DNA of 64,000 nt from the NCBI GenBank assembly GCA_964035545.1, contig OZ037773.1, positions 6,477,751 through 6,541,750 of the forward strand. Direction: 5' to 3'. Of the stretch, positions 1-64,000 are shown piece after piece. The stretch is from Bugula neritina (lineage: Eukaryota > Animalia > Bryozoa). Under the pieces are notes generated by a model. The model was not told where the DNA came from. It saw nothing but the letters and a program-made list of their open reading frames with translations, and ran no database searches. Positions within the stretch are counted from its first letter, which is position 1. Every line of letters begins with the position of its first letter. Position numbers and translations under genes: made by a program.

Positions 1-2
1 AC

Positions 3-60
3 GATACAATGTCCAACGCAACTCTTGGGGTAGCGGGGCTTTCTGGAAAACGTTTCCCAT
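3..60 (-). CDS. NCS-0: exon 1 of an NCS-family EF-hand gene that continues off the left edge (MGNVFQKAPLPQELRWTLY)
   Basis: ATG at 60-58 and GT donor at 2-1. The 58-nt phase-1 exon is nearly identical to exon 1 of NCS-C (15347-15404). Confidence 0.85.
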   Translation of the reverse strand, partial: MGNVFQKAPLPQELRWTLY

Positions 61-401
61 ATTTTAGAAACTCCTGGCCAAAAACTTTGAACAAAAAATT
101 TAAGTTGAACTTTTATTTTTATAGCTTTTAGACCGTTTGCAATTTTAGAAGCAAACCTCGCAGGTATGTTACTGCTAGGGACAAGCTCTCCACTGAATTA
201 ATTTTTTTATTCATGTTGGAAGCTTTTTCCAAAAAATTTCAATGCTGTAAATATCAAGCTAGTTTTAATAAAAAGAAAAACCAAGCCTTCTGTTACAAAA
301 GCTTGTTATCCCAGTTTAAAAAAAACTTGAAGGATATATGCAATTAATGTGAATCTGATGCTTGTATAGTTCTGTATAACCTGTAGTGAAATATACTGAA
401 G

Positions 402-3400
402 ATGGGGAATTTCCTGCCATGCACTGGGAGAGTAAGGCCAAGTTCAAGAACACTCCACCCATGGTCCTACGCCTGTAAGTAATATATACCCGTTAGCTTT
501 TTTTTTCTAACTTGCAATACAAATCAAATTCATATTGCAATTTGCTGTTGCAAATATTTTTCTTAGCGATGTACAGGTAAATTTATTTATATCATGGCTG
601 ATTGAAACATCCGAAACTAAAGGAGACAGAAAATGTGTTTTTAAGTTTTTGCTAAGGCAAGCTCAAACATTATTTCAATTTGCTGGATCAAAGTTAAAAC
701 CAAAATATTGATTTAATTTATCTATCACTAAATCAAAGTACCATCAATGAGTTCAAGCTTTAGCTGAGATTTTACAACAAAATTTAACTTCGATTCCCCC
801 TCTTTACCAAAACCGCAGCTTATTTAAGCAATATAGGTAATCGTTAGTGATCAGGTAGCTTTAAATTCTATGTCATCACCCGCCATCACCTTTCATCACC
901 TTTCATCACCTGTCTTCACTTGTCATCATCTGTCATCACCTGTCATCATATGGCATCATATGTCATCTCATGTGTTGACATGTGACATCTACAGTCATAA
1001 ATCATCACCTGTCAACACCTGCCATTACATGTCATCATATGTCATCACAGGTGTCATGTGTTTTTATAAGCCGTAATTAGTATTGGCATGTGTTGACATG
1101 TGACATATACTGTCACATGCTGGTCACATGTATTCACATGTCGCATTATACGATATGAAGATGCTTTCTCTAAATGTCCACATTAGAAATATTATATTAA
1201 TAGTATTGGCCCAGCTGTATACCTGCATGAATCTAACTCCTTTTTCATGGCTGAAATAATATATATTTTTATAATAACTTTGTTCTTGCAATCATTTGAT
1301 ATATTTTGTAGTCACTGAAGCCGAAAAGAGCATGTGGTATGTTTTTAAGCTAATTCTTTTTTAAACTTGATAGAAGATTAAAAGTCTTATATTTTGATTA
1401 AAGCATTTTAAAAAAAGCATAGTAAATATGTGATTTTATTAAGATTGTGTGTGCCACTTATTCAGTTTTGGGTAATATTAGTACGTACAGTACAGTATAT
1501 ATTGTATCATTTGTGAAATATATATGTAATGCTCATCTGCATGTAGCAGTTATTTCTTCAGTACATATAGACTACAGTTGTAAAAACTCTATTTCTGCTA
1601 TCCATATGTGAGCATTAATTTGTAGACTTGATTTTATTAGTCTGCTATGTTTGCAGAACATTAAGATCAGGGTCTAGCATTATTTTTTTAAATTTGGTGG
1701 TACATTTTATATAGAAAGTTATCATTATTTATAGGATTTGAATGGTACCTATTTAAAACATTATGAGCAAGCCGCTCACATTGCTGATAATGTAAGAGTG
1801 TTATTTCACTAACGGATGGCTATAGCAATGACTGTGTTGAACTTCTGAATATATAGCCTTAGAATCTCAATAGAAAATTATGCTATTTCAGGTATTCCTA
1901 CTTCAAACTACACTCCAACTTTAGAAATAGACTGACAAAAGATGTAAGTAGATCTTATCACATCCTCTTGTTTTATTAATATTTGATCATAATTTCTCTT
2001 CCAACCATTTTAGCATAATATAGTGAATAATTTAGTTTGTAAGTTGCAACGCAATATAATTTTAAACAGTTTATTCTTATACAGTTTATATAAAGTTAAT
2101 TCATACTTGCACTTCTACTCAAATTCTACAAAATTATATACAAATTATATGTGTATAATTACTTTAATTAAATAGATACCATTTTAAGTACAAAATTGTG
2201 ACCACATTCTCAAAAAACATTCAGAATGAAGCTGAAAATAGGTTACTAATTTCAAGTTTAAAAATTATAATTTTATTGCAGTTTATAAAATCGGTCTACC
2301 TGTATTTCTATCCAAATGGCAATGGGAAAGAGTTCACCAATTATCTATTCGAGTTGTTTGATTGTGATTGTGATGGATTCATAACCTATAATGACTTCAT
2401 GCAGGCACTTCATAGTCTTACAAAGAGCTCTACAGAAACTTTGATTGCAAGTAAGTACAAAACATATGTGTAGAGACACAAATAGATCTAACGCATATTG
2501 ATAGCAGAATTGAAGATGTGAGATATAAAATGGCATTTTCAAACAGAAAATAATATATTACAATTTTGCCTAACACAAAAGTATATTGTTTAATTTATAT
2601 AAACACAAACTTTATATTATGAGAATAACAGGTATATATATGTTCAAATTATTAATATCAAAAGAGCTTTGTTTTTATAAATAAAAGAGTTATCCGTGCC
2701 AACGCCAAAAAGAAGCTCAACAGCAAAACACAATCTTGTTTACTTTATCTATCAAATAAAAACAGGGATTAAGTGTTTTGCAGAAGATCAGAATTTGTAT
2801 GTTAATTTTTCTCTCTTTGTTTTATCCTCTTTATTCAGCCTGATGACTATTTTGATCTATACTTCATTTTGTGACAACTCCACTCATTTCCTATACTCTT
2901 TGTAAACTAAATGCTATATACTAAGATTAATAAAATCCAACGGTATTCATATTATGAAAGTTTGTGTATGAAGCGACAACTTTACTGTACTTATCCTTAA
3001 TAACACAAGTATTTGTCTCTCTAACCAGTCTTCTGATGCTTTCAGATTACTTTCTGTTGTGTGACATCAACTCTGAAGGTGTTGTGACAAAATCAGACAT
3101 AAAGAACGTACTCAACTCTGTTTATAAGTTAGTAGGGCCCGAGCTGACTGAAGACATGGAATCAGCTGATTCAAGGGTGGAGAGAGCATTTCCTGCCATA
3201 GACAGAGTAAGGGACACATTTATATAGTCAGAACTCTTTGTACCCTCAGAAAGCTTAAAGTTTATTAGTTTCAACAAAACTTTTACTTGTTTTTAAAATT
3301 TGTTAGCAAGGTGACAAAAAATATATTAAAAGCAACTATATAAATACTAGAATGCAATTTTTAACTTTGCAAAATTATTATATAGTACTATTATTATTCA

Positions 3401-3975
3401 TTGGGCATATTTTGATTCATCTATAACTTAAGATTAATTTTTTTGTAACACAGATGCTTAGGCTCTGGTAATATAAACCTACGTCTTTTAGAAAACAGCC
3501 TTAACATATTTTTTGTTAAATTAGAAGAAATATGAAGATATAAAAATAATCAACATTGCATTGAAAAATTATTGAAATACTTTTTCAATTAGTTTCTATT
3601 TGCCACTAGAGATTTGTCATCATTAAGATTGACAATGCAAAGCTTTTAGCAAGAAATAATTATTTTCTATTAAATAAATTTTTTAGTTGCCAACTACCTA
3701 CAAATTATATCACAGAAAATTGCTTTTTAATTTAATATATTTATTCATGAAGGTGTTTTACATACATTTTAATTGCTTTTATATTAATTTTGTTTTAGGA
3801 AAATAAAGGATTTGTAGATGTGGAAGACGTAGTGCGTGACTGTATTGGTTCGAGTTGGATCAGGAAAGCTTTGGCTGTTAGATTTATCCAGTATTTAGTA
3901 GAAGTTCTCCTGTTAACTATTTCTGATGAACATCATGATATAATTAAGGACAACATATTATTGCTATATGTTTAG
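402..3975 (+). CDS. NCS-A: divergent NCS-1-like EF-hand protein, about 218 aa, 6 exons
   Basis: Exons 402-474, 1312-1336, 1892-1943, 2282-2450, 3046-3206, 3799-3975, all GT-AG, total 657 nt in frame. Protein MGNFLPC...FTEAEKSMW...YPNGNGKEFTNYLFELF. EF loops DCDCDGFITYND, DINSEGVVTKSD, DRENKGFVDVED. Confidence 0.88.
870..1145. repeat. Degenerate TGTCATCACC/CATGT-type minisatellite in NCS-A intron 1
   Basis: Recurrent tcatcacc/tgtcat units; explains the spurious ORF 870-1076. Confidence 0.7.
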
Positions 3976-4252
3976 CATGTTTTACACAATGCTTTAATAA
4001 TAGCTTTTCTACCACTTGTATCAGGCAAATATTGCTGTAATAATTTCATGATTGAGTTAATTGTTTTCTAGTTTGCTAACTTCATTGTTTGAAATTTAAA
4101 TTTTGACAATAAAGATTTATGGAGTTGCGAAACTTTTATCTAAGTTGTATTGCTACACACAGAAACTTGTCATAAAAATTTAGTTAAGCATTTATATTGC
4201 ACTGAATAGTATATTTAGGGCAATTTTTCTACCTGCATTTGTTATTATAAAA

Positions 4253-4473
4253 GGGAGCAGCCGTGGTCTAGGGGTTAGAGCGTTCGCTTTGTGAACACGA
4301 AGTTGTGGGTTCAAACCCCGACAAAGGCCATTGGTGATGTTAGGAAGAGCATCCAGTCATAATTGCTCCTGTGCCTTATTTGAACATGTCCTTAGCCCGT
4401 TCTAACAAAAACCCTTTCTATCAGGGGTTTCTCACAGGGATAGCGACTATAAACTTCCGTGAGTTTTTTTTTT
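4253..4473 (+). mobile_element. tRNA-derived SINE, family 1
   Basis: A box TGGTCTAGGGG and B box GGTTCAAACC, followed by the core TGGTGATGTTAGGAAGAGCATCCAGTCATAATTGCTCC shared by about 10 copies in the window. Confidence 0.85.
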
Positions 4474-5429
4474 ATATATGTCATTATAAAAGTTGCTTTT
4501 GAAAATAAGTATTTATTGAACTTTATCAATGACTAGTTTATAGGTAATATCTTTCATCTATAATGATTGGAATACTTGCTAATATGCAACACCATTCAAT
4601 ACAGTAAAATACCTAACAGCCTAAACAAATGCAAATTTATTGAATCCACTTATACCTTTAACAAGTTGCAATATACCACACAATGCAAATAACAAAATAA
4701 AAAATCTGCCAGTGGTACATTTATCATTCTATAATTTAACAAGGATTGTAGTTTATTTTATTTTTTACATATAATATCAAAACTGCTAATGTTATTGGCG
4801 GAATAGTTTCTAAATGTAATTAGTGAATAAAGTGCTGCAACCCAAACATGTCTTGTACACAATAAACATTAGCCAAACATTTGCCAATAATAACATGAGG
4901 CTAAAGGTATGTCTAATTAACTAATTATAAATTTAAGTCAATGTACTATTTGTTTTATAAAAGCTGAAGTATAATGCATATCATGGCTACTTTATTGGTT
5001 AACAAGTTGTGGCTATTTCACTCATGTAGTAAAGGACTATGATTTCTAATTTTTCTACAAATTAAAATATTGCAGTTGTAAAGAATGTTTGTGGTTAAAT
5101 TACTTTCAAAGTTTTATTATGTAAAGTCATTTAATAATTTATAAAGTATTGAATAGTAAACTTAACATTGTATCAACTGTGTATAGAAAGTGTGTCAGTT
5201 TTAAATAAAAGTTATCCTATTTGTATTCTTTCTCTTAAAAATTTCTTAAAACTTTTAGAAAGCTGGAACTAGCAACTAAAGGTGAACAAAGATATACTAG
5301 TTGCAAGCTAACAAAGCTTTAAGTACAATTAAAATTGCTTTTTTGAAAAAATAGTAAGAAATAGTTTAAGTATAAGTAGGTAAGCATTGTTTCAGACAAA
5401 CTTCTTCAGTTGCCAAAATTCTCTTGAAA

Positions 5430-8400
5430 ATGGGAAACAAAAGTAGTGGAAATTACAGATTAAGAAGCTGTAAGTGTTATAAAACTTTGACAACATATAC
5501 TATACATATATAATCTGTTTATAGAAATTTTTATTGATTAAATATCACTTTACCAAAAAAAGTTTAAATTAATAATTAATAATACATTTAGAAAAAAGCT
5601 AAAACGTATTATATTTAGCTATCTTTGTTTGAGTGTCTTATACAGAAAAAAAATAAAAAAATATGTCTCCTATCAGTTTATAGATGATGACACAAAATGT
5701 ATGAATTTTTCCAACTTAAATTGTTGTAAACTCAGATGGTTTGGACGAATCTTGGTCTTCTCGAGCTATCCAATGGAGAGCTGGATCTGATGAAAATTTT
5801 CTGCTAGCCGACGACCTAGAAGGAGATGAAGAAGAGGTAACTCCAGAGTTTGATCCTAGTGAAAGATCGATAGTACTGAGAGATTCTGAGCAAACAGAAA
5901 GCAGTGGAAGAAAAGCAGCTGCAGCAGAAGCAACTCGATTGAGAGTAATGAGTGAGTTTGTGACTGTTGTTCAAGTTGAGTATAGTTTACACATTAAGTA
6001 CATACTAAGTACACACTGAATACACACTGAGTATACACTGAGTGCATATTGAGTGCATACTGAGTACTTACTGAGTGCATACTGAGTACATACTAAGTAC
6101 ATAATGAGTGCATACTAAGTATATGTCAAGTACGTACTGAGTAAATACTGAGTACACACTGAGTACGTATTGAGAACGCATACGGAGTATATACTGAGTA
6201 CATACTGAGTACATACTGAGTACAATTTGTTGTAGGCTCAGCTAGTTTGGAAGATTTTTGGCCTCCTCAGGGTATCGAACAGCGAACTGGCTCTGATGGA
6301 AATCTGTTAGCCGACAACGCGAAAGAAGGTGAAGGAGAGGTAACTCCAGAATTTGAAAGATCGGTTGTACGGAGAGATTCTGAGCAAACAGGCAGCAGTA
6401 GAAGAAAAGCAGCTGCAGCAGATTCTACTCGATTGAGAGGGATAAGTAAGTTTGTAACTGTTGCTCAATTTAAGTAGTTTACATTAAGTACATACTAAGT
6501 ATACACATTGAATACACAATGAGTACTTACTGAATACACACTGAATACACACTGAGTACACACTGAGTGCATACTGAGTACACACTGAGTACATACTGAG
6601 TACATACTGAGTACATACTGAGTACATACTAAGTACATACTGAGTACATACTGAGTACATACTGAGTACAATTTGTTGTAGGCTCAGCTAGTTTGGAATT
6701 TTCTTGGCCTCCTCAGGGTATCGAACAGCGAACTGGCCCTGATGGAAATCTGTTAGCCGACAACGACAACGCGGAAGAAGGTGAAGGAGAGGTGTCTCTA
6801 GAATTTGAAAGATCGGTTGTACGAAGAGATTCTGAGCAAACAGGTAACAGTGGAAGGGAAGCAGCTGCAGCAGAAACAACGCAATGGAGAGTAATGAGTG
6901 AGTTTATGAATGTTTTTCAATTTGAGTCGTTTACACATTAAGTACACACCGAGTACATGATGAGTACAAATTGAGTATTTACTCAGTAAGCCTAGGGTCG
7001 CATGACACAGAGTTCTCGCACAGACAGACATGGGCGGGAAACTTCGTCTAGTCCAAAAATGCTCTGTTGTGTGCAGATTTTAAAAGGATTTCATGTGGAT
7101 AGAGTGCTGAACAGACGGTAAGGAAAGCTTGTGCAAATTTGATCTAACTGATTGATTGGCTGGCACACTTTTTGAGTTTCAATTCAAGCTTTTAATTTTT
7201 AGCAGGCTGTATTGAAACGTTTTTTTAATAGTTATCGAAAAGCAGATGGCTTTGCTAAACAAAAAAAAAACCGGTAGGTGAGCAGTAAAATTTAATGCAA
7301 TCATACTTAGTCAAAAAATTTTCACACCTGCAGATATAATGCACTGTGTGTAGTAGTTCATTCCAAAAACAGCTTTTCACTCATTTGTACCTGTATGCAT
7401 TGTATGTGGCCTTACGATTATGAAAACATATTGGCATGTATACAGTTTATATTCAACTTAACATGAATTTGTCAATGCACAATTAAATACATATAATTGA
7501 AAATCTGGCTTAAAATTGTGTGTGCATAATTGAAGTAATTTATTCAGCAAATCAAGTGAATTTTGTATTTTTATTTTTACAGTTTCCCAAGAGTTGAGAC
7601 ATGAGTTGTAAGTATTGTTGCTTGCAGTTGTTTATTGTCAGTTATTGTTAACAAAAATGTATCAGCTTTTAGATAGGTAGAAAAATTGTACAACTTTACA
7701 ACATGTCTCAAATTGCAACTACTAAGAAATTGGTAAAACTGCATTTTATCCTGCTTAAATTTCCAAGTTCTTTTTTAGGTTTACTAGTTTTGATTTTTAC
7801 ACGGAGCACAAAGGAAAACTGAAAAAAAATGTAAGTAAACTTTCTTATGTGTCTAATATACTTTTACTTGTTTGCAGTTTATTTTTTGATGATGGATTTT
7901 TAGCTAGAGCGTTCTAATCAAAAAACATCTTTTTTAAAATTATTAACAATTTATGAAATATGTAAAAACATTCAAAAATCTTTTGTAAAAGAACACTGTA
8001 GCAAGTAGCAACAGTATCTTATATCACTGATGAGAGAATTTATACCTATATTGCTTATCTTATGCAAGTCAAGAATGGTTTGAACCCACAGGAATTTTCT
8101 CAAAACAATTATATCTCGCAAAATGCGGCAATTGAATAGACTTCACAACTTTAAAAAAGAACTTATGCTTTGCTTTCTTAAAATTATTTCTTATAAAATT
8201 ACTGCATAAAATGTTTTTATCAAAGTTCACAAAGTATTTTAAGATGGTCAAATAAATTATGCTACAAACTGCTATTTGTAGAAGATTGCTCAAATTTACA
8301 GGAGATATTACCCAGAGGGCAGCCCCGAAAAGTTTTCTAAATATTTTCACAGAATGCTTGATATTGACAACAAAGGCTTTGTCAGCTTCAATGATTATAT

Positions 8401-9975
8401 AGAGCGTATGGTTACAATAAATCACGGTACATTTCTTCAGAAGAATCGCTGTGAGTAGAACACACATTAGCTTTCTATAATCTTATATCATAAAAACTCA
8501 CACATTTTTATAGTCGCCATTCCTGTGAGAACCCCTAATAGAAAGAGTTTTTTGTTAAATCGGGCTAAGGACTTATTCAGATGGGGCACAGGTGCAATTA
8601 TGACTGGATGCTCTTCCTAAAATCACCAATAGCCTTTGTCGGGTTCGAGCCCATGACTCCGTGTTTACTAGACAAACGCTCTAACCCCTAGACTACAGCT
8701 GCTCCCTATAAGCTATCTATAATAACCTTATAGCGAACTTGAAATTAGCATCAACACTCATGTTAATTCTATTTTGATTTCTGTTAACAGAACATAGACT
8801 GGTGCTTGCATCAAACAACCATTAAATTAATATATCAATTGTTTCATTGAAATTGAAAAATGACTTCATCTATAAATAAATAGAATGCATAGCGATTTAT
8901 AATTGGCAATGACTAAATTTGAGAATAAAGTGTAAAATAGAGCTTATTTAATGTATCAATTAATTCAAATAGTATATTTTTACAGGTTTTAAAAACATAA
9001 ACAAATTATTATTATATTGAATAAAAATATATGGCGATTCAGGCACGTAATTTAGCACATGTTCATTTTTGTGCAGCGTTCATTTGTTGAGTCAGACATA
9101 TATGCCCTTTCAACCTTTACAACTGGACAATAGGCTATTTTTTAATAATTGTGACTGTTTGTTCTTTAGAGGTGTTTTAAATTTTAGTAAGATTCTTACT
9201 GTATGATGTGGATAGAGATGGTAGAGTATCAATGCAAGATATGGAGAAGTTTCTAACATCTCTTTACAAGCTGGTTGGTCCAGCATTAGCGGCAGGCCTG
9301 GAACCACCTGCTTCAAGAGTAGAAAACATGTTTTCTAACTGGAAGCTTGTAAGAACTAAAACATTACATCTTGTCAGAATGTGATGTTTTCAATTCTGTT
9401 TTATAGTAAATATTTTTGCAAACTAGATTAATCCACAAAAATCTCCGCGTTCCAGTTGATTATTTTCTTTAAAACTGCAGCACTATACATTTTAATTAAA
9501 AACTTAAAAAAAATTTGGAGCAAAGTTTTTCAATGCAGCTGGTTTAACATATTATTATTTATATAGATTTAATACTTTTACCACAATTGGTTTTTGAAAT
9601 TAAATTATTAGTGATATTTATAGCTTGCAAAATGCTTTATAAGAAATATGTCTTCGACTCTTGACATTATAGAAGCAGTTCACCTTTTTACTTGTACTTG
9701 TTTCTATATAGGCCATCTCTTTTGTGTAAACAATTTAGTTGTTCAGCATAATTATTCTCACTATATTATCAATTCACAAAACTTTGCAGTGTAATGTTTT
9801 ATTTCAGGCTGGCACGTCACATCTCTACCTGGAGGACTTCACATTTGGATCTGTCTCAATTTGGGCTAACGATCTCGCAACAGCTTTTATTACCCATCTC
9901 ATTGATGTCGTTTTCAAATTCTTTTGTAATAGTGTTGATGAGCGACTCAAAAATGATATAACACACCTGAAATAA
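5430..9975 (+). CDS. NCS-B: divergent NCS-family protein with three tandem copies of an extra acidic N-terminal exon, up to about 418 aa
   Basis: Exons 5430-5469, 5736-5951, 6236-6445, 6682-6897, 7583-7607, 7779-7830, 8282-8450, 9188-9348, 9808-9975, total 1257 nt in frame. Starts MGNKSS. EF2 DIDNKGFVSFND, EF3 DVDRDGRVSMQD, EF4 degenerate. Confidence 0.82.
5990..6225. repeat. 11-bp minisatellite (ACTGAGTACAY)n
   Basis: Tandem actgagtacat/actgagtacac units filling the intron between cassette exons 1 and 2 of NCS-B. Confidence 0.9.
6481..6670. repeat. 11-bp minisatellite (ACTGAGTACAY)n
   Basis: Same unit, between cassette exons 2 and 3 of NCS-B. Confidence 0.9.
8511..8707 (-). mobile_element. 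tRNA-derived SINE, family 1
   Basis: Reverse complement of 4253-4473 (ctggatgctcttcctaa...ctaacccctagac). Confidence 0.85.
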
Positions 9976-10699
9976 ATATTTGACAGGATTTTAAGCAGAA
10001 TTGATGTTTACACATAATGGAATGACAACTACGATGCTATTCACAAATGTTTAATTTTGCCTATATTAACTTTCATGAAAATTTTTTGGAAAAAGATTAA
10101 TGCAAATTATACATACTACTTGTGTGGTTATTTGATAGTGATTTATCTAAAAATTTATCTTTCACTAATTCTTTTAACAAGCAAATAAAATAATAGATGC
10201 ATGTTATATGGAAAATTACCTGTCTTTACATTTGTAGATACTCTATAATAGAGGGCAAACTGCTAATTGTAATATATAGCAGTAATTCTTAATTTTTAAG
10301 ATTGTTTCAAAGCAAAAAGTTGAATGAACTGTTTCACTGGATGTATTGTTGATAAAATGCGTGTTTATGGAAAATAATTGAAGATCGATATATAAAAGAC
10401 ATTTCTTATAACACTTGTTTCTTCATAAAAGTCTTATGAATTTTTAGATAAGCATTTTAAGCTAATAATTTATTTTGAATCTACAAATCACATTTATTTC
10501 TATTTATTTCACTTACATAATGAGCTCTGATATAAAATATTAAGGTGCTAAAAAGGAATTAAACCCTTAAAGTGCCAGCAACTGATTTGCAGAGTGGAAT
10601 GAGCTTTAAAATATTACTCTAATAAATTAGCTCAATCTCTTTTCTCCAAAAAATAGGCTGGATAGGAACTTACTCTACAGTTCTAACTAAATCATTCTC

Positions 10700-10832
10700 T
10701 ATTCAGCTCAGAGTTGAGGGTGACTGAGTGCTGTAGATTGTTTAAAGCCTTCAAGTTTGGAGTTGAGTCCCCCAACTCCAAACTTGAGGGCTCTAAACTG
10801 CTGCAATTATTCACCCCCAATTCTGCTGCTGG
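10700..10832. repeat. Long imperfect palindrome
   Basis: TTTAAAGCCTTCAAGTTTGGAGTTG, short loop, CAACTCCAAACTTGAGGGCTCTAAA, with weaker outer arms. Confidence 0.8.
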
Positions 10833-11354
10833 TGCATGCAGAACAATTTGAAGAAAAATGGTTTTCTAATAGTTCATAATTAGTGCTATTAATTTCATTT
10901 TTTATTCATAAATATAATTTTTTTGGCAGAAAATTTAATTGGGCATTGAGCTAAACTAGATTTTATGTTAAAAATATCAAACGTTTATTCCTAAAACATA
11001 TCTGATTAACAAAATAACATATCTTTACACATTGCATAGATAAAATTAAAAAAAAAGTAAAATATTAGTGTGTAATATTTATATTGCTATCTTAAAAAAT
11101 TAATAACCTTACCTTAGTAGAAAGACTGGTGTTGAATTACTATAGATAAAACAGTTTAAATAATTTATCTAGAATATTTAAAAGTAGACTTTTAATTTTT
11201 TAAGTGTTCTGGTAGTAAAATAGATAAATTGTTTATTTTATACAGCTATATAGCTTCATACCCTTTCAGTCAAACACCGTGTAAAAATTTAAAATGCTGA
11301 AATTGGGAAATTGCTGCAAGTATTCTATTTCAAAATAATTTATTTTTATAACAG

Positions 11355-11461
11355 GCAATTGAGACTGCTATTAGAAGAGTGTATCCAAATGGTGATCCAG
11401 AACAATATGCTCTCTACCTCTTCAGTGCTATGGATATGGACAACGATAACTTCATCTCATT
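11355..11461 (+). pseudogene. Truncated copy of NCS-E exon 4 (AIETAIRRVYPNGDPEQYALYLFSAMDMDNDNFIS) with its upstream intron
   Basis: Near-identical to 24214-24320. The preceding ~11030-11354 resembles ~23930-24213. Similarity stops mid-exon and no other exons are present. Confidence 0.85.
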
Positions 11462-11957
11462 TATTTATCCACTAACATTTTCTTAGCAGTAGTTACATGG
11501 TTAAAGTCGTGATTGGTGCAGTTGTGCTAGTTAAAATTAAGGTTTGTCTGTTTGTGCAACGTAGCAAAACTATTATCTTTGTCAACTCTAATTTTTTTTA
11601 AATATGCATATATTTATATATTTTATCAACTCAAAATAATTACAAATTTTTATCCTGGAATTTCCAAAGTTTGGAGAGTTTATTCAATCTAGCTAACAAA
11701 ATAGCACGATATTTTGATGGGTAAGTCCTGTATTTTCATATGACTGTGATCGCTAAAATGACTCTGTTTTATAGATTATTATATTTGCAAACTTTTATTG
11801 CCAGTGATAACAAAAATAGCATACACAAGTATTTTGACCTACATTTGCATATAACATGATAAATAACACTCAAGCAATTAACAGAATTTAAATTGTTTTG
11901 GTTGCCTTGAAGTAAGTTTTATGTACGATAACCACACATAAATTAGGAGCAGCTATT

Positions 11958-12293
11958 TTACATGTCATCTATGCTATCTTCATCAACTTGAGTTGGCAGC
12001 TCGAGGTGTATAATCCTATAGTCTCCCATGTTGATCGAAGTGACGAGGCTACGAGCCAAGGACTGACAAATCCATCTGTGAAACTTTAAGCTGAACTCAA
12101 ACTCCTCGACTGTAACATAACCCTTCTTTTCCTATAAACAGAAAAATATTGTTTTTAAGTATGAAAAGTAAACTTCCTATAAAAAATGCTTCTTGTTTCG
12201 TACAGGCTATTGGAAACATCACTGACACACTTCATTTATGCAATTTTAAAGTATTATTATATATATATATATTTATATACATATATATATATA

Positions 12294-12344
<51 letters not shown>

Positions 12345-12653
12345 CTTTATTATATATATATTATATATATATATATAGCTCTCACTTAATGCTCAGCAAT
12401 GACATTCAGTGATTGAGCTCTCTCATCATGGTCACAAACTCAAGCTGCTAGCATTTTGCAAGGCTCGTGACTCCTAGGTGACCCCTAGAGTCACTTGAGC
12501 TCTCTGGCTTGAGTTTACACACCGTTTAAATATGCTTTAGTAGAAACATAAGTTTCTACTATTGCGAAGGTGTGGGCCATGGTAATCTGTTCTGTGCTGA
12601 TGAGGGGACAAACCCCGAAACAGCTGCTGTCCACAGATTGAGGTATATATATG

Positions 12654-12706
<53 letters not shown>

Positions 12707-15404
12707 TTATATATATAACTTACCATATCTACACTGACTTACTACATGTATGTATAATAACTTACCATATATACATCTATAATATGACTTACTATATCTA
12801 TAATGGAGAAAATTCTTTCAGCTGTATAAGAAGATTCTCCCATATACTTTGTCAACCGAGAGCCAAGAAGGGTGAAGATAGAATCCAGAACTGCTTTGAT
12901 ATTCTCCTCAGTGATACAATTATTCCTCTCAACATTGTAGAGTCTTGAGTACCCTAAATCAGTCAAATAGAAAACCCTGTGTTTCAACTTTTACTAGGGC
13001 AGGCAGCTTTTTTTTAAAATTATGATTCGTTCCCTATTTCGCTCTAAGTAAAATTTATACATTAAATTGATATATTTTAAGAGTTTTCAATAATTTTTTT
13101 CAGGTAGACTAGCTCTTGCTCCTTTCTTTTGTATATTCTCTACATTAAAAAGCTACAATATTTGGTCTGTCATAAAAACAGTTCTATAACTCTGCTGCTA
13201 AGTTACTTTTCTAATTCACCTAATTCATACTATTAAACGATTTCTACCGATTTTTCAGCAAATGATGCAAGTTAAATAAACATCAAAATATAAATACACA
13301 AGTTTTTGCTAAATTTTAAAGTAAAACATATAAAATCTTATAAAAAAGAAGTTTTTTTACATTAGGATTGCAGTTGTATATTCAATATAATCATTAACAA
13401 TTTGAAGTTGTTTTTTGTGCTCTTCAACATGCGTCACTTCAAAACTGCTTCTAACCCCAGACGCTCAAGTAAATAATAAACAATTATAATAAATAAATAA
13501 CACAAATCACATTACACAACAATACAACACAACAAAACACACCACACCACAACACACCAAACCATACCACACCACGCCACGCCACGTACCACACGCAAAT
13601 AAACATTAATTATTATGTCATATATTATACCTACCCACATATTTTTAATACTATAAGCTATAAGACAAATGAAAACTTCGAAACTATCATGCAAAAATTG
13701 GGAAGCTTACATGTATTGTGAAAATTCTGTTATACATGAGTTTAATCTACAACAGTAAACACTACGTGAAGCCTTCTAATTACGACTCCTCTTTGTTTAG
13801 TTCAGCTGAGCTCTCACCAAGATATTATTTTGACATTGTGTAGGTTTTTATTATCAAACCCTTAAAATTATGTTTATGAAACAGAATTGTTTTTTATTTA
13901 GACAATAATTTCTTATATTTTTATTGTCAAAGAAGTGACTAATAGCTCGTTTATAAAATATTCTAGAATCAACTTGTTATTCAACTTACACGCTGCCTTC
14001 TGATGCACTGGGCCTTCAGTCAGAATACTAATAGTCTGCATAAAGTCATCAAATGTGATGAACCCTTGTTCATCTGCGTCTATGGCATTGAACAGGTAGT
14101 GGGCGTAGAACTTGGCGTTTCCTTCAGGATACACAATAGATAGCACCTCCTCAATCTTCTACAAACAAATAAGATTTATACATAGTATTGAAAAATAAAT
14201 TCTTTGTACAATTATTTTAAAAACTAGATTCTGAGCTTTGCATTTTATTTTTTCAAATAATAAATTTATATTTTGAGAAAGAATCGCAAGATTACATATC
14301 ATTTTTACTGATAATTATCTCAAATTTAAAAATGGTAGACTTTGTTACTACTATAGCATTTATAACATTACAGGCGTTTTCAATTCAAAGCCCTTTGATG
14401 AATGAAAATATTTTGAAGTTGTCTTCTTTTTAAACATACATTTGACTGGTTCACTGTTATACTTCCATTAGTAGATCTAGCATAAAATTTTGCTGGGTTT
14501 AAAGTTAAGCCAAATTTTTTTTAGCAAAATCATTAGTTGCAGCTTTAAAAATTAAAAATTTAACTTTTTATTAATTATTAAGAACCAGCTTTAATAAAGT
14601 TTTAAAAGATTTGGTCACAAAGTTTTGCTCACTTCGCTCAAAAACTATTACGTTGTGACTTATTAGTTGACTAACTGCCATGGTCACTTTGAGCCTGCAG
14701 TGTCTCTATTAGTTCTGCTACTGGCACAATTGGGCATCATTATCAGCCTTTACCGACTTTCTTTCTAAATCTTTTGATGAAAATAACCAACAAATGTTGT
14801 GCTTTATAAGATATTGTCTTACCTGAGGATACAGCTTCCCATCTATTGCTTTCTTTTCAAACGCTTTACGCCTGAAAAATTGGCATACAAGTAATATAAA
14901 TAAAAAACCTGATTTTCAAGCTGCTAGTATAAATAGAAAGCGCACGACTTACAGAAATTGTAGACAGGCACTATCCAATTAGCGCTTGTCTGTCCTTCAA
15001 GTAGCAATTTAAATGGTCACTTAACTGTTTTACCTTTTAGTTTTGTTAGCAAACTATATATTATACAATGCTTCTTTTTCTATATTTGAAAAGCACCAAC
15101 TGCTTTTTGGATTTGATTCAAGTTTGAATTATGAGCAGTGATCGGCTTACCATTCTTCCTTTTCCTTATCCGAACCTGTGGAGTCAATATAAAAATATAT
15201 TCATATAATACTCGCATGCATGTTATAACAAAAATAAATGAGACTATTATTTGTCTGTTATCAAAAGTTATTGAGCAAAGACGGACATATATGCATGACA
15301 TAAGGAACTTTCTAGTATAAACTAGACTACATCATCATCTACTTACAATACAATGTCCAACGTAACTCTTGGGGCAGGGGTGCTTTCTGGAACAGGTTCC
15401 CCAT
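11958..15404 (-). CDS. NCS-C: divergent NCS-family protein, about 211 aa, 6 exons
   Basis: Exons 15404-15347, 15175-15151, 14871-14823, 14158-13990, 12953-12793, 12131-11958, total 636 nt in frame. Starts MGNLFQK. EF2 DADEQGFITFDD, EF3 NVERNNCITEEN, EF4 DIEKKGYVTVEE. Confidence 0.88.
12258..12377. repeat. (TA)n microsatellite
   Basis: Directly visible. Confidence 0.95.
12592..12636 (+). ncRNA. Minimal type I hammerhead ribozyme
   Basis: Stem I CUGUG/CACAG, core CUGAUGA (12597-12603), stem II GGGG-ACAAA-CCCC, GAAA (12617-12620), stem III ACAGC-U-GCUGU, GUC cleavage triplet ending at 12631. Confidence 0.88.
12644..12718. repeat. (TA)n microsatellite
   Basis: Directly visible; abuts the hammerhead-containing insert. 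Confidence 0.95.
13500..13597. repeat. Degenerate pentamer repeat (CACAA/CACCA/CACGC)
   Basis: Directly visible in NCS-C intron 4. Confidence 0.75.
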
Positions 15405-15757
15405 GTTTTAGAAACTCCTGACCAAAAACTTCACAAAAAAATATAAGTCAAGCTTGTAGTTTTATAGCTTTGAAGCTGTTTGCAATTCAAATAGAAAATC
15501 TTTCAAAGGTATGGTACTGCTAGGGAAGAGCGCTTTCCTGAATGGGGGATACTATATTATGTTTTAATCATTCATGCTTAAAGCTTTTTTAAAAGTCCCA
15601 TCAAGCTGGCTTTAACATAAGGAAAAATCAAGCTTTTTGTAACAAAAGCATTTTAAAAGCAAAAATTGTTAAACCAGGTCAAAAAACTGTAAGGAATGTA
15701 TTTAACGGTGAAATTTGATGCCTAGTTTTGTGTAACATGAAGTAAAATATTCTAAGG

Positions 15758-15832
15758 ATGGAAAATTTGCTGTCATGTACTATGAGAGTAAGGCCAAGTT
15801 CAAGGACACTGCACTGTGGTCATACAGCTGTA
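15758..15832 (+). pseudogene. Decayed copy of NCS-A exon 1 (MENLLSCTMRVRPSSRTLH...), rest of the gene deleted
   Basis: Aligns to 402-474 with Gly2->Glu, a small deletion and loss of the GTAAGT donor. From ~15930 the sequence matches the NCS-A 3' flank (~4100). Confidence 0.8.
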
Positions 15833-17254
15833 GCCTTAATAATATAATATTGTTAAGATTTTATTTTACTTGTCATCACATGTGTTATGTGCTGTCATGA
15901 GCCATTACAATGTTACATACAATGTAATATTTTGACAATAAAGAATTCTGGAGTCATAAAACTTTTGTGTTTACCTCCTAGGGCATACTCACAGGAGGTT
16001 TTTATCGATAATTTAGCTGCATTGTGCTGACTGGTATATGTGAGAGCAACTTTTTACCTTCATCTATTATTGTATAGTAAAATTGCTTTTATGAAACTGT
16101 GTTGTCATTAAGTTTCATGAGCAATCATTTCATTTTTTATCTTTTTATTCACAATTGAGCACGGTAATAGTGAAACACTAAACGAACGGTCTAAAAGAAT
16201 GAAATTTGGTCAAATCCAGCACCTTGCAAAACAACGCAATGCCAAGCAATGCAAATAACAAATTGCAAAACTTTTAGCAGTATATATTCATGAATAGCTG
16301 ATCTAAAATTGCATGACTTGGTAATTTTTAGTTTATATTTTGCTTTCTACAAATGACGTCAAAAGTGCAATCAGAATTTATTTTAAGTAACTTATACTCT
16401 ATCAAAACTTCTGGTAATCAAACTGCGAAAACAACCAAAACATGTATTTCATTCAATAAACTAAAAGTCTGGGAAAGCATTTGACATAATTTAGATAACT
16501 TGAGTTTAAAATTATACTATGCATAATATTTAATTGTTTGATCATAAATGTTCTAATTTTTTAATTAATATATAATATTTGCTTCCTATAAATTAAAATC
16601 TAAAGTCAAATATCAGAACCTTATCAATAGACATTAGCATCTATAATTTTGTACTTACATTGAGTCATCTACTAATCTATTCAGTCTTGCTTTAAAAATA
16701 TATAGTTTTAATCTAAAACTACCTATCCCATAAACTTATTATATATTCTATGAATTAGCAACTTTTGTTAAAGAAAAAAACTTGTTTTTAGTAGATTTGC
16801 ATCTATTGAGGGATTTATGAGCGCCGAATAGGTGAACGAAATTTATGAAATTATGAAATTTCAATGAAAATTTAAAGTAATACTTTTTTTTAACAGTTAT
16901 AGCCACCTAAATGGTAGAAAATATTTTTGCCCCTAAGCTATATTATATACTGATTATGATAAAGATTCAAGCTTACTGAAAACCGTATGAGATTGTTTTA
17001 GTAATTCTCAGGGTCTTGAAATATTAGATAAAAACAAAATTTATAAATTTTGGCCAAAGAGATTATTAAAATTATTCATAAGCTGAAACTAGCAACTACA
17101 AATTAACAATGACTAAGCTTTATATCAGTTGCAAGCCAACAAAAGCTTTAAGCACAATTTAAGTGAACTTTAAGAGTAAATAGTAAGCACTGCTTTAAAC
17201 AAGTAGTAAGCGCCGTTTTAAACGAAATTTTCATTTGCTGAGCTTATTTAAAAA

Positions 17255-20200
17255 ATGGGCAACATAACTGGCAGAAGACAGAGACTGAGAAGCAGTAAGT
17301 GCTACTTCAATAGACTCTCTGACTTATTTTATAAACACTCAATTTAGATGTTTTGAAAAATACATCAGAGTGTCATAAATTTAAGATTATATGAAATAAA
17401 GTAATGTACTTGAAAGAAGTTGCACAACTGCTTTCTAGAAGCATGCATTTTGCAACTGAACTCGCACAATTTTATATAAGTTATAATGGTGGGTTATTGA
17501 GCTGGTACACTTTGCTGATTGGCTGAGATTTACATGGTCTATTTGGCTATACAAATAATACGTTTAAAGTAATTTTAATAAATATAGATCTCATAACTGA
17601 AAAGTTATATATTCAGAATTAAAAGACATTCATAATTTTGAAATCTCACATTAATACATAACGCATGTATAAGTTTTTTGCACTATTTGATGTAGATTCA
17701 GGTAGTTCTAATGATTCTACATCTCCTCGAGCCATCGAACTCGGAACTGGCTCCAGTGAAACTTTCCTTTTACCTGAAAATGTGGAAAGAGATGAGAGGG
17801 AAGGAGCTTCAGAATCTAATCCTAGTGCTAGTTTAGTTTGGCGTAGACACTCTGGGCAAGCAGCAAGTGGTAGAGAAGAAGCAGCTGCAGTAGATTCTAG
17901 TGCGTGGAGAATGATGAGTAAGTTTTTTAATGCTCTACAATTTATTTGATTTACAGTGTGAGTACACACTAGATACACACTGATCTCATACTGAGTACAC
18001 AATGAGTGCACTTTGAGTACATACTGAGTACACATTGAGTACACTCTGAGTACATACTGAGTACACATTGAGTACACACTGAGTACATGATTAATTTGCA
18101 CTGAGTACACACTGAGTACGCACTGAGTACGCACTGAGTACGCACTGAGTACGCACTGAGTACGCACTGAGTACGCACTGAGTACGCACTGAGTACACAC
18201 TGAGTACACACTGAGTACACACTGAGTACACTCTAGAGTCTAGATTCACAGACTGCAGAATATGCACAAATTTGATATGCGTACAGTTTATACTCAACTC
18301 TAGTTAAACATATTCTGGAATATTTGAATTTTGACAAAAACAAGCCTAACTTCAGGGGTAGGTGCAGTAATGAAAAAATTGAGTAAAGCCTGTGTTCTAG
18401 ATTAGAAATGTAGCAAAAAAATTATGTTCTCATAAAACTTTTGACCCCCACCACAGACCAAAATCTAATAAGAAAATTGAAGAACTTAGGTTATCTCAAT
18501 TTCTTCACTCCAGTTATTTATTTAGCAAGCAGAATGCATTTGATATTCTTTTATTTTGCAGCTTCTCAAGAATGGAGAAGTTGTAAGTATTTTAACAGCA
18601 AATAACGTTGCCTAAAGCTATTTATGTACGAGATTTTTTATTAGTAAAAACCATAAATATTCACAACCTTTCTAGAAGCAGTCAACAATTGCAGTTGACA
18701 TAACGGCACATCAGTTGTATGTACTATTTTAAAATTTTTCTTTAGGTTTTCTAATTTTGATTACTACACGAATCACAGAGGAAAGTTGAAAAAAACTGTA
18801 AGTAATCATTATTCATTTACCTACTTTAGTTTTTGAATTTTTTATTTAAATAAAATGTACAAATTTCCAGTTAATTAAGGTCATTTATTGTTTATTTGAT
18901 ATTTACTAGCTTTATTTTTCTAATTAATTAACCATGTTTACTAAAATGATTTGTAATGTAGATACTGTACAGTCTCTTAAGAATGCTTGTTTTAAAACCT
19001 ATTACAGCAACAATATGAATCATTTATCCACAGCTGAAAAATTCTATGCCTCAGTTCTATTATGTAAATTAAAAATGTCTCATCTCATGATCTTGCGTTC
19101 AAAAACAATTATATCTCGCAAAATACATTAACTGAGTAAACCTCAAAATGTTGATAACTTTTTTGTGTGTTACTTTCCTGATATTATTTTTTTCTTTTTA
19201 AATTACCTGCATAAAATTATTCTTTGAAATTTTTCAAAGTGTTTTAAGATGTGCAAATAAAGTGTGTAGACTGCTAATTTTAGAAGATTGCTCAAATTTA
19301 CTGGACATTTTACAAGGAAGGCAACCCTGAAAAATGTTCTAAGTATCTTCATAAGATGCTGGATATTGACAACAAAGGCTATGTGAACTTTAACAATTAT
19401 ATAGAGTGCATGGTAACAATGAAGCACGGTACATTTTCCGAAAAAAGCCGCTGTAAGTAAAGCAATTAGTTATACATTTTTATGGTAAACTTGACTTTAG
19501 CGCATTAATACTAATAATAAATTTGTACTTCTGTTTACAGAATATAGACGATTGTTTACATCAAGCTGCTTTTGAAACTTATCAATTGCTTCATTGAAAT
19601 TTGGAACTTGTTCAGTTCACATGAAGATCATTAAAAATAATTGATTTTACCTTAATTACTAAAACAGTTATGCATCGTTTTTAATTGGCAATAATTTTAA
19701 ATTTGAGCATAAAATGCAAAAGGAAAGCTTTTAGTGTAGTAAAAAATTTGAATTATATGTTTTGGCAATTTTGCATGTTCAGGGCTTGTTTCGAAAATAT
19801 ATAGGAAAGTTGGGATAAAAAGTGGATGGAAATATATGATGATTTTTTTCAATTTAGCACAATATGCTTATTTTTGTACATCAATCATTCATCCAATCAA
19901 AATCTATGCTTTTATGAATTTACTTCAACTGCACAGTTGGTTTTACTGCATATAGTTGTAACTGTTTGTTTATTAACCTTGCAATAACCTAAATCTCAAC
20001 GCCAGTAAAAACTAGCTGTGGAGGCACCACTGGCAAATCTGCAATCTATTTGTTCATTAGACATGCTTTGAATTTCAGTAAGATTCTCACTGTATGACGT
20101 GGATGGAGACGGTAAAATATCAAGACATGACATGCAGAAGTTTCTCAAATCTCTCTACAAGCTAATTGGTCCAGAATTATCTGAAGGCCTCGAGACACCT

Positions 20201-20933
20201 GCTTCAAAAGCGGAAAGGATGTTTTCAAACTGGAAGCCTGTGAGACATTAAATATTGCCTTCTGTCAAAATAAAATACTTTGAAATTCGCAGGAATGACT
20301 GCTGTTTTTAAGACTACCTTTATTTTGCACATTTGCTTAATCTACAAAACAGGAACTTATTTGAGTTAATTCAAGTTTCTAGAAGAGAAACTGCAGTATT
20401 TTAATTAAAAGATTTGTAAAAGGCAAATTTTTTTCAGCGCAGTTACATTGGAATAACAATAATCATATACATTTAGGAGTTTTTGTGTAGCATAACCTTT
20501 AACCTTTGCAACTAAACTATTACTGATAGTTGCTTGCAAACTGGTTTTATGTAAAATATATCTCAAACTCTAAACATTAAAGCTATAGCTAACCTCTACA
20601 CCTGTAACAAATATTTTATTTATAAGTTACTTCTCTTCAATAAATGTGCTAAAAATAAATTTAAAATTCTATCAGTTAGCATAGTTATCCTTATTATATC
20701 TTTCAAAAGTTTTACCAAAATAAGTTTAATTTATGATGTTTTGACTATGTGCTGTCTTGTTTTAGATGGGAACTTCATTTCTATATCTGGAAGACTTTAC
20801 CTTTGCATCTGTATCCACTTGGCATAATGAGCTAGCGACAGCATTTGTTGACCATCTTCTTGATATCATGTTAAAATTTTTTTGTAATAGATTTGATGGA
20901 ATTCTTGAAAATGATGTCAGGCAATTGAATTAA
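17255..20933 (+). CDS. NCS-D: paralog of NCS-B with one acidic cassette exon; possible pseudogene, or about 278 aa if a shifted donor is used
   Basis: Exons 17255-17294, 17696-17917, 18562-18582 (or -18586), 18746-18797, 19284-19452, 20079-20239, 20766-20933. The micro-exon is 21 nt rather than 25 with the GTAAGT donor; all other exons are open. EF2 DIDNKGYVNFNN, EF3 DVDGDGKISRHD. Confidence 0.72.
17958..18232. repeat. 11-bp minisatellite (ACTGAGTACRC)n
   Basis: Tandem actgagtacac/actgagtacgc units just after the NCS-D cassette exon; source of the SVCTQCVLSAY ORFs. Confidence 0.92.
18355..18510 (+). mobile_element. MITE family 2 (~150-170 bp, subterminal inverted repeats)
   Basis: GCAGTAATGRAGAAATTGAG...CCTGTGTTCTAGATTAGAAATGTAGC...CTCAATTTCTYCAC; about 9 copies in the window. 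Confidence 0.75.
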
Positions 20934-21871
20934 TAAATCGTTTGAGCTGCAGAGCTAAATGCATACCTGTAATGGAATGACAACTACAATACTGTTTATC
21001 AATATACATTTTTTGCTTATTAATTTTCTTTGAAATTTCAAATATAATTAATGCAAATCATTTTGCTACTTGTGTGCAATCATTTCTCATTGATCTGGCT
21101 AAGAATTTATTTTTCACTCAAGTATTCAATAAGCAAATAAAACATTTTTACTATTATAGATGTTATTTAAAATTGTTTGCTAGTATATTTTAGAATACTC
21201 TGTGTATCATGGTAGGACGCAAAACGTTTTGGAATTAGACTGTTTCAAATGTGCAATTTCTAATTTTTAAAAATTGTTTCATGGCAAGAAATTAAGCAAT
21301 AATTTGAACTATAAAACAATACTAAAAAAAATTTTCCCAGACTCAAAAATGTTAAATTTAAAGCAATTTTAATGAATTGATTTACAAATAATAATCTCAA
21401 ACAAATATAGAAAAAAAAGACTTCTTATATAGCAACTTCTTTATAAATTATGTTTTCTTAAGCTACAAGACTTTAAAAGTTTATTTGTGTTTTAACATTT
21501 TAATCAAATACTTTAGTTGTGAATTGAAGAATAAAGTTTATTCCCATGATTTTTATTTACATGATGAGCTATATATATGGTGAAAAAGTCATTGTGCTAT
21601 AAAGGTTTTGAACCCTTATACAGTACCAGCAACTGCTTTAAAGGGTAGAATGAGCTTTAATGTACTATACTAAACCAAGTCTACCCTCCCCAAATATGAA
21701 GGCTTTATAGTAAAGTTTTACAAACTCACTCTGCAAATGAAACAGGACTGTACACTTCAAACTTTACTGCATATTGGTACTGTAAAAGTACTAGAGTGCA
21801 AACCTTACAAGCAGCATGTTTTCCGCATCATAAATTTTATTTTGTTATACCAACTTAAAGAAATCTGTGAA

Positions 21872-22087
21872 GGAGCAGCCATGGTCTAGGGGTTAGAGCA
21901 TTTGCTTAGTATAAACGCGAAGTCATGGGTCTAAACCCCAACAAAGGCCATTGGTGATGTTAGGAAGAGCATCCAGTCATAATTGCTCCTGTGTCTCATA
22001 TAAATAAGTCTTTAGCCTGATTTAACAAAAGACATTTTCACCAAAGGTTTCTCGAAAAGAAATGGTGACGATAAGCTTGCGTGAGTT
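21872..22087 (+). mobile_element. tRNA-derived SINE, family 1
   Basis: Full-length match to 4253-4473. Confidence 0.85.
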
Positions 22088-22330
22088 GGGTGAGTTTGTC
22101 TTAAAGAAACATGTAGGCTTTAAACTGTGTAATTAGCTCGTGAAGCATTTGGAATAAATCATTAACAATACGTTTCTCTCCCACAGCCAAAGAGAACTCT
22201 AGGTTTGAGCTATTGCTAAGCATTACTCCTAAAGCAAAAAAGCTAAAAGCTAATAATTTTTCTAGAAGAGTACATAATATTTTCATGTCAGAGTTGATTT
22301 GGTTGATAATCAGGTCACTTTTATTGAAAG

Positions 22331-25300
22331 ATGGGCAACTTTTTAAGCAGAAAACCTTTGCCTAGAGAATTATACTGGACGTTGTACTGTAAGTTGTTTT
22401 AATACTCATAACTAAACTTACTAAAATATGGGTTTTGTAAAACAACAAATAAATACAAAACGAAAATTATTGACCTTAATGTGAATAATTAATCTTTAAT
22501 CAAATTGTTTGTTTTTATGATTTCATTATTTTAATAAAAAAACCAACTGAAAACATCAGAAATTTAATCATTTTCAAAAATTAATCATTTCTCAGTAAGT
22601 TTAATAGTGTACTTTTTAAACAACATGAAGCAAAATTTTGAGAGTGTATTGAAAACAACTCTTTGAGTCATGGGTTTGTTTAATAAACTAGTGAACTTGC
22701 CATTTGTGTCAGTAATTATATATGTCGTTTATTACATGTTTCTAAAAGTGCACATTTGTAAAATTTAATAGTTCAACCATGTATTTGAAACTTCTATCAA
22801 GCTTTTATCAATTGACATCTAAACTCAATGAAATATCTATTAGTCAAATAAAGTAGCCACTATAATAACATTCTATTTTTAAAATAAACAGTCTATAGAT
22901 CAATGCAATTTGAGTGTGGCATATAATGCAGCTGCTCCATTGCAGTTCACATTCCTTTAACCAAATCAAATCTAAACCTATTGAGCTATTCCTCCATCAT
23001 TTTTTTCTATATTAAAGTGTAATATATTTTCATATTAAATTATATGTTTAAATATTATTCACAATTCATCAACACACAATACTACTATTGTTCAATTGCA
23101 GATTCAGAAGAGGAGAAGAATCAATGGTGAGTGACCTAGTAGCAGCTCTAGAATGTTTTCTCTCGCAAGTCATAACTCTTCTCTATATTAGTAGCTTGCT
23201 CATAGCTCTTCCACGAGCTTTCTCAATTATTGTATGCTGCATAATTGTTTTAACTTTATGCTTCAATGTTGTAGGTGGAGAGAATTTAAGAAACACTCAA
23301 AAGGTGGAAAATTGTCGCTTGAGGTATAAACAATTAGTGTTAGTAATTTCATTCTCCTATTCAAAAATATTATAATATTTGCTGGCAAAAGGTGTTATTG
23401 GGTATATAAAAAAAATTATTAATTTTTTTCTGAAACACTCTAATGAAAGAAAATGTTTTTTAGACATTTCGTATATAAAATTCAAAGCATGAAAGCTTAA
23501 ATATTAGTATACATTCATCATCCTTGATGGTTTGGTAAATTATTTCAGGTAAAAGAATTTTCTTGTTTTATAATATTACAATTATATTTCACTGAATATG
23601 TTATATTTAATGCCATACTCAGTAAAACATATTTTTTAATAATTAGGTAATAGATCTACTTTATATATTATATATAACTCATATTCACAGTTCTTATATT
23701 TAGAAACAGTTTTATTGTTCTCATTATATTCAGCAAATAAGAACACTCTTATAAAACTATAAAAGTTCAAGGTGAAATTAGACACTAAGGTAATATTCCT
23801 TGCATGTTCCTTCAAATTAGTTTAGATGCATAATGAAATAAATGCACACTAGCAACATACACTAGACTAAAGTTGATAACAGTTGTTTTTAGTAGAAGCT
23901 TGAATATTTTTAGAATCAAATGTAAAGTAAACTCACATTTGCATAGATAATGTATGTCTATTCTGCAGTACAATTATATAGTTAAAAAGTTGAGTATAAT
24001 TTTCGTACTAAAGCATTTAGAGTATTTAAATCAAAAATTTAAAAAGTCAGCTTTTTAGATTTTTGAAATGGTCTGGTAGTGAAACAGATGAGTGGTTTAT
24101 TTTAAACAGCTACTTTCATATCCTTCCAAAGGAAAACCATGTAAATATTGCTGTGCTTCAGTTGGAAAATTGCTGCAAGCGTTCTATTTCAAAATAATTT
24201 ATTTTTATAACAGGCAATTGAGACTGCTATTAGACAAGTGTATCCAAAAGGGGATCCAGAACAATATGCTCTCTACCTCTCCAATGCTATGGATATGGAC
24301 AACGATAACTTCATTTCATTCAATGATTTCATGCAGTCTATAACTATTCTGTCAAAGGGACCTTTACATCAGAAGACAGAATGTAAGTAGATGTCAATGT
24401 GGTTGTTGAAGAGAGCAATATGCAATACAAACTTCTCACAATATTTTTCTGTATATATAAGTTATGTAATTTACAGTAGCAATATCTTGGTATAAATGAG
24501 ATACTTTATGAAAATATGACATTTCCTTGTTTACAGACTGTATCATATTAAAACATTAACTATAAGCAATGCATGAGCCTGACAGAAAATCCTGGTACCG
24601 CAGTAAATAATATATTATGTCTTCTAGTTATATTATTCAGTATCAATTGCGCTGTGTTTCATAGGGTACTTCAAACTCTATGATGTTGATAAGAACAAGC
24701 GAATCACAGAGCAGGATATGAATGACTTTCTATCAGCTGTCTCCAAAACAGTCGAAGAACACATGACTACGAAAATGGAGTCTCCTGCCAGTCGGATCTC
24801 TAAAATATTTCCTTTTATGGATGAGGTGAGAGGGGTGGAGAGCTCAGGTAAAATCTAAGTAGTAGAGCATGTTTTATGTTTTCATCACAAATATTGCTTT
24901 AGTAAAAAAGTTTTAGCGGTTTTTTCAACAAACTTTGTGCTTTTAAATATACTTCATAATGTTATTGAAAGGTTTTACATGTAGACTACACTTATGAATT
25001 TATTGGGAGTAACTTCAAATAATTTTATTTTTATAAACCTCTTGTGGTTATAGATTCGCTATTCCTGTGAGCTCTCTTGATAAAAAAGTTTTATAAATAT
25101 GCTAAAGACGGTTTCTCTATGATAGCAGAAGAGCAATTATGATTGCAGTCAATACATCCATGCATGGATGCTCTTCCTAACATTACCAATAAATGGCCTT
25201 TACTGCAATTCAGGTCACCGACCTCATGTTTCCTAAGCCAGTGCTTTAACCACTATACCACAGCTGCTCCCTAATAATTATTTTGTTATAACATTTAACT

Positions 25301-25606
25301 TTTTCATTTGTCACATGATTTTATAAAGCATAGTGATAATATAATTAAACATAGCCTATTCTGCTATACCAGTGAGCTTAAGCCTTCAAGATGATAAAAT
25401 TCTTTCCAATGTTAATTTTTTTGCTTCAGGAAAGAAAAGGGTTTGTTTCATTGGACAACTTCTACACCTGCTTGGCTCTTCACAAGTGGCTTGGACTAGC
25501 ACTAGGCTGGAATCTACTTAGTACTTGGAACAGAACCTCTTTCCTGTCATCCGCCACTCAAGACTTGCCAGAAAACCACCCATTAAAAGTTATTTGTAGA
25601 AAATAA
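22331..25606 (+). CDS. NCS-E: divergent NCS-family protein, about 212 aa, 6 exons
   Basis: Exons 22331-22388, 23102-23126, 23275-23323, 24214-24382, 24665-24825, 25430-25606, total 639 nt in frame. Starts MGNFLSRK. EF loops DMDNDNFISFND, DVDKNKRITEQD, DEERKGFVSLDN. Confidence 0.88.
25048..25272 (-). mobile_element. tRNA-derived SINE, family 1 (diverged)
   Basis: ggatgctcttcctaacattaccaat core and terminal cagctgctccc. Confidence 0.7.
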
Positions 25607-26279
25607 TGTAATAATTCTAATGCTTTTTTGATATAATCATAAATTTTGTTAGTTTTTTCTATTGGTACTTTCTTTGTTTATATTTAGTACATACATGTTT
25701 GCCCATTAATAAAAATATGCATATAACAATAACAGCCTTATGCAATGCCATACAAATGTTTGCGTATAAAGCTAGTTCATGTTTATACATCTACTATACA
25801 TACTTTGTACAAGACGTCTAAACATCTCTGCACACATATGATATTGAATACGGCTAACTTGTAAATATTGATTCCATAGCTGAGATGATATGCAACAGAA
25901 GTGTGTATATATCCATCATAAAATCAACATCTTATAATTAGCAATTAATCATCTATCAGTATTAAATATGTTAATTAGTGTGGCATAGTTGCTGTAATAA
26001 ATTATCATTAGCCAACACAATCTCACAATGATAGTAAAACCTGGAAGTTTGCACGTGTCAGGCTGAAGATGAATTATAAGTTTTAACTGCAAATTGATAG
26101 ATTATAAGAGTTTGTATTTGAGACCATCAGTTGTAATGCTTACGTGAGGAAACACACACTAATTAGACTGTCATCTAAACCCCTGGTAAACAGTACGAAA
26201 CAAGGTCTCAGAGTATCAACTTCTGAGTATCTGGGAGTTATTTGTTGAACAAAAAAAAATATTTCAAAGAATCCGTAAG

Positions 26280-29200
26280 ATGGGAGGTGATGCCAGCAAA
26301 GAACTGACCAGTGAAGAGCTGTTGGAGTTGGAGCGTAGAACACATTGTAAGTCAAATAAACGTATGCTGTTCTAGTGTTAGTAGTAGGTATATATATGTC
26401 ACGTTGCTTAGTGTAATCCAGTGGAGTACATGTATACTTACAATTGATTAGTGCAATAGTGTGCTTTAAACTTAGTTGTATTCACTTGCATATACGCGTA
26501 CTTAATTTTATCCTCACCTTTTTTCTGCATTTACTTTATATTATAATTATAATTATTGACATATTCAGTTGTAGCAACTTTTATTAACTTGGATTAGTTT
26601 ATTTAGTTGGATTCACTTATATTCTCTAGTATATTTGTTTGCTCTTAATTATAATTAATTGTATTATATAATTGCATGAATTTACTAATGTCAACGTGTG
26701 TTTACTTGTCTTTGCTTATATCTATTTTTATTGTACTTTTATAACAGTATTTGACCTCATAGTTCTTTGACTATATAGCTGCTCAGCCATGCAACAATTG
26801 TATCTTTGGCTCGTAAATATTCTTCAGTAGCCCTTGAGGCAGAGGCTTTTAGTCACCCTGAATGGAATTTGCTAATTGATTTTTAGAACTGGCAGCAGAT
26901 AATAAATCTCATTCTCTTCTCATGCAATTTAAAGCTGTAGATGACCAACTATAGCAGTTATTCATATGTCTATGCAGTCTTGTGCGTTATGAGAAGTTGT
27001 AAAATATGTGGGACATGTTGGTATATATCCTAATACTTATCTTATAACAAATCATACATAGAATTTCTCTCTTTCTTTTTAACTTACTGGTGTTTATGAA
27101 ATTCTTTTTAGAATATTTTCAAAACTTTTGTTAAGGCTTGCATATTTTAATCAACCACAACTTTTTCCAAAACAATGTTTTGAACACTAGGCAAACATTT
27201 TTAGATTTTCAAGGATAAATTGATTAGTAAAGTAATATTTTACTCAAAATTAAAAATTATTGGTGTAATCTTTTTGAGAATTATCTACATTGCAATTCAT
27301 CTAATAGATTTCTTGTTTAAATAAGAAGATGCTAGTTTTGCATAATCCTATCCTTTTTGGTTTAGCTGAGTAAAACCCTCAGGATTTACTAGTTGATTAC
27401 TTTGTATAGTGACCGAGAAAGATGAGTCATTGTGGCCAGTATATATAAGTATTAACACCTCACGTCGGCTTAATTGGTTTACTTTGTAATAATCTATGTC
27501 ATAATTTATGATCTTCAACACTGATGGAGGTGGAAGAAAAACTTTTTGCTGCGCTCATCTATGTTAGCATGATTACAGAATAAAAAGTTGTGCAATGCTA
27601 GTAACAATTTTTGCATTATATAACATGTAAAGAAATAAAGTGATCATTTTTATGAATTACCTCATTGCTGTCATGTAGCAATAAGCTATTTATAGGTTTT
27701 CACTCACCAATTGCTTTTAAATTTATCATAAATATATATTTTTATATTTTTTACAGTTACAAAGAAAGAAATTCGATTGTGGTGAGTGAATATAGCTTAT
27801 ATACATGCTGATTAGCTGAATGACTTGTTAACACTGAGTGTGTTATATTAGCCAGCGGACTTTCTAGAATCTTCTTACCAACTCAGAACAATGTCCATTC
27901 TTATAACTAATGGACTAGCTGATAAAACCACTGACCTCTACAGCTGCCGAATCAGTAGAGTGTTCAAATACATTTATAGTAGCAGTGGTGGAGAAATTAC
28001 GATAGCCTAAGTTTTTTAAATTTCTTTATAGAGTTTGGTTTGGACCTGAAATTCTCGCAAGAACATATGTAACTTCTTTTGCTACATTTCTAATCTAAAA
28101 CACAGATTTTTTTCAATTTCTCCATTACTGCATGCATCTACCTCTTCAAATAAGTCATCATAATTTAGGAACACTTTATAAATCTTAAACGTAGAACTAA
28201 CACATTTTAACGTTTTAGGCACAAATACTTTCTGAAAGATTGTCCATCTGGGAACCTGGGAAAAGAGGTGAGACAATACACAACTATAGCTAGTGTGACA
28301 GCTCAGTACCAGTTTGCTATAATATTTAGAATATTATATATACTATATAATGGGTTTATAATAGTGTCATGACATTAATTTCTCATGTAGGCTACATCTT
28401 TTGTAATACCATATATTAACATAGTGTGACTGAAGTGCTAGGGGCACTTGTTTGGTATATGACATGCTATGATAGGTGTCTACATGTCAAGCCTACAAAT
28501 TACACTAGGAATGTAGATAATATAGGGTTTAGTCATTACTTCCCCTGACCTATGTTGAAACACTTCAGAATGTGTTAGTATTACAGTACATGAGCATTAT
28601 TGCCCCATGGTTTCTATGATTTGTGCTTTTACACCCACAGATACTATTTATAGCAACTTTACAGACCACTTGGCATGCATAACATTTACTCTTTCTCTAC
28701 TAAGTATGCATATGGGAATAGCAGATTTGTCTCGATATCAACAAGTGACAAAACCTGAAATAAAGTTCTCAAGAAAGCAGGTTTAAGAAAAAAACTCCAT
28801 AGCTTGTTATCTAACAAAGTTCTGAATTTATAAAATTTACAATATAAACATTTCATAACATCGTCAAATTGAAATAAAGAGCTAAAATTTAAGCTGTATA
28901 ATCAGTTACCCTGATTAAATAACTTAAACAAGGTTTAGTGGTTAAAGTTACCTAAAATATCATTGTTGTGCATGGGTATAATTCAAAGCAGCTTGGTTTA
29001 CACTCAACATATTGATTCTACAACCCAAGAGCTTATTAACTCAAAAATCAATTCTGTTCTGTCATTGATTATGTTTATTACAAAATTTATTAGCGGTACA
29101 CATGGTAATAAACTTCATCTAGACCTCAAAGGACAAGCTCTGCCACACTTATTCTCTATTAATCATTGTAAGCGCTTTACATGCATGGGGAGGTGCTTTG

Positions 29201-30951
29201 TAAGATTTATTGTGAGTTGAGAATAAATAAATAAATAAATTGATGAGCCATAGATTTGTAGCTTTTATCTTTTATGTTTTTAATTTATTTTTATGCTTTT
29301 TTTATTTGAATGTTTTACTTTGCAGGATTTCCAGTTGATTTATAAGCAGATATTTCCAAATGGCAACCCGGCCAAGTTTTCCAAGTTTATATTCACTGTG
29401 TTTGACGCTGATTCCAGCGGCTCAATAACATTTGACGAGTTTATCAAAGCCCTGAGCGTCACAACTAGAGGCACTCTAAAACAGAAATTAACATGTGAGT
29501 GTTGCTATGGTTACGCTTTGCTGTATTGTCATTGGTTGACAAGCTCAGCCACTACCAGGTGTGTTATTGTGTACTGCGAGTTGATTTTTATATGGAAGTT
29601 TGACTTTAAGAAAACAGCAGTAGTACTCCTGGGATTTGTGCACTTCTGTAGCTGGTATTCAAATAATTATAATGTATGTCTTCAGTTCTTATATTTGCAT
29701 ATTTCAAACTTTAAAAATAAGCACTATAGTGCAGGACATGGGTTTGGTACACTATAACTATCTATGATATATTTTATCAAATATATGTTTTAAAAAGCAC
29801 TGGGGAGCATAGCGGAAACACCTGCAATAACTGCATAACTTAAGACAGTAAACATGAATACAATGTATGCAGCTGAATGCATTGGCTCTCTAAATGTAAT
29901 CGCAGACTACGCCTAATATAATAATAATTTGTTTAATGCTCGCAGTATACATGTATACTATTATATCTTGCTAATAATACCAAAACACTACAGATGCAGA
30001 GTAAACAATGAGATTATTTATAGCACACTGAGTTAATAATAACTCAAGCAAGACTGTTCTATATAATATTCTTCTGTAACTTACATGATTCAACATGACT
30101 ACATATAAAAAAACGCATGAGTATCTGTCTAAGATTATTGCAATACACGATGATGATTGCATCAGCATTTCAACAAAGTAAGTTAGTTTTGCATTTGTGT
30201 TACTCAAAAAGTATATAATATACGGGCTTTTGTATAATTTGTGTTGACAGTGCCTGCAATATCTTAAAAGGAAAAGCTAAATTCTCATTTTAAAATGGAG
30301 ATAGATTTTTTTAATTTTCAGGTAAAGAAACTCATTAATAAAATAAAACTCTGGAAACCACCAAATTTGCCAAATACACCTCTTTATATTTATGTGTTAT
30401 GCAATAAGTGAAGTGAGAAGCAATGAAGTAGAGTTATGCATACCAATTCATTACTCGGAAATCTAATTATCTTCCTAGGGGCATTCTCATTATACGACAT
30501 TGACAAGGATGGCAAAATCACCAGGGATGAGATGATTAATATAGTAACCGCCATCTTTGAGATGGTTGGTGACAAGATGGAGGAGAAACAGGAAACTCCG
30601 GCCTCCAGGGTGAATGTTGTTTTCACAGTCATGGATACAGTAAGTTCTATAAAATACATTTTTAACACTATTACATAAATGTGTTATTATTAAAATGTTT
30701 CTTCCTAAAGAAGTAGCATATACGTATTTTTTACAATTATTGATCAAGCAAAATATTTTCAAAACTGGGTCATGTTTATTGAAATATCATTTTTGGTGTT
30801 CTTTTTTTTATAATATTATTTTGGATTGTTCTAGAACCAAGATGGATACGTAACTATGGATGAATTCATTAATGGAGCCATGAAAGATCAATGGATAGTC
30901 ACTGCTTTATCTCTAGACCTCACTGGTCTACCTGCATCAGTTGAACCGTAA
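26280..30951 (+). CDS. ncs1: NCS-F: canonical neuronal calcium sensor 1 / frequenin-like protein, 195 aa, 6 exons (orthology not proven)
   Basis: Exons 26280-26346, 27757-27781, 28219-28267, 29326-29494, 30479-30639, 30835-30951, total 588 nt. MGGDASK myristoylation motif, [56 protein letters not shown]. Intact loops [36 protein letters not shown]. Confidence 0.93.
27978..28145 (-). mobile_element. MITE family 2
   Basis: Inverted ends GCAGTGGTGGAGAAATT and AATTTCTCCATTACTGC. Confidence 0.75.
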
Positions 30952-33900
30952 ATTGATCTCTTCTTGGATTTAGGAGCACCAGCTCTGTATATATAGGATT
31001 CACAGGACATCCCGGCCCTCCAGGCATACCCATCTATAACTAGTTTTATTAAAATTGACACATGCATATCTCATTATATGCTTGCGCAATATTTTTTTTA
31101 ATATTTTGATAAGATTTTATTAAAAGGTAGCTTGGCTGTTAATTGAAATATCAGCAATTTTTTTAAAAAGAAATTCTGCATAGTAATGGCGATTATCAAA
31201 AAGAGTTTTTGACAATATGCTTAACAGAATTTAAGAACTCGAAAACAAGGTAGACATTTCGATATATGTATTTGTTGGAATCATACTTTACAATAACCTA
31301 TGCTCTTTGCAAAACTAAACATTGCATATATTTTACATAGGTGTGGCCACTTGAATGTTTTGTAAGCATACATGTATGTCAAAACAACTAGCTTAATTGC
31401 TTATCTTTTTATGTAACGAAATTTAAAAAGCTTACATGCTGTATAATTTTACAATTTATTTTAATCTATGAAGTTTAGTACTGCTTCTCCTTATCTTTAT
31501 GAGCATTGGTTAAGTCATGTAATTGTTTAAATCAAATATAGCAACATACATTAAACAAATTATTATTATATCATTTTTTTCCCTAATTGTTTGTATTGAA
31601 ACCTAGACTGGGTTACTTCATAATGTATTAATTGCATACCAGAAAATTATAACTAAGCATCAAAATTAGCATTAGAATATACTATTAGTTTGGGGCAATT
31701 TCACGAGCTGGTCATAAACACGCATAGAAATGAAAGCTGAGACCCTGTAACAGTAGATCCGTATAAAAAAGAAAGTCAGAATTCGAACTGTATTTCTTTT
31801 ATTTTACAAAAGCAAGTTGCACTCTTTGTAGATTACGAGAAATTGAACAAATTTGTCAGCCAAAGACATTACCAAAACTTGCGTCTTTTTTCCTAAAGCT
31901 TTGACAAAGAGTCATGCAAGATTTAAAAGATATTCAATCATTTAATTAACTTGTAGCACATTATTAGTTTTAGCCAAAAACATATAAAATATGCAATGTA
32001 TTAGCAGCTAAAGTTTTATAGAATAGGTGAAAATAATAAAATATATTCTTAACCTATAATTGCTACTGCGTTGTATCATTTTATGTATTTTAAATTCAAC
32101 ACAATGCCTTTATAATATTTTACTCTACAGTCGAGTAATGTGAGGTTTCACTATGTGTGTCACTGTGTCACATGGAGTGGTTTATTGGTTCTTTATTTAC
32201 TTATTTTATATACCGGAAAACCTTTGGCCCCCTCTGACGCTATATGTTATATTATGCTAAATTCACTACTATTTACAATAGAGATTTGAGAGTGACTGAT
32301 CGCAAAAGCTGCAGCTAAATCCAGCACACATCTGTCAGTTGGCTACATAACAAAACTCTATTGCCCATCGAATTACAAGCCATTTAAAAGCCACACAGGC
32401 AAGCATGGGTGAGGTACAGCAGAGAGTTGAGCAGCAGGCAATTCATAAACTCAAGCTTTCCCAACCGCAAAGCCTGGGGTAGCCAAAGTGAACTAAGAGA
32501 TGACTAATATATCTTTACAGCTTTATTCTAACTACTATATTTTAGATTAAATATATGGCTGCATCAAACATTTTATCATAAAAACATTTTAAACAGAATA
32601 CATTTTAAAACTCTAGTAAAAAAGCTGTCTTGATTTATTCATGTTATAACCTTGTTTTTTAACTTTAAGATTAGAAACATAACTTCCAAAAATGGTACTG
32701 GATTATTATATTATGTAATTTAAATTGTAGAGTATGCAAACAAATAAATAATATTCTTACTTTTTATAATAACAACTTCAAAGCTGCATAAACAGTTTTA
32801 AAGACTGGGTATCTGTACAAAAGTGATGTTCTTAGACAAAAATAAATGTTCATAAATAATCAAATATCACAATTAACGTCTGGATCTTAGTACGGAAAGA
32901 AAACTCCTAATTCTTTCTTTTAAAAGACATTTGAACCACAATAGCATGTATAAACACCATACAAATCTTTTAAGCTATTTTGCTATTTAATGAATGCACA
33001 AGTTTGAGATTTGATCCTGATCTGTGAAACCATGTCTCATCTCACTGTATAGGTTTTAGTCCTTGTGGTAACTTGTGTCTAACCTACAAGTAGGAAACAA
33101 AAAGCGATATTTGGGACACATTGGTAATGATATAATAGCAAAAGCAAAGAGGTTTTGGACAGAAAGTTGGTTCAAAGACTACACTTCGATCCTAACTCAA
33201 AGTTGTATATGTAGCTTAGGCTGTAAAGTGCACTGCACTATTATTGTAAATATTGTTGACCCCAATGAACTAAAACTTCATAGTTTAGTTATGGTTTGGG
33301 GGTTTTGGGTTATAGTTCACTGGTTGACCTATTTTTCACTCGGGCTGGAGTTTTGTGGTTGGGAAGGCTTGGTTTTCTTGGCCTGCCTGCTGCTTGTTAT
33401 CTTGTCTAGCTGCTTCTACCATGCGTTTCATGCGTGGCATTTAAATAGGCTTATTCCTACAGCTAATGGGACTGAGTATTAAAGTATTATGTAACCAGCT
33501 ATTATAGTAGAGGTGTTATTAATTTTAGTTTATATGCCGTCATAGTACTTGCAAGTAGCATACAGTTACAAATTTTCAATATAATTATAAATAGTTGTGT
33601 GCCAGTAAAGTAACCAAAGGTCAGTACAAACTTATATTTTATTAATAAATTTCTGCATTTTATGCCCTGTATGTTTCATCAAACCTACTACAAGCAAGTT
33701 TCACTATCTACAACAAATAGCAGTGACCAACTCTATCACTATGCAATAACACTGAGTCACAGGCAATTAAAGTTTCTTGTATATACCTGCTAGTGCTATA
33801 TGCAACTAAATTTGCTATGTCTTGAGATTGACTTACTCTCAGGGTGAACCCCATTAAGCACAGTGTAAATAATACTCTTAGACCAGTGGCTGATAGCTAG

Positions 33901-34438
33901 GTACTGTTTGGGTTTGTGCACAATACAGCTGTTGTAGTTGTGATCCTGAAGATTCATTTAAAAATGTTTTCCTGCTCTCATTTCAATCACCAATGACTGG
34001 CACCATCATTCAGCACACAAAATACTCTGCAGTTAAAACTCTTTACAGCTGAAACTAATACAATGAAAAATCACCTTTGCTTTTACTTTTAGTGACAAAT
34101 AAATGACTGTTTAAAATACCCAACAGTTTTATGGTAATTTTGTGACTATAATTAGTGGTATAATCTGAAATAATCATCAACCTGAAACTAGTTTGGAATT
34201 CGGTTTGGTTGTCGTTCTAATAATTTATTGAAAATTTCTTCAACCAATTAAGGAGTTGCTTTATTGGGCTAGACACTTATAGACTTTAGCTTTTAGCTTT
34301 ATTGTAGCTTTTGTAAAGCTAAAATTCAATTCTAGCTTTCAGATGAATATATCTCTCAGTTTGTAAGTTTGTTGATCACTTGACACAGGAAAACACTGAG
34401 TTCTGAATATTCACAGAACTGACTATTTGACTACCAGG

Positions 34439-37225
34439 ATGGGAAATTCTACTAGCAGAGAACAAGCAGCAGACCTATATTTATCGGAGTTTAAGAAAGT
34501 TTGCTTATTGTCAAAAAAACAGCTTAACAAGTTGAAAAGAACTACCAGATGTAAGTAATTTATAACTTGATTGTGCTGCATCGTTTTTATCACAAAAATA
34601 CTTTTTACTAGCTAGAATTTGGATTTAAAACATTTAATACATGCTTTTAGTAGTTGTCGCTGATTTACCATTAGTCAGGAGCAAAGTAAATTAAATTTTT
34701 ATCAATTTGATAAGTATATGCAGAGTTGTGTTATTTTTGCAATTTTTAATTTTTTAATTGCAGTTTCAAAAGCTGAAATTGAAGAATGGTGAGTAACTAA
34801 ACTTTATACTTTTTTCTAAAGTGAATAAATTCCTTTGACCTTTTATTGATTATTTTAATTTTGATAATTTGAAACTATTGATTGCTATTGATTTTGAAAA
34901 CAAACTATTATTAATATTTCCAGGTACCTAATCTTCACAGACTTGTTTCCAGCGGGATATGCTACTAAAAACGTAAGTTCTGAATAGGTTTAGTAAGTTG
35001 CAAGTGTAGTGTGGAGTTTACCTGGCGGTCCTGGTGGTGTAATGGTTAGCACACTTGCTTGTAAGCCAGAGGTCTCGGGTTTGATTCTCAGTCGGGAAAA
35101 TTATTTTTCAGCAAGTTTCCTATATGTGCCGTAATTTAAATAGTCTTCACAAACCCATTTGAAAAACTGAATCAGGTTTTAAGCTTATGATGCATTTTAT
35201 TAATTGACGCTATGTTTGGTAAAATACATATTATATTTTTGTGACACTACAAAAAATATCAAACATACTAACTAATATTTTTATTGCTTTTGCTATTAAA
35301 ATTTTGTAACAATATAAACAATTTTTTTATAAATTTCTTTTCTTTTTAAACAAATTTTTTGCTAATTTTTAGTTAGCTTAAACATTTTAATTTTTTGTTT
35401 GCAATTTATAAATAATTTAAAAAACAAAAAAATATTAATTTAATGAACTGCTTTGACTAACTGTTATCCAATTTAACTTAAAAAAAAGAACTGTTTATAA
35501 TGATATTTTTCTTTGCAATAAAACTTGTAAAAAGTAAAAATGTTTGTGTGTCAGCACAACTGCCTCTATAAAATTTGTATGTCTGTGTCTGTTTCGTAGC
35601 GATTTGTCGGCCTATATATGGACGTATATCACATGGGCAAGCCTTTGGAACTTGCTGAAATGGTGTTTGGAGCTACTGGAATTGGTGAAGCGAAGGTCTT
35701 GACTTTTGACCTATTTTTGAAAGTGTTGGACATGACCATAAAAGGCAGTAAAGAAGAAAAACTCAAGTGTAAGTTGGGAATTAGCAACATCTTTTCAATT
35801 AGGTTTTGCATTATAAGGAAAAGTATCAAGTTCAAATACAATATATATTTCATCAGTTTCTATTAAAGTAAGTTTTATTACATAGTGAGCACTTTGTTTC
35901 AACTTTGAATTTATAGCCATATATAAATAACTTTGTTTTGTTATCAATTCCACTTTTCCAAAAGATGTAAGCAATTATTATCCCAGGCTTGTCTATGTTT
36001 AAACAATTTATTTTAATCTACTTTTCCAGTCTGTGGATAAATCTATTTTACTTTCAAAAGAGACAGTATTAAAAAATTCTATGCTGTTTTGCTTAGTACT
36101 TAAAATTACAACAACAAAAATTATTTTATTAAAGTTTTACTTGTAGGTACTATTTTATACATCTGATTTGTTGCAGTTGCGTTTGATGTGTATGATTTGA
36201 GAAACATGGATCAAATAAACCGATCGGAAATCATGTTCGTATTGGAGGCCATGTTTAAACTCACTGGCAAAAAGATGACCTTTGGTGATCAAAGTGACAT
36301 TCTAACCAGAACTACGACAGCATTTGAGGTTATGGACAAGGTATGCTGCCAGTTTATTTAACTGCATATGTCTTTGTTTTATAACAAAAATATAATTCTA
36401 AATTATTTGAATATTGTAACAAAATTTTAGATTAAACCTTATTCAAAACAACAAAATTCATGTTGTAGAATATAAAATATAGCAAACATGATATTTATGT
36501 TTATGTTATACTGTGCATTTAGGAGCAGTAGTGGAGAAATTGATATAGCCTATGTTCTTTAGTTTTTTTAATAAATTTTGGTTTGGGGCTTCAGTTGAAA
36601 TTATCATGAGAACATAACTTCTTATATGCTACATTTCTACTCTAGAACACAGACTTTTCTCAATTTCTCCATTACTAGTATACTTACCTCTAACTACGAT
36701 ATGCTATACTATGATTACATAGTAGAGTGTTATTTTCTTGCAATCTTTCTATAACGCGAAGTTTGTCAGCCTAAACTAGAATTGCTTTGAACTAAAAATG
36801 CTTTAAATGGTGCACTTTTTCTTCTATAGCTCTATATACACTTTGCTTCATAAAAGCTTTTGGGTATGAATATATCAAAATCTGCACATATGTTCTGTTG
36901 GAAGCTGTCTCAGAATGTTTATATTATACAATATATTCATGGTTTATATTTATTCACATAACATTATATAGCTGTGAGCAACACCATTGCTTTAGGGTTT
37001 AGTTCAACCTGTTTATATAACTACTTAATAAAAGTTACATATTTGAATAAAATTTATGTTTTTCCAGCACATAGATAGATCTATTGTATTTTTCTCTTGG
37101 TAATAAGAATAACTGTTCGCCATCTTTATTTTTAGATAAATTACTACGCTGTCAACTTTGATGACTTCAAAACTGCAATTGAGGAGGAGCCGTGGATTGC
37201 TGATGCGTTGAATATCAATTATTAA
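34439..37225 (+). CDS. NCS-G: divergent NCS-family protein with degenerate EF-hands, about 202 aa, 6 exons
   Basis: Exons 34439-34550, 34764-34788, 34924-34972, 35600-35768, 36177-36340, 37136-37225, total 609 nt in frame. Starts MGNSTS, has FSKAEIEEWY and FPAG. EF2 position reads GIGEAKVLTFDL. Confidence 0.87.
35005..35112 (+). other. tRNA-like repeat (family 3), probably a pseudo-tRNA
   Basis: GGTGGTGTAATGGTTAGCAC...CTTGTAA...GGTTTGATTC with poor stems; 5' flank shared with 52400-52770. Confidence 0.6.
36521..36690 (-). mobile_element. MITE family 2
   Basis: GAGCAGTAGTGGAGAAATTG...CAATTTCTCCATTACT...TACCTC. Confidence 0.75.
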
Positions 37226-37301
37226 TAAATTCAGTCTAGTTACAGGTAAAACTGTCTTATATAGAACTTCAATTTTATTCTTTGCACACTTACATGAAAA
37301 C

Positions 37302-37495
37302 TCACGCAAGTTTATAGTCACTATCCCTGAGAGAAACCCCTGACGGAAAAGGTGTTTTTAAATTGAGCTAATGACTTATTTATATGTGGCACAGCAGTAA
37401 TTATGATTGGATGCTTTTCCAAACATCACCAATCACCTTTGTCTAGGGTTCGAACCCATGACTATAGATTTACTTAACCAGCTCTCTAGCCCCTA
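37302..37495 (-). mobile_element. tRNA-derived SINE, family 1, in the NCS-G 3' region
   Basis: Reverse-strand core and GGTTCGAACCC B box. Confidence 0.75.
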
Positions 37496-38513
37496 AATAT
37501 GAGATTTAATACCACGTAATGTTGTTTTATGCTAGATGGTTATATCACCATTAATTATTGGTATATTGTAAATGTTGCAATGATGCAATGTATCATATGC
37601 ATATATATGTCAAACATTAATGCAATTGGTCCTTTGAAACTTTTGATTATGGAATCTTACCAATATAGTTTTTGCTGACAGCGTAGTTGAATTCATTATA
37701 TTATTTTTCAGAACTTTCAAAAAGAGCAAGTTGAAGGGGGACCTCTACTGACCTTGAGATATTGTAGTTCACTGCCTCCATTTATAATTACATATTTAAA
37801 TTTTCATGCAACTTTTTTGTACAATTATATGAGTGTGTTTTTTGGCTAAAAAGTAAATAAAAAAGATAGTTCACAAGTATTATGCAATTTGTATTATTTA
37901 AATTTGCTCTTTCCAATAAATCAACAATATATGAAGTAAAGCACTATTTCAGAAGTCACCAATCATGTTAGTTATTAAGTAAAAAATGTAATCTTATGAA
38001 AACATGCCTTGAAAACTAGTGCTTATGTTAGAGTTGTCACACCTTGTATTTTGGAGCTCTATTACTAAAAAGATCTTATTTTAATCTTGCAGCTTAAAAA
38101 ATATTTTGAAGAAAGCAATTCCCAACTTATTTGTGACTAAATATTATATATTTTTGAGTGACGCCAGCTTTAATGTTCTAACCATAGTATATAGAAACTC
38201 TATTCAATTTAGGACCACTATTTATCTTCAATGTTGAGTAAAAGTTAACTAATAATATGGTTGCTCTATATATAGAATTTTCTGTTTTTCTAAAATTAAA
38301 AGTTGACAATTTTATTTAGAACATATGATTAATGTGTTTTGCCATTGAAAGATTTAAATACTTCTTTTGTTTAATGTACAATAAACACTTGTAAGAGCTT
38401 AGTATTTCACACTTTATTGCAGTAAATAATTGTTTTTTTTAAATTTATGACAACTCATATCAATGTGAAGAAAGGAGTCAGGTAAACGAAAAGCAACAAA
38501 CATGCAAAGTAAT

Positions 38514-42748
<4,235 letters not shown>

Positions 42749-43149
42749 GCTAACTTTTTGAGAACGTTAATATACCTTCTATTCTTGTTAGAGTACTCAC
42801 AGGTAAACTTGTTGTAAAGAGAAAATGTTTTAAGGTTCTTTTTATAAAGTAATAGCTAACACTTTGTAAGTACATGTCTTATGACAGCCTAGAATAGCAT
42901 GCCAATAAAAGCTACAAGCTTGAAAGTCATTCTCAAACGTATACCTAAAGAATGTTCTAGAGCTTTCACAGTTCATTAATTGCTTATAACAAATGATGGC
43001 AGTGTAGCTCTAGTATTATGAAAGAACTATTATTACTATTGTTTCTTAAATTCTAGACTTTTTTGCCCAATAGCTATTTATGACATCACAGCTGACATAT
43101 GTATGCGCATCATCTCTATATTTTAGATTTGTTAGTGCGAGGACAAATG

Positions 43150-43337
43150 AACAGCCGTGGTCTAGAGTGTTTGGCTTAGTAAACATTAGATATGGGTTTG
43201 AACCCCAGTAAAGACCATTGGTGATGTTAGGACGAGCATCCAGTTATAATTGCTCCTGTGCCACATATAAATAGGTTCTTAGCCCTATCCATTGGGTTTC
43301 ACACAGGGATGGTGACTATAAACTTACATGGGAGTAT

Positions 43338-43380
<43 letters not shown>

Positions 43381-43381
43381 T
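43150..43381 (+). mobile_element. SINE family 1 followed by (GATT)n
   Basis: cagccgtggtctag...tggtgatgttaggacgagcatccag core, then about 10 GATT units at 43340-43381. Confidence 0.75.
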
Positions 43382-44596
43382 ATTACATATCACAAACATG
43401 ACAACACGTTGCAAAATTCAGTGTAAATACTGGCTATAATAAGTAGGAATGAACAAAAATAAGAGAAAAAATCAAAATTCTGTTGGATTATTTAAAATAA
43501 AAGCTCATTTAAAGTATTTACAAGATGTCGCAAGAAGCTATCTCTGCCCCATGCCCCTCTATATTTGATGGTTCGATATCTTCCAGAAGGGCATTGACTA
43601 AGAAAGTTATTGATGAAATGGTCATTGTCTGTTACAATGAGAGAGTGGTGTGTTTGTTATATAACTAATAAATTTAAAAGGAAGATAGTTTAAAAACATA
43701 GCATCATAATATTCTTAACTATTTTAATTTAATAAAAGAGCAAACCAAAAATTAATATAAAATGGTCAGAATATTATTTAGTATACGTTATATAACAAAC
43801 TTCAGGTTTGGATAGCACTGTTTTGGCTAATAGTTATTGACATATTAGAGAGTTTTGAATAAATTTTTAGTAGCAATAGGCATCTGCATGGTGGTATTAG
43901 TGTATTTTGTATGAAAGGTAGTTTTTTCTAAAACTCTGAGAGCAAAAGTCAGAAACTTCTATTTGGTGCTTTAAAGTTCATAGGTTGCCCTTTCTGCTTA
44001 AAAGGTAATGCAATTACGCAATTATATAATATACCTAAAATACAAATACATTTGATAGTTATATATCAGCATATTTTGTGTATCGGTCTGTTAGAAGTTA
44101 ATAACATTCTTTTTGTGTGCCTATATGTTGCAGCTATTCAATTTCAATTTGTGATGTTTCTACTGCGTCCTTATAGTTGTTCTTTTACAAATAATGTTGT
44201 GATATTTATTTTTTCTAATTTTGTCTATCCATACTCTGTATAGTAATATTGTAAGTATCTGCAACTTGCTATATTGTGAGACTTGGTTGAAGATATGTGA
44301 TTCTTTTACAAGCATCAACAGTGTGATTCTGAATTAAACAACTTTTGTGGTATAGCAAAAGAATCAACTATGGATGATGACATTAGTTTCAGGGAAGAAC
44401 TGTATTTATTAGCCAATTACAATTCTTAAGTGATTTACAAAAATATTAAACTGAATGAAAAATGAATATTATGAAAACAAACAGGAATGAAATACACTTT
44501 AATTATAAATATGTCAACTGTCATCAGCTCTGTCTCAGTATTATAGTTTATGCTGACGTGTTCTGACTTGGGGACATTGTTGACAGTTTTCGAAAG

Positions 44597-47500
44597 CTAG
44601 AAGCTGAAGCGTCGTCCTAAAACAAAGTAAAACATGTCCAATAATTACCACTGCTCAAATTTTAATGATGACCAGAAGGTTTGTTTACATACAGACAAAC
44701 AAATAATACGCATCATATATTTTCTAGTTTATTAGTAAGCATAACGGAGTATAATTGAGTATTTATTTACTAGGAAGATAATCAACAGGATCTGGGGGTC
44801 CAAGAACTAAGTTTATCATCAAGGTGTTCATCATCCACCTGTCCAATCCAATGCCCCACAGAAAGTCTGCATAGTCCAGGTGGCCACGGTTACTCTAGAA
44901 TACAAAACTCATTGTTCTATACACTACGTTTTGATTGTTTCACATTATGTTAATGAGTCTTCTTATCAATGTTTAGGAACAGTTGCATCGGATAAATCCA
45001 CAACCATTGGTTGATGCAAACCACAATCACAAATCCATTCACAGAGCCATTCGAATTTATGGAAATGCAGTAAATGCTTATAACATTGCTAACAAGAACG
45101 TAACAATATTTACAGACAACATAGTTTACATAGATTGTGTTCAGTCTTAAAAGCACTTATACTCAAGTGAGCAGCGTGGTCTAGGGGTTAGAGCGTTTAA
45201 CTTAGTAAACACGAAGTCATGGTTTAGAAACCTGACAAAGGCCAGTAGTGATGTTAGGAAGAGCATCCAGTCATAATCGCTCCCGTGCCACATCTGAATA
45301 ATTCCTTGGGAGGTTTCCCACAGGGGTGGTGATTATGAGTTTTTTAAAAGCTTTAACTCAACACTAAAGTTTTTGAATGAACACTTTATCATAGCATTAG
45401 CTTTAACCTATGTTTGTTTTATGAGCCATGACACAGATATTTTAAACGATTCAATTGATTTAAATATTTTCAGAATTGGTAAACATCAATTTATTTATTC
45501 ATATATTTTTGCAAGAAGCTTATTAGTCTGTTTACAAAACAAATAGTTGAGTACGCAGTATATCTTTGTTGTAGCTATGTATAACTAGCAACTAGTTTAA
45601 CTAGCAATTAGTAAGTAGCAACTAGTAACTAGTTACTATAGTAGCTAATAAGCAGACCCTTGTAAATAGTTACTAATAAACTTACTATATCCATTACATC
45701 AAATATTTTGGCAGTTCGAGTGGTCGGAGAATCATTTTCATCAGTCAATGGTTTCCCTAGCAACTCATAAAAAGCTTGAAGTACTGTCCTCATATCTGAC
45801 TTGGTGACAGTTCTGCTTTTTCTAATGTCAAACATCTTAAATGCCCCTGAAATGCAATGATCTAATAGCATTACAAAACTAGTTTGGGTTTTTAAGCTCC
45901 ATTCCAAATGCACAATTACAGAGTAAGTAAAAATGCACGCCAAAGTTTTCTTTAGCAAAAACAAAATTTCATAGCTGCTACAATTAAAATATTTTAGAAA
46001 CATAATGTTTAGATCAAAATTAATATTTACATTTTTAAACTTTACTTGTTATATCCATTATTTGAAATTTCTGCTACAAGCAATTTGTATCAATAAGGTA
46101 GACTGTTACATATTAGGTCACAATTAAGGATGAAATACATTATATATACATGTTGGCCATTATAATGAATCTAAACAAAATAAAAGACTCAAAACCAACA
46201 GGAGACGCACGTTTGGTACTAACTATTGATTGGCAGAAACTGCGCTATAAAGCCAAGATGTTAGCTCCTGTGTATGGTTGGTTATGAATAAGGATACAGA
46301 AGCTGTGAACCTGCACTTACATCTCATTTGACCGTAAGACCCCTCTGCAGCAGTATCTATACTTGTAAGAAACTTCCCAAACCCCACCTTTCCGAAAGGC
46401 ATAATACCTGCAGCACTGAAGTATAGCTTCACGTATGCTGTGGGGTCACCATTTTCATACTTCACTTTTAAGAAAGTTGCAAACGCCTGAAAAAAACAAA
46501 ATGATAGTTGAGATTAAAAATATCTTATACTCGTCATCTGCATTGTTCTGAAACTTACACAAGTTTATAGTCCCCATCTCTGTGAGAGAACACTGATAGA
46601 AAGGATTTTTGTTAAAGGCTAAGAACTTGTTCAGATGCGGCATTGGAGCAATTATGACTGGATGCTCTTCTTGACATCACTAATGACTTTGAACCCATGA
46701 CTTTGTGTTTACTAAGCAAACACTTTGACCTTTAACCTGCACTCCCTATCTGCATTGTTCTACTTTATTAAATTTAATTGCAATATTAAATTTCTATTTA
46801 AAACATTTCTTGTTTTTTACTTATAACAGTTTTAATGAACATACGACTTTTCAAATAAAACTTTCACCAAAACATTTTTTCCTAAAAAACTTTCCTCAGA
46901 AACGTTCTATACACAAAACTTCCCACACTAATTATCCAACAAAACAACCACAAAGCTGCCTGTCCAGAGTGTAAACTCTATAGAGTATAGACCATAGACC
47001 ATAGAGTTATAAACCTAATGCTTTCACCTTTTAACTTCACTGGATTATATGAGTTGGAGATTTCAAAATAAATCATTGCAATATAAAAAATGCAATTTTC
47101 AAAGTAAATATGTTATTTATTGCATAATATTTCTGTTCACCAACCGCATGATATATACTAACAAAAAATTTATTAATAGTCAATGAAGTTTATTTACGGA
47201 GAATTTTTCGTGTATTATATTTATTTCTAATAGTGAAATACTTCTCCACTTCCTCAAAATGCTTTTATATATGTTATATATTGTCTATAGATTTCAATTT
47301 GACAAATATTTATCAAAAAATTTTAAAAGATGCTCTGAATTGAGGTACTCACCTCTTGAGTTGCATATCCAGTTGGGAATTGCTCAAGAAAAAAGTCATA
47401 CCTGCAACAGAAGAGCTGGTATAGTAATACTTGTGAGTGTTTAGGTTTCATAAGCACGGGTTATTCTTAGATTACATTCTCTGTTTAAAGAAAGTCAACA

Positions 47501-49123
47501 GACACTAAATTTTAAGTTATAACAGCTGCATATATAGATTATTATATTGCATAATTTTTTTAGCATTGATTGGCTTTTTAGTTAGTGACCATCACATCTA
47601 TTAAGATTCTTCATTAGCTTGTGAACTTTAATTTTAAGAAATTTATTTGGAATTTTTAAAATTGCATATTCAAGTTTTGATGGGTACTAGGTAACAGCAA
47701 TTTGAACAGTACCAAATTGCAATTACATGTTTCAATTAACAAATAAGTTTATGGTGTCACTTTGTCAGTGCAAGTTTGACTAACAACCTGTTGAAATGTT
47801 TTATCTAATCTGATCAAGTTGGTAACCTACAGGAGTACTATTGTAGTAAATGCAAGTATTCTTATTAATTGCATATAATAATTCAAAACTTTGATCGTCA
47901 ATAATCTAAAATTAAATTGATTGCCTTAATAAATAAATTTTCACTAACCAGTCTTCAATCTCTCGTCTTGTATCTGTAAATAGAAAATTAAACAAAATAT
48001 TAATTAAAAAAAGTATTGCAGCTGCGAGTTGCGAAAATGCAACTCAGAGAAAGGCATGGTGCATAAATTTTTTTACTAATAAAACTTGTTACACAACAAT
48101 ATGTCATCTTCTCTTGCACAGTCTACAGGATGTGATTTGGAAATTAAAGTTATTTAATTTACTGCTTATAGAGAAATCTTAAATTTATGAAATTGAATCA
48201 GTAAACTGTAGGTTGTTTATAAAAAATTTGTAAATTGAAACATTTCTTTTTATTCTTGCATTCTGTAGACGTGACTTGATAGAAATATAATGATGTACAA
48301 TACTATATGTTTACCACTAAAAAGCAAAAATTGCAAAATTTTATTCAGATACAACAAAAGTTTTTGAAAAAAGATTCAAGCAAGAATTAATGAAACGGAA
48401 GAGCATGGAGAATTTTAAACAAAAACATCTTTATGTTTTGAAACAATTTGAAAGCATTTTATGAATTTGAATGACATGGCAACAGCATTAGAAATCTAAA
48501 TCAAAAGCTGAAATAACTTTTTGTGAAATGTCTCGACTTGCATGGTTAAATGAGAGCATAATGAGCATAGTACAAGTACATGAATTGATGAGAATGAGTC
48601 ACTGCATATTCATCTTTCTGCTCTAGCTAAACGCTTTCTCAAAATTTCTTAACAGAAATTTCCAAGTTAGGGGCAAAAACATTTTTAATACCAAATAAAC
48701 TTCACCTGTTGAAACAATATAAACTGTCTTTTAATTTATAATAACTTTCTAAAGTAAAGTTTATTGATGAAATGAAAAAACAGATACTATAGAATTCTGG
48801 TCTCACTAAAACTGAGAGGTCGCAAGCTAGCCGTCTGGCTAGCTATTACAGGCCATTATAAGAGCCACTGGGTAAACTCCTTATACAGACTACAGTCTAC
48901 AACTGTTAGTAAAAGTTAAAAGCTTACATGAAGTTTTCTGCTTTAATTTTCTGATCTTCTCATCAGAAAGAGTTGTCTGCCCTCTGTGGGTGCGGCTTCC
49001 TCTAATCTCTCGACTACTCCTGCCAAAACTGCTTGTTGTGCTGCTTCTAGCCCGTGATCTAATTCTCAAGCTGCCACTACGGCTAAGTCTTCTAAGTCTA
49101 TTTCGACTGCTTGTAGTTCCCAT
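44597..49123 (-). CDS. NCS-I: divergent NCS-family protein with Arg/Ser-rich N-terminus and C-terminal mini-exon, about 246 aa, 7 exons
   Basis: Exons 49123-48928, 47973-47949, 47401-47353, 46486-46321, 45846-45686, 44894-44771, 44616-44597, total 741 nt in frame. Starts MGTTSS and ends RRRFSF*. Confidence 0.85.
45168..45342 (+). mobile_element. SINE family 1
   Basis: gtggtctaggggttagagcg...gatgttaggaagagcatccagtcataat. Confidence 0.8.
46555..46747 (-). mobile_element. SINE family 1
   Basis: Reverse-strand core ggagcaattatgactggatgctctt. Confidence 0.75.
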
Positions 49124-49392
49124 CCTGGTGAATAAGAATGTTGACTTCAATTGTCGTTAATATGAAACTTTGAAATGAGGTTAGGAGCTGTGAACATATA
49201 ACATGTTTTGCTGCAAGCTATGCTTATTTGCTAGTTGTGTTCACTATAGCTTTAAACCAGCTATCATAATTTAGCTACTATATACATATACATTATACCT
49301 TTTGTAACTCAATTTATTCTTCTGGTGATGAGTAATACAGACTTAATTTTTATTACTGATATATACACCAATACATATTATCATAAACTGTT

Positions 49393-49401
49393 ATATATAT
49401 A

Positions 49402-49476
<75 letters not shown>
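49393..49476. repeat. (TA)n microsatellite upstream of NCS-I
   Basis: Directly visible. Confidence 0.95.
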
Positions 49477-49480
<4 letters not shown>

Positions 49481-49905
49481 TCAAGACTGTCATTAATATA
49501 AAATCATCCGTCTGTCAATAAAGATGCTATAAATAAAGTTTTAGCTAATAGTTATTAACATGATAATCCCCTCCCCCACAAATAGATTTGTAATAGCAGT
49601 AATGCATTTGAATGTTGGCATTAGTATTTTTTGCATTGAAGAATGTCTTTTTAAGAATATGTTTAATTTAGATTGAAAAGAACTAAAGTTTTTGGTTCTT
49701 TTATCTTTGAACTGCTTTCTCTGCTCAAATGTAAAGCTCCTCAAAGTCAACATCAATATGTAATTATACTATACTTGAAATACAAACACATCTGAGCATT
49801 GTTTATTTTTTGTGTATCTTTTTGTTAAAAGTTATCTTTCTTCTTGTATGTCTATGTTGGAGCCATTCAGTTTTAAGTTTAGACTTTTATATGCTGCATT
49901 CTTAT

Positions 49906-50056
49906 GAGGTAGGTGCAGCAACGAAGAAATAGAGAAGACCATGCATATGTTCTAGGTTATAGAAATGTAGCAAAAGAAGTTATTTCCTTGTGAGAGTTTC
50001 ATCTGCACCCCAAACCAAAGTTTAGTAGTGAAATTAAAGAACTTGGGCTACTGTTC
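49906..50056 (+). mobile_element. MITE family 2 (homologous copies at 54999-55148 and 58937-59085)
   Basis: Same core, at the equivalent position 3' of NCS-J, NCS-K and NCS-L. Confidence 0.7.
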
Positions 50057-50485
50057 TTAAGTCATGGTACTTATAGCTGTTTTTTTACAAATAATATTTT
50101 TCATACCGTTTTTCCATCCATAATGATCTAGAATATATTGTGACTACGTAGAAATGCTGAGCAATTTGCAAAGTACTATGAGTCTCAAATCATCTTTTTA
50201 TAATTATTAACAATGTGGTTACAAGTTGACCAACTCTTGTAATAGCATAATCATCAGTTATGAATAATAATATTTATTTTAGATAATCGAACTGTATTCG
50301 TCAAATAATTACTGCAATTAATAAGTGAATTACAATAACAAGTGGATACAAAATGAATTGAAAACAAACAGGAATCAAAATTACTTCAATTACATAAATA
50401 GGTCAAATTTCACCAGCTCTGCTTCCATATTACAGCTTATGCTGATGTATTCTGATTTGGGTGCATCGTTTACAGGTTTCTCAGG

Positions 50486-53400
50486 TCAGAATGTGAAGTT
50501 TTGTCCTAAAATAATGCAAAGCATTTACAATTATTGCCAGCATTCAATTTTCAGAGAGCGAAAAAGTTTGTTTAAGTAATGCTTAAGAGGTATGTGCAGT
50601 AATGAAGAAATTGAAAAAAGCCTGTTTTATAAATTAAAAATGTAGCAAAACAAGTTATGTTCTCACAAAACCCAAGAGCCCCAGACCAAAAGTTATAAAG
50701 AAATTTAAAGAACTTAGGCCATTTCAATTTCTCCTTAAGTAATTACTTACTGGTATAATCACGAGGGTCTGGGAGTCCAGATGTTAACTTCAACATCAAA
50801 GTATCTACCATCCATTCTTCCATTCTGATGCCCCACACAAAGTCCGTATAGTCCAAGTAACCACGGTTACGCTAGAATATAACAGTTGCATGTAGCATTA
50901 TCTGTGTAATGGCTAACATTATTACCAAGAAGCTAATAGTATTATTGCACAATATTGTTTCAATTATATACCAAGTTTTTAATAGCTTCAACAAACTTAA
51001 TAGCTAAGGACATAAATTGCACTACCTATATTAGCAATGAGCTTAAATTATTCAATTATCTGTTTATTTATGTATTTCTGCATCAGATTGGTAATTAATA
51101 AGCTAGTAGCACAAAGATTGTAAGAAAGTAAAAATTAAAACTTAACTGACATGCATTTCAGTATTTTCAGAAATTTTAAATGTTAATTTTTACGAGCTAT
51201 TCATAGTATATTTTTTACAAAAAATTACTCATCTGTGTAAAAGACAAATAGTTTTTTATAGCATTGTTTCTAGTAATTAGTTACTAATTACTAATTACTA
51301 GTTATTAGTTACTAGTTACTAGTTAACTCACTGCATCTAATATAGAAAATATGCTGTCAGTTCGAGTGGCTGGAGTATCATTTGCATCAGTCAATGATTT
51401 CCCAAGCAACTCATAGGATGCCCGAAGTACTTTCCTCATATCTGATTTTGAGACAGCGTTAACTTTACTGATGTCGAAGATTTTAAATGCCCCTAAAATG
51501 CAATAAACAAATCGTATATAACAAAAATAGAATAGATTTTGTGACTTATAATTTAATTTGAAAACTGTGCACACCATAGTTTTCTTTATAAAAAATGATG
51601 ACTACATCTTGGCAATATGTAAGCTTTTAGGAAAAAAACTCGCTTTACTGGTTTTCTCTAGATACTTGATACTTTATCTAGATACTTGAAGTGTACAAAA
51701 CAAACAAACAAACAACTTGTATACAACTATAAAGTAACAACTATGTATACTTTTGCATAGAATAAGTGAGTGTGTATATACAATTAATAAACACACTATG
51801 CATGTTGGTCATTATACAATTTTAACTCAAACATATGAAATCTAAACCCAAAGCCAATAGAAAAAGAGTTTTGGCAATAATTATTAAAAAGCAAAAACCG
51901 GCATATTATAAGCTATTACAGATGGTTGAGTATAAACAACGAATTATAAGTTGTGAAATCCTGTCCTTACATCTCAACTGATCAAACGGCTCTCCTGTCT
52001 CAGCACTCATACTTGTGAGAAACTTCCCAAACCCCATCTTTCCAAATGGCATAACACCGGCAGCGTTGAAGTATAACTTCACGTATCTGGTGGGGTCGCC
52101 ATTTTCATACCTTGTCTTTAAGTGGGATCTAAAAGCCTGTACAAAACAATATCACAGCTGAAGATTAATGCACATGTTTGCAAATCAAATGTTTTATATG
52201 CAGTTTAATGCATCAGTTGCATTATGGTTCTACAATTTTATTCAATTTGACAGGCATTAAATGCTATACTATTATAAAAATAGTCTATAATGATGTGTAA
52301 TGATTTTATGATGTATACGACTTTTTTATTATAAGATTTTCTTTTCCTTCTTTTCGCTTTGAGATGATAACTATCTCTCAATATGATTTTATGGTTTGAA
52401 GGAGTAGTAGAGAAGCCAGTGGAGTTCAGAAAACTGGGTAGGATGTAGTGTTGAGTTAACCCAGCAGCCTCTGTGGTGCAATTGGTTAGTGCGCCTGCTT
52501 GCAAGCCGGAGGTCTGTGGTTCGAATCTCGGTGGGGGAAAAATTATTTTACAAGCTATTTAGGCCTATAGTAAAATGTAGTAGTACTCCGAGAACCAGAG
52601 GAGCCTGAAAACTGAGAGAGTAGTAGAGAGGCCAGTGGAGTTCTTGAGAAGTGGGTGGAATGGAGTGCTGCATTTACCCAGCAGCCCCCGTGGTGTAATG
52701 GTTAGCACACTTGCTAGTCGAGGTCCCGAGTTATAATATAAGTTGGGGCAAAACTTTTACAGATGCTATTATTCTAAAATTTCAATCAATTATATGAGTT
52801 GGTGATTAAGCTTATAAATTACCAGAAATTTAAAATATGACCCAATTTTCAATGTAAAAACTTTAATTATTACACATTATCATTTCGGTAAAGTTTACTG
52901 CATACCACCAGCTACCGAAACTTGCCTTATATTTTATTCTCCAGAAAGCGTCTTCCCACCCCACAACATGTTAATAAGAAACTTAACTACCATTTATGTA
53001 TATTTTATAAATTTTGATTTGGAAAGAAATGTTCTTCCAATTAATTGAGGTACTCACTTCTCTGGTGATATATCCAGATGGAAATTTCTCCATAAAAAAG
53101 TCATACCTAAAACAAAAGAGCCGGTTGCATTACTTGTCAGTATTTATAATGTCTTATAAATGAAAGTTGGTTTTATTGCATGTTTCATTTAAAAAAAGTT
53201 AACAGACCCAAAAGTTTAAATTATAACAGCTGCATGCAGTCATACTCGCAACACACAAAATCAAAGTGTTATATTGCAAGCTGGTATATGCTCTTTAGTT
53301 ATCACCTTCACTTTCATTAGTCTGAAAATTTTAAAATTAGGAGTTTAGTTTGAAAATTTGAAAAGTGCATATCATGCTTAGACATTGGTTGTTTAAAAGA

Positions 53401-54314
53401 AATTTGAACAATAAAATTGACAATGTTTAAAAACATGCTGCAAATAATAAACTTAGAAGTGGAACTCACAATTCAATTAAAAATTTCATAATTTTTTTAT
53501 AAAGTTGGTATTTTACAGAAATAATTAGTAAATGCAAGTAATTTGAAGTTTTAAATGATATGATTAAAGAGCTTTGATAAATAACATAATATTTAAGTAA
53601 TGTTGCTGCTTAGCGGAATAGTGACTCACCATTCTATAATTTCACGGTCTGTATCTGTAAACAAAAAATTAATTTATACAGTGAAATACAATTCATATAA
53701 TGATATAATACAATCATTTATTATAACAGAATCGAAAAACACATTCGAATAGACACTTTATATTTCGAAAATTTGCAGCTTAAACACAGTTGTTAAAATT
53801 GTAAAGCATTGCAATATCAAAAGCCTTAACCAAGACTTCTATTAATTTTCTATATAGGAGTTTTGATTTGGATGCTAAATAAAAGTACAATGAGAAAAAT
53901 TTGGTAATGGAATAAGTCATTGCTCACTGATATTGCTGCTGCAACTGAAGCATCTTTAAAAAAGCGGTAATTTTTTAGCAGAAACTGGAGCTTACAGTTC
54001 ATCAGAATTAATCAGTAAGAATAACTGTTATTTCTCTGATGTATGTACACTCTGTTCAATGATTTGACAATGAAAAAATTCAGTTATAACTGTTAATTAG
54101 TAGAGAATAGGTACTTACATGAGGTTAGCAGCTCTAGCTTTCTGATTTTCTCATCAGGAAGAGTTGTCATACCTCTGTTGGTACGACTGCTTCTACTTAC
54201 TCGGCTACTTCTGCTGAAACTGCTGCTTGTACTGCTTCTAAACCTTGCTCTGCTTGTAAAACTGCTGCTGCCACTGCCACTTTGACCTCTACTTTGACTG
54301 CCTAAATTTCCCAT
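50486..54314 (-). CDS. NCS-J: paralog of NCS-I, about 245 aa, 7 exons
   Basis: Exons 54314-54119, 53654-53630, 53106-53058, 52136-51971, 51492-51332, 50871-50751, 50505-50486, total 738 nt in frame. Starts MGNLGS and ends RQNFTF*. Confidence 0.86.
50587..50734 (+). mobile_element. MITE family 2 with TTAA target duplication (Kolobok-like termini)
   Basis: TTAA-GAGG...CTCC-TTAA. The homologous introns of NCS-K and NCS-L lack the element. Confidence 0.78.
52400..52770 (+). other. Two tandem copies of tRNA-like repeat family 3 in NCS-J intron 3
   Basis: Unit gtagtagagaagccagtggagttc...acccagcagcc plus tRNA-like body (TGGTGCAATTGGTTAG, GGTTCGAATC) at ~52467-52540, with a decayed second body at ~52684-52750. 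Confidence 0.65.
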
Positions 54315-55581
54315 CCTGATGTGTTAAAAGTTTCAGATTCAAAAGTCTCAAACTCTACAAATAAGGTTTTGGAATGTGGTTAGGAGAGTTAGTTGCAAGC
54401 TATATATATGCTTGTTTACTGGCTGTGGGCACTAGCTTTAAAGCAGCTTTCATAACTCATTTATTTACATACAGTCATGATCAAAATTAGGAAACCACCA
54501 ATAAATAGTTTATTTTTTGCTGGGGTTTCGTATTTTGCTCAGTACCTATTTACAAAGTGAAATAGGAAAATATCCACATCAACTGAAAGCCAATTTTGCT
54601 TTCTACAAGAATCTTTTAAAAATCACTAGACTTTAGTGATTTTAATAAAATTTTGAGTCAATATGGTAACTTTAGCGTTGATATTGAAATATTCTAAAAC
54701 GAGCTGTACTTATACTTTTTAAAGAGAAAATGCTATAGATCTTGTTTTTTCAAACAAACTTGATTAGTAGCCCTGAGAAAAGTTATTGATGATATTTAAT
54801 GCATCACAATTTTTAGTTGGCCAGCCATTCCTGTCAATCATAGCTTGAAAATGTCTCAGGATGCTGACAACCAGTTTGGAGAGAGCAATTCCAAAGATAC
54901 AGCTCAAAGTCTGGATTAGAAAATAGGAATTTTTGTTAAAAGTGTCTATGTTTGAGTCAGTCAGTTTTAAGTTGAGATTTTTCCACTGCGTTCTTATTAG
55001 GTAGGTGGAGTAGTAAAGAAATTGAGAAGGCCCTGCATGTGTTCTAGATGAGAAATGTAGCAAAAGAATGTTTTTTTCGCAAGAGTGTCAACTGACCCCA
55101 AACCGAAGTTAAGTAATGAAATAAAAAACTTAGGCCATCTCAATTTCTTAGCTACGTTTAAAAGATTATTGTAGCTGATTTTTACAAATAATGTTTTTCA
55201 TACTGTTTGCCCATCCATAATATAATATAATATATGACTACCTATAGAAATACTTAGTAACTTGCAATGTACTTTGAGACTCAAATCATCTTATTATAAT
55301 AATTAACAATGTAGTTACTAGTTGACCAATTCTTGTGTTAGCATAATCATCAGTTATAAATAAGGATATTTATTTTAAATAATTGAACTGTATTTGCCAA
55401 ATAATTGCAGTTAATAAGTGAATTACAATACCAAATGGATAGAAAATTATTATTATGAAAACAATCTAAAGTAAAAAAGCATTTACATCTGGGAGTGGTC
55501 AACGTTCATCAGCTCTGTCTCTATATTATGTGTTATGGTGAAGTGTTTTGACTTGAGTGCAGTGTTGACAGTTTTCTTTAG

Positions 55582-58234
55582 TTAGAATCTGAAGTTGTGT
55601 CCTAAAATAATTTAAAGCATGTACAATAATTGCGACCATTTAAATATATGATAACGAAAAAGTAATGCTTCAAGTATTTACTTACTGACAAAATCGCGGG
55701 GGTTTAATTGTCTGTTAGATATCGTCAACATCATAGCCTCAAGCATACAGTCTTCCATTCTGATACCTTCCACAAAGTCTGTATAGTCCAAGTAACCACG
55801 GTTACGCTAGAATATAACAATTGTGCATTGTCTGTATAATGCCCAACATTATTAACAAGAAGTTACAAACATTAATGCACATTGTTTAGATTATATACCA
55901 AGTTTTTTAAAAGTTTCAACAAACTTACCAATAACCCACATAAACATCCACTAATTCCGTAATTGGCTAAACTCATTCTTATTTAATAAACTAATAACAG
56001 AGACTTTAGACAGGTAAAAACTAAAACTTAATTGAAGTTCACATCAGTATTTTCAGAAATGCTAAATATTAATTTCTACAAAAAATTATGCATCTGTTAA
56101 AAAACCGACAGTTGCTTAGCATTGTTCCTATAACTAGCTACTAGTCACCAGTTAGGTACTACTTAACTTACGGTATCTATTGCACCAAATACTCTGTCAG
56201 TTCGAGTGGCTGGAGAATCGCTTTCATCAGTCAATGATTTCCCATGCAACTCAAAGAAGGCTCGAAGTACCTTTCTCATATCTGATTTTGTGACGGCGTT
56301 AGCTTTACTAATGTCAAAGATTTTGAATGCCCCTAAAATGCAATAAACTAACAGGATAACAAAAATAGAGTTTTTGAGTTCAACAGAAGCCACAGTTGTA
56401 AATTTGAAAATTATGTACACCATTTGTAAACGTGCATACTACTTTTGAGTGGGAGAAGAAGGTATGTATATACAATAAACACACTTTGTATGTTGCACAT
56501 TATAAAATTCCATTTGTATATACATGCATGCTTTCGCACGGGATAAAAGAGTATGTATATACAATAAACACACTTCGCACGTTGTTCATTATACAATTTC
56601 AGCTCAAATATATGAGATCTAGAAGCAAAGCCAATAGAAAAAGAATTTTGGCAATAATTATTGGGCAGCAAATATCACACCATATTAGCTCTTGCTTATT
56701 GCCAATTATGAACAGTGAAATATAAGTTGTGAAGTCCTGCCCTTACATCTCAATTGATTCAAAGGTCCTCCTGTCTCCGCACTTACACATGTAAGATACT
56801 TTACAAAGCCCATCTTTCCAAATGGCCTAACACCGGCAGCATTGAAGTATAGGTTCACGTATCTAGTGGGGTCACCATTTTCATATGTTATTTTTAATTG
56901 GGATACAAAAACCTGTACAGAAGAAACATCACAACCATGTATGTTTTATTTTTCTAAAAATTACTTCTCCCCTCACAAAATGTTAATAAATAAATTACAA
57001 TTTATATGCATATTTTGTATAAATTTTGATTTAATAAATTTTTTTTCTAATTAATACTTGAGATACTCACTTCTCTGGTGACATATCCAGATGGAAACCT
57101 CTCAAGAAAAAAGTTATACCTAAAACAAAATAGCCGGTAGTAATACTTGTCAGTACTTAGGTTTTACAAGCTTTAGCAAGTTATTTTTACACTTTTTTGT
57201 TTTAAAAATTGTACCAACACTAAACTCAAAATTTTGCTAACTGCAAGCATTTGCAGTTCATAAAATCAAAGTGTTATGTTATAAGTTAGTTTGCTCTTTA
57301 GTTTGTGACCTTCACCTTCATTAACCTGTAAATTTTAAAACTAAAAGGAGTTTAGTTTGAAAATTTGAAAAGTGCATATCACGTTTAGACATTGCTTAGG
57401 TATCTAAAAGAAATTTAAAAAATAAAAATTACAATATTTGGAACATGCTGCAAATAATCAATTTATAGTGGAGCTCATAAACTCTTGAAAGTTTTCATAA
57501 AATATTGTAAAATTCAAAATTTAAAGAAATGGTAAGTAAATGGAAGTAAATTTAGATTTTACATGCTACGATTCAACAAGTTTGATCAATAAAAATATTT
57601 AATCGCTTTTGGGTGACTCACCAGTGTATAATTTCTATGCAGTTATCTGTAAAAAAAAATTGTTTTATACATTAGAAGAATTACAGCTGCAAGTTGTTAC
57701 AGTAAAATACAATTCAGAGAAAGATATAATATAATCATTTACTACAGCAGAAGTGCAAAAAACACAACTCAAATAAAGACTACTTATATCTCAAAAACTT
57801 GCAGTTTTGACACAGTTATTGAAATATAGAACATTGCAATATTAAAAGTCTTAACCACGACTTCTATTCATTCTTCTATAAGAGGTTTGATTTGGATGCT
57901 AAATGACAGTACAATGAGAATGGTATGTTAATGGAATAAGTCCTTACTCACTGATATTGCTGCTGCAACTGAAGCATCTTTAAAAGAAAGCAGTGAATTT
58001 TTTATAGAAACTTGAGCTTACAGTTCATCAGAAACAATTAACCAGAGTGACTTTACCTTTCCAATGAGCAGTCTGCTAATGCCTTGAAGGTGAAAAAATT
58101 TAACTATAACTGTTAGTGGAGAGTGAGTACTTACACCGAGTTCGATTCACTAACTTTATGATTTTCTTGGAGGAGAGAGTTGGCGCACGTCTACCACCAC
58201 TTCGGCCTCTACTTTGACTGCCTAAATTTCCCAT
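55582..58234 (-). CDS. NCS-K: paralog of NCS-I/J with shortened N-terminus, about 213 aa, 7 exons
   Basis: Exons 58234-58135, 57646-57622, 57119-57071, 56912-56747, 56332-56172, 55806-55686, 55601-55582, total 642 nt in frame. Ends RHNFRF*. Confidence 0.86.
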
Positions 58235-59498
58235 CCTGATGTGTTAAACGTTTTAGATTCAGAAGTCTCAAACTCCCCAGATAAAGTTTAGAATGCATTT
58301 AGAAAAATTATTTGCAGGCTATGCTTGTTTGCTTGTTGTTTTCACTAGCTTTAAAGCAGCTTTCTTAACTCATGTACAATATCTACATACAGTCACAATC
58401 AAAATTATGAAACCACCAACAAACGACTTATTTTTGCAGTGGATTCATATTTTGCTCAGTACTTATAAAGTGAAATAAGAAATTATGCACATCAATGGAA
58501 AGCTAATTATGCTTTCTACAATAATCTCCAAAAATAATTTCTTTTACTTTAGTAAGTTTAATAAAACTTTGAGTCAATATAGTAGCATTGGTATTGAAAT
58601 ACTCTAAAACAAGCTGCACTTATTTTTTTTAAAGAAAAAGTGCTATAGACCCTGTTTTATCAAAATTCGTTTTCAAAGTGCAATTAGTAGCCCTGAGAGA
58701 ATTTATTGAGGATATTTAATGCATCATATTTTTTGGTTGACCAGTCATTGCTGTTAATTATAGTTTGACAACGTCTCAAGATGCCGACAACCAGTTTGGA
58801 GAGAGCAATTCCAAAGACAAAATTTAAAGTCTGGATTAAAAGATAGATTCTCTTGTTAAATGTTATCTTTCTTCATGTGTGTCTATGTTAGCGCCATTCA
58901 GTTTTAGGTTGAAATTTTTCCTCTGCGTTCTTATTAGGTAGGAGTAGAAAAATTGAAAAGAGTTAGGTTATACAAATGTAGCAGAATAGATTATTTCCTT
59001 GTGAGAGTTTCAACTGCACCCTGAACCAAAGTTTAGTAATGAAATTAAAGAACTTAGCCTTTCTCAATTTCTCAACTACTGCTCTTAAGTCATGGTACTT
59101 ATAGCTGTTTTTCTACAAATAATATTTTTCATACGTTTTCCCATCTATAATAATATAATATATGACTACCTCGAAATGCTTAGCAAACTTGCAAAGTACT
59201 GTGAGACTCAAATCATATTTTTATAATTATTAACAATGTGGTTACAAGTTTACCAAATCTTGTAATAGCATAATCATCAGTTATGAATAATAATATTTAT
59301 TTTAAATAATTGAGCTGTATTCGTCAAATAACTATTAATAAGTGAATTACAATAACAAATGAATACAAAATGATTATTATGAAAACAAACAGGAATAAGA
59401 AACAGTTAGATCTGGGATAGGTCAACGTCCATCAGCTCTGCCTGTATATTATATTTTATGTTGAGGTTTTCTGACTTGGGTGTGGTGTTGACAGTTTT

Positions 59499-62400
59499 CT
59501 AGAATTGAAATCTTAAGTTTCGTCCTAAAATAATGTAAAGCATGTACAATAATTGCCACCATTCAATTATTGATAACGAAAAAGAATGCTTAAGTAATGC
59601 TTAAAGTATTTATTTACTATCAGTATAATCGCGAAGGTTTACTCGTCTCCTAGGTATCTCCAACAACATAGTTTCAAGTATCCATGCATCCGTTCTAATA
59701 CCCTCCACAAAATCTGTATAGTCAAAGTAACCACGGTTACCCTAGAAGACAACAATTTTAGCATTATCTGCCTAATGCCTAATATTACTAATCAGAAACT
59801 AATAATTTTTATGCACAATATTGTTTAAATTACACCAAGTCTTTTAAGAGCTTCAACAAACTTAACCGTAAAGCACATAAAGATGTGCTACTTCAGAAAT
59901 GGTTTTAAACCAGTGTGTGAGTGGGTGAGTGGGTGAGTGTGTGAGTGTGTGAGTGTGTGAGTGTGTGAGTGTGTGAGTGTGTGAGTGTGTGAGTGTGTGA
60001 GTGTGTGAGTGTGTGTGTGTGAGTGTGTGAGTGTGTGAGTGTGTGAGTGTGTGTGTGTGAGTGTGTGAGTGTGTGAGTGTGTGAGTGTGTGAGTGTGTGA
60101 GTGTGTGAGTGTGTGAGTGTGTGAGTGTGTGAGTGTGTGAGTGTGTGAGTGTGTGTGTGTGAGTGTGTGAGTGTGTGAGTGTGTGAGTGTGTGTGTGTGA
60201 GTGTGTGAGTGTGTGAGTGTGTGAGTGTGTGAGTGTGTGAGTGTGTGAGTGTGTGAGTGTGTGAGTGTGTGAGTGTGTGAGTGTGTGAGTGTGTGAGTGT
60301 GTGAGTGTGAGTGTGTGAGTGTGTGAGTGTGTGAGTGTGTGAGTGTGTGAGTGTGTGAGTGTGTGAGTGTGTGAGTGTGTGAGTGTGTGAGTGTGTGAGT
60401 GTGTGAGTGTGTGTGTGTGTAGCTAGCTATTATAGGTACCAGGTACTACTTAACTTACTGCATCCAATATAGAAAATATATTGTTAGTTCGAGTGTCTGG
60501 AGTATCATATTGATTAGTCAATGGTTTCCCAAGCAACTCGTAGGATGCTCGAAGTACTTTCCTCATATCTGATTTTGTGACAGCATCGGCTTTACTGATA
60601 TCGAAGATTTTAAATGCCCCTAAAATGCAATAAACTAACAGGATAACAAAAGTAAAATGGAGTTTTTAAGCTCAACACAAACCACGTTTGTAAATTTGAA
60701 AACCACACACACCATGGTTTTCTTTATAGGAAAGGATAACTCTATTTTTACTGCAGAAAACTCTAAAAAAACTATAAGCCACATTTAAAAGCTTTACTGG
60801 TTTTCTCAAGATATTTGAGGTGTACAAGACAAACAAACAAACAATTTGTATACATGCATGCTTTTGCATGGGATAAAAGAGTACGTATATACAATAAACA
60901 CACTTTGCACGTTGTTCATTATAAAATTTCAGCTTAAATATATGAAATCTAGAAGCAAAGTCATTAGCAAAAGAATTTTAGTAATAATTTTTGGGCAGCA
61001 GATATCACACCATATTTGCTCTTGCTTATGGCTTGTTATGAACAGCAAAACATAAAACCAAAATACTAGCTATTACAGATGGTTGAGTATAAACAACAAA
61101 CTATAAGTTGTAATGGCCTGTCCTTACATTTCAACTGATCAATTAGCTCTCCTGTCTCAGCACTCATGCAAGTAAGGAACTTCCCAAAACCCATCTTTCC
61201 AAATGGCTTGACACCGGCAGCGTTGAAGTACAGTTTAGCGTATTTAGTAGGGTTGCCATTTGGATGCTTTATTTGCAAGTGAAATACAAAATCCTGTACA
61301 AAAGAAACATCACAGCCAAAAGATTGAAAGTTTCAATGCATCAGTTGCATTATAGTTCTACTTGTATATTAATTTAAACATAAAAATAGCCTACATTGAT
61401 GTGTAATTATTTAATGCTGTAGGGGTAAGGGTCATAGGGGTACAAAAAGCCGGCCAAATTGTGAAAGAACTTATTGACTTAGAGTTGTGATTTTTTTTTC
61501 ATAAAAAGATATTGACATAATTATTTAGCCTTTGTAGTTTCAACACTTGCGGAATATACGTGTTGAAAAGGCGAGTAAAAAACCATTTTTACCTAATTTT
61601 TGTAAATTTTTAAGGATGTCGTTAGAGCCTTATAACTTTTTACACTCAAAGGCAAGAAGCCTAGATTTTACTGATACTGTTGCTATTGCTTGTCTCTACA
61701 ATGCTTAACTAGTATAATAGCAAACACTGAAATAAATTTTCCTTGAGGCACATTTATTTTCAATTTGGCTACACGGGCACAATGGGCCACGCTGACCGGG
61801 GCACAATGGCCCACCTGATTATTGCACCCTGATCACTGTTATTAGTTTGTTTGCCCAAAAAATTGGTTGAAATGCTACTAAAATCTATAAGTACAGCCAT
61901 TTCTGACCTTTTTGTAAAATATCAAAGATATCATGGTAAGACTACAAAACTACAAGTTGAAGCTCCCCTAAGACATACATCTGGTGAGGTTAAAGCTTTA
62001 CCATTTTATACATAATACAAAACACTCTGCCGTTGCTACTAGCAGATAGTCATGATATCCATTATACATTATACCATTGAGGGAATATACATGCATTTGA
62101 CTAAAATAAGTTGTGATTTGCTCATTTGCTCCCCCTCTCCCTTCCGTACTCCAGTCATAAACCTCAGCCATGCATGCACCTTAGCTACAGTTCATTGAAA
62201 AAAGTTCACTCAGAATTTTGTAGTACATGTTAGTAAAGATTTTTTTTTAATAAACGTTGCTCTGAAGTGAAAATAACAAAACATTTTTAGTTTTAAACAG
62301 TAAAGATAATGGCACTGCAGAACCGAGTGACGTGCGTTTGATTTTGCCTTCCTCTGCTATCCGTAGTGGCACAAACTGTACAGCTAAAACAAGAATTTTG

Positions 62401-63880
62401 CTGTAGATCTGAAAGAGTATCTTTATTTATTTGTAATATTAAATAAATAAAGATCAGATGTAAGAAAATACGCAAAATTTCAATATATTTGTTGTGTCCC
62501 ACCCGGTACCGGGGTACAATGGGCCAATTTTTTTGTCATGAAAATTTCATTATTCTGAAAGTTGTGAGAGAGATAGAAACAACAAACTGGTACCTGTAAT
62601 AGACAACAGATGTAGCATTAAGACTAGAAATTATTGAACTAGTAACTTGAAAAACAGACGAATGAGAGCAACAAATACAAAATTCGGCCCGTTGTGCCCC
62701 TGTTACCCCTATCTGATTTTCCTTTCATCATAAAATTTTCTTTTTCTTAATGCTTTGAGATGATGATAAATATCTCCAAATATTAGATGGTATTAAAGTT
62801 GTTTAGTAATTATTCCAAGGGCAGGATTACTGAATTAGCATACCAATATATCAGTAGATATATAGCGAGTCATTTCTGGGTATCGCAATTTTAAGTTTAA
62901 ACATTTCTATTTGAGAAAATATGTTTTTTAAAGAGTGTTTTGCAGGAAGTAAATAAACATATAAATATTGTGCTTTAGAAGCATATGCAATAATATTTTA
63001 ATTAAATACAGCTGAATTAAAAATTTTAATGCTCTTATTTTACAACTTCAATGAAGTATATGAGTTGGTTATCAAAAATATAATTCAATTTTCAAAGTAC
63101 AACTTTATTTATTACGTAATAACATTATTTCGGTAATGTTTGCTGTATATATGTACTATCAGCTACCTACACTTGCCTTGTATTTTTATTTTTCTGAGAA
63201 TTATTTCTTGCTTAACAAAATGTTAATAAATAAATTGCAATTTATATGTATATTTTGTATAAATTTTGATTTGGGAAGAAATGGTTTTCTAATTATTTGA
63301 GGTACTCACTTCTCTAGTGATATATCCAGATGGAAATCTCTCAAGAAAAAAGCCATGCCTAAAACAAAGGAATCAGTAGTAACACTTGTCAGTGTTTAGG
63401 TTTTACAAGTTTTAGCAAGTTGTTTTTACACTTTTTTGTTTTAAAAATTGTACCAACACTAAACTCTAAATTTTACTAACTGCAATGATTTGCAGTTCAT
63501 AAAATCAAAGTGTTATGTTATAAGTTAGTTTGCTCTTTAGTTTGTGACCTTTGCATTCATTAACCTGTAACTTTAAAACTAATAGGAATTTAGTTTGAAA
63601 ATTTGAAAAGTGCATATCACGTTTAGACATTACTTATCTAAAAGAAATTTAAAAAACAAAAATTACAATATTTGGAACATGCTGCAAATAATCCATTTAT
63701 AGTGTAGCTCATAAACTCTTGAAAGTTCTTATATAATTTTATAAAATTTAAAATTTAAAGAAATAGTAAGTAAATGGAAGTAAATTTAGATTTTACATGC
63801 TACGATTCAACAAGTTTGATCAATAAAAATATTTAATCGCTTTTGGGTGACTCACCAGTGTATAATTTCTATGCAGTTAT
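59499..63880 (-). CDS. NCS-L: paralog of NCS-I/J/K, 5'-partial (exon 1 lies beyond the window)
   Basis: Exons 63880-63856, 63358-63310, 61293-61128, 60619-60459, 59741-59618, 59524-59499, open frame. Ends RRNLRFQF*. Confidence 0.84.
59913..60420. repeat. (GTGTGA)n hexanucleotide satellite, about 500 bp, in NCS-L intron 5
   Basis: Directly visible; absent from the paralogous introns. Confidence 0.95.
61422..62709. mobile_element. Non-autonomous DNA transposon, ~1.29 kb, with imperfect TIRs and TA target duplication
   Basis: TA-GGGGTAA...GGGGTACAA...GGCCAAATT at the left end and AATTCGGCCCGTTGTGCCCCTGTTACCCC-TA at the right. The flanks rejoin to match the empty site in NCS-J intron 3 (~52310). 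No transposase ORF. Confidence 0.8.
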
Positions 63881-64000
63881 CTGTAAAAAAAATTGTTTTA
63901 TACATTAGAAGAATTACAGCTGCAAGTTGTTACAGTAAAATACTATTCAGAGAGAGATATAATATAATCATTTACTACAGCAGAAGTGCAAAAAACACAA

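What the first reader, a model, noticed from the sequence alone, without database searches (positions are those of the whole stretch)
1..64000. Array of at least 13 myristoylated NCS-1-like genes around one canonical sensor
Seen: 13 loci plus 2 remnants share the same intron positions and phases, the cluster runs off both edges, and only the central NCS-F has CPSG and three canonical loops. Known: NCS-1/frequenin is normally low-copy and very conserved. Inference: a lineage-specific radiation of fast-evolving but intact paralogs, forming a diversified set of membrane-targeted EF-hand adaptors or modulators. I do not recall a comparable NCS cluster.
Basis: partly seen in the sequence, partly recalled or inferred. 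Interest (0 to 1): 0.9.

Follow-up and report, generated by a model that had tools for sequence, protein, structure and literature searches.

The report
Tandem NCS-1-like gene cluster in a bryozoan
A bugulid bryozoan carries, at one chromosomal site, 13 intact copies of a calcium-sensor gene that is normally nearly single-copy; 12 copies have lost the standard calcium-binding loops, and the seven that could be compared with a sister species are still kept by selection.

Summary
The window holds 12 six-exon NCS-like genes (A-L). A 13th intact gene (M) and exon 1 of L lie just past the right edge. At the left edge sits a decayed copy (Z), and there are two exon remnants.

- **Structure:** All genes share five GT-AG introns with identical phases, including a 25-nt micro-exon. 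All 13 proteins start Met-Gly.
- **Calcium loops:** Only F has CPSG and three canonical EF-hand loops.
- **Identity of F:** F is the orthologue of the protein annotated 'ncs1' in Bugula neritina (99.5% identical), and its best solved-structure matches are NCS-1/frequenin.
- **Selection:** Against Bugula orthologues about 15% diverged in non-coding DNA, exon lengths, splice sites and reading frames are kept. dN/dS is 0.009 for F and 0.12-0.32 for the seven paralogues testable. Z shows what decay looks like here.
- **Distribution:** A profile of the paralogues finds such exons nowhere else in this 216-Mb genome. Among 1.84 billion representative proteins, only Bugula fragments resemble them.
- **Origin:** The nearest named relatives are NCS-1, with KChIP close on one exon. 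The tree is compatible with one local radiation, but branches are long and the reference set is narrow.
- **Not shown:** No RNA data were available. Expression, myristoylation and calcium independence are untested.

Verdict: a real, apparently undescribed lineage-specific expansion, a new variant of a known family. The scan also noted M and the terminal mini-exon in other windows.

The parts
3..60 (-). Z exon 1. It belongs to a decayed C-like copy whose exons 2-4 lie in the left flank (L001). Z is a pseudogene.
   Evidence: The exon 1 peptide is 95% identical to that of C. The flank copy has a 1-nt insertion in exon 3. Its exon 4 has a lost AG acceptor, an in-frame TAA and a 1-nt deletion. Exons 5 and 6 are absent.
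402..3975 (+). Gene A, 218 aa, 6 exons (402-474, 1312-1336, 1892-1943, 2282-2450, 3046-3206, 3799-3975).
   Evidence: Model. The last 53 residues are 100% identical in B. neritina. EF2 is near-canonical with Asp at loop position 12; the other loops are degenerate.
5430..9975 (+). Gene B, 204 aa, 6 exons. It is the sister of D and has a long divergent C-terminal exon.
   Evidence: Model. The orthologue in L005 keeps all exon lengths and splice sites; dN/dS 0.17.
11352..11462 (+). Remnant of an exon 4 like that of gene E, truncated.
   Evidence: tblastn gives 86% identity to residues 44-80 of E. No neighbouring exons were found.
11958..15404 (-). Gene C, 211 aa, 6 exons.
   Evidence: Model. The orthologue on JGI Bugula contig L007 has exons 2, 3 and 5 mapped at the same length and splice sites; over those exons dN/dS is 0.28.
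15758..15814 (+). Remnant of an exon 1 like that of gene A (starts Met-Glu instead of Met-Gly). It sits head-to-head with C, just as A sits with Z.
   Evidence: tblastn gives 79% identity to residues 1-19 of A. The same spacing and orientation as the Z/A pair suggests a duplicated block (inference).
17255..20933 (+). Gene D, 204 aa, 6 exons, paralogue of B (65% aa identity).
   Evidence: For B versus D, dS is 0.80 and dN/dS 0.26.
22331..25606 (+). Gene E, 212 aa, 6 exons.
   Evidence: The orthologue in L005 is intact; dN/dS 0.14.
26280..30951 (+). Gene F, 195 aa. It is the conserved NCS-1/frequenin-like copy, with CPSG and three canonical EF loops. Exons: 26280-26346, 27757-27781, 28219-28267, 29326-29494, 30479-30639, 30835-30951.
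   Evidence: It is 99.5% identical to 'ncs1 [Bugula neritina]' P0001. Best solved-structure hits are NCS-1 at 210 bits, against neurocalcin at 180. dN/dS 0.009.
34439..37225 (+). Gene G, 202 aa, 6 exons. All four loops are degenerate.
   Evidence: The orthologue in L005 is intact; dN/dS 0.32. It is partly annotated in B. neritina as hypothetical protein KAF6022343.1.
38514..42748 (-). Gene H, 202 aa, 6 exons.
   Evidence: Exons 2-6 of the L005 orthologue are intact; dN/dS 0.25.
44597..49123 (-). Gene I, 242 aa as modelled with 6 exons. It has a Ser/Arg-rich N-terminal extension. A candidate 7th mini-exon at about 44616-44597 would use a donor at 44771/44770.
   Evidence: The orthologue on L008 has intact exons 4-6; dN/dS 0.145. 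The mini-exon peptide, its stop and its acceptor are conserved in L008, with one synonymous change.
50486..54314 (-). Gene J, 241 aa, 6 exons, plus a candidate mini-exon at about 50505-50486.
   Evidence: The orthologue on L009 has intact exons 4-5; dN/dS 0.12. Mini-exon candidate.
55582..58234 (-). Gene K, 209 aa, 6 exons, plus a candidate mini-exon at about 55601-55582.
59499..63880 (-). Gene L, exons 2-6, plus a candidate mini-exon at about 59524-59499. Exon 1 lies 368-467 nt beyond the window's end (L002).
   Evidence: The complete protein is about 210 aa. L and the next gene M (right flank) have dS 0.11 and genomic blocks 91-93% identical.

Best explanation
This is a lineage-specific tandem expansion of an NCS-1/frequenin-type gene in a bugulid bryozoan, a close relative of Bugula neritina.

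Thirteen intact genes lie within about 70 kb. One of them, F, keeps the ancestral calcium-sensor sequence under very strong constraint. The other twelve form three subgroups: A-E, G with I-M, and H. They keep the NCS length, the exon structure and the N-terminal Met-Gly. They have lost the CPxG motif and most calcium-ligand positions in their EF-hand loops.

The seven paralogues I could test (B, C, E, G, H, I, J) are under purifying selection that is 13-35 times weaker than on F.

The most likely mode of action is inferred, not shown. The paralogues fold like NCS-1 and are N-myristoylated and membrane-associated. They would act as calcium-insensitive or low-affinity partners for diversified targets, not as high-affinity calcium switches. 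The I-M subgroup adds a Ser/Arg-rich N-terminal extension, and probably a short basic-aromatic tail from an extra mini-exon.

The array keeps turning over: it contains a decayed copy (Z), exon remnants and a young pair (L/M).
For: **Gene models.** All models have identical intron phases and canonical splice sites.

**Orthologues.** Orthologues of A, B, E, F, G and H lie in the same order on B. neritina contig VXIV02002864.1. C, I and J have orthologues on JGI Bugula contigs. Every exon that could be mapped keeps its length, splice sites and frame, although non-coding DNA is only about 80-87% identical.

**Selection.** Orthologue dN/dS: F 0.009, B 0.17, E 0.14, G 0.32, H 0.25, C 0.28, I 0.145, J 0.12. 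Paralogue pairs give 0.26-0.50. Z has frameshifts, a stop and a lost acceptor, which shows that unconstrained copies do decay here.

**Calcium loops.** Only F has canonical loops. Only one of eight paralogue exons scanned reaches a Pfam EF-hand gathering score.

**Distribution.** The paralogue exon-5 profile hits only this cluster in the 216-Mb genome, followed by F and then N3. Among 1.84 billion representatives, only Bugula fragments are paralogue-like.

**Origin.** The best full-length outside hits are NCS-1 from vertebrates, fungi and insects. The solved-structure ranking for exon 5 is NCS-1 57-62 bits, hippocalcin 50, KChIP 40-45. In the tree the 12 paralogues sit on one side of a branch (SH-aLRT 86), and a clade of the cluster plus the bryozoan F orthologues is not rejected (p-AU 0.82).
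Against: - No RNA run holds the region, so transcription and the exact splice forms are unverified.
- The tree has very long branches (H, G, A, C), and its outgroups are almost all NCS-1. Grouping of the paralogues could therefore be long-branch attraction.
- The exon-4 profile scores KChIP (77-81 bits) about as high as NCS-1 (71-83 bits).
- C and D are missing between B and E on the B. neritina contig. Either gene content differs between the species or that draft is incomplete.
- D, K, L, M and most of A have no orthologue comparison.
- Three proteins (A, C, H) lack the preferred small residue at position 6 for N-myristoyltransferase.
- Loss of calcium binding is read from loop residues only. 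Several loops are near-canonical with Asp at position 12 (EF2 of A; EF3 of B and D; EF2 and EF3 of E) and may still bind Ca2+ or Mg2+.
Confidence: 0.7

Rival explanations
1. The paralogues are an array of decaying pseudogenes, or neutrally drifting duplicates, around one working NCS-1 gene.
For: EF-hand loops are degenerate in all 12. Most exons fall below Pfam EF-hand thresholds. Most are not annotated in the B. neritina assembly. No RNA support is available. Real pseudogene material exists in the cluster (Z and two remnants).
Against: All 12 reading frames are intact and every splice site is canonical. Orthologues keep exon lengths and frames at about 15% neutral divergence. dN/dS is 0.12-0.32 in all seven testable genes, with pooled pN/pS of 0.24 for B, E, G and H. 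Z shows how quickly an unconstrained copy breaks.
Confidence: 0.05
2. The cluster is not a recent local radiation from NCS-1. It is an old set of distinct NCS subfamilies, for example KChIP-like or other classes, that happen to be linked and are simply unsampled in other animals.
For: Between-subgroup identity is only 16-33% and synonymous sites are saturated. The exon-4 profile scores KChIP as high as NCS-1. I-M have a variable N-terminal extension, as KChIPs do. The shared intron positions are ancestral to the family, because N3 has them too, so they do not date the duplications. Protein databases hold few bryozoan genomes.
Against: The exhaustive profile search found no paralogue-like protein outside Bugula. 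The exon-5 profile prefers NCS-1 over KChIP by 15-20 bits. The bryozoan F and Watersipora frequenin score higher against the paralogue profile than non-bryozoan NCS-1 do. The genome's other NCS gene on C2 lacks the exon 4/5 intron that all cluster genes share with F. Tandem arrangement and nested subgroups (B/D, I-M) fit serial local duplication.
Confidence: 0.2
3. The multiplicity is an assembly artefact, such as haplotigs or a mis-joined tandem repeat.
For: L and M share blocks 91-93% identical and some identical exons. C and D are absent from the corresponding place on the B. neritina contig.
Against: Apart from L/M, copies are 16-68% identical in protein, and their introns are mostly unalignable. 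An independent assembly of a sister species has A, B, E, F, G and H in the same order. Independent JGI contigs carry C, I and J.
Confidence: 0.03

Closest known systems
NCS-1 / frequenin (class A neuronal calcium sensors)
   Same: About 190-aa four-EF-hand protein with an N-terminal Met-Gly. F has CPSG in EF1 and canonical EF2-EF4. Its best solved-structure matches are NCS-1 and frequenin 2. The paralogue exon-5 profile also ranks NCS-1 first.
   Different: NCS-1 is described as one of the most conserved NCS subfamilies, with very low retention of duplicates (PMC2837045). Here there are 13 linked copies. Twelve lack CPxG and canonical loops and evolve 13-35 times faster than F. F itself is only about 55-59% identical to non-bryozoan NCS-1.
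Drosophila frq1/frq2 and zebrafish ncs1a/ncs1b duplicates
   Same: Tandem (Drosophila) or recent duplicates of the NCS-1 gene with the same exon structure, and rate acceleration in one copy after duplication (PMC2837045).
   Different: Those are two copies about 95% identical, both still canonical sensors. Here there are 13 copies down to 16% identity, with loss of the calcium-ligand pattern.
KChIPs (Kv channel-interacting proteins, class E NCS)
   Same: NCS fold with a variable N-terminal extension and some EF-hands that do not bind calcium (my own knowledge). The exon-4 profile scores KChIP as high as NCS-1. I-M have long N-terminal extensions.
   Different: KChIPs keep CPxG and functional EF3 and EF4 (my own knowledge). 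The paralogue exon-5 profile scores KChIP 15-20 bits below NCS-1. No orthology was shown.
The genome's own unlinked NCS gene N3 (contig C3)
   Same: Same five intron positions and exon sizes (25/49/169/161 nt). It starts Met-Gly, has a CPxG motif (CPKG), and by eye its EF2-EF4 loops look canonical; I did not run the loop scoring on N3.
   Different: It is single, unlinked and conserved in type. It scores only 47 bits against the paralogue profile, against 66-92 bits for cluster genes.

Membership tests
NCS (neuronal calcium sensor) family | About 190-200 aa protein alignable end to end with NCS proteins (four EF-hand motifs). | tested here: met
   All 13 align over their full length with F. 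Exon 4 and exon 5 profiles of the 11 paralogues hit NCS proteins in the PDB at E 1e-16 to 1e-23, and only NCS proteins lead the list.
NCS (neuronal calcium sensor) family | N-terminal myristoylation signal (Met-Gly, small residue at position 6). | tested here: inconclusive
   All 13 start Met-Gly, and 10 fit the PROSITE-type pattern. A, C and H have Pro, Gln or Phe at the critical position. The modification itself cannot be tested with these tools.
NCS (neuronal calcium sensor) family | Inactive EF1 carrying the Cys-Pro-x-Gly motif. | tested here: not met
   Only F has CPSG. G, H and I-M keep x-Pro-x-Gly (FPAG, NPSG, FPTG, FPSG). A-E have no trace.
NCS (neuronal calcium sensor) family | Two or three canonical calcium-binding loops among EF2-EF4. 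| tested here: not met
   F has 3 of 3 canonical loops. No paralogue has a fully canonical loop. Five loops are near-canonical with Asp at position 12 (EF2 of A; EF3 of B and D; EF2 and EF3 of E). G and I-M have none.
NCS-1 / frequenin subfamily (gene F only) | Closest to NCS-1 rather than to the neurocalcin/hippocalcin, KChIP, recoverin or GCAP classes. | tested here: met
   PDB scores for the F orthologue P0001: NCS-1 197-210 bits, neurocalcin/hippocalcin 178-180, KChIP 157-168, recoverin 138-147, GCAP 84-114. It is annotated ncs1 in B. neritina and frequenin-1-like in Watersipora.
NCS-1 / frequenin subfamily (the 12 paralogues) | Descent from the NCS-1 lineage (monophyly with F). | tested here: inconclusive
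   The exon-5 profile prefers NCS-1. The exon-4 profile ties NCS-1 with KChIP. In the tree a clade of the cluster plus F orthologues is not rejected (p-AU 0.82), but branches are long and the other NCS classes were not sampled.

The most novel reading that the evidence does not exclude
The twelve paralogues are a family of NCS-fold proteins that have given up calcium sensing. They would work as constitutively membrane-anchored (myristoylated) specificity subunits for different targets, such as channels, lipid kinases or receptors. That would be a sensor-to-adaptor transition repeated and diversified within one bryozoan lineage, with I-M gaining new N- and C-terminal targeting tails.
Probability: 0.3. 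Interest if true: 0.6.

Novelty: new variant of a known kind. Interest (0 to 1): 0.45.

Why it matters
NCS-1/frequenin is a textbook example of a slowly evolving gene that is almost never duplicated. Here a 13-gene array has one copy frozen (dN/dS 0.009). The other twelve have shed the CPxG motif and the calcium ligands, and the seven that could be tested stay under selection. This is a natural experiment on what an NCS scaffold can do without calcium sensing, and on how duplicates of a dosage-sensitive sensor escape loss. It also gives bryozoan biologists a set of largely unannotated, lineage-restricted signalling genes to look for in larval, neural or zooid-specific transcriptomes. It is still a gene-family expansion, a common kind of event, and has no functional data yet.

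Tried and rejected
**RNA support.** The look-up of sequencing runs found only one run, and it is not on record as RNA; it is probably the source sample. I did not use read laying because DNA contigs cannot show splicing.

**Word-based protein searches.** Searches with exon regions of F and I returned only one hit each: the B. neritina ncs1 protein and a 95-aa JGI fragment. The search with full-length P0001 returned only 7 proteins.

**Spliced proteins.** These have no reference form, so I sent no full-length paralogue to the structure, atlas or exact look-up tools. No fold was predicted.

**Exhaustive profile search.** Giant multi-EF-hand proteins topped the list through summed repeats. They were ignored as irrelevant.

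**Watersipora.** The 10-kb flanks around its frequenin-1-like gene show only a partial F-like duplicate and no divergent paralogues. The flanks are too short to judge synteny.

**'FLSQCPSG' at 43605-43582 (-).** This match had no supporting exons in the later search, so I treat it as chance.

**Literature.** Searches for an NCS cluster in Bugula or for NCS expansions found nothing specific. A mosquito paper reports only a broad 'neuronal calcium-binding protein' orthogroup change.

**Careful tree.** The careful tree search did not finish in time. The results come from the quick search.


Full report
**What is in the window**

The window is AT-rich (about 31% GC) and has no long prokaryote-style ORFs. 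Six-frame motif and tblastn searches, started from the one clearly canonical EF-hand gene, found repeated sets of NCS-like exons on both strands.

I rebuilt each gene exon by exon from splice sites and frames. The window holds twelve loci, A to L, each built from the same six exons:
- a first exon that starts Met-Gly and ends in a phase-1 donor, usually T|GTAAGT;
- a 25-nt micro-exon;
- an exon of 49 or 52 nt;
- an exon of 169 or 166 nt, carrying EF2;
- an exon of 161 nt (158 in H, 164 in G), carrying EF3;
- a terminal exon carrying EF4.

All introns are GT-AG, the phases are 1,2,0,1,0 throughout, and no frame is broken. Protein identity between most genes is only 16-38%. Two subgroups are closer: B/D at 65% and I-L at 52-68%.

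**Edges and debris**

The window is G000:C9:6477751-6541750 in a 216-Mb assembly. I fetched both flanks.

On the right lie exon 1 of L and one more intact gene, M. M shares identical exons 3 and 6 with L, and the L/M pair has dS 0.11.

On the left, the Met-Gly exon at window 60-3 belongs to Z, a copy of the 5' half of C. Z has a 1-nt insertion in exon 3. Its exon 4 has lost its AG acceptor and carries an in-frame TAA and a 1-nt deletion. Exons 5 and 6 are missing, so Z is a pseudogene.

Two exon remnants lie inside the window: one like exon 4 of E at 11352-11462, and one like exon 1 of A at 15758-15814. The second sits head-to-head with C exactly as A sits with Z, which points to a duplicated block (inference).

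The count is therefore 13 intact genes, one pseudogene and two remnants in about 70 kb.

**Which features are kept and which are lost**

Only F has the CPSG motif and three canonical 12-residue loops. None of the 12 paralogues modelled has a fully canonical loop. Five loops are near-canonical with Asp at position 12. G and I-L have lost nearly all ligand positions in EF2. Only one of the eight paralogue exons scanned reaches a Pfam EF-hand gathering score, whereas exon 5 of F does.

All 13 proteins begin Met-Gly, and 10 fit the PROSITE-type myristoylation pattern.

I-M carry a Ser/Arg-rich N-terminal extension. Downstream of their last exon there is a conserved acceptor followed by a tiny ORF encoding a basic F-x-F tail. 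In the Bugula orthologue of I this mini-exon is kept, with one synonymous change and a retained stop. It is therefore probably a real seventh exon, as another note of this scan proposed. RNA is needed to confirm it.

**Organism and identity of F**

Exon 4 of F retrieved 'ncs1 [Bugula neritina]' (P0001, 195 aa), which is 99.5% identical to my F model.

The B. neritina contig is only about 80-87% identical in non-coding DNA. The window therefore comes from a close relative, not from that assembly.

P0001 matches solved NCS-1/frequenin structures best: 197-210 bits, against 178-180 for neurocalcin/hippocalcin and less for KChIP, recoverin and GCAP. It is 65% identical to Watersipora 'frequenin-1-like' and about 55-59% identical to other NCS-1 proteins. 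F is thus an NCS-1-type gene, though a fairly divergent one.

**Are the paralogues alive?**

No RNA run was available, so I used comparative evidence instead.

The B. neritina contig carries A (3' end), B, E, F, G and H in the same order. For B, E, F and G every exon has the same length, canonical splice sites and an open frame; for H this holds for exons 2-6. Short JGI contigs that are evidently Bugula DNA carry C, I and J.

Nei-Gojobori dN/dS between orthologues:

| Gene | dN/dS | Source |
|---|---|---|
| F | 0.009 | |
| B | 0.17 | |
| E | 0.14 | |
| G | 0.32 | |
| H | 0.25 | |
| C | 0.28 | |
| I | 0.145 | |
| J | 0.12 | |

Pooled pN/pS for B, E, G and H is 0.24. Paralogue pairs give 0.26-0.50.

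These values, together with the visible decay of Z, argue that the paralogues are functional genes under relaxed but real constraint. D, K, L, M and most of A could not be compared with an orthologue.

C and D are absent between B and E on the B. neritina contig, yet a C orthologue exists on a separate JGI contig. So either gene order differs between the species or the draft is incomplete.

**Is it lineage-specific, and from what did it arise?**

A profile of the 11 paralogue exon-5 sequences, built without F, finds 13 exons in this cluster at 66-92 bits. The next hit is the unlinked gene N3 at 47 bits, and nothing else of note appears in the whole genome.

I ran the same profile exhaustively against 1.84 billion representative proteins. 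It gives 1607 hits at E <= 0.001. The only proteins closer to a paralogue than to F are short fragments 85-94% identical to A, B, G, I and J, plus one C-like fragment. All come from B. neritina or from small JGI contigs. The named full-length outside hits I looked up are NCS-1 proteins from vertebrates and fungi; an insect hit is annotated only as an EF-hand protein.

Against solved structures, the exon-5 profile ranks NCS-1/frequenin first (57-62 bits; yeast Frq1 51.6), then hippocalcin/neurocalcin (about 50), then KChIP and recoverin (about 40-45). The exon-4 profile ties NCS-1 (71-83 bits) with KChIP (77-81 bits).

A quick maximum-likelihood tree puts the 12 paralogues on one side of a branch (SH-aLRT 86). 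It does not reject a clade of the cluster plus the bryozoan F orthologues (p-AU 0.82).

There are caveats:
- H, G, A and C have very long branches.
- The reference set lacks the other NCS classes.
- The shared intron positions are ancestral, because N3 has them too.
- The genome's NCS-like gene on C2 lacks the exon 4/5 intron. This mildly links the cluster to the F/N3 type.

**Comparison with what is known**

[quoted passage not shown] Only Drosophila frq1/frq2 and zebrafish ncs1a/b were found (PMC2837045). I found no paper on an NCS cluster in Bugula or on comparable NCS-1 arrays.

The cluster is therefore unusual for this family. In kind, though, it is a tandem gene-family expansion followed by divergence.

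**Mechanism: shown versus inferred**

Shown:
- tandem duplication;
- conserved gene structure;
- intact frames in two lineages;
- purifying selection in the seven paralogues tested;
- loss of the canonical loop pattern;
- restriction to this locus and, as far as the databases reach, to Bugula.

Inferred:
- N-myristoylation and membrane association;
- weakened or absent calcium binding;
- diversified target binding;
- the extra C-terminal mini-exon in I-M.

**Verdict**

I file this as a new variant of a known kind, of moderate interest.

The scan had already noted gene M and the mini-exon in other windows. I met no human-like or restricted sequence.

Noticed in passing
window 44597-44616, 50486-50505, 55582-55601, 59499-59524 (- strand); same in M (L002): Conserved terminal mini-exon candidates in I-M. 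Each has a TTTTAG acceptor followed by a 6-8-residue basic tail ending F-x-F and a stop, reached from a phase-1 donor that overlaps the apparent stop of exon 6. In the Bugula orthologue of I the peptide and stop are kept, with one synonymous change.
   Followed up: partly
window 10058-24095 versus L005 5582-7593: The B. neritina contig goes from B straight to E. The 14 kb that here hold the exon-4 remnant, C, the A-like exon-1 remnant, D and the 5' part of E have no counterpart there, although a C orthologue exists on a separate JGI contig. This is either a structural difference between the species or a gap in the draft assembly.
   Followed up: partly
L002 1862-5821 and window 59607-63880: L and M have identical exon 3 and exon 6 peptides and genomic blocks 91-93% identical, while exon 5 is only 78% identical. 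This looks like a young duplication or patchy gene conversion.
   Followed up: partly
window 12415-12643: Another note of the scan proposes a type I hammerhead ribozyme here, in an intron of C. An Rfam scan of the whole window at gathering thresholds returned no family at all, so it is not confirmed at that stringency. I did not run the permissive search.
   Followed up: partly
L003 (G000:C3:15964000-15973999), - strand, 8751-4486: A complete, unlinked NCS gene (N3, 192 aa) with a CPKG motif and EF2-EF4 loops that look canonical by eye. It has the same five intron positions and exon sizes as the cluster genes, which shows the gene structure is ancestral.
   Followed up: yes
L006 3133-3689 (Watersipora subatra OY755162.1): About 12 kb upstream of the Watersipora frequenin-1-like gene lies a partial duplicate: exon 3 and part of exon 4, nearly identical in peptide. 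F-type genes therefore duplicate locally in another cheilostome too.
   Followed up: no
window 17649-18209 (-) and 33075-33479 (+): Two longer ORFs (187 and 135 aa), one in intron 1 of D and one between F and G, have no Pfam match. Their nature is unknown.
   Followed up: partly

Follow-up and report, generated by a model that had tools for sequence, protein, structure and literature searches.

A 272-nt non-LTR retrozyme family with a type I hammerhead motif in the TA microsatellites of Bugula neritina

Introduction

In a 64,000-nt stretch of the genome of the bryozoan Bugula neritina (the window, by which we mean the whole stretch of DNA that was analysed), a short structured insert lies between two TA-rich tracts, close to an NCS-like exon, and carries a hammerhead ribozyme motif near its 3' end. 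The locus raises the question of what kind of element this is and how such an element enters a TA microsatellite. Animal retrozymes are known for circular RNAs that are abundant and processed by ribozymes. How they return to DNA, and via which enzyme, has until now been argued from phylogenetic co-occurrence. A preliminary description of the window, made from its letters, had left two identities side by side, a solo pLTR or a retrozyme monomer. We find that the insert is likely to be the DNA copy of one unit, slightly shortened at its 5' end, of a young retrozyme of 272 nt that is non-coding and has a type I hammerhead.

Results

Limits of the insert and its surroundings

The segment 12376-12643 was used as query against the same 216-Mb assembly, and the genome matches span its positions 3-268. 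From these matches the insert has a length of 266 bp (12378-12643, plus strand) and not of the approximately 230 bp, starting at 12415, that had been proposed before (Table 1). It begins at about position 19 of the family unit, the first ~18 nt (CACAGATTGAGGTATTAT) being absent or merged into the TA tract, and it ends at the fixed junction of the family, GATTGAGG|TA. At three positions, including 12585 (A for C) in distal helix I, it differs from the family majority. The (TA)n tracts that had been noticed are found on both sides, roughly within the limits of Table 1, with (TA)≥6 runs at 12258-12377 upstream and a TA run at 12658-12703 downstream. The two hairpins reported upstream of the ribozyme are likewise real, according to both a repeat search and the computed fold. 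One of them is long and branched, with outer arms at 12436-12445/12507-12516 and an inner bulged hairpin at 12467-12478/12484-12494 (GTGACTCCTAGG/CCTAGAGTCAC) which is also present in the fold; the arms of the other one were placed at 12538-12547/12552-12561 by the repeat search of the window.

Table 1. Features of the insert and of its immediate surroundings (positions in the window).
Feature	Position	Strand	Evidence
Target microsatellite, upstream part, interrupted, (TA)n-rich	12254-12377		Sequence; (TA)≥6 runs
Retrozyme unit, 266 of 272 nt	12378-12643	+	Genome matches 96-99% identical; array period 272; junction tables
Branched long hairpin, unit body	12436-12516	+	Repeat search; circular MFE fold of a natural full unit
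10-bp hairpin TAGTAGAAAC / GTTTCTACTA, 4-nt loop	12538-12561	+	Repeat search; fold
Type I hammerhead ribozyme motif	12591-12637	+	Sequence; descriptor; partial Rfam alignments; 133 exact cores
3' terminal TTGAGG, followed by TATTAT in tandem copies	12638-12643	+	3' junctions; array linkers
Target microsatellite, downstream part, interrupted (TA)n	12644-12717		Sequence; TA run
NCS-like EF-hand exon, neighbour, approximate limits	12798-12987	-	Minus-strand ORF 12742-12987

The insert had been described as antisense in an NCS intron. The part of this statement that stands is the NCS-like EF-hand exon on the minus strand, ~155 bp from the insert, whose ORF includes an NCS-like segment (…ITEENIKAVLDSIF…); a further EF-hand exon lies on the same strand at 13913-14146. 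The downstream exon that an intron requires was not located, and terminal EF4 exons were searched for and not found, so that an antisense position in an NCS-like intron is no more than plausible. A second NCS-like gene has plus-strand exons at about 2360 (2360-2500) and about 9205 (9205-9384), and the two NCS/KChIP-like EF-hand genes appear convergent; the retrozyme is located in the space between the two or inside them.

The hammerhead motif

The motif is complete, as had been read earlier and as the descriptor confirms. The core segments CUGAUGA (12597-12603) and GAAA (12617-12620) and the GUC of the cleavage site are combined with a 6-bp helix I (UCUGUG, 12591-12596, with CACAGA, 12632-12637), a 4-bp helix II (GGGG, 12604-12607, with CCCC, 12613-12616, and the 5-nt loop ACAAA) and a near-palindromic helix III with a 1-nt loop (ACAGC-U-GCUGU, 12620-12630, with arms at 12620-12624/12626-12630). 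The conserved core set is present throughout (C3 U4 G5 A6 N7 G8 A9, G12 A13 A14, an A15.1-U16.1 pair made by A12620 and U12630, and C12631 as H17), and the topology is that of type I, with helices II and III capped, helix I open and stems of 6/4/5 bp. Cleavage is predicted between C12631 (C17) and C12632, at the same position that the preliminary description had given. A descriptor that asked for the core and for minimum helix lengths of 5, 4 and 4 bp detected exactly one site in the 64-kb window, which is this hammerhead, and none in 300 dinucleotide-preserving shuffles scanned on both strands.

With Rfam, no hammerhead was matched at 3-kb scope, and at 91-nt scope there were sub-threshold alignments to RAGATH-1-hammerhead (19.1 bits) and Hammerhead_3 (18.6 bits), with the core in register in both. 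The model to which the preliminary description had pointed, RF00163 Hammerhead_1, has a gathering threshold of 34 bits; this was not reached at 3-kb, 91-nt or whole-genome scope, and in the whole-genome search the 272-nt family was not reported. Because the Rfam score is sub-threshold, the hammerhead was assigned from its defining features. Matches to mir-297, mir-1277, pestivirus 3'UTR and snoR11 at 12643-12713 and 12259-12329 were rejected as TA/TG low-complexity artefacts, with a bias about as large as the score.

When the hammerhead pairing is imposed on the 78-nt domain, its fold has -22.3 kcal/mol against an MFE of -24.7, which puts the active fold 2.4 kcal/mol above the MFE. The enforced fold retains all three helices, and helix I is extended past a 4x4 internal loop by a distal helix, the 3' strand of which is GGUAUUAU. 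This distal helix contains the motif UAUUAU, so the putative priming site to be discussed below is part of the ribozyme domain. As a monomer, helix III has in the fold only 4 bp with a triloop and contributes -1.2 kcal/mol, compared with -15.5 kcal/mol for the intermolecular duplex or dimer. Many metazoan type I hammerheads show dimer-dependent behaviour, in line with the weak helix III found here (PMC4209133, PMC7229834), and it is plausible that this hammerhead would act as a dimer.

Type I hammerheads were also seen in metagenomes (OFER01004867.1 and others, Ga0208763_1002213; L061-L066, L060). They are single and unrelated to the unit; their helix III (ACAGC-A-GCUGU) is like that of the unit, their helix II is GUCC/GGAC or GACC/GGUC, and their helix I is different.

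A dispersed and very young 272-nt family

The genome search returned 745 candidates, and the 78 scored matches, which are 96-99% identical, are distributed on all large contigs. The 25-nt ribozyme core has at least 133 exact copies in the genome, compared with 0 for the reversed control, and in at least 112-133 copies every core nucleotide and each of the three helices is preserved without any difference. Among what would count against its reading, the preliminary description had named a lack of other copies that conserve the core with stem covariation; copies with a conserved core are plentiful. Copies are either single or arranged head to tail in arrays with a period of 272, made up of 266 nt plus a TATTAT linker; one example has 5.1 copies with 99% identity and (AT)n on both sides, and an array is located at G000:C9:3146061-3147432. 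The unit has a GC content of 45% and its longest open frame is 49 aa, even in a 4-mer. A circular fold of a natural full unit reaches -101 kcal/mol (z = -6.5 with respect to shuffles), with 71% of the bases paired.

In a comparison of 38 copies, no region has a mean minor-allele frequency as high as 1%, which makes the family very young and at the same time too uniform to show covariation. The variant within the ribozyme that is common to copies sits at the loop nucleotide of helix III. A sister hammerhead family that could serve for covariation was not found in the genome, where old diverged copies have merely decayed.

The family has the features by which non-LTR retrozymes are described: a short unit without ORF (within the range of 150-450 bp), one type I hammerhead, monomers together with head-to-tail multimers, GC below 50%, and no LTR, PBS or PPT. 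It is a metazoan non-LTR retrozyme and not a new kind of element, and of the two identities originally considered for the insert it is the retrozyme monomer in a TA microsatellite that holds, the window containing a single unit of a dispersed, ORF-less family which forms arrays elsewhere.

Unit RNA is also found. In an RNA-Seq run obtained by random priming (260 M letters, contigs only), the unit reaches summed word depths between 6,000 and 47,000 and accounts for ~7 M letters summed, that is, about 3% of the run, compared with a share of at most ~0.1% of the genome for 745 copies of 272 bp. With such a difference, DNA carry-over cannot explain the depth, and we infer that the unit RNA is very abundant. 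In an oligo-dT metatranscriptome, a contig spans the unit junction, going back 272, which fits either a tandem transcript or a circle.

Insertion junctions

About 20 of 21 insertions examined across the genome have a TA run as their 5' flank. As (TA)≥6 runs constitute only 0.5% of the window, this preference is far from chance. The 3' end is constant in 21-24 distinct insertions, in which …CACAGATTGAGG is followed directly by TATATA…; this fixed junction, …GATTGAGG|TATATA (GAGG|TATATA), lies 12 nt downstream of the cleavage site. The 5' ends are variable. Eight of 21 fall within unit positions 1-25 (binomial p = 3e-4), corresponding to insert lengths of 0.96-1.03, 1.98-2.03, 2.99 and 5.04 units and hence to an excess of whole-unit sizes. 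The others are scattered over the unit, many of them where a T[A/G] is shared with the TA flank, and the genome matches show an additional cluster inside the ribozyme. The fixed 3' end together with the variable 5' truncation led us to propose target-primed reverse transcription as the mode of insertion.

In every copy, including that of the window, the GTC|CAC junction is uncut or religated. Mini-insertions of 12 nt starting exactly at the cleavage site, which were sought as a footprint of cleavage, occur at only two loci, so that the DNA gives no direct proof of in vivo cleavage.

Other elements in the same microsatellites

The genome also contains hammerheads at the 3' ends of decayed elements, one of them with a GIY-YIG-like remnant just upstream of the ribozyme. 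Used as a query, this 93-aa remnant retrieved at least 422 EN candidates, with open frames of up to 740 aa. In representative copies, a Cys-rich linker joins an RT-like region (…FDICNFYPSI…, …YRDDGL…) to a GIY-YIG-like C-terminus. These copies carry a 3' UTR hammerhead, occur in inverted pairs and are bounded by (TA)n; their 3' junctions fall on UAUA sites inside the element, and a tail of ~65 nt may be present. Searches of the ORF against Pfam and of PDB sequences gave nothing; its nearest Atlas clusters carry HTH_animal, DUF8422, GIY-YIG and RVT_1, with more than 2,800 homologues of ~700 aa, all of them unnamed. Over the genome, Pfam RVT_1 detected only LINE and LTR elements. The only genome-wide match of Pfam GIY-YIG is an exon of an SLX1-like cellular endonuclease (L031:1471-1725, minus strand; G000:C1:24630658-24630858), which is not a transposon and was set aside. 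Endonuclease-positive Penelope-like elements (PLEs) have been described as preferring (TA)n and as having tails, partial tandems and inverted copies shortened at the 5' end (PMC8557442), and judged from their sequence the resident elements match this description.

An intact PLE family of ~700 aa with a minimal hammerhead is represented at L056:3308-5527, L058:3280-5415 and L057:4750-6900(-)/7395-9056(+) (starting at G000:C3:8396000, C2:27306000 and C7:11062000, respectively), always between (TA)n runs and often as inverted pairs. TA microsatellites look like landing strips, since several independent retrozyme arrays and PLE copies share them with leftover TA runs in between (L051, L052, L053, L055, L059; for instance, G000:C6:4963555-4964926 and C5:14265833-14269265). 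Beside a PLE 3' end, and inverted with respect to it, there is a 45-nt retrozyme fragment made of the ribozyme end and the first 18 nt (L043:2228-2292 and L044:2228-2272, minus strand), which looks like a very short 5'-truncated insertion of the family.

A BLAST comparison of the unit with the PLE loci L056-L058 and L039-L050, which cover a few PLE families, revealed no similarity beyond small inserted retrozyme fragments. The preliminary description had considered a linkage of the copies to RT/GIY-YIG ORFs; the apparent linkage consists of separate insertions in the same TA tracts. The ribozymes differ as well: those of the PLEs in this genome retain the hammerhead fold with other stems and have a helix II of 5-7 bp and a helix I of 3-5 bp, compared with 4 bp and 6 bp, respectively, in the unit. 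According to previous work, the PLE minimal hammerhead combines a long helix II (6-8 bp) with a short helix I (4-5 bp), and the canonical metazoan type I motif has a 6-bp helix I and a 4-bp helix II (PMC4209133).

On the minus strand at L053:6700-9755 (G000:C4:21363700-21366755) lies a LINE whose ORF of 961 aa is open and whose 3' tail is (CAAA)n. At least 12 LINE copies in the genome keep the 961-aa frame intact, and this family looks currently active.

Discussion

The 272-nt unit is like the metazoan non-LTR retrozymes (Cervera & de la Peña 2020, NAR, PMC7229834) in having one type I hammerhead per unit, with a 6-bp helix I, a 4-bp helix II and a short palindromic helix III, in its size, which is within 170-400 nt, in the lack of ORF, LTR, PBS and PPT, in its GC content below 50%, in its monomers, dimers and multimers and in its abundant RNA. 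Unlike them, it is inserted almost exclusively in (TA)n and has one 3' junction, 12 nt past the cut site; furthermore, its arrays are short (up to ~5 units among those seen) and dispersed instead of long satellites, and RNA circles, observed in those systems, are here putative. The (TA)n-preferring PLEs and their derivatives (Craig et al. 2021, PMC8557442; Li et al. 2026, bioRxiv 10.64898/2026.07.22.740005) resemble the unit in other respects. They too target (TA)n, are truncated at the 5' end, form partial head-to-tail tandems, have inverted copies next to each other and carry their hammerhead close to the 3' end, and RT/GIY-YIG elements are present in the same microsatellites. However, the derivatives described usually share the 3' end of a PLE, whereas the unit has no similarity to the PLE 3' ends or pLTRs examined, and its ribozyme has the canonical architecture instead of the minimal one of PLEs.

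Plant LTR retrozymes (Cervera et al. 2016, PMC4918200) are also non-autonomous and depend on hammerheads that excise a structured RNA, which becomes a circle and then a template for reverse transcription, but they have type III hammerheads in LTRs of ~350 bp, PBS, PPT and 4-bp target duplications, are mobilised by Ty3/gypsy elements and form circles of 600-1000 nt; by this comparison a plant-type identity was ruled out. The satellite hammerheads of newt, Schistosoma and cave cricket share with the unit a type I ribozyme in tandem repeats of ~300 bp and an unstable palindromic helix III suggesting a dimer. These form long satellite arrays, and microsatellite-targeted dispersed insertions are not documented in the literature on them that we searched. 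In the literature searched overall we found neither the ribozyme sequence itself nor any description of strict (TA)n targeting by a retrozyme, of a single 3' junction within distal helix I or of quantised insert lengths.

Several other readings of the insert have to be weighed against the retrozyme. It could be a solo pseudo-LTR or, more generally, the 3' fragment of a coding PLE that has suffered severe 5' truncation. PLEs with 3' hammerheads are indeed abundant in this genome and have (TA)n as their site of insertion; 5' truncation is usual among PLEs, and partial tandems occur (PMC8557442). The palindromic helix III is also a feature of PLE ribozymes. However, apart from the absence of similarity to the PLE 3' regions examined and the different layout of helices I and II, the unit repeats seamlessly with its period of 272, in 24 insertions it never runs upstream into ORF sequence, and where it lies beside a PLE a TA run separates the two; the solo pLTR of the preliminary description is thus not supported, and we consider this origin quite unlikely. 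A SINE-like passenger of the LINE family with the 961-aa ORF, which would supply RT and endonuclease, could also give a fixed 3' end with variable 5' truncation, as this is a LINE signature too, and many intact LINE copies are available. The LINE copy examined, though, has its (CAAA)n tail and lies outside a TA run, while the retrozyme lacks such a tail, ends as GAGG|(TA)n and shares its target with PLE-like elements instead, and we hold such a partnership to be very unlikely.

It could be argued as well that the family spreads without any RNA intermediate, as a TA-targeting MITE, a Helitron-like element or a satellite propagated through recombination or eccDNA, with the hammerhead as a passenger. 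MITEs of the Tc1/mariner type do target TA dinucleotides, Helitron insertion takes place between an A and a T, and unequal crossover can make tandem arrays grow; but the ends of the unit carry no terminal inverted repeats, only the 3' end is fixed, partial-plus-full head-to-tail units are found at more than 20 dispersed loci and the unit RNA is very abundant. We regard a purely DNA-level repeat as extremely improbable. Neither do we give much weight to a motif that would be catalytically dead or irrelevant in a family spreading by other means, a view to which the sub-threshold Rfam scores, the weak monomeric helix III, the poor in vitro cleavage of PLE-type ribozymes (PMC4209133) and the near absence of cleavage-site footprints could lend support. 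Against it, the core and the three helices are kept identical in all those copies, with their common variant confined to the loop nucleotide of helix III, the motif is not expected by chance, as the shuffles indicate, and efficient cleavage is known for hammerheads with this layout from invertebrate retrozymes (PMC7229834), which makes a dead ribozyme highly improbable.

For the retrozyme, the junctions suggest a way back into DNA. Tandem genomic copies would be transcribed, in agreement with the RNA abundance observed in one RNA-Seq run, and the hammerhead, whose activity is probably greater when two units pair via the palindromic helix III, would cut after GUC. A cleaved RNA would begin in vivo at CACAGAUUG with a 5'-OH. 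From the literature on these families, the 272-nt monomers so released would be closed into structured circles by a host ligase. An endonuclease would then nick (TA)n, and the TA 3' end could anneal to the UAUUAU placed just 3' of GAGG and prime reverse transcription there, which would proceed round a circle or along a multimer and cross GUC|CAC, as the fixed 3' junction and the inserts of more than one unit suggest. Finally, according to the junction statistics, TA microhomology may let the cDNA be joined across the break. In many cases this would happen on reaching UAUUAU again, giving whole-unit inserts, and in others earlier, giving 5'-truncated ones. A circular or multimeric template is needed to explain inserts of 266-1372 bp because a primer sitting on the UAUUAU of a cleaved linear monomer (unit positions 13-18) could be extended by only 12 nt before the template ends. 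Arrays like those expected from a circle would also result if reverse transcription jumped from one linear monomer to another, or if it copied a multimeric transcript left uncleaved. The enzymes would most likely come from the resident PLEs, which share with the unit the (TA)n target and the habit of inserting as partial tandems and inverted copies; no sequence link to those examined was found. A PLE partner is our best inference from this common target and insertion style, and the 272-nt element fits the proposal that retrozymes are non-autonomous dependants or derivatives of PLEs (bioRxiv 10.64898/2026.07.22.740005).

A more specific version of this scheme goes further, and this version we hold to be possible rather than likely: the UAUUAU of distal helix I could be a 'landing pad' that primes reverse transcription after a nick made by a (TA)n-specific Penelope-type endonuclease, rolling-circle reverse transcription could take place on a ligated circle, and re-annealing could set the whole-unit lengths. 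The ribozyme domain would then be both an RNA-processing and an integration site, in a family that would still be active and very highly expressed.

As to the copy of the window, it has only one ribozyme and no upstream partner, and hence cannot release unit-length RNA. We regard it as a recent insertion, probably inert, that lies close to an NCS-like gene or inside it and is probably neutral for this host gene. The family to which it belongs is unusually clean, being less than 1% diverged in a compact 216-Mb genome, with one target, one 3' junction and quantised inserts, so that the priming site, the circular template and the Penelope-like partner are directly testable. If the more specific version of the mechanism is true, the junctions of the family in this small-genome marine invertebrate would for the first time document clearly, at the level of the genome, the integration of animal retrozymes.
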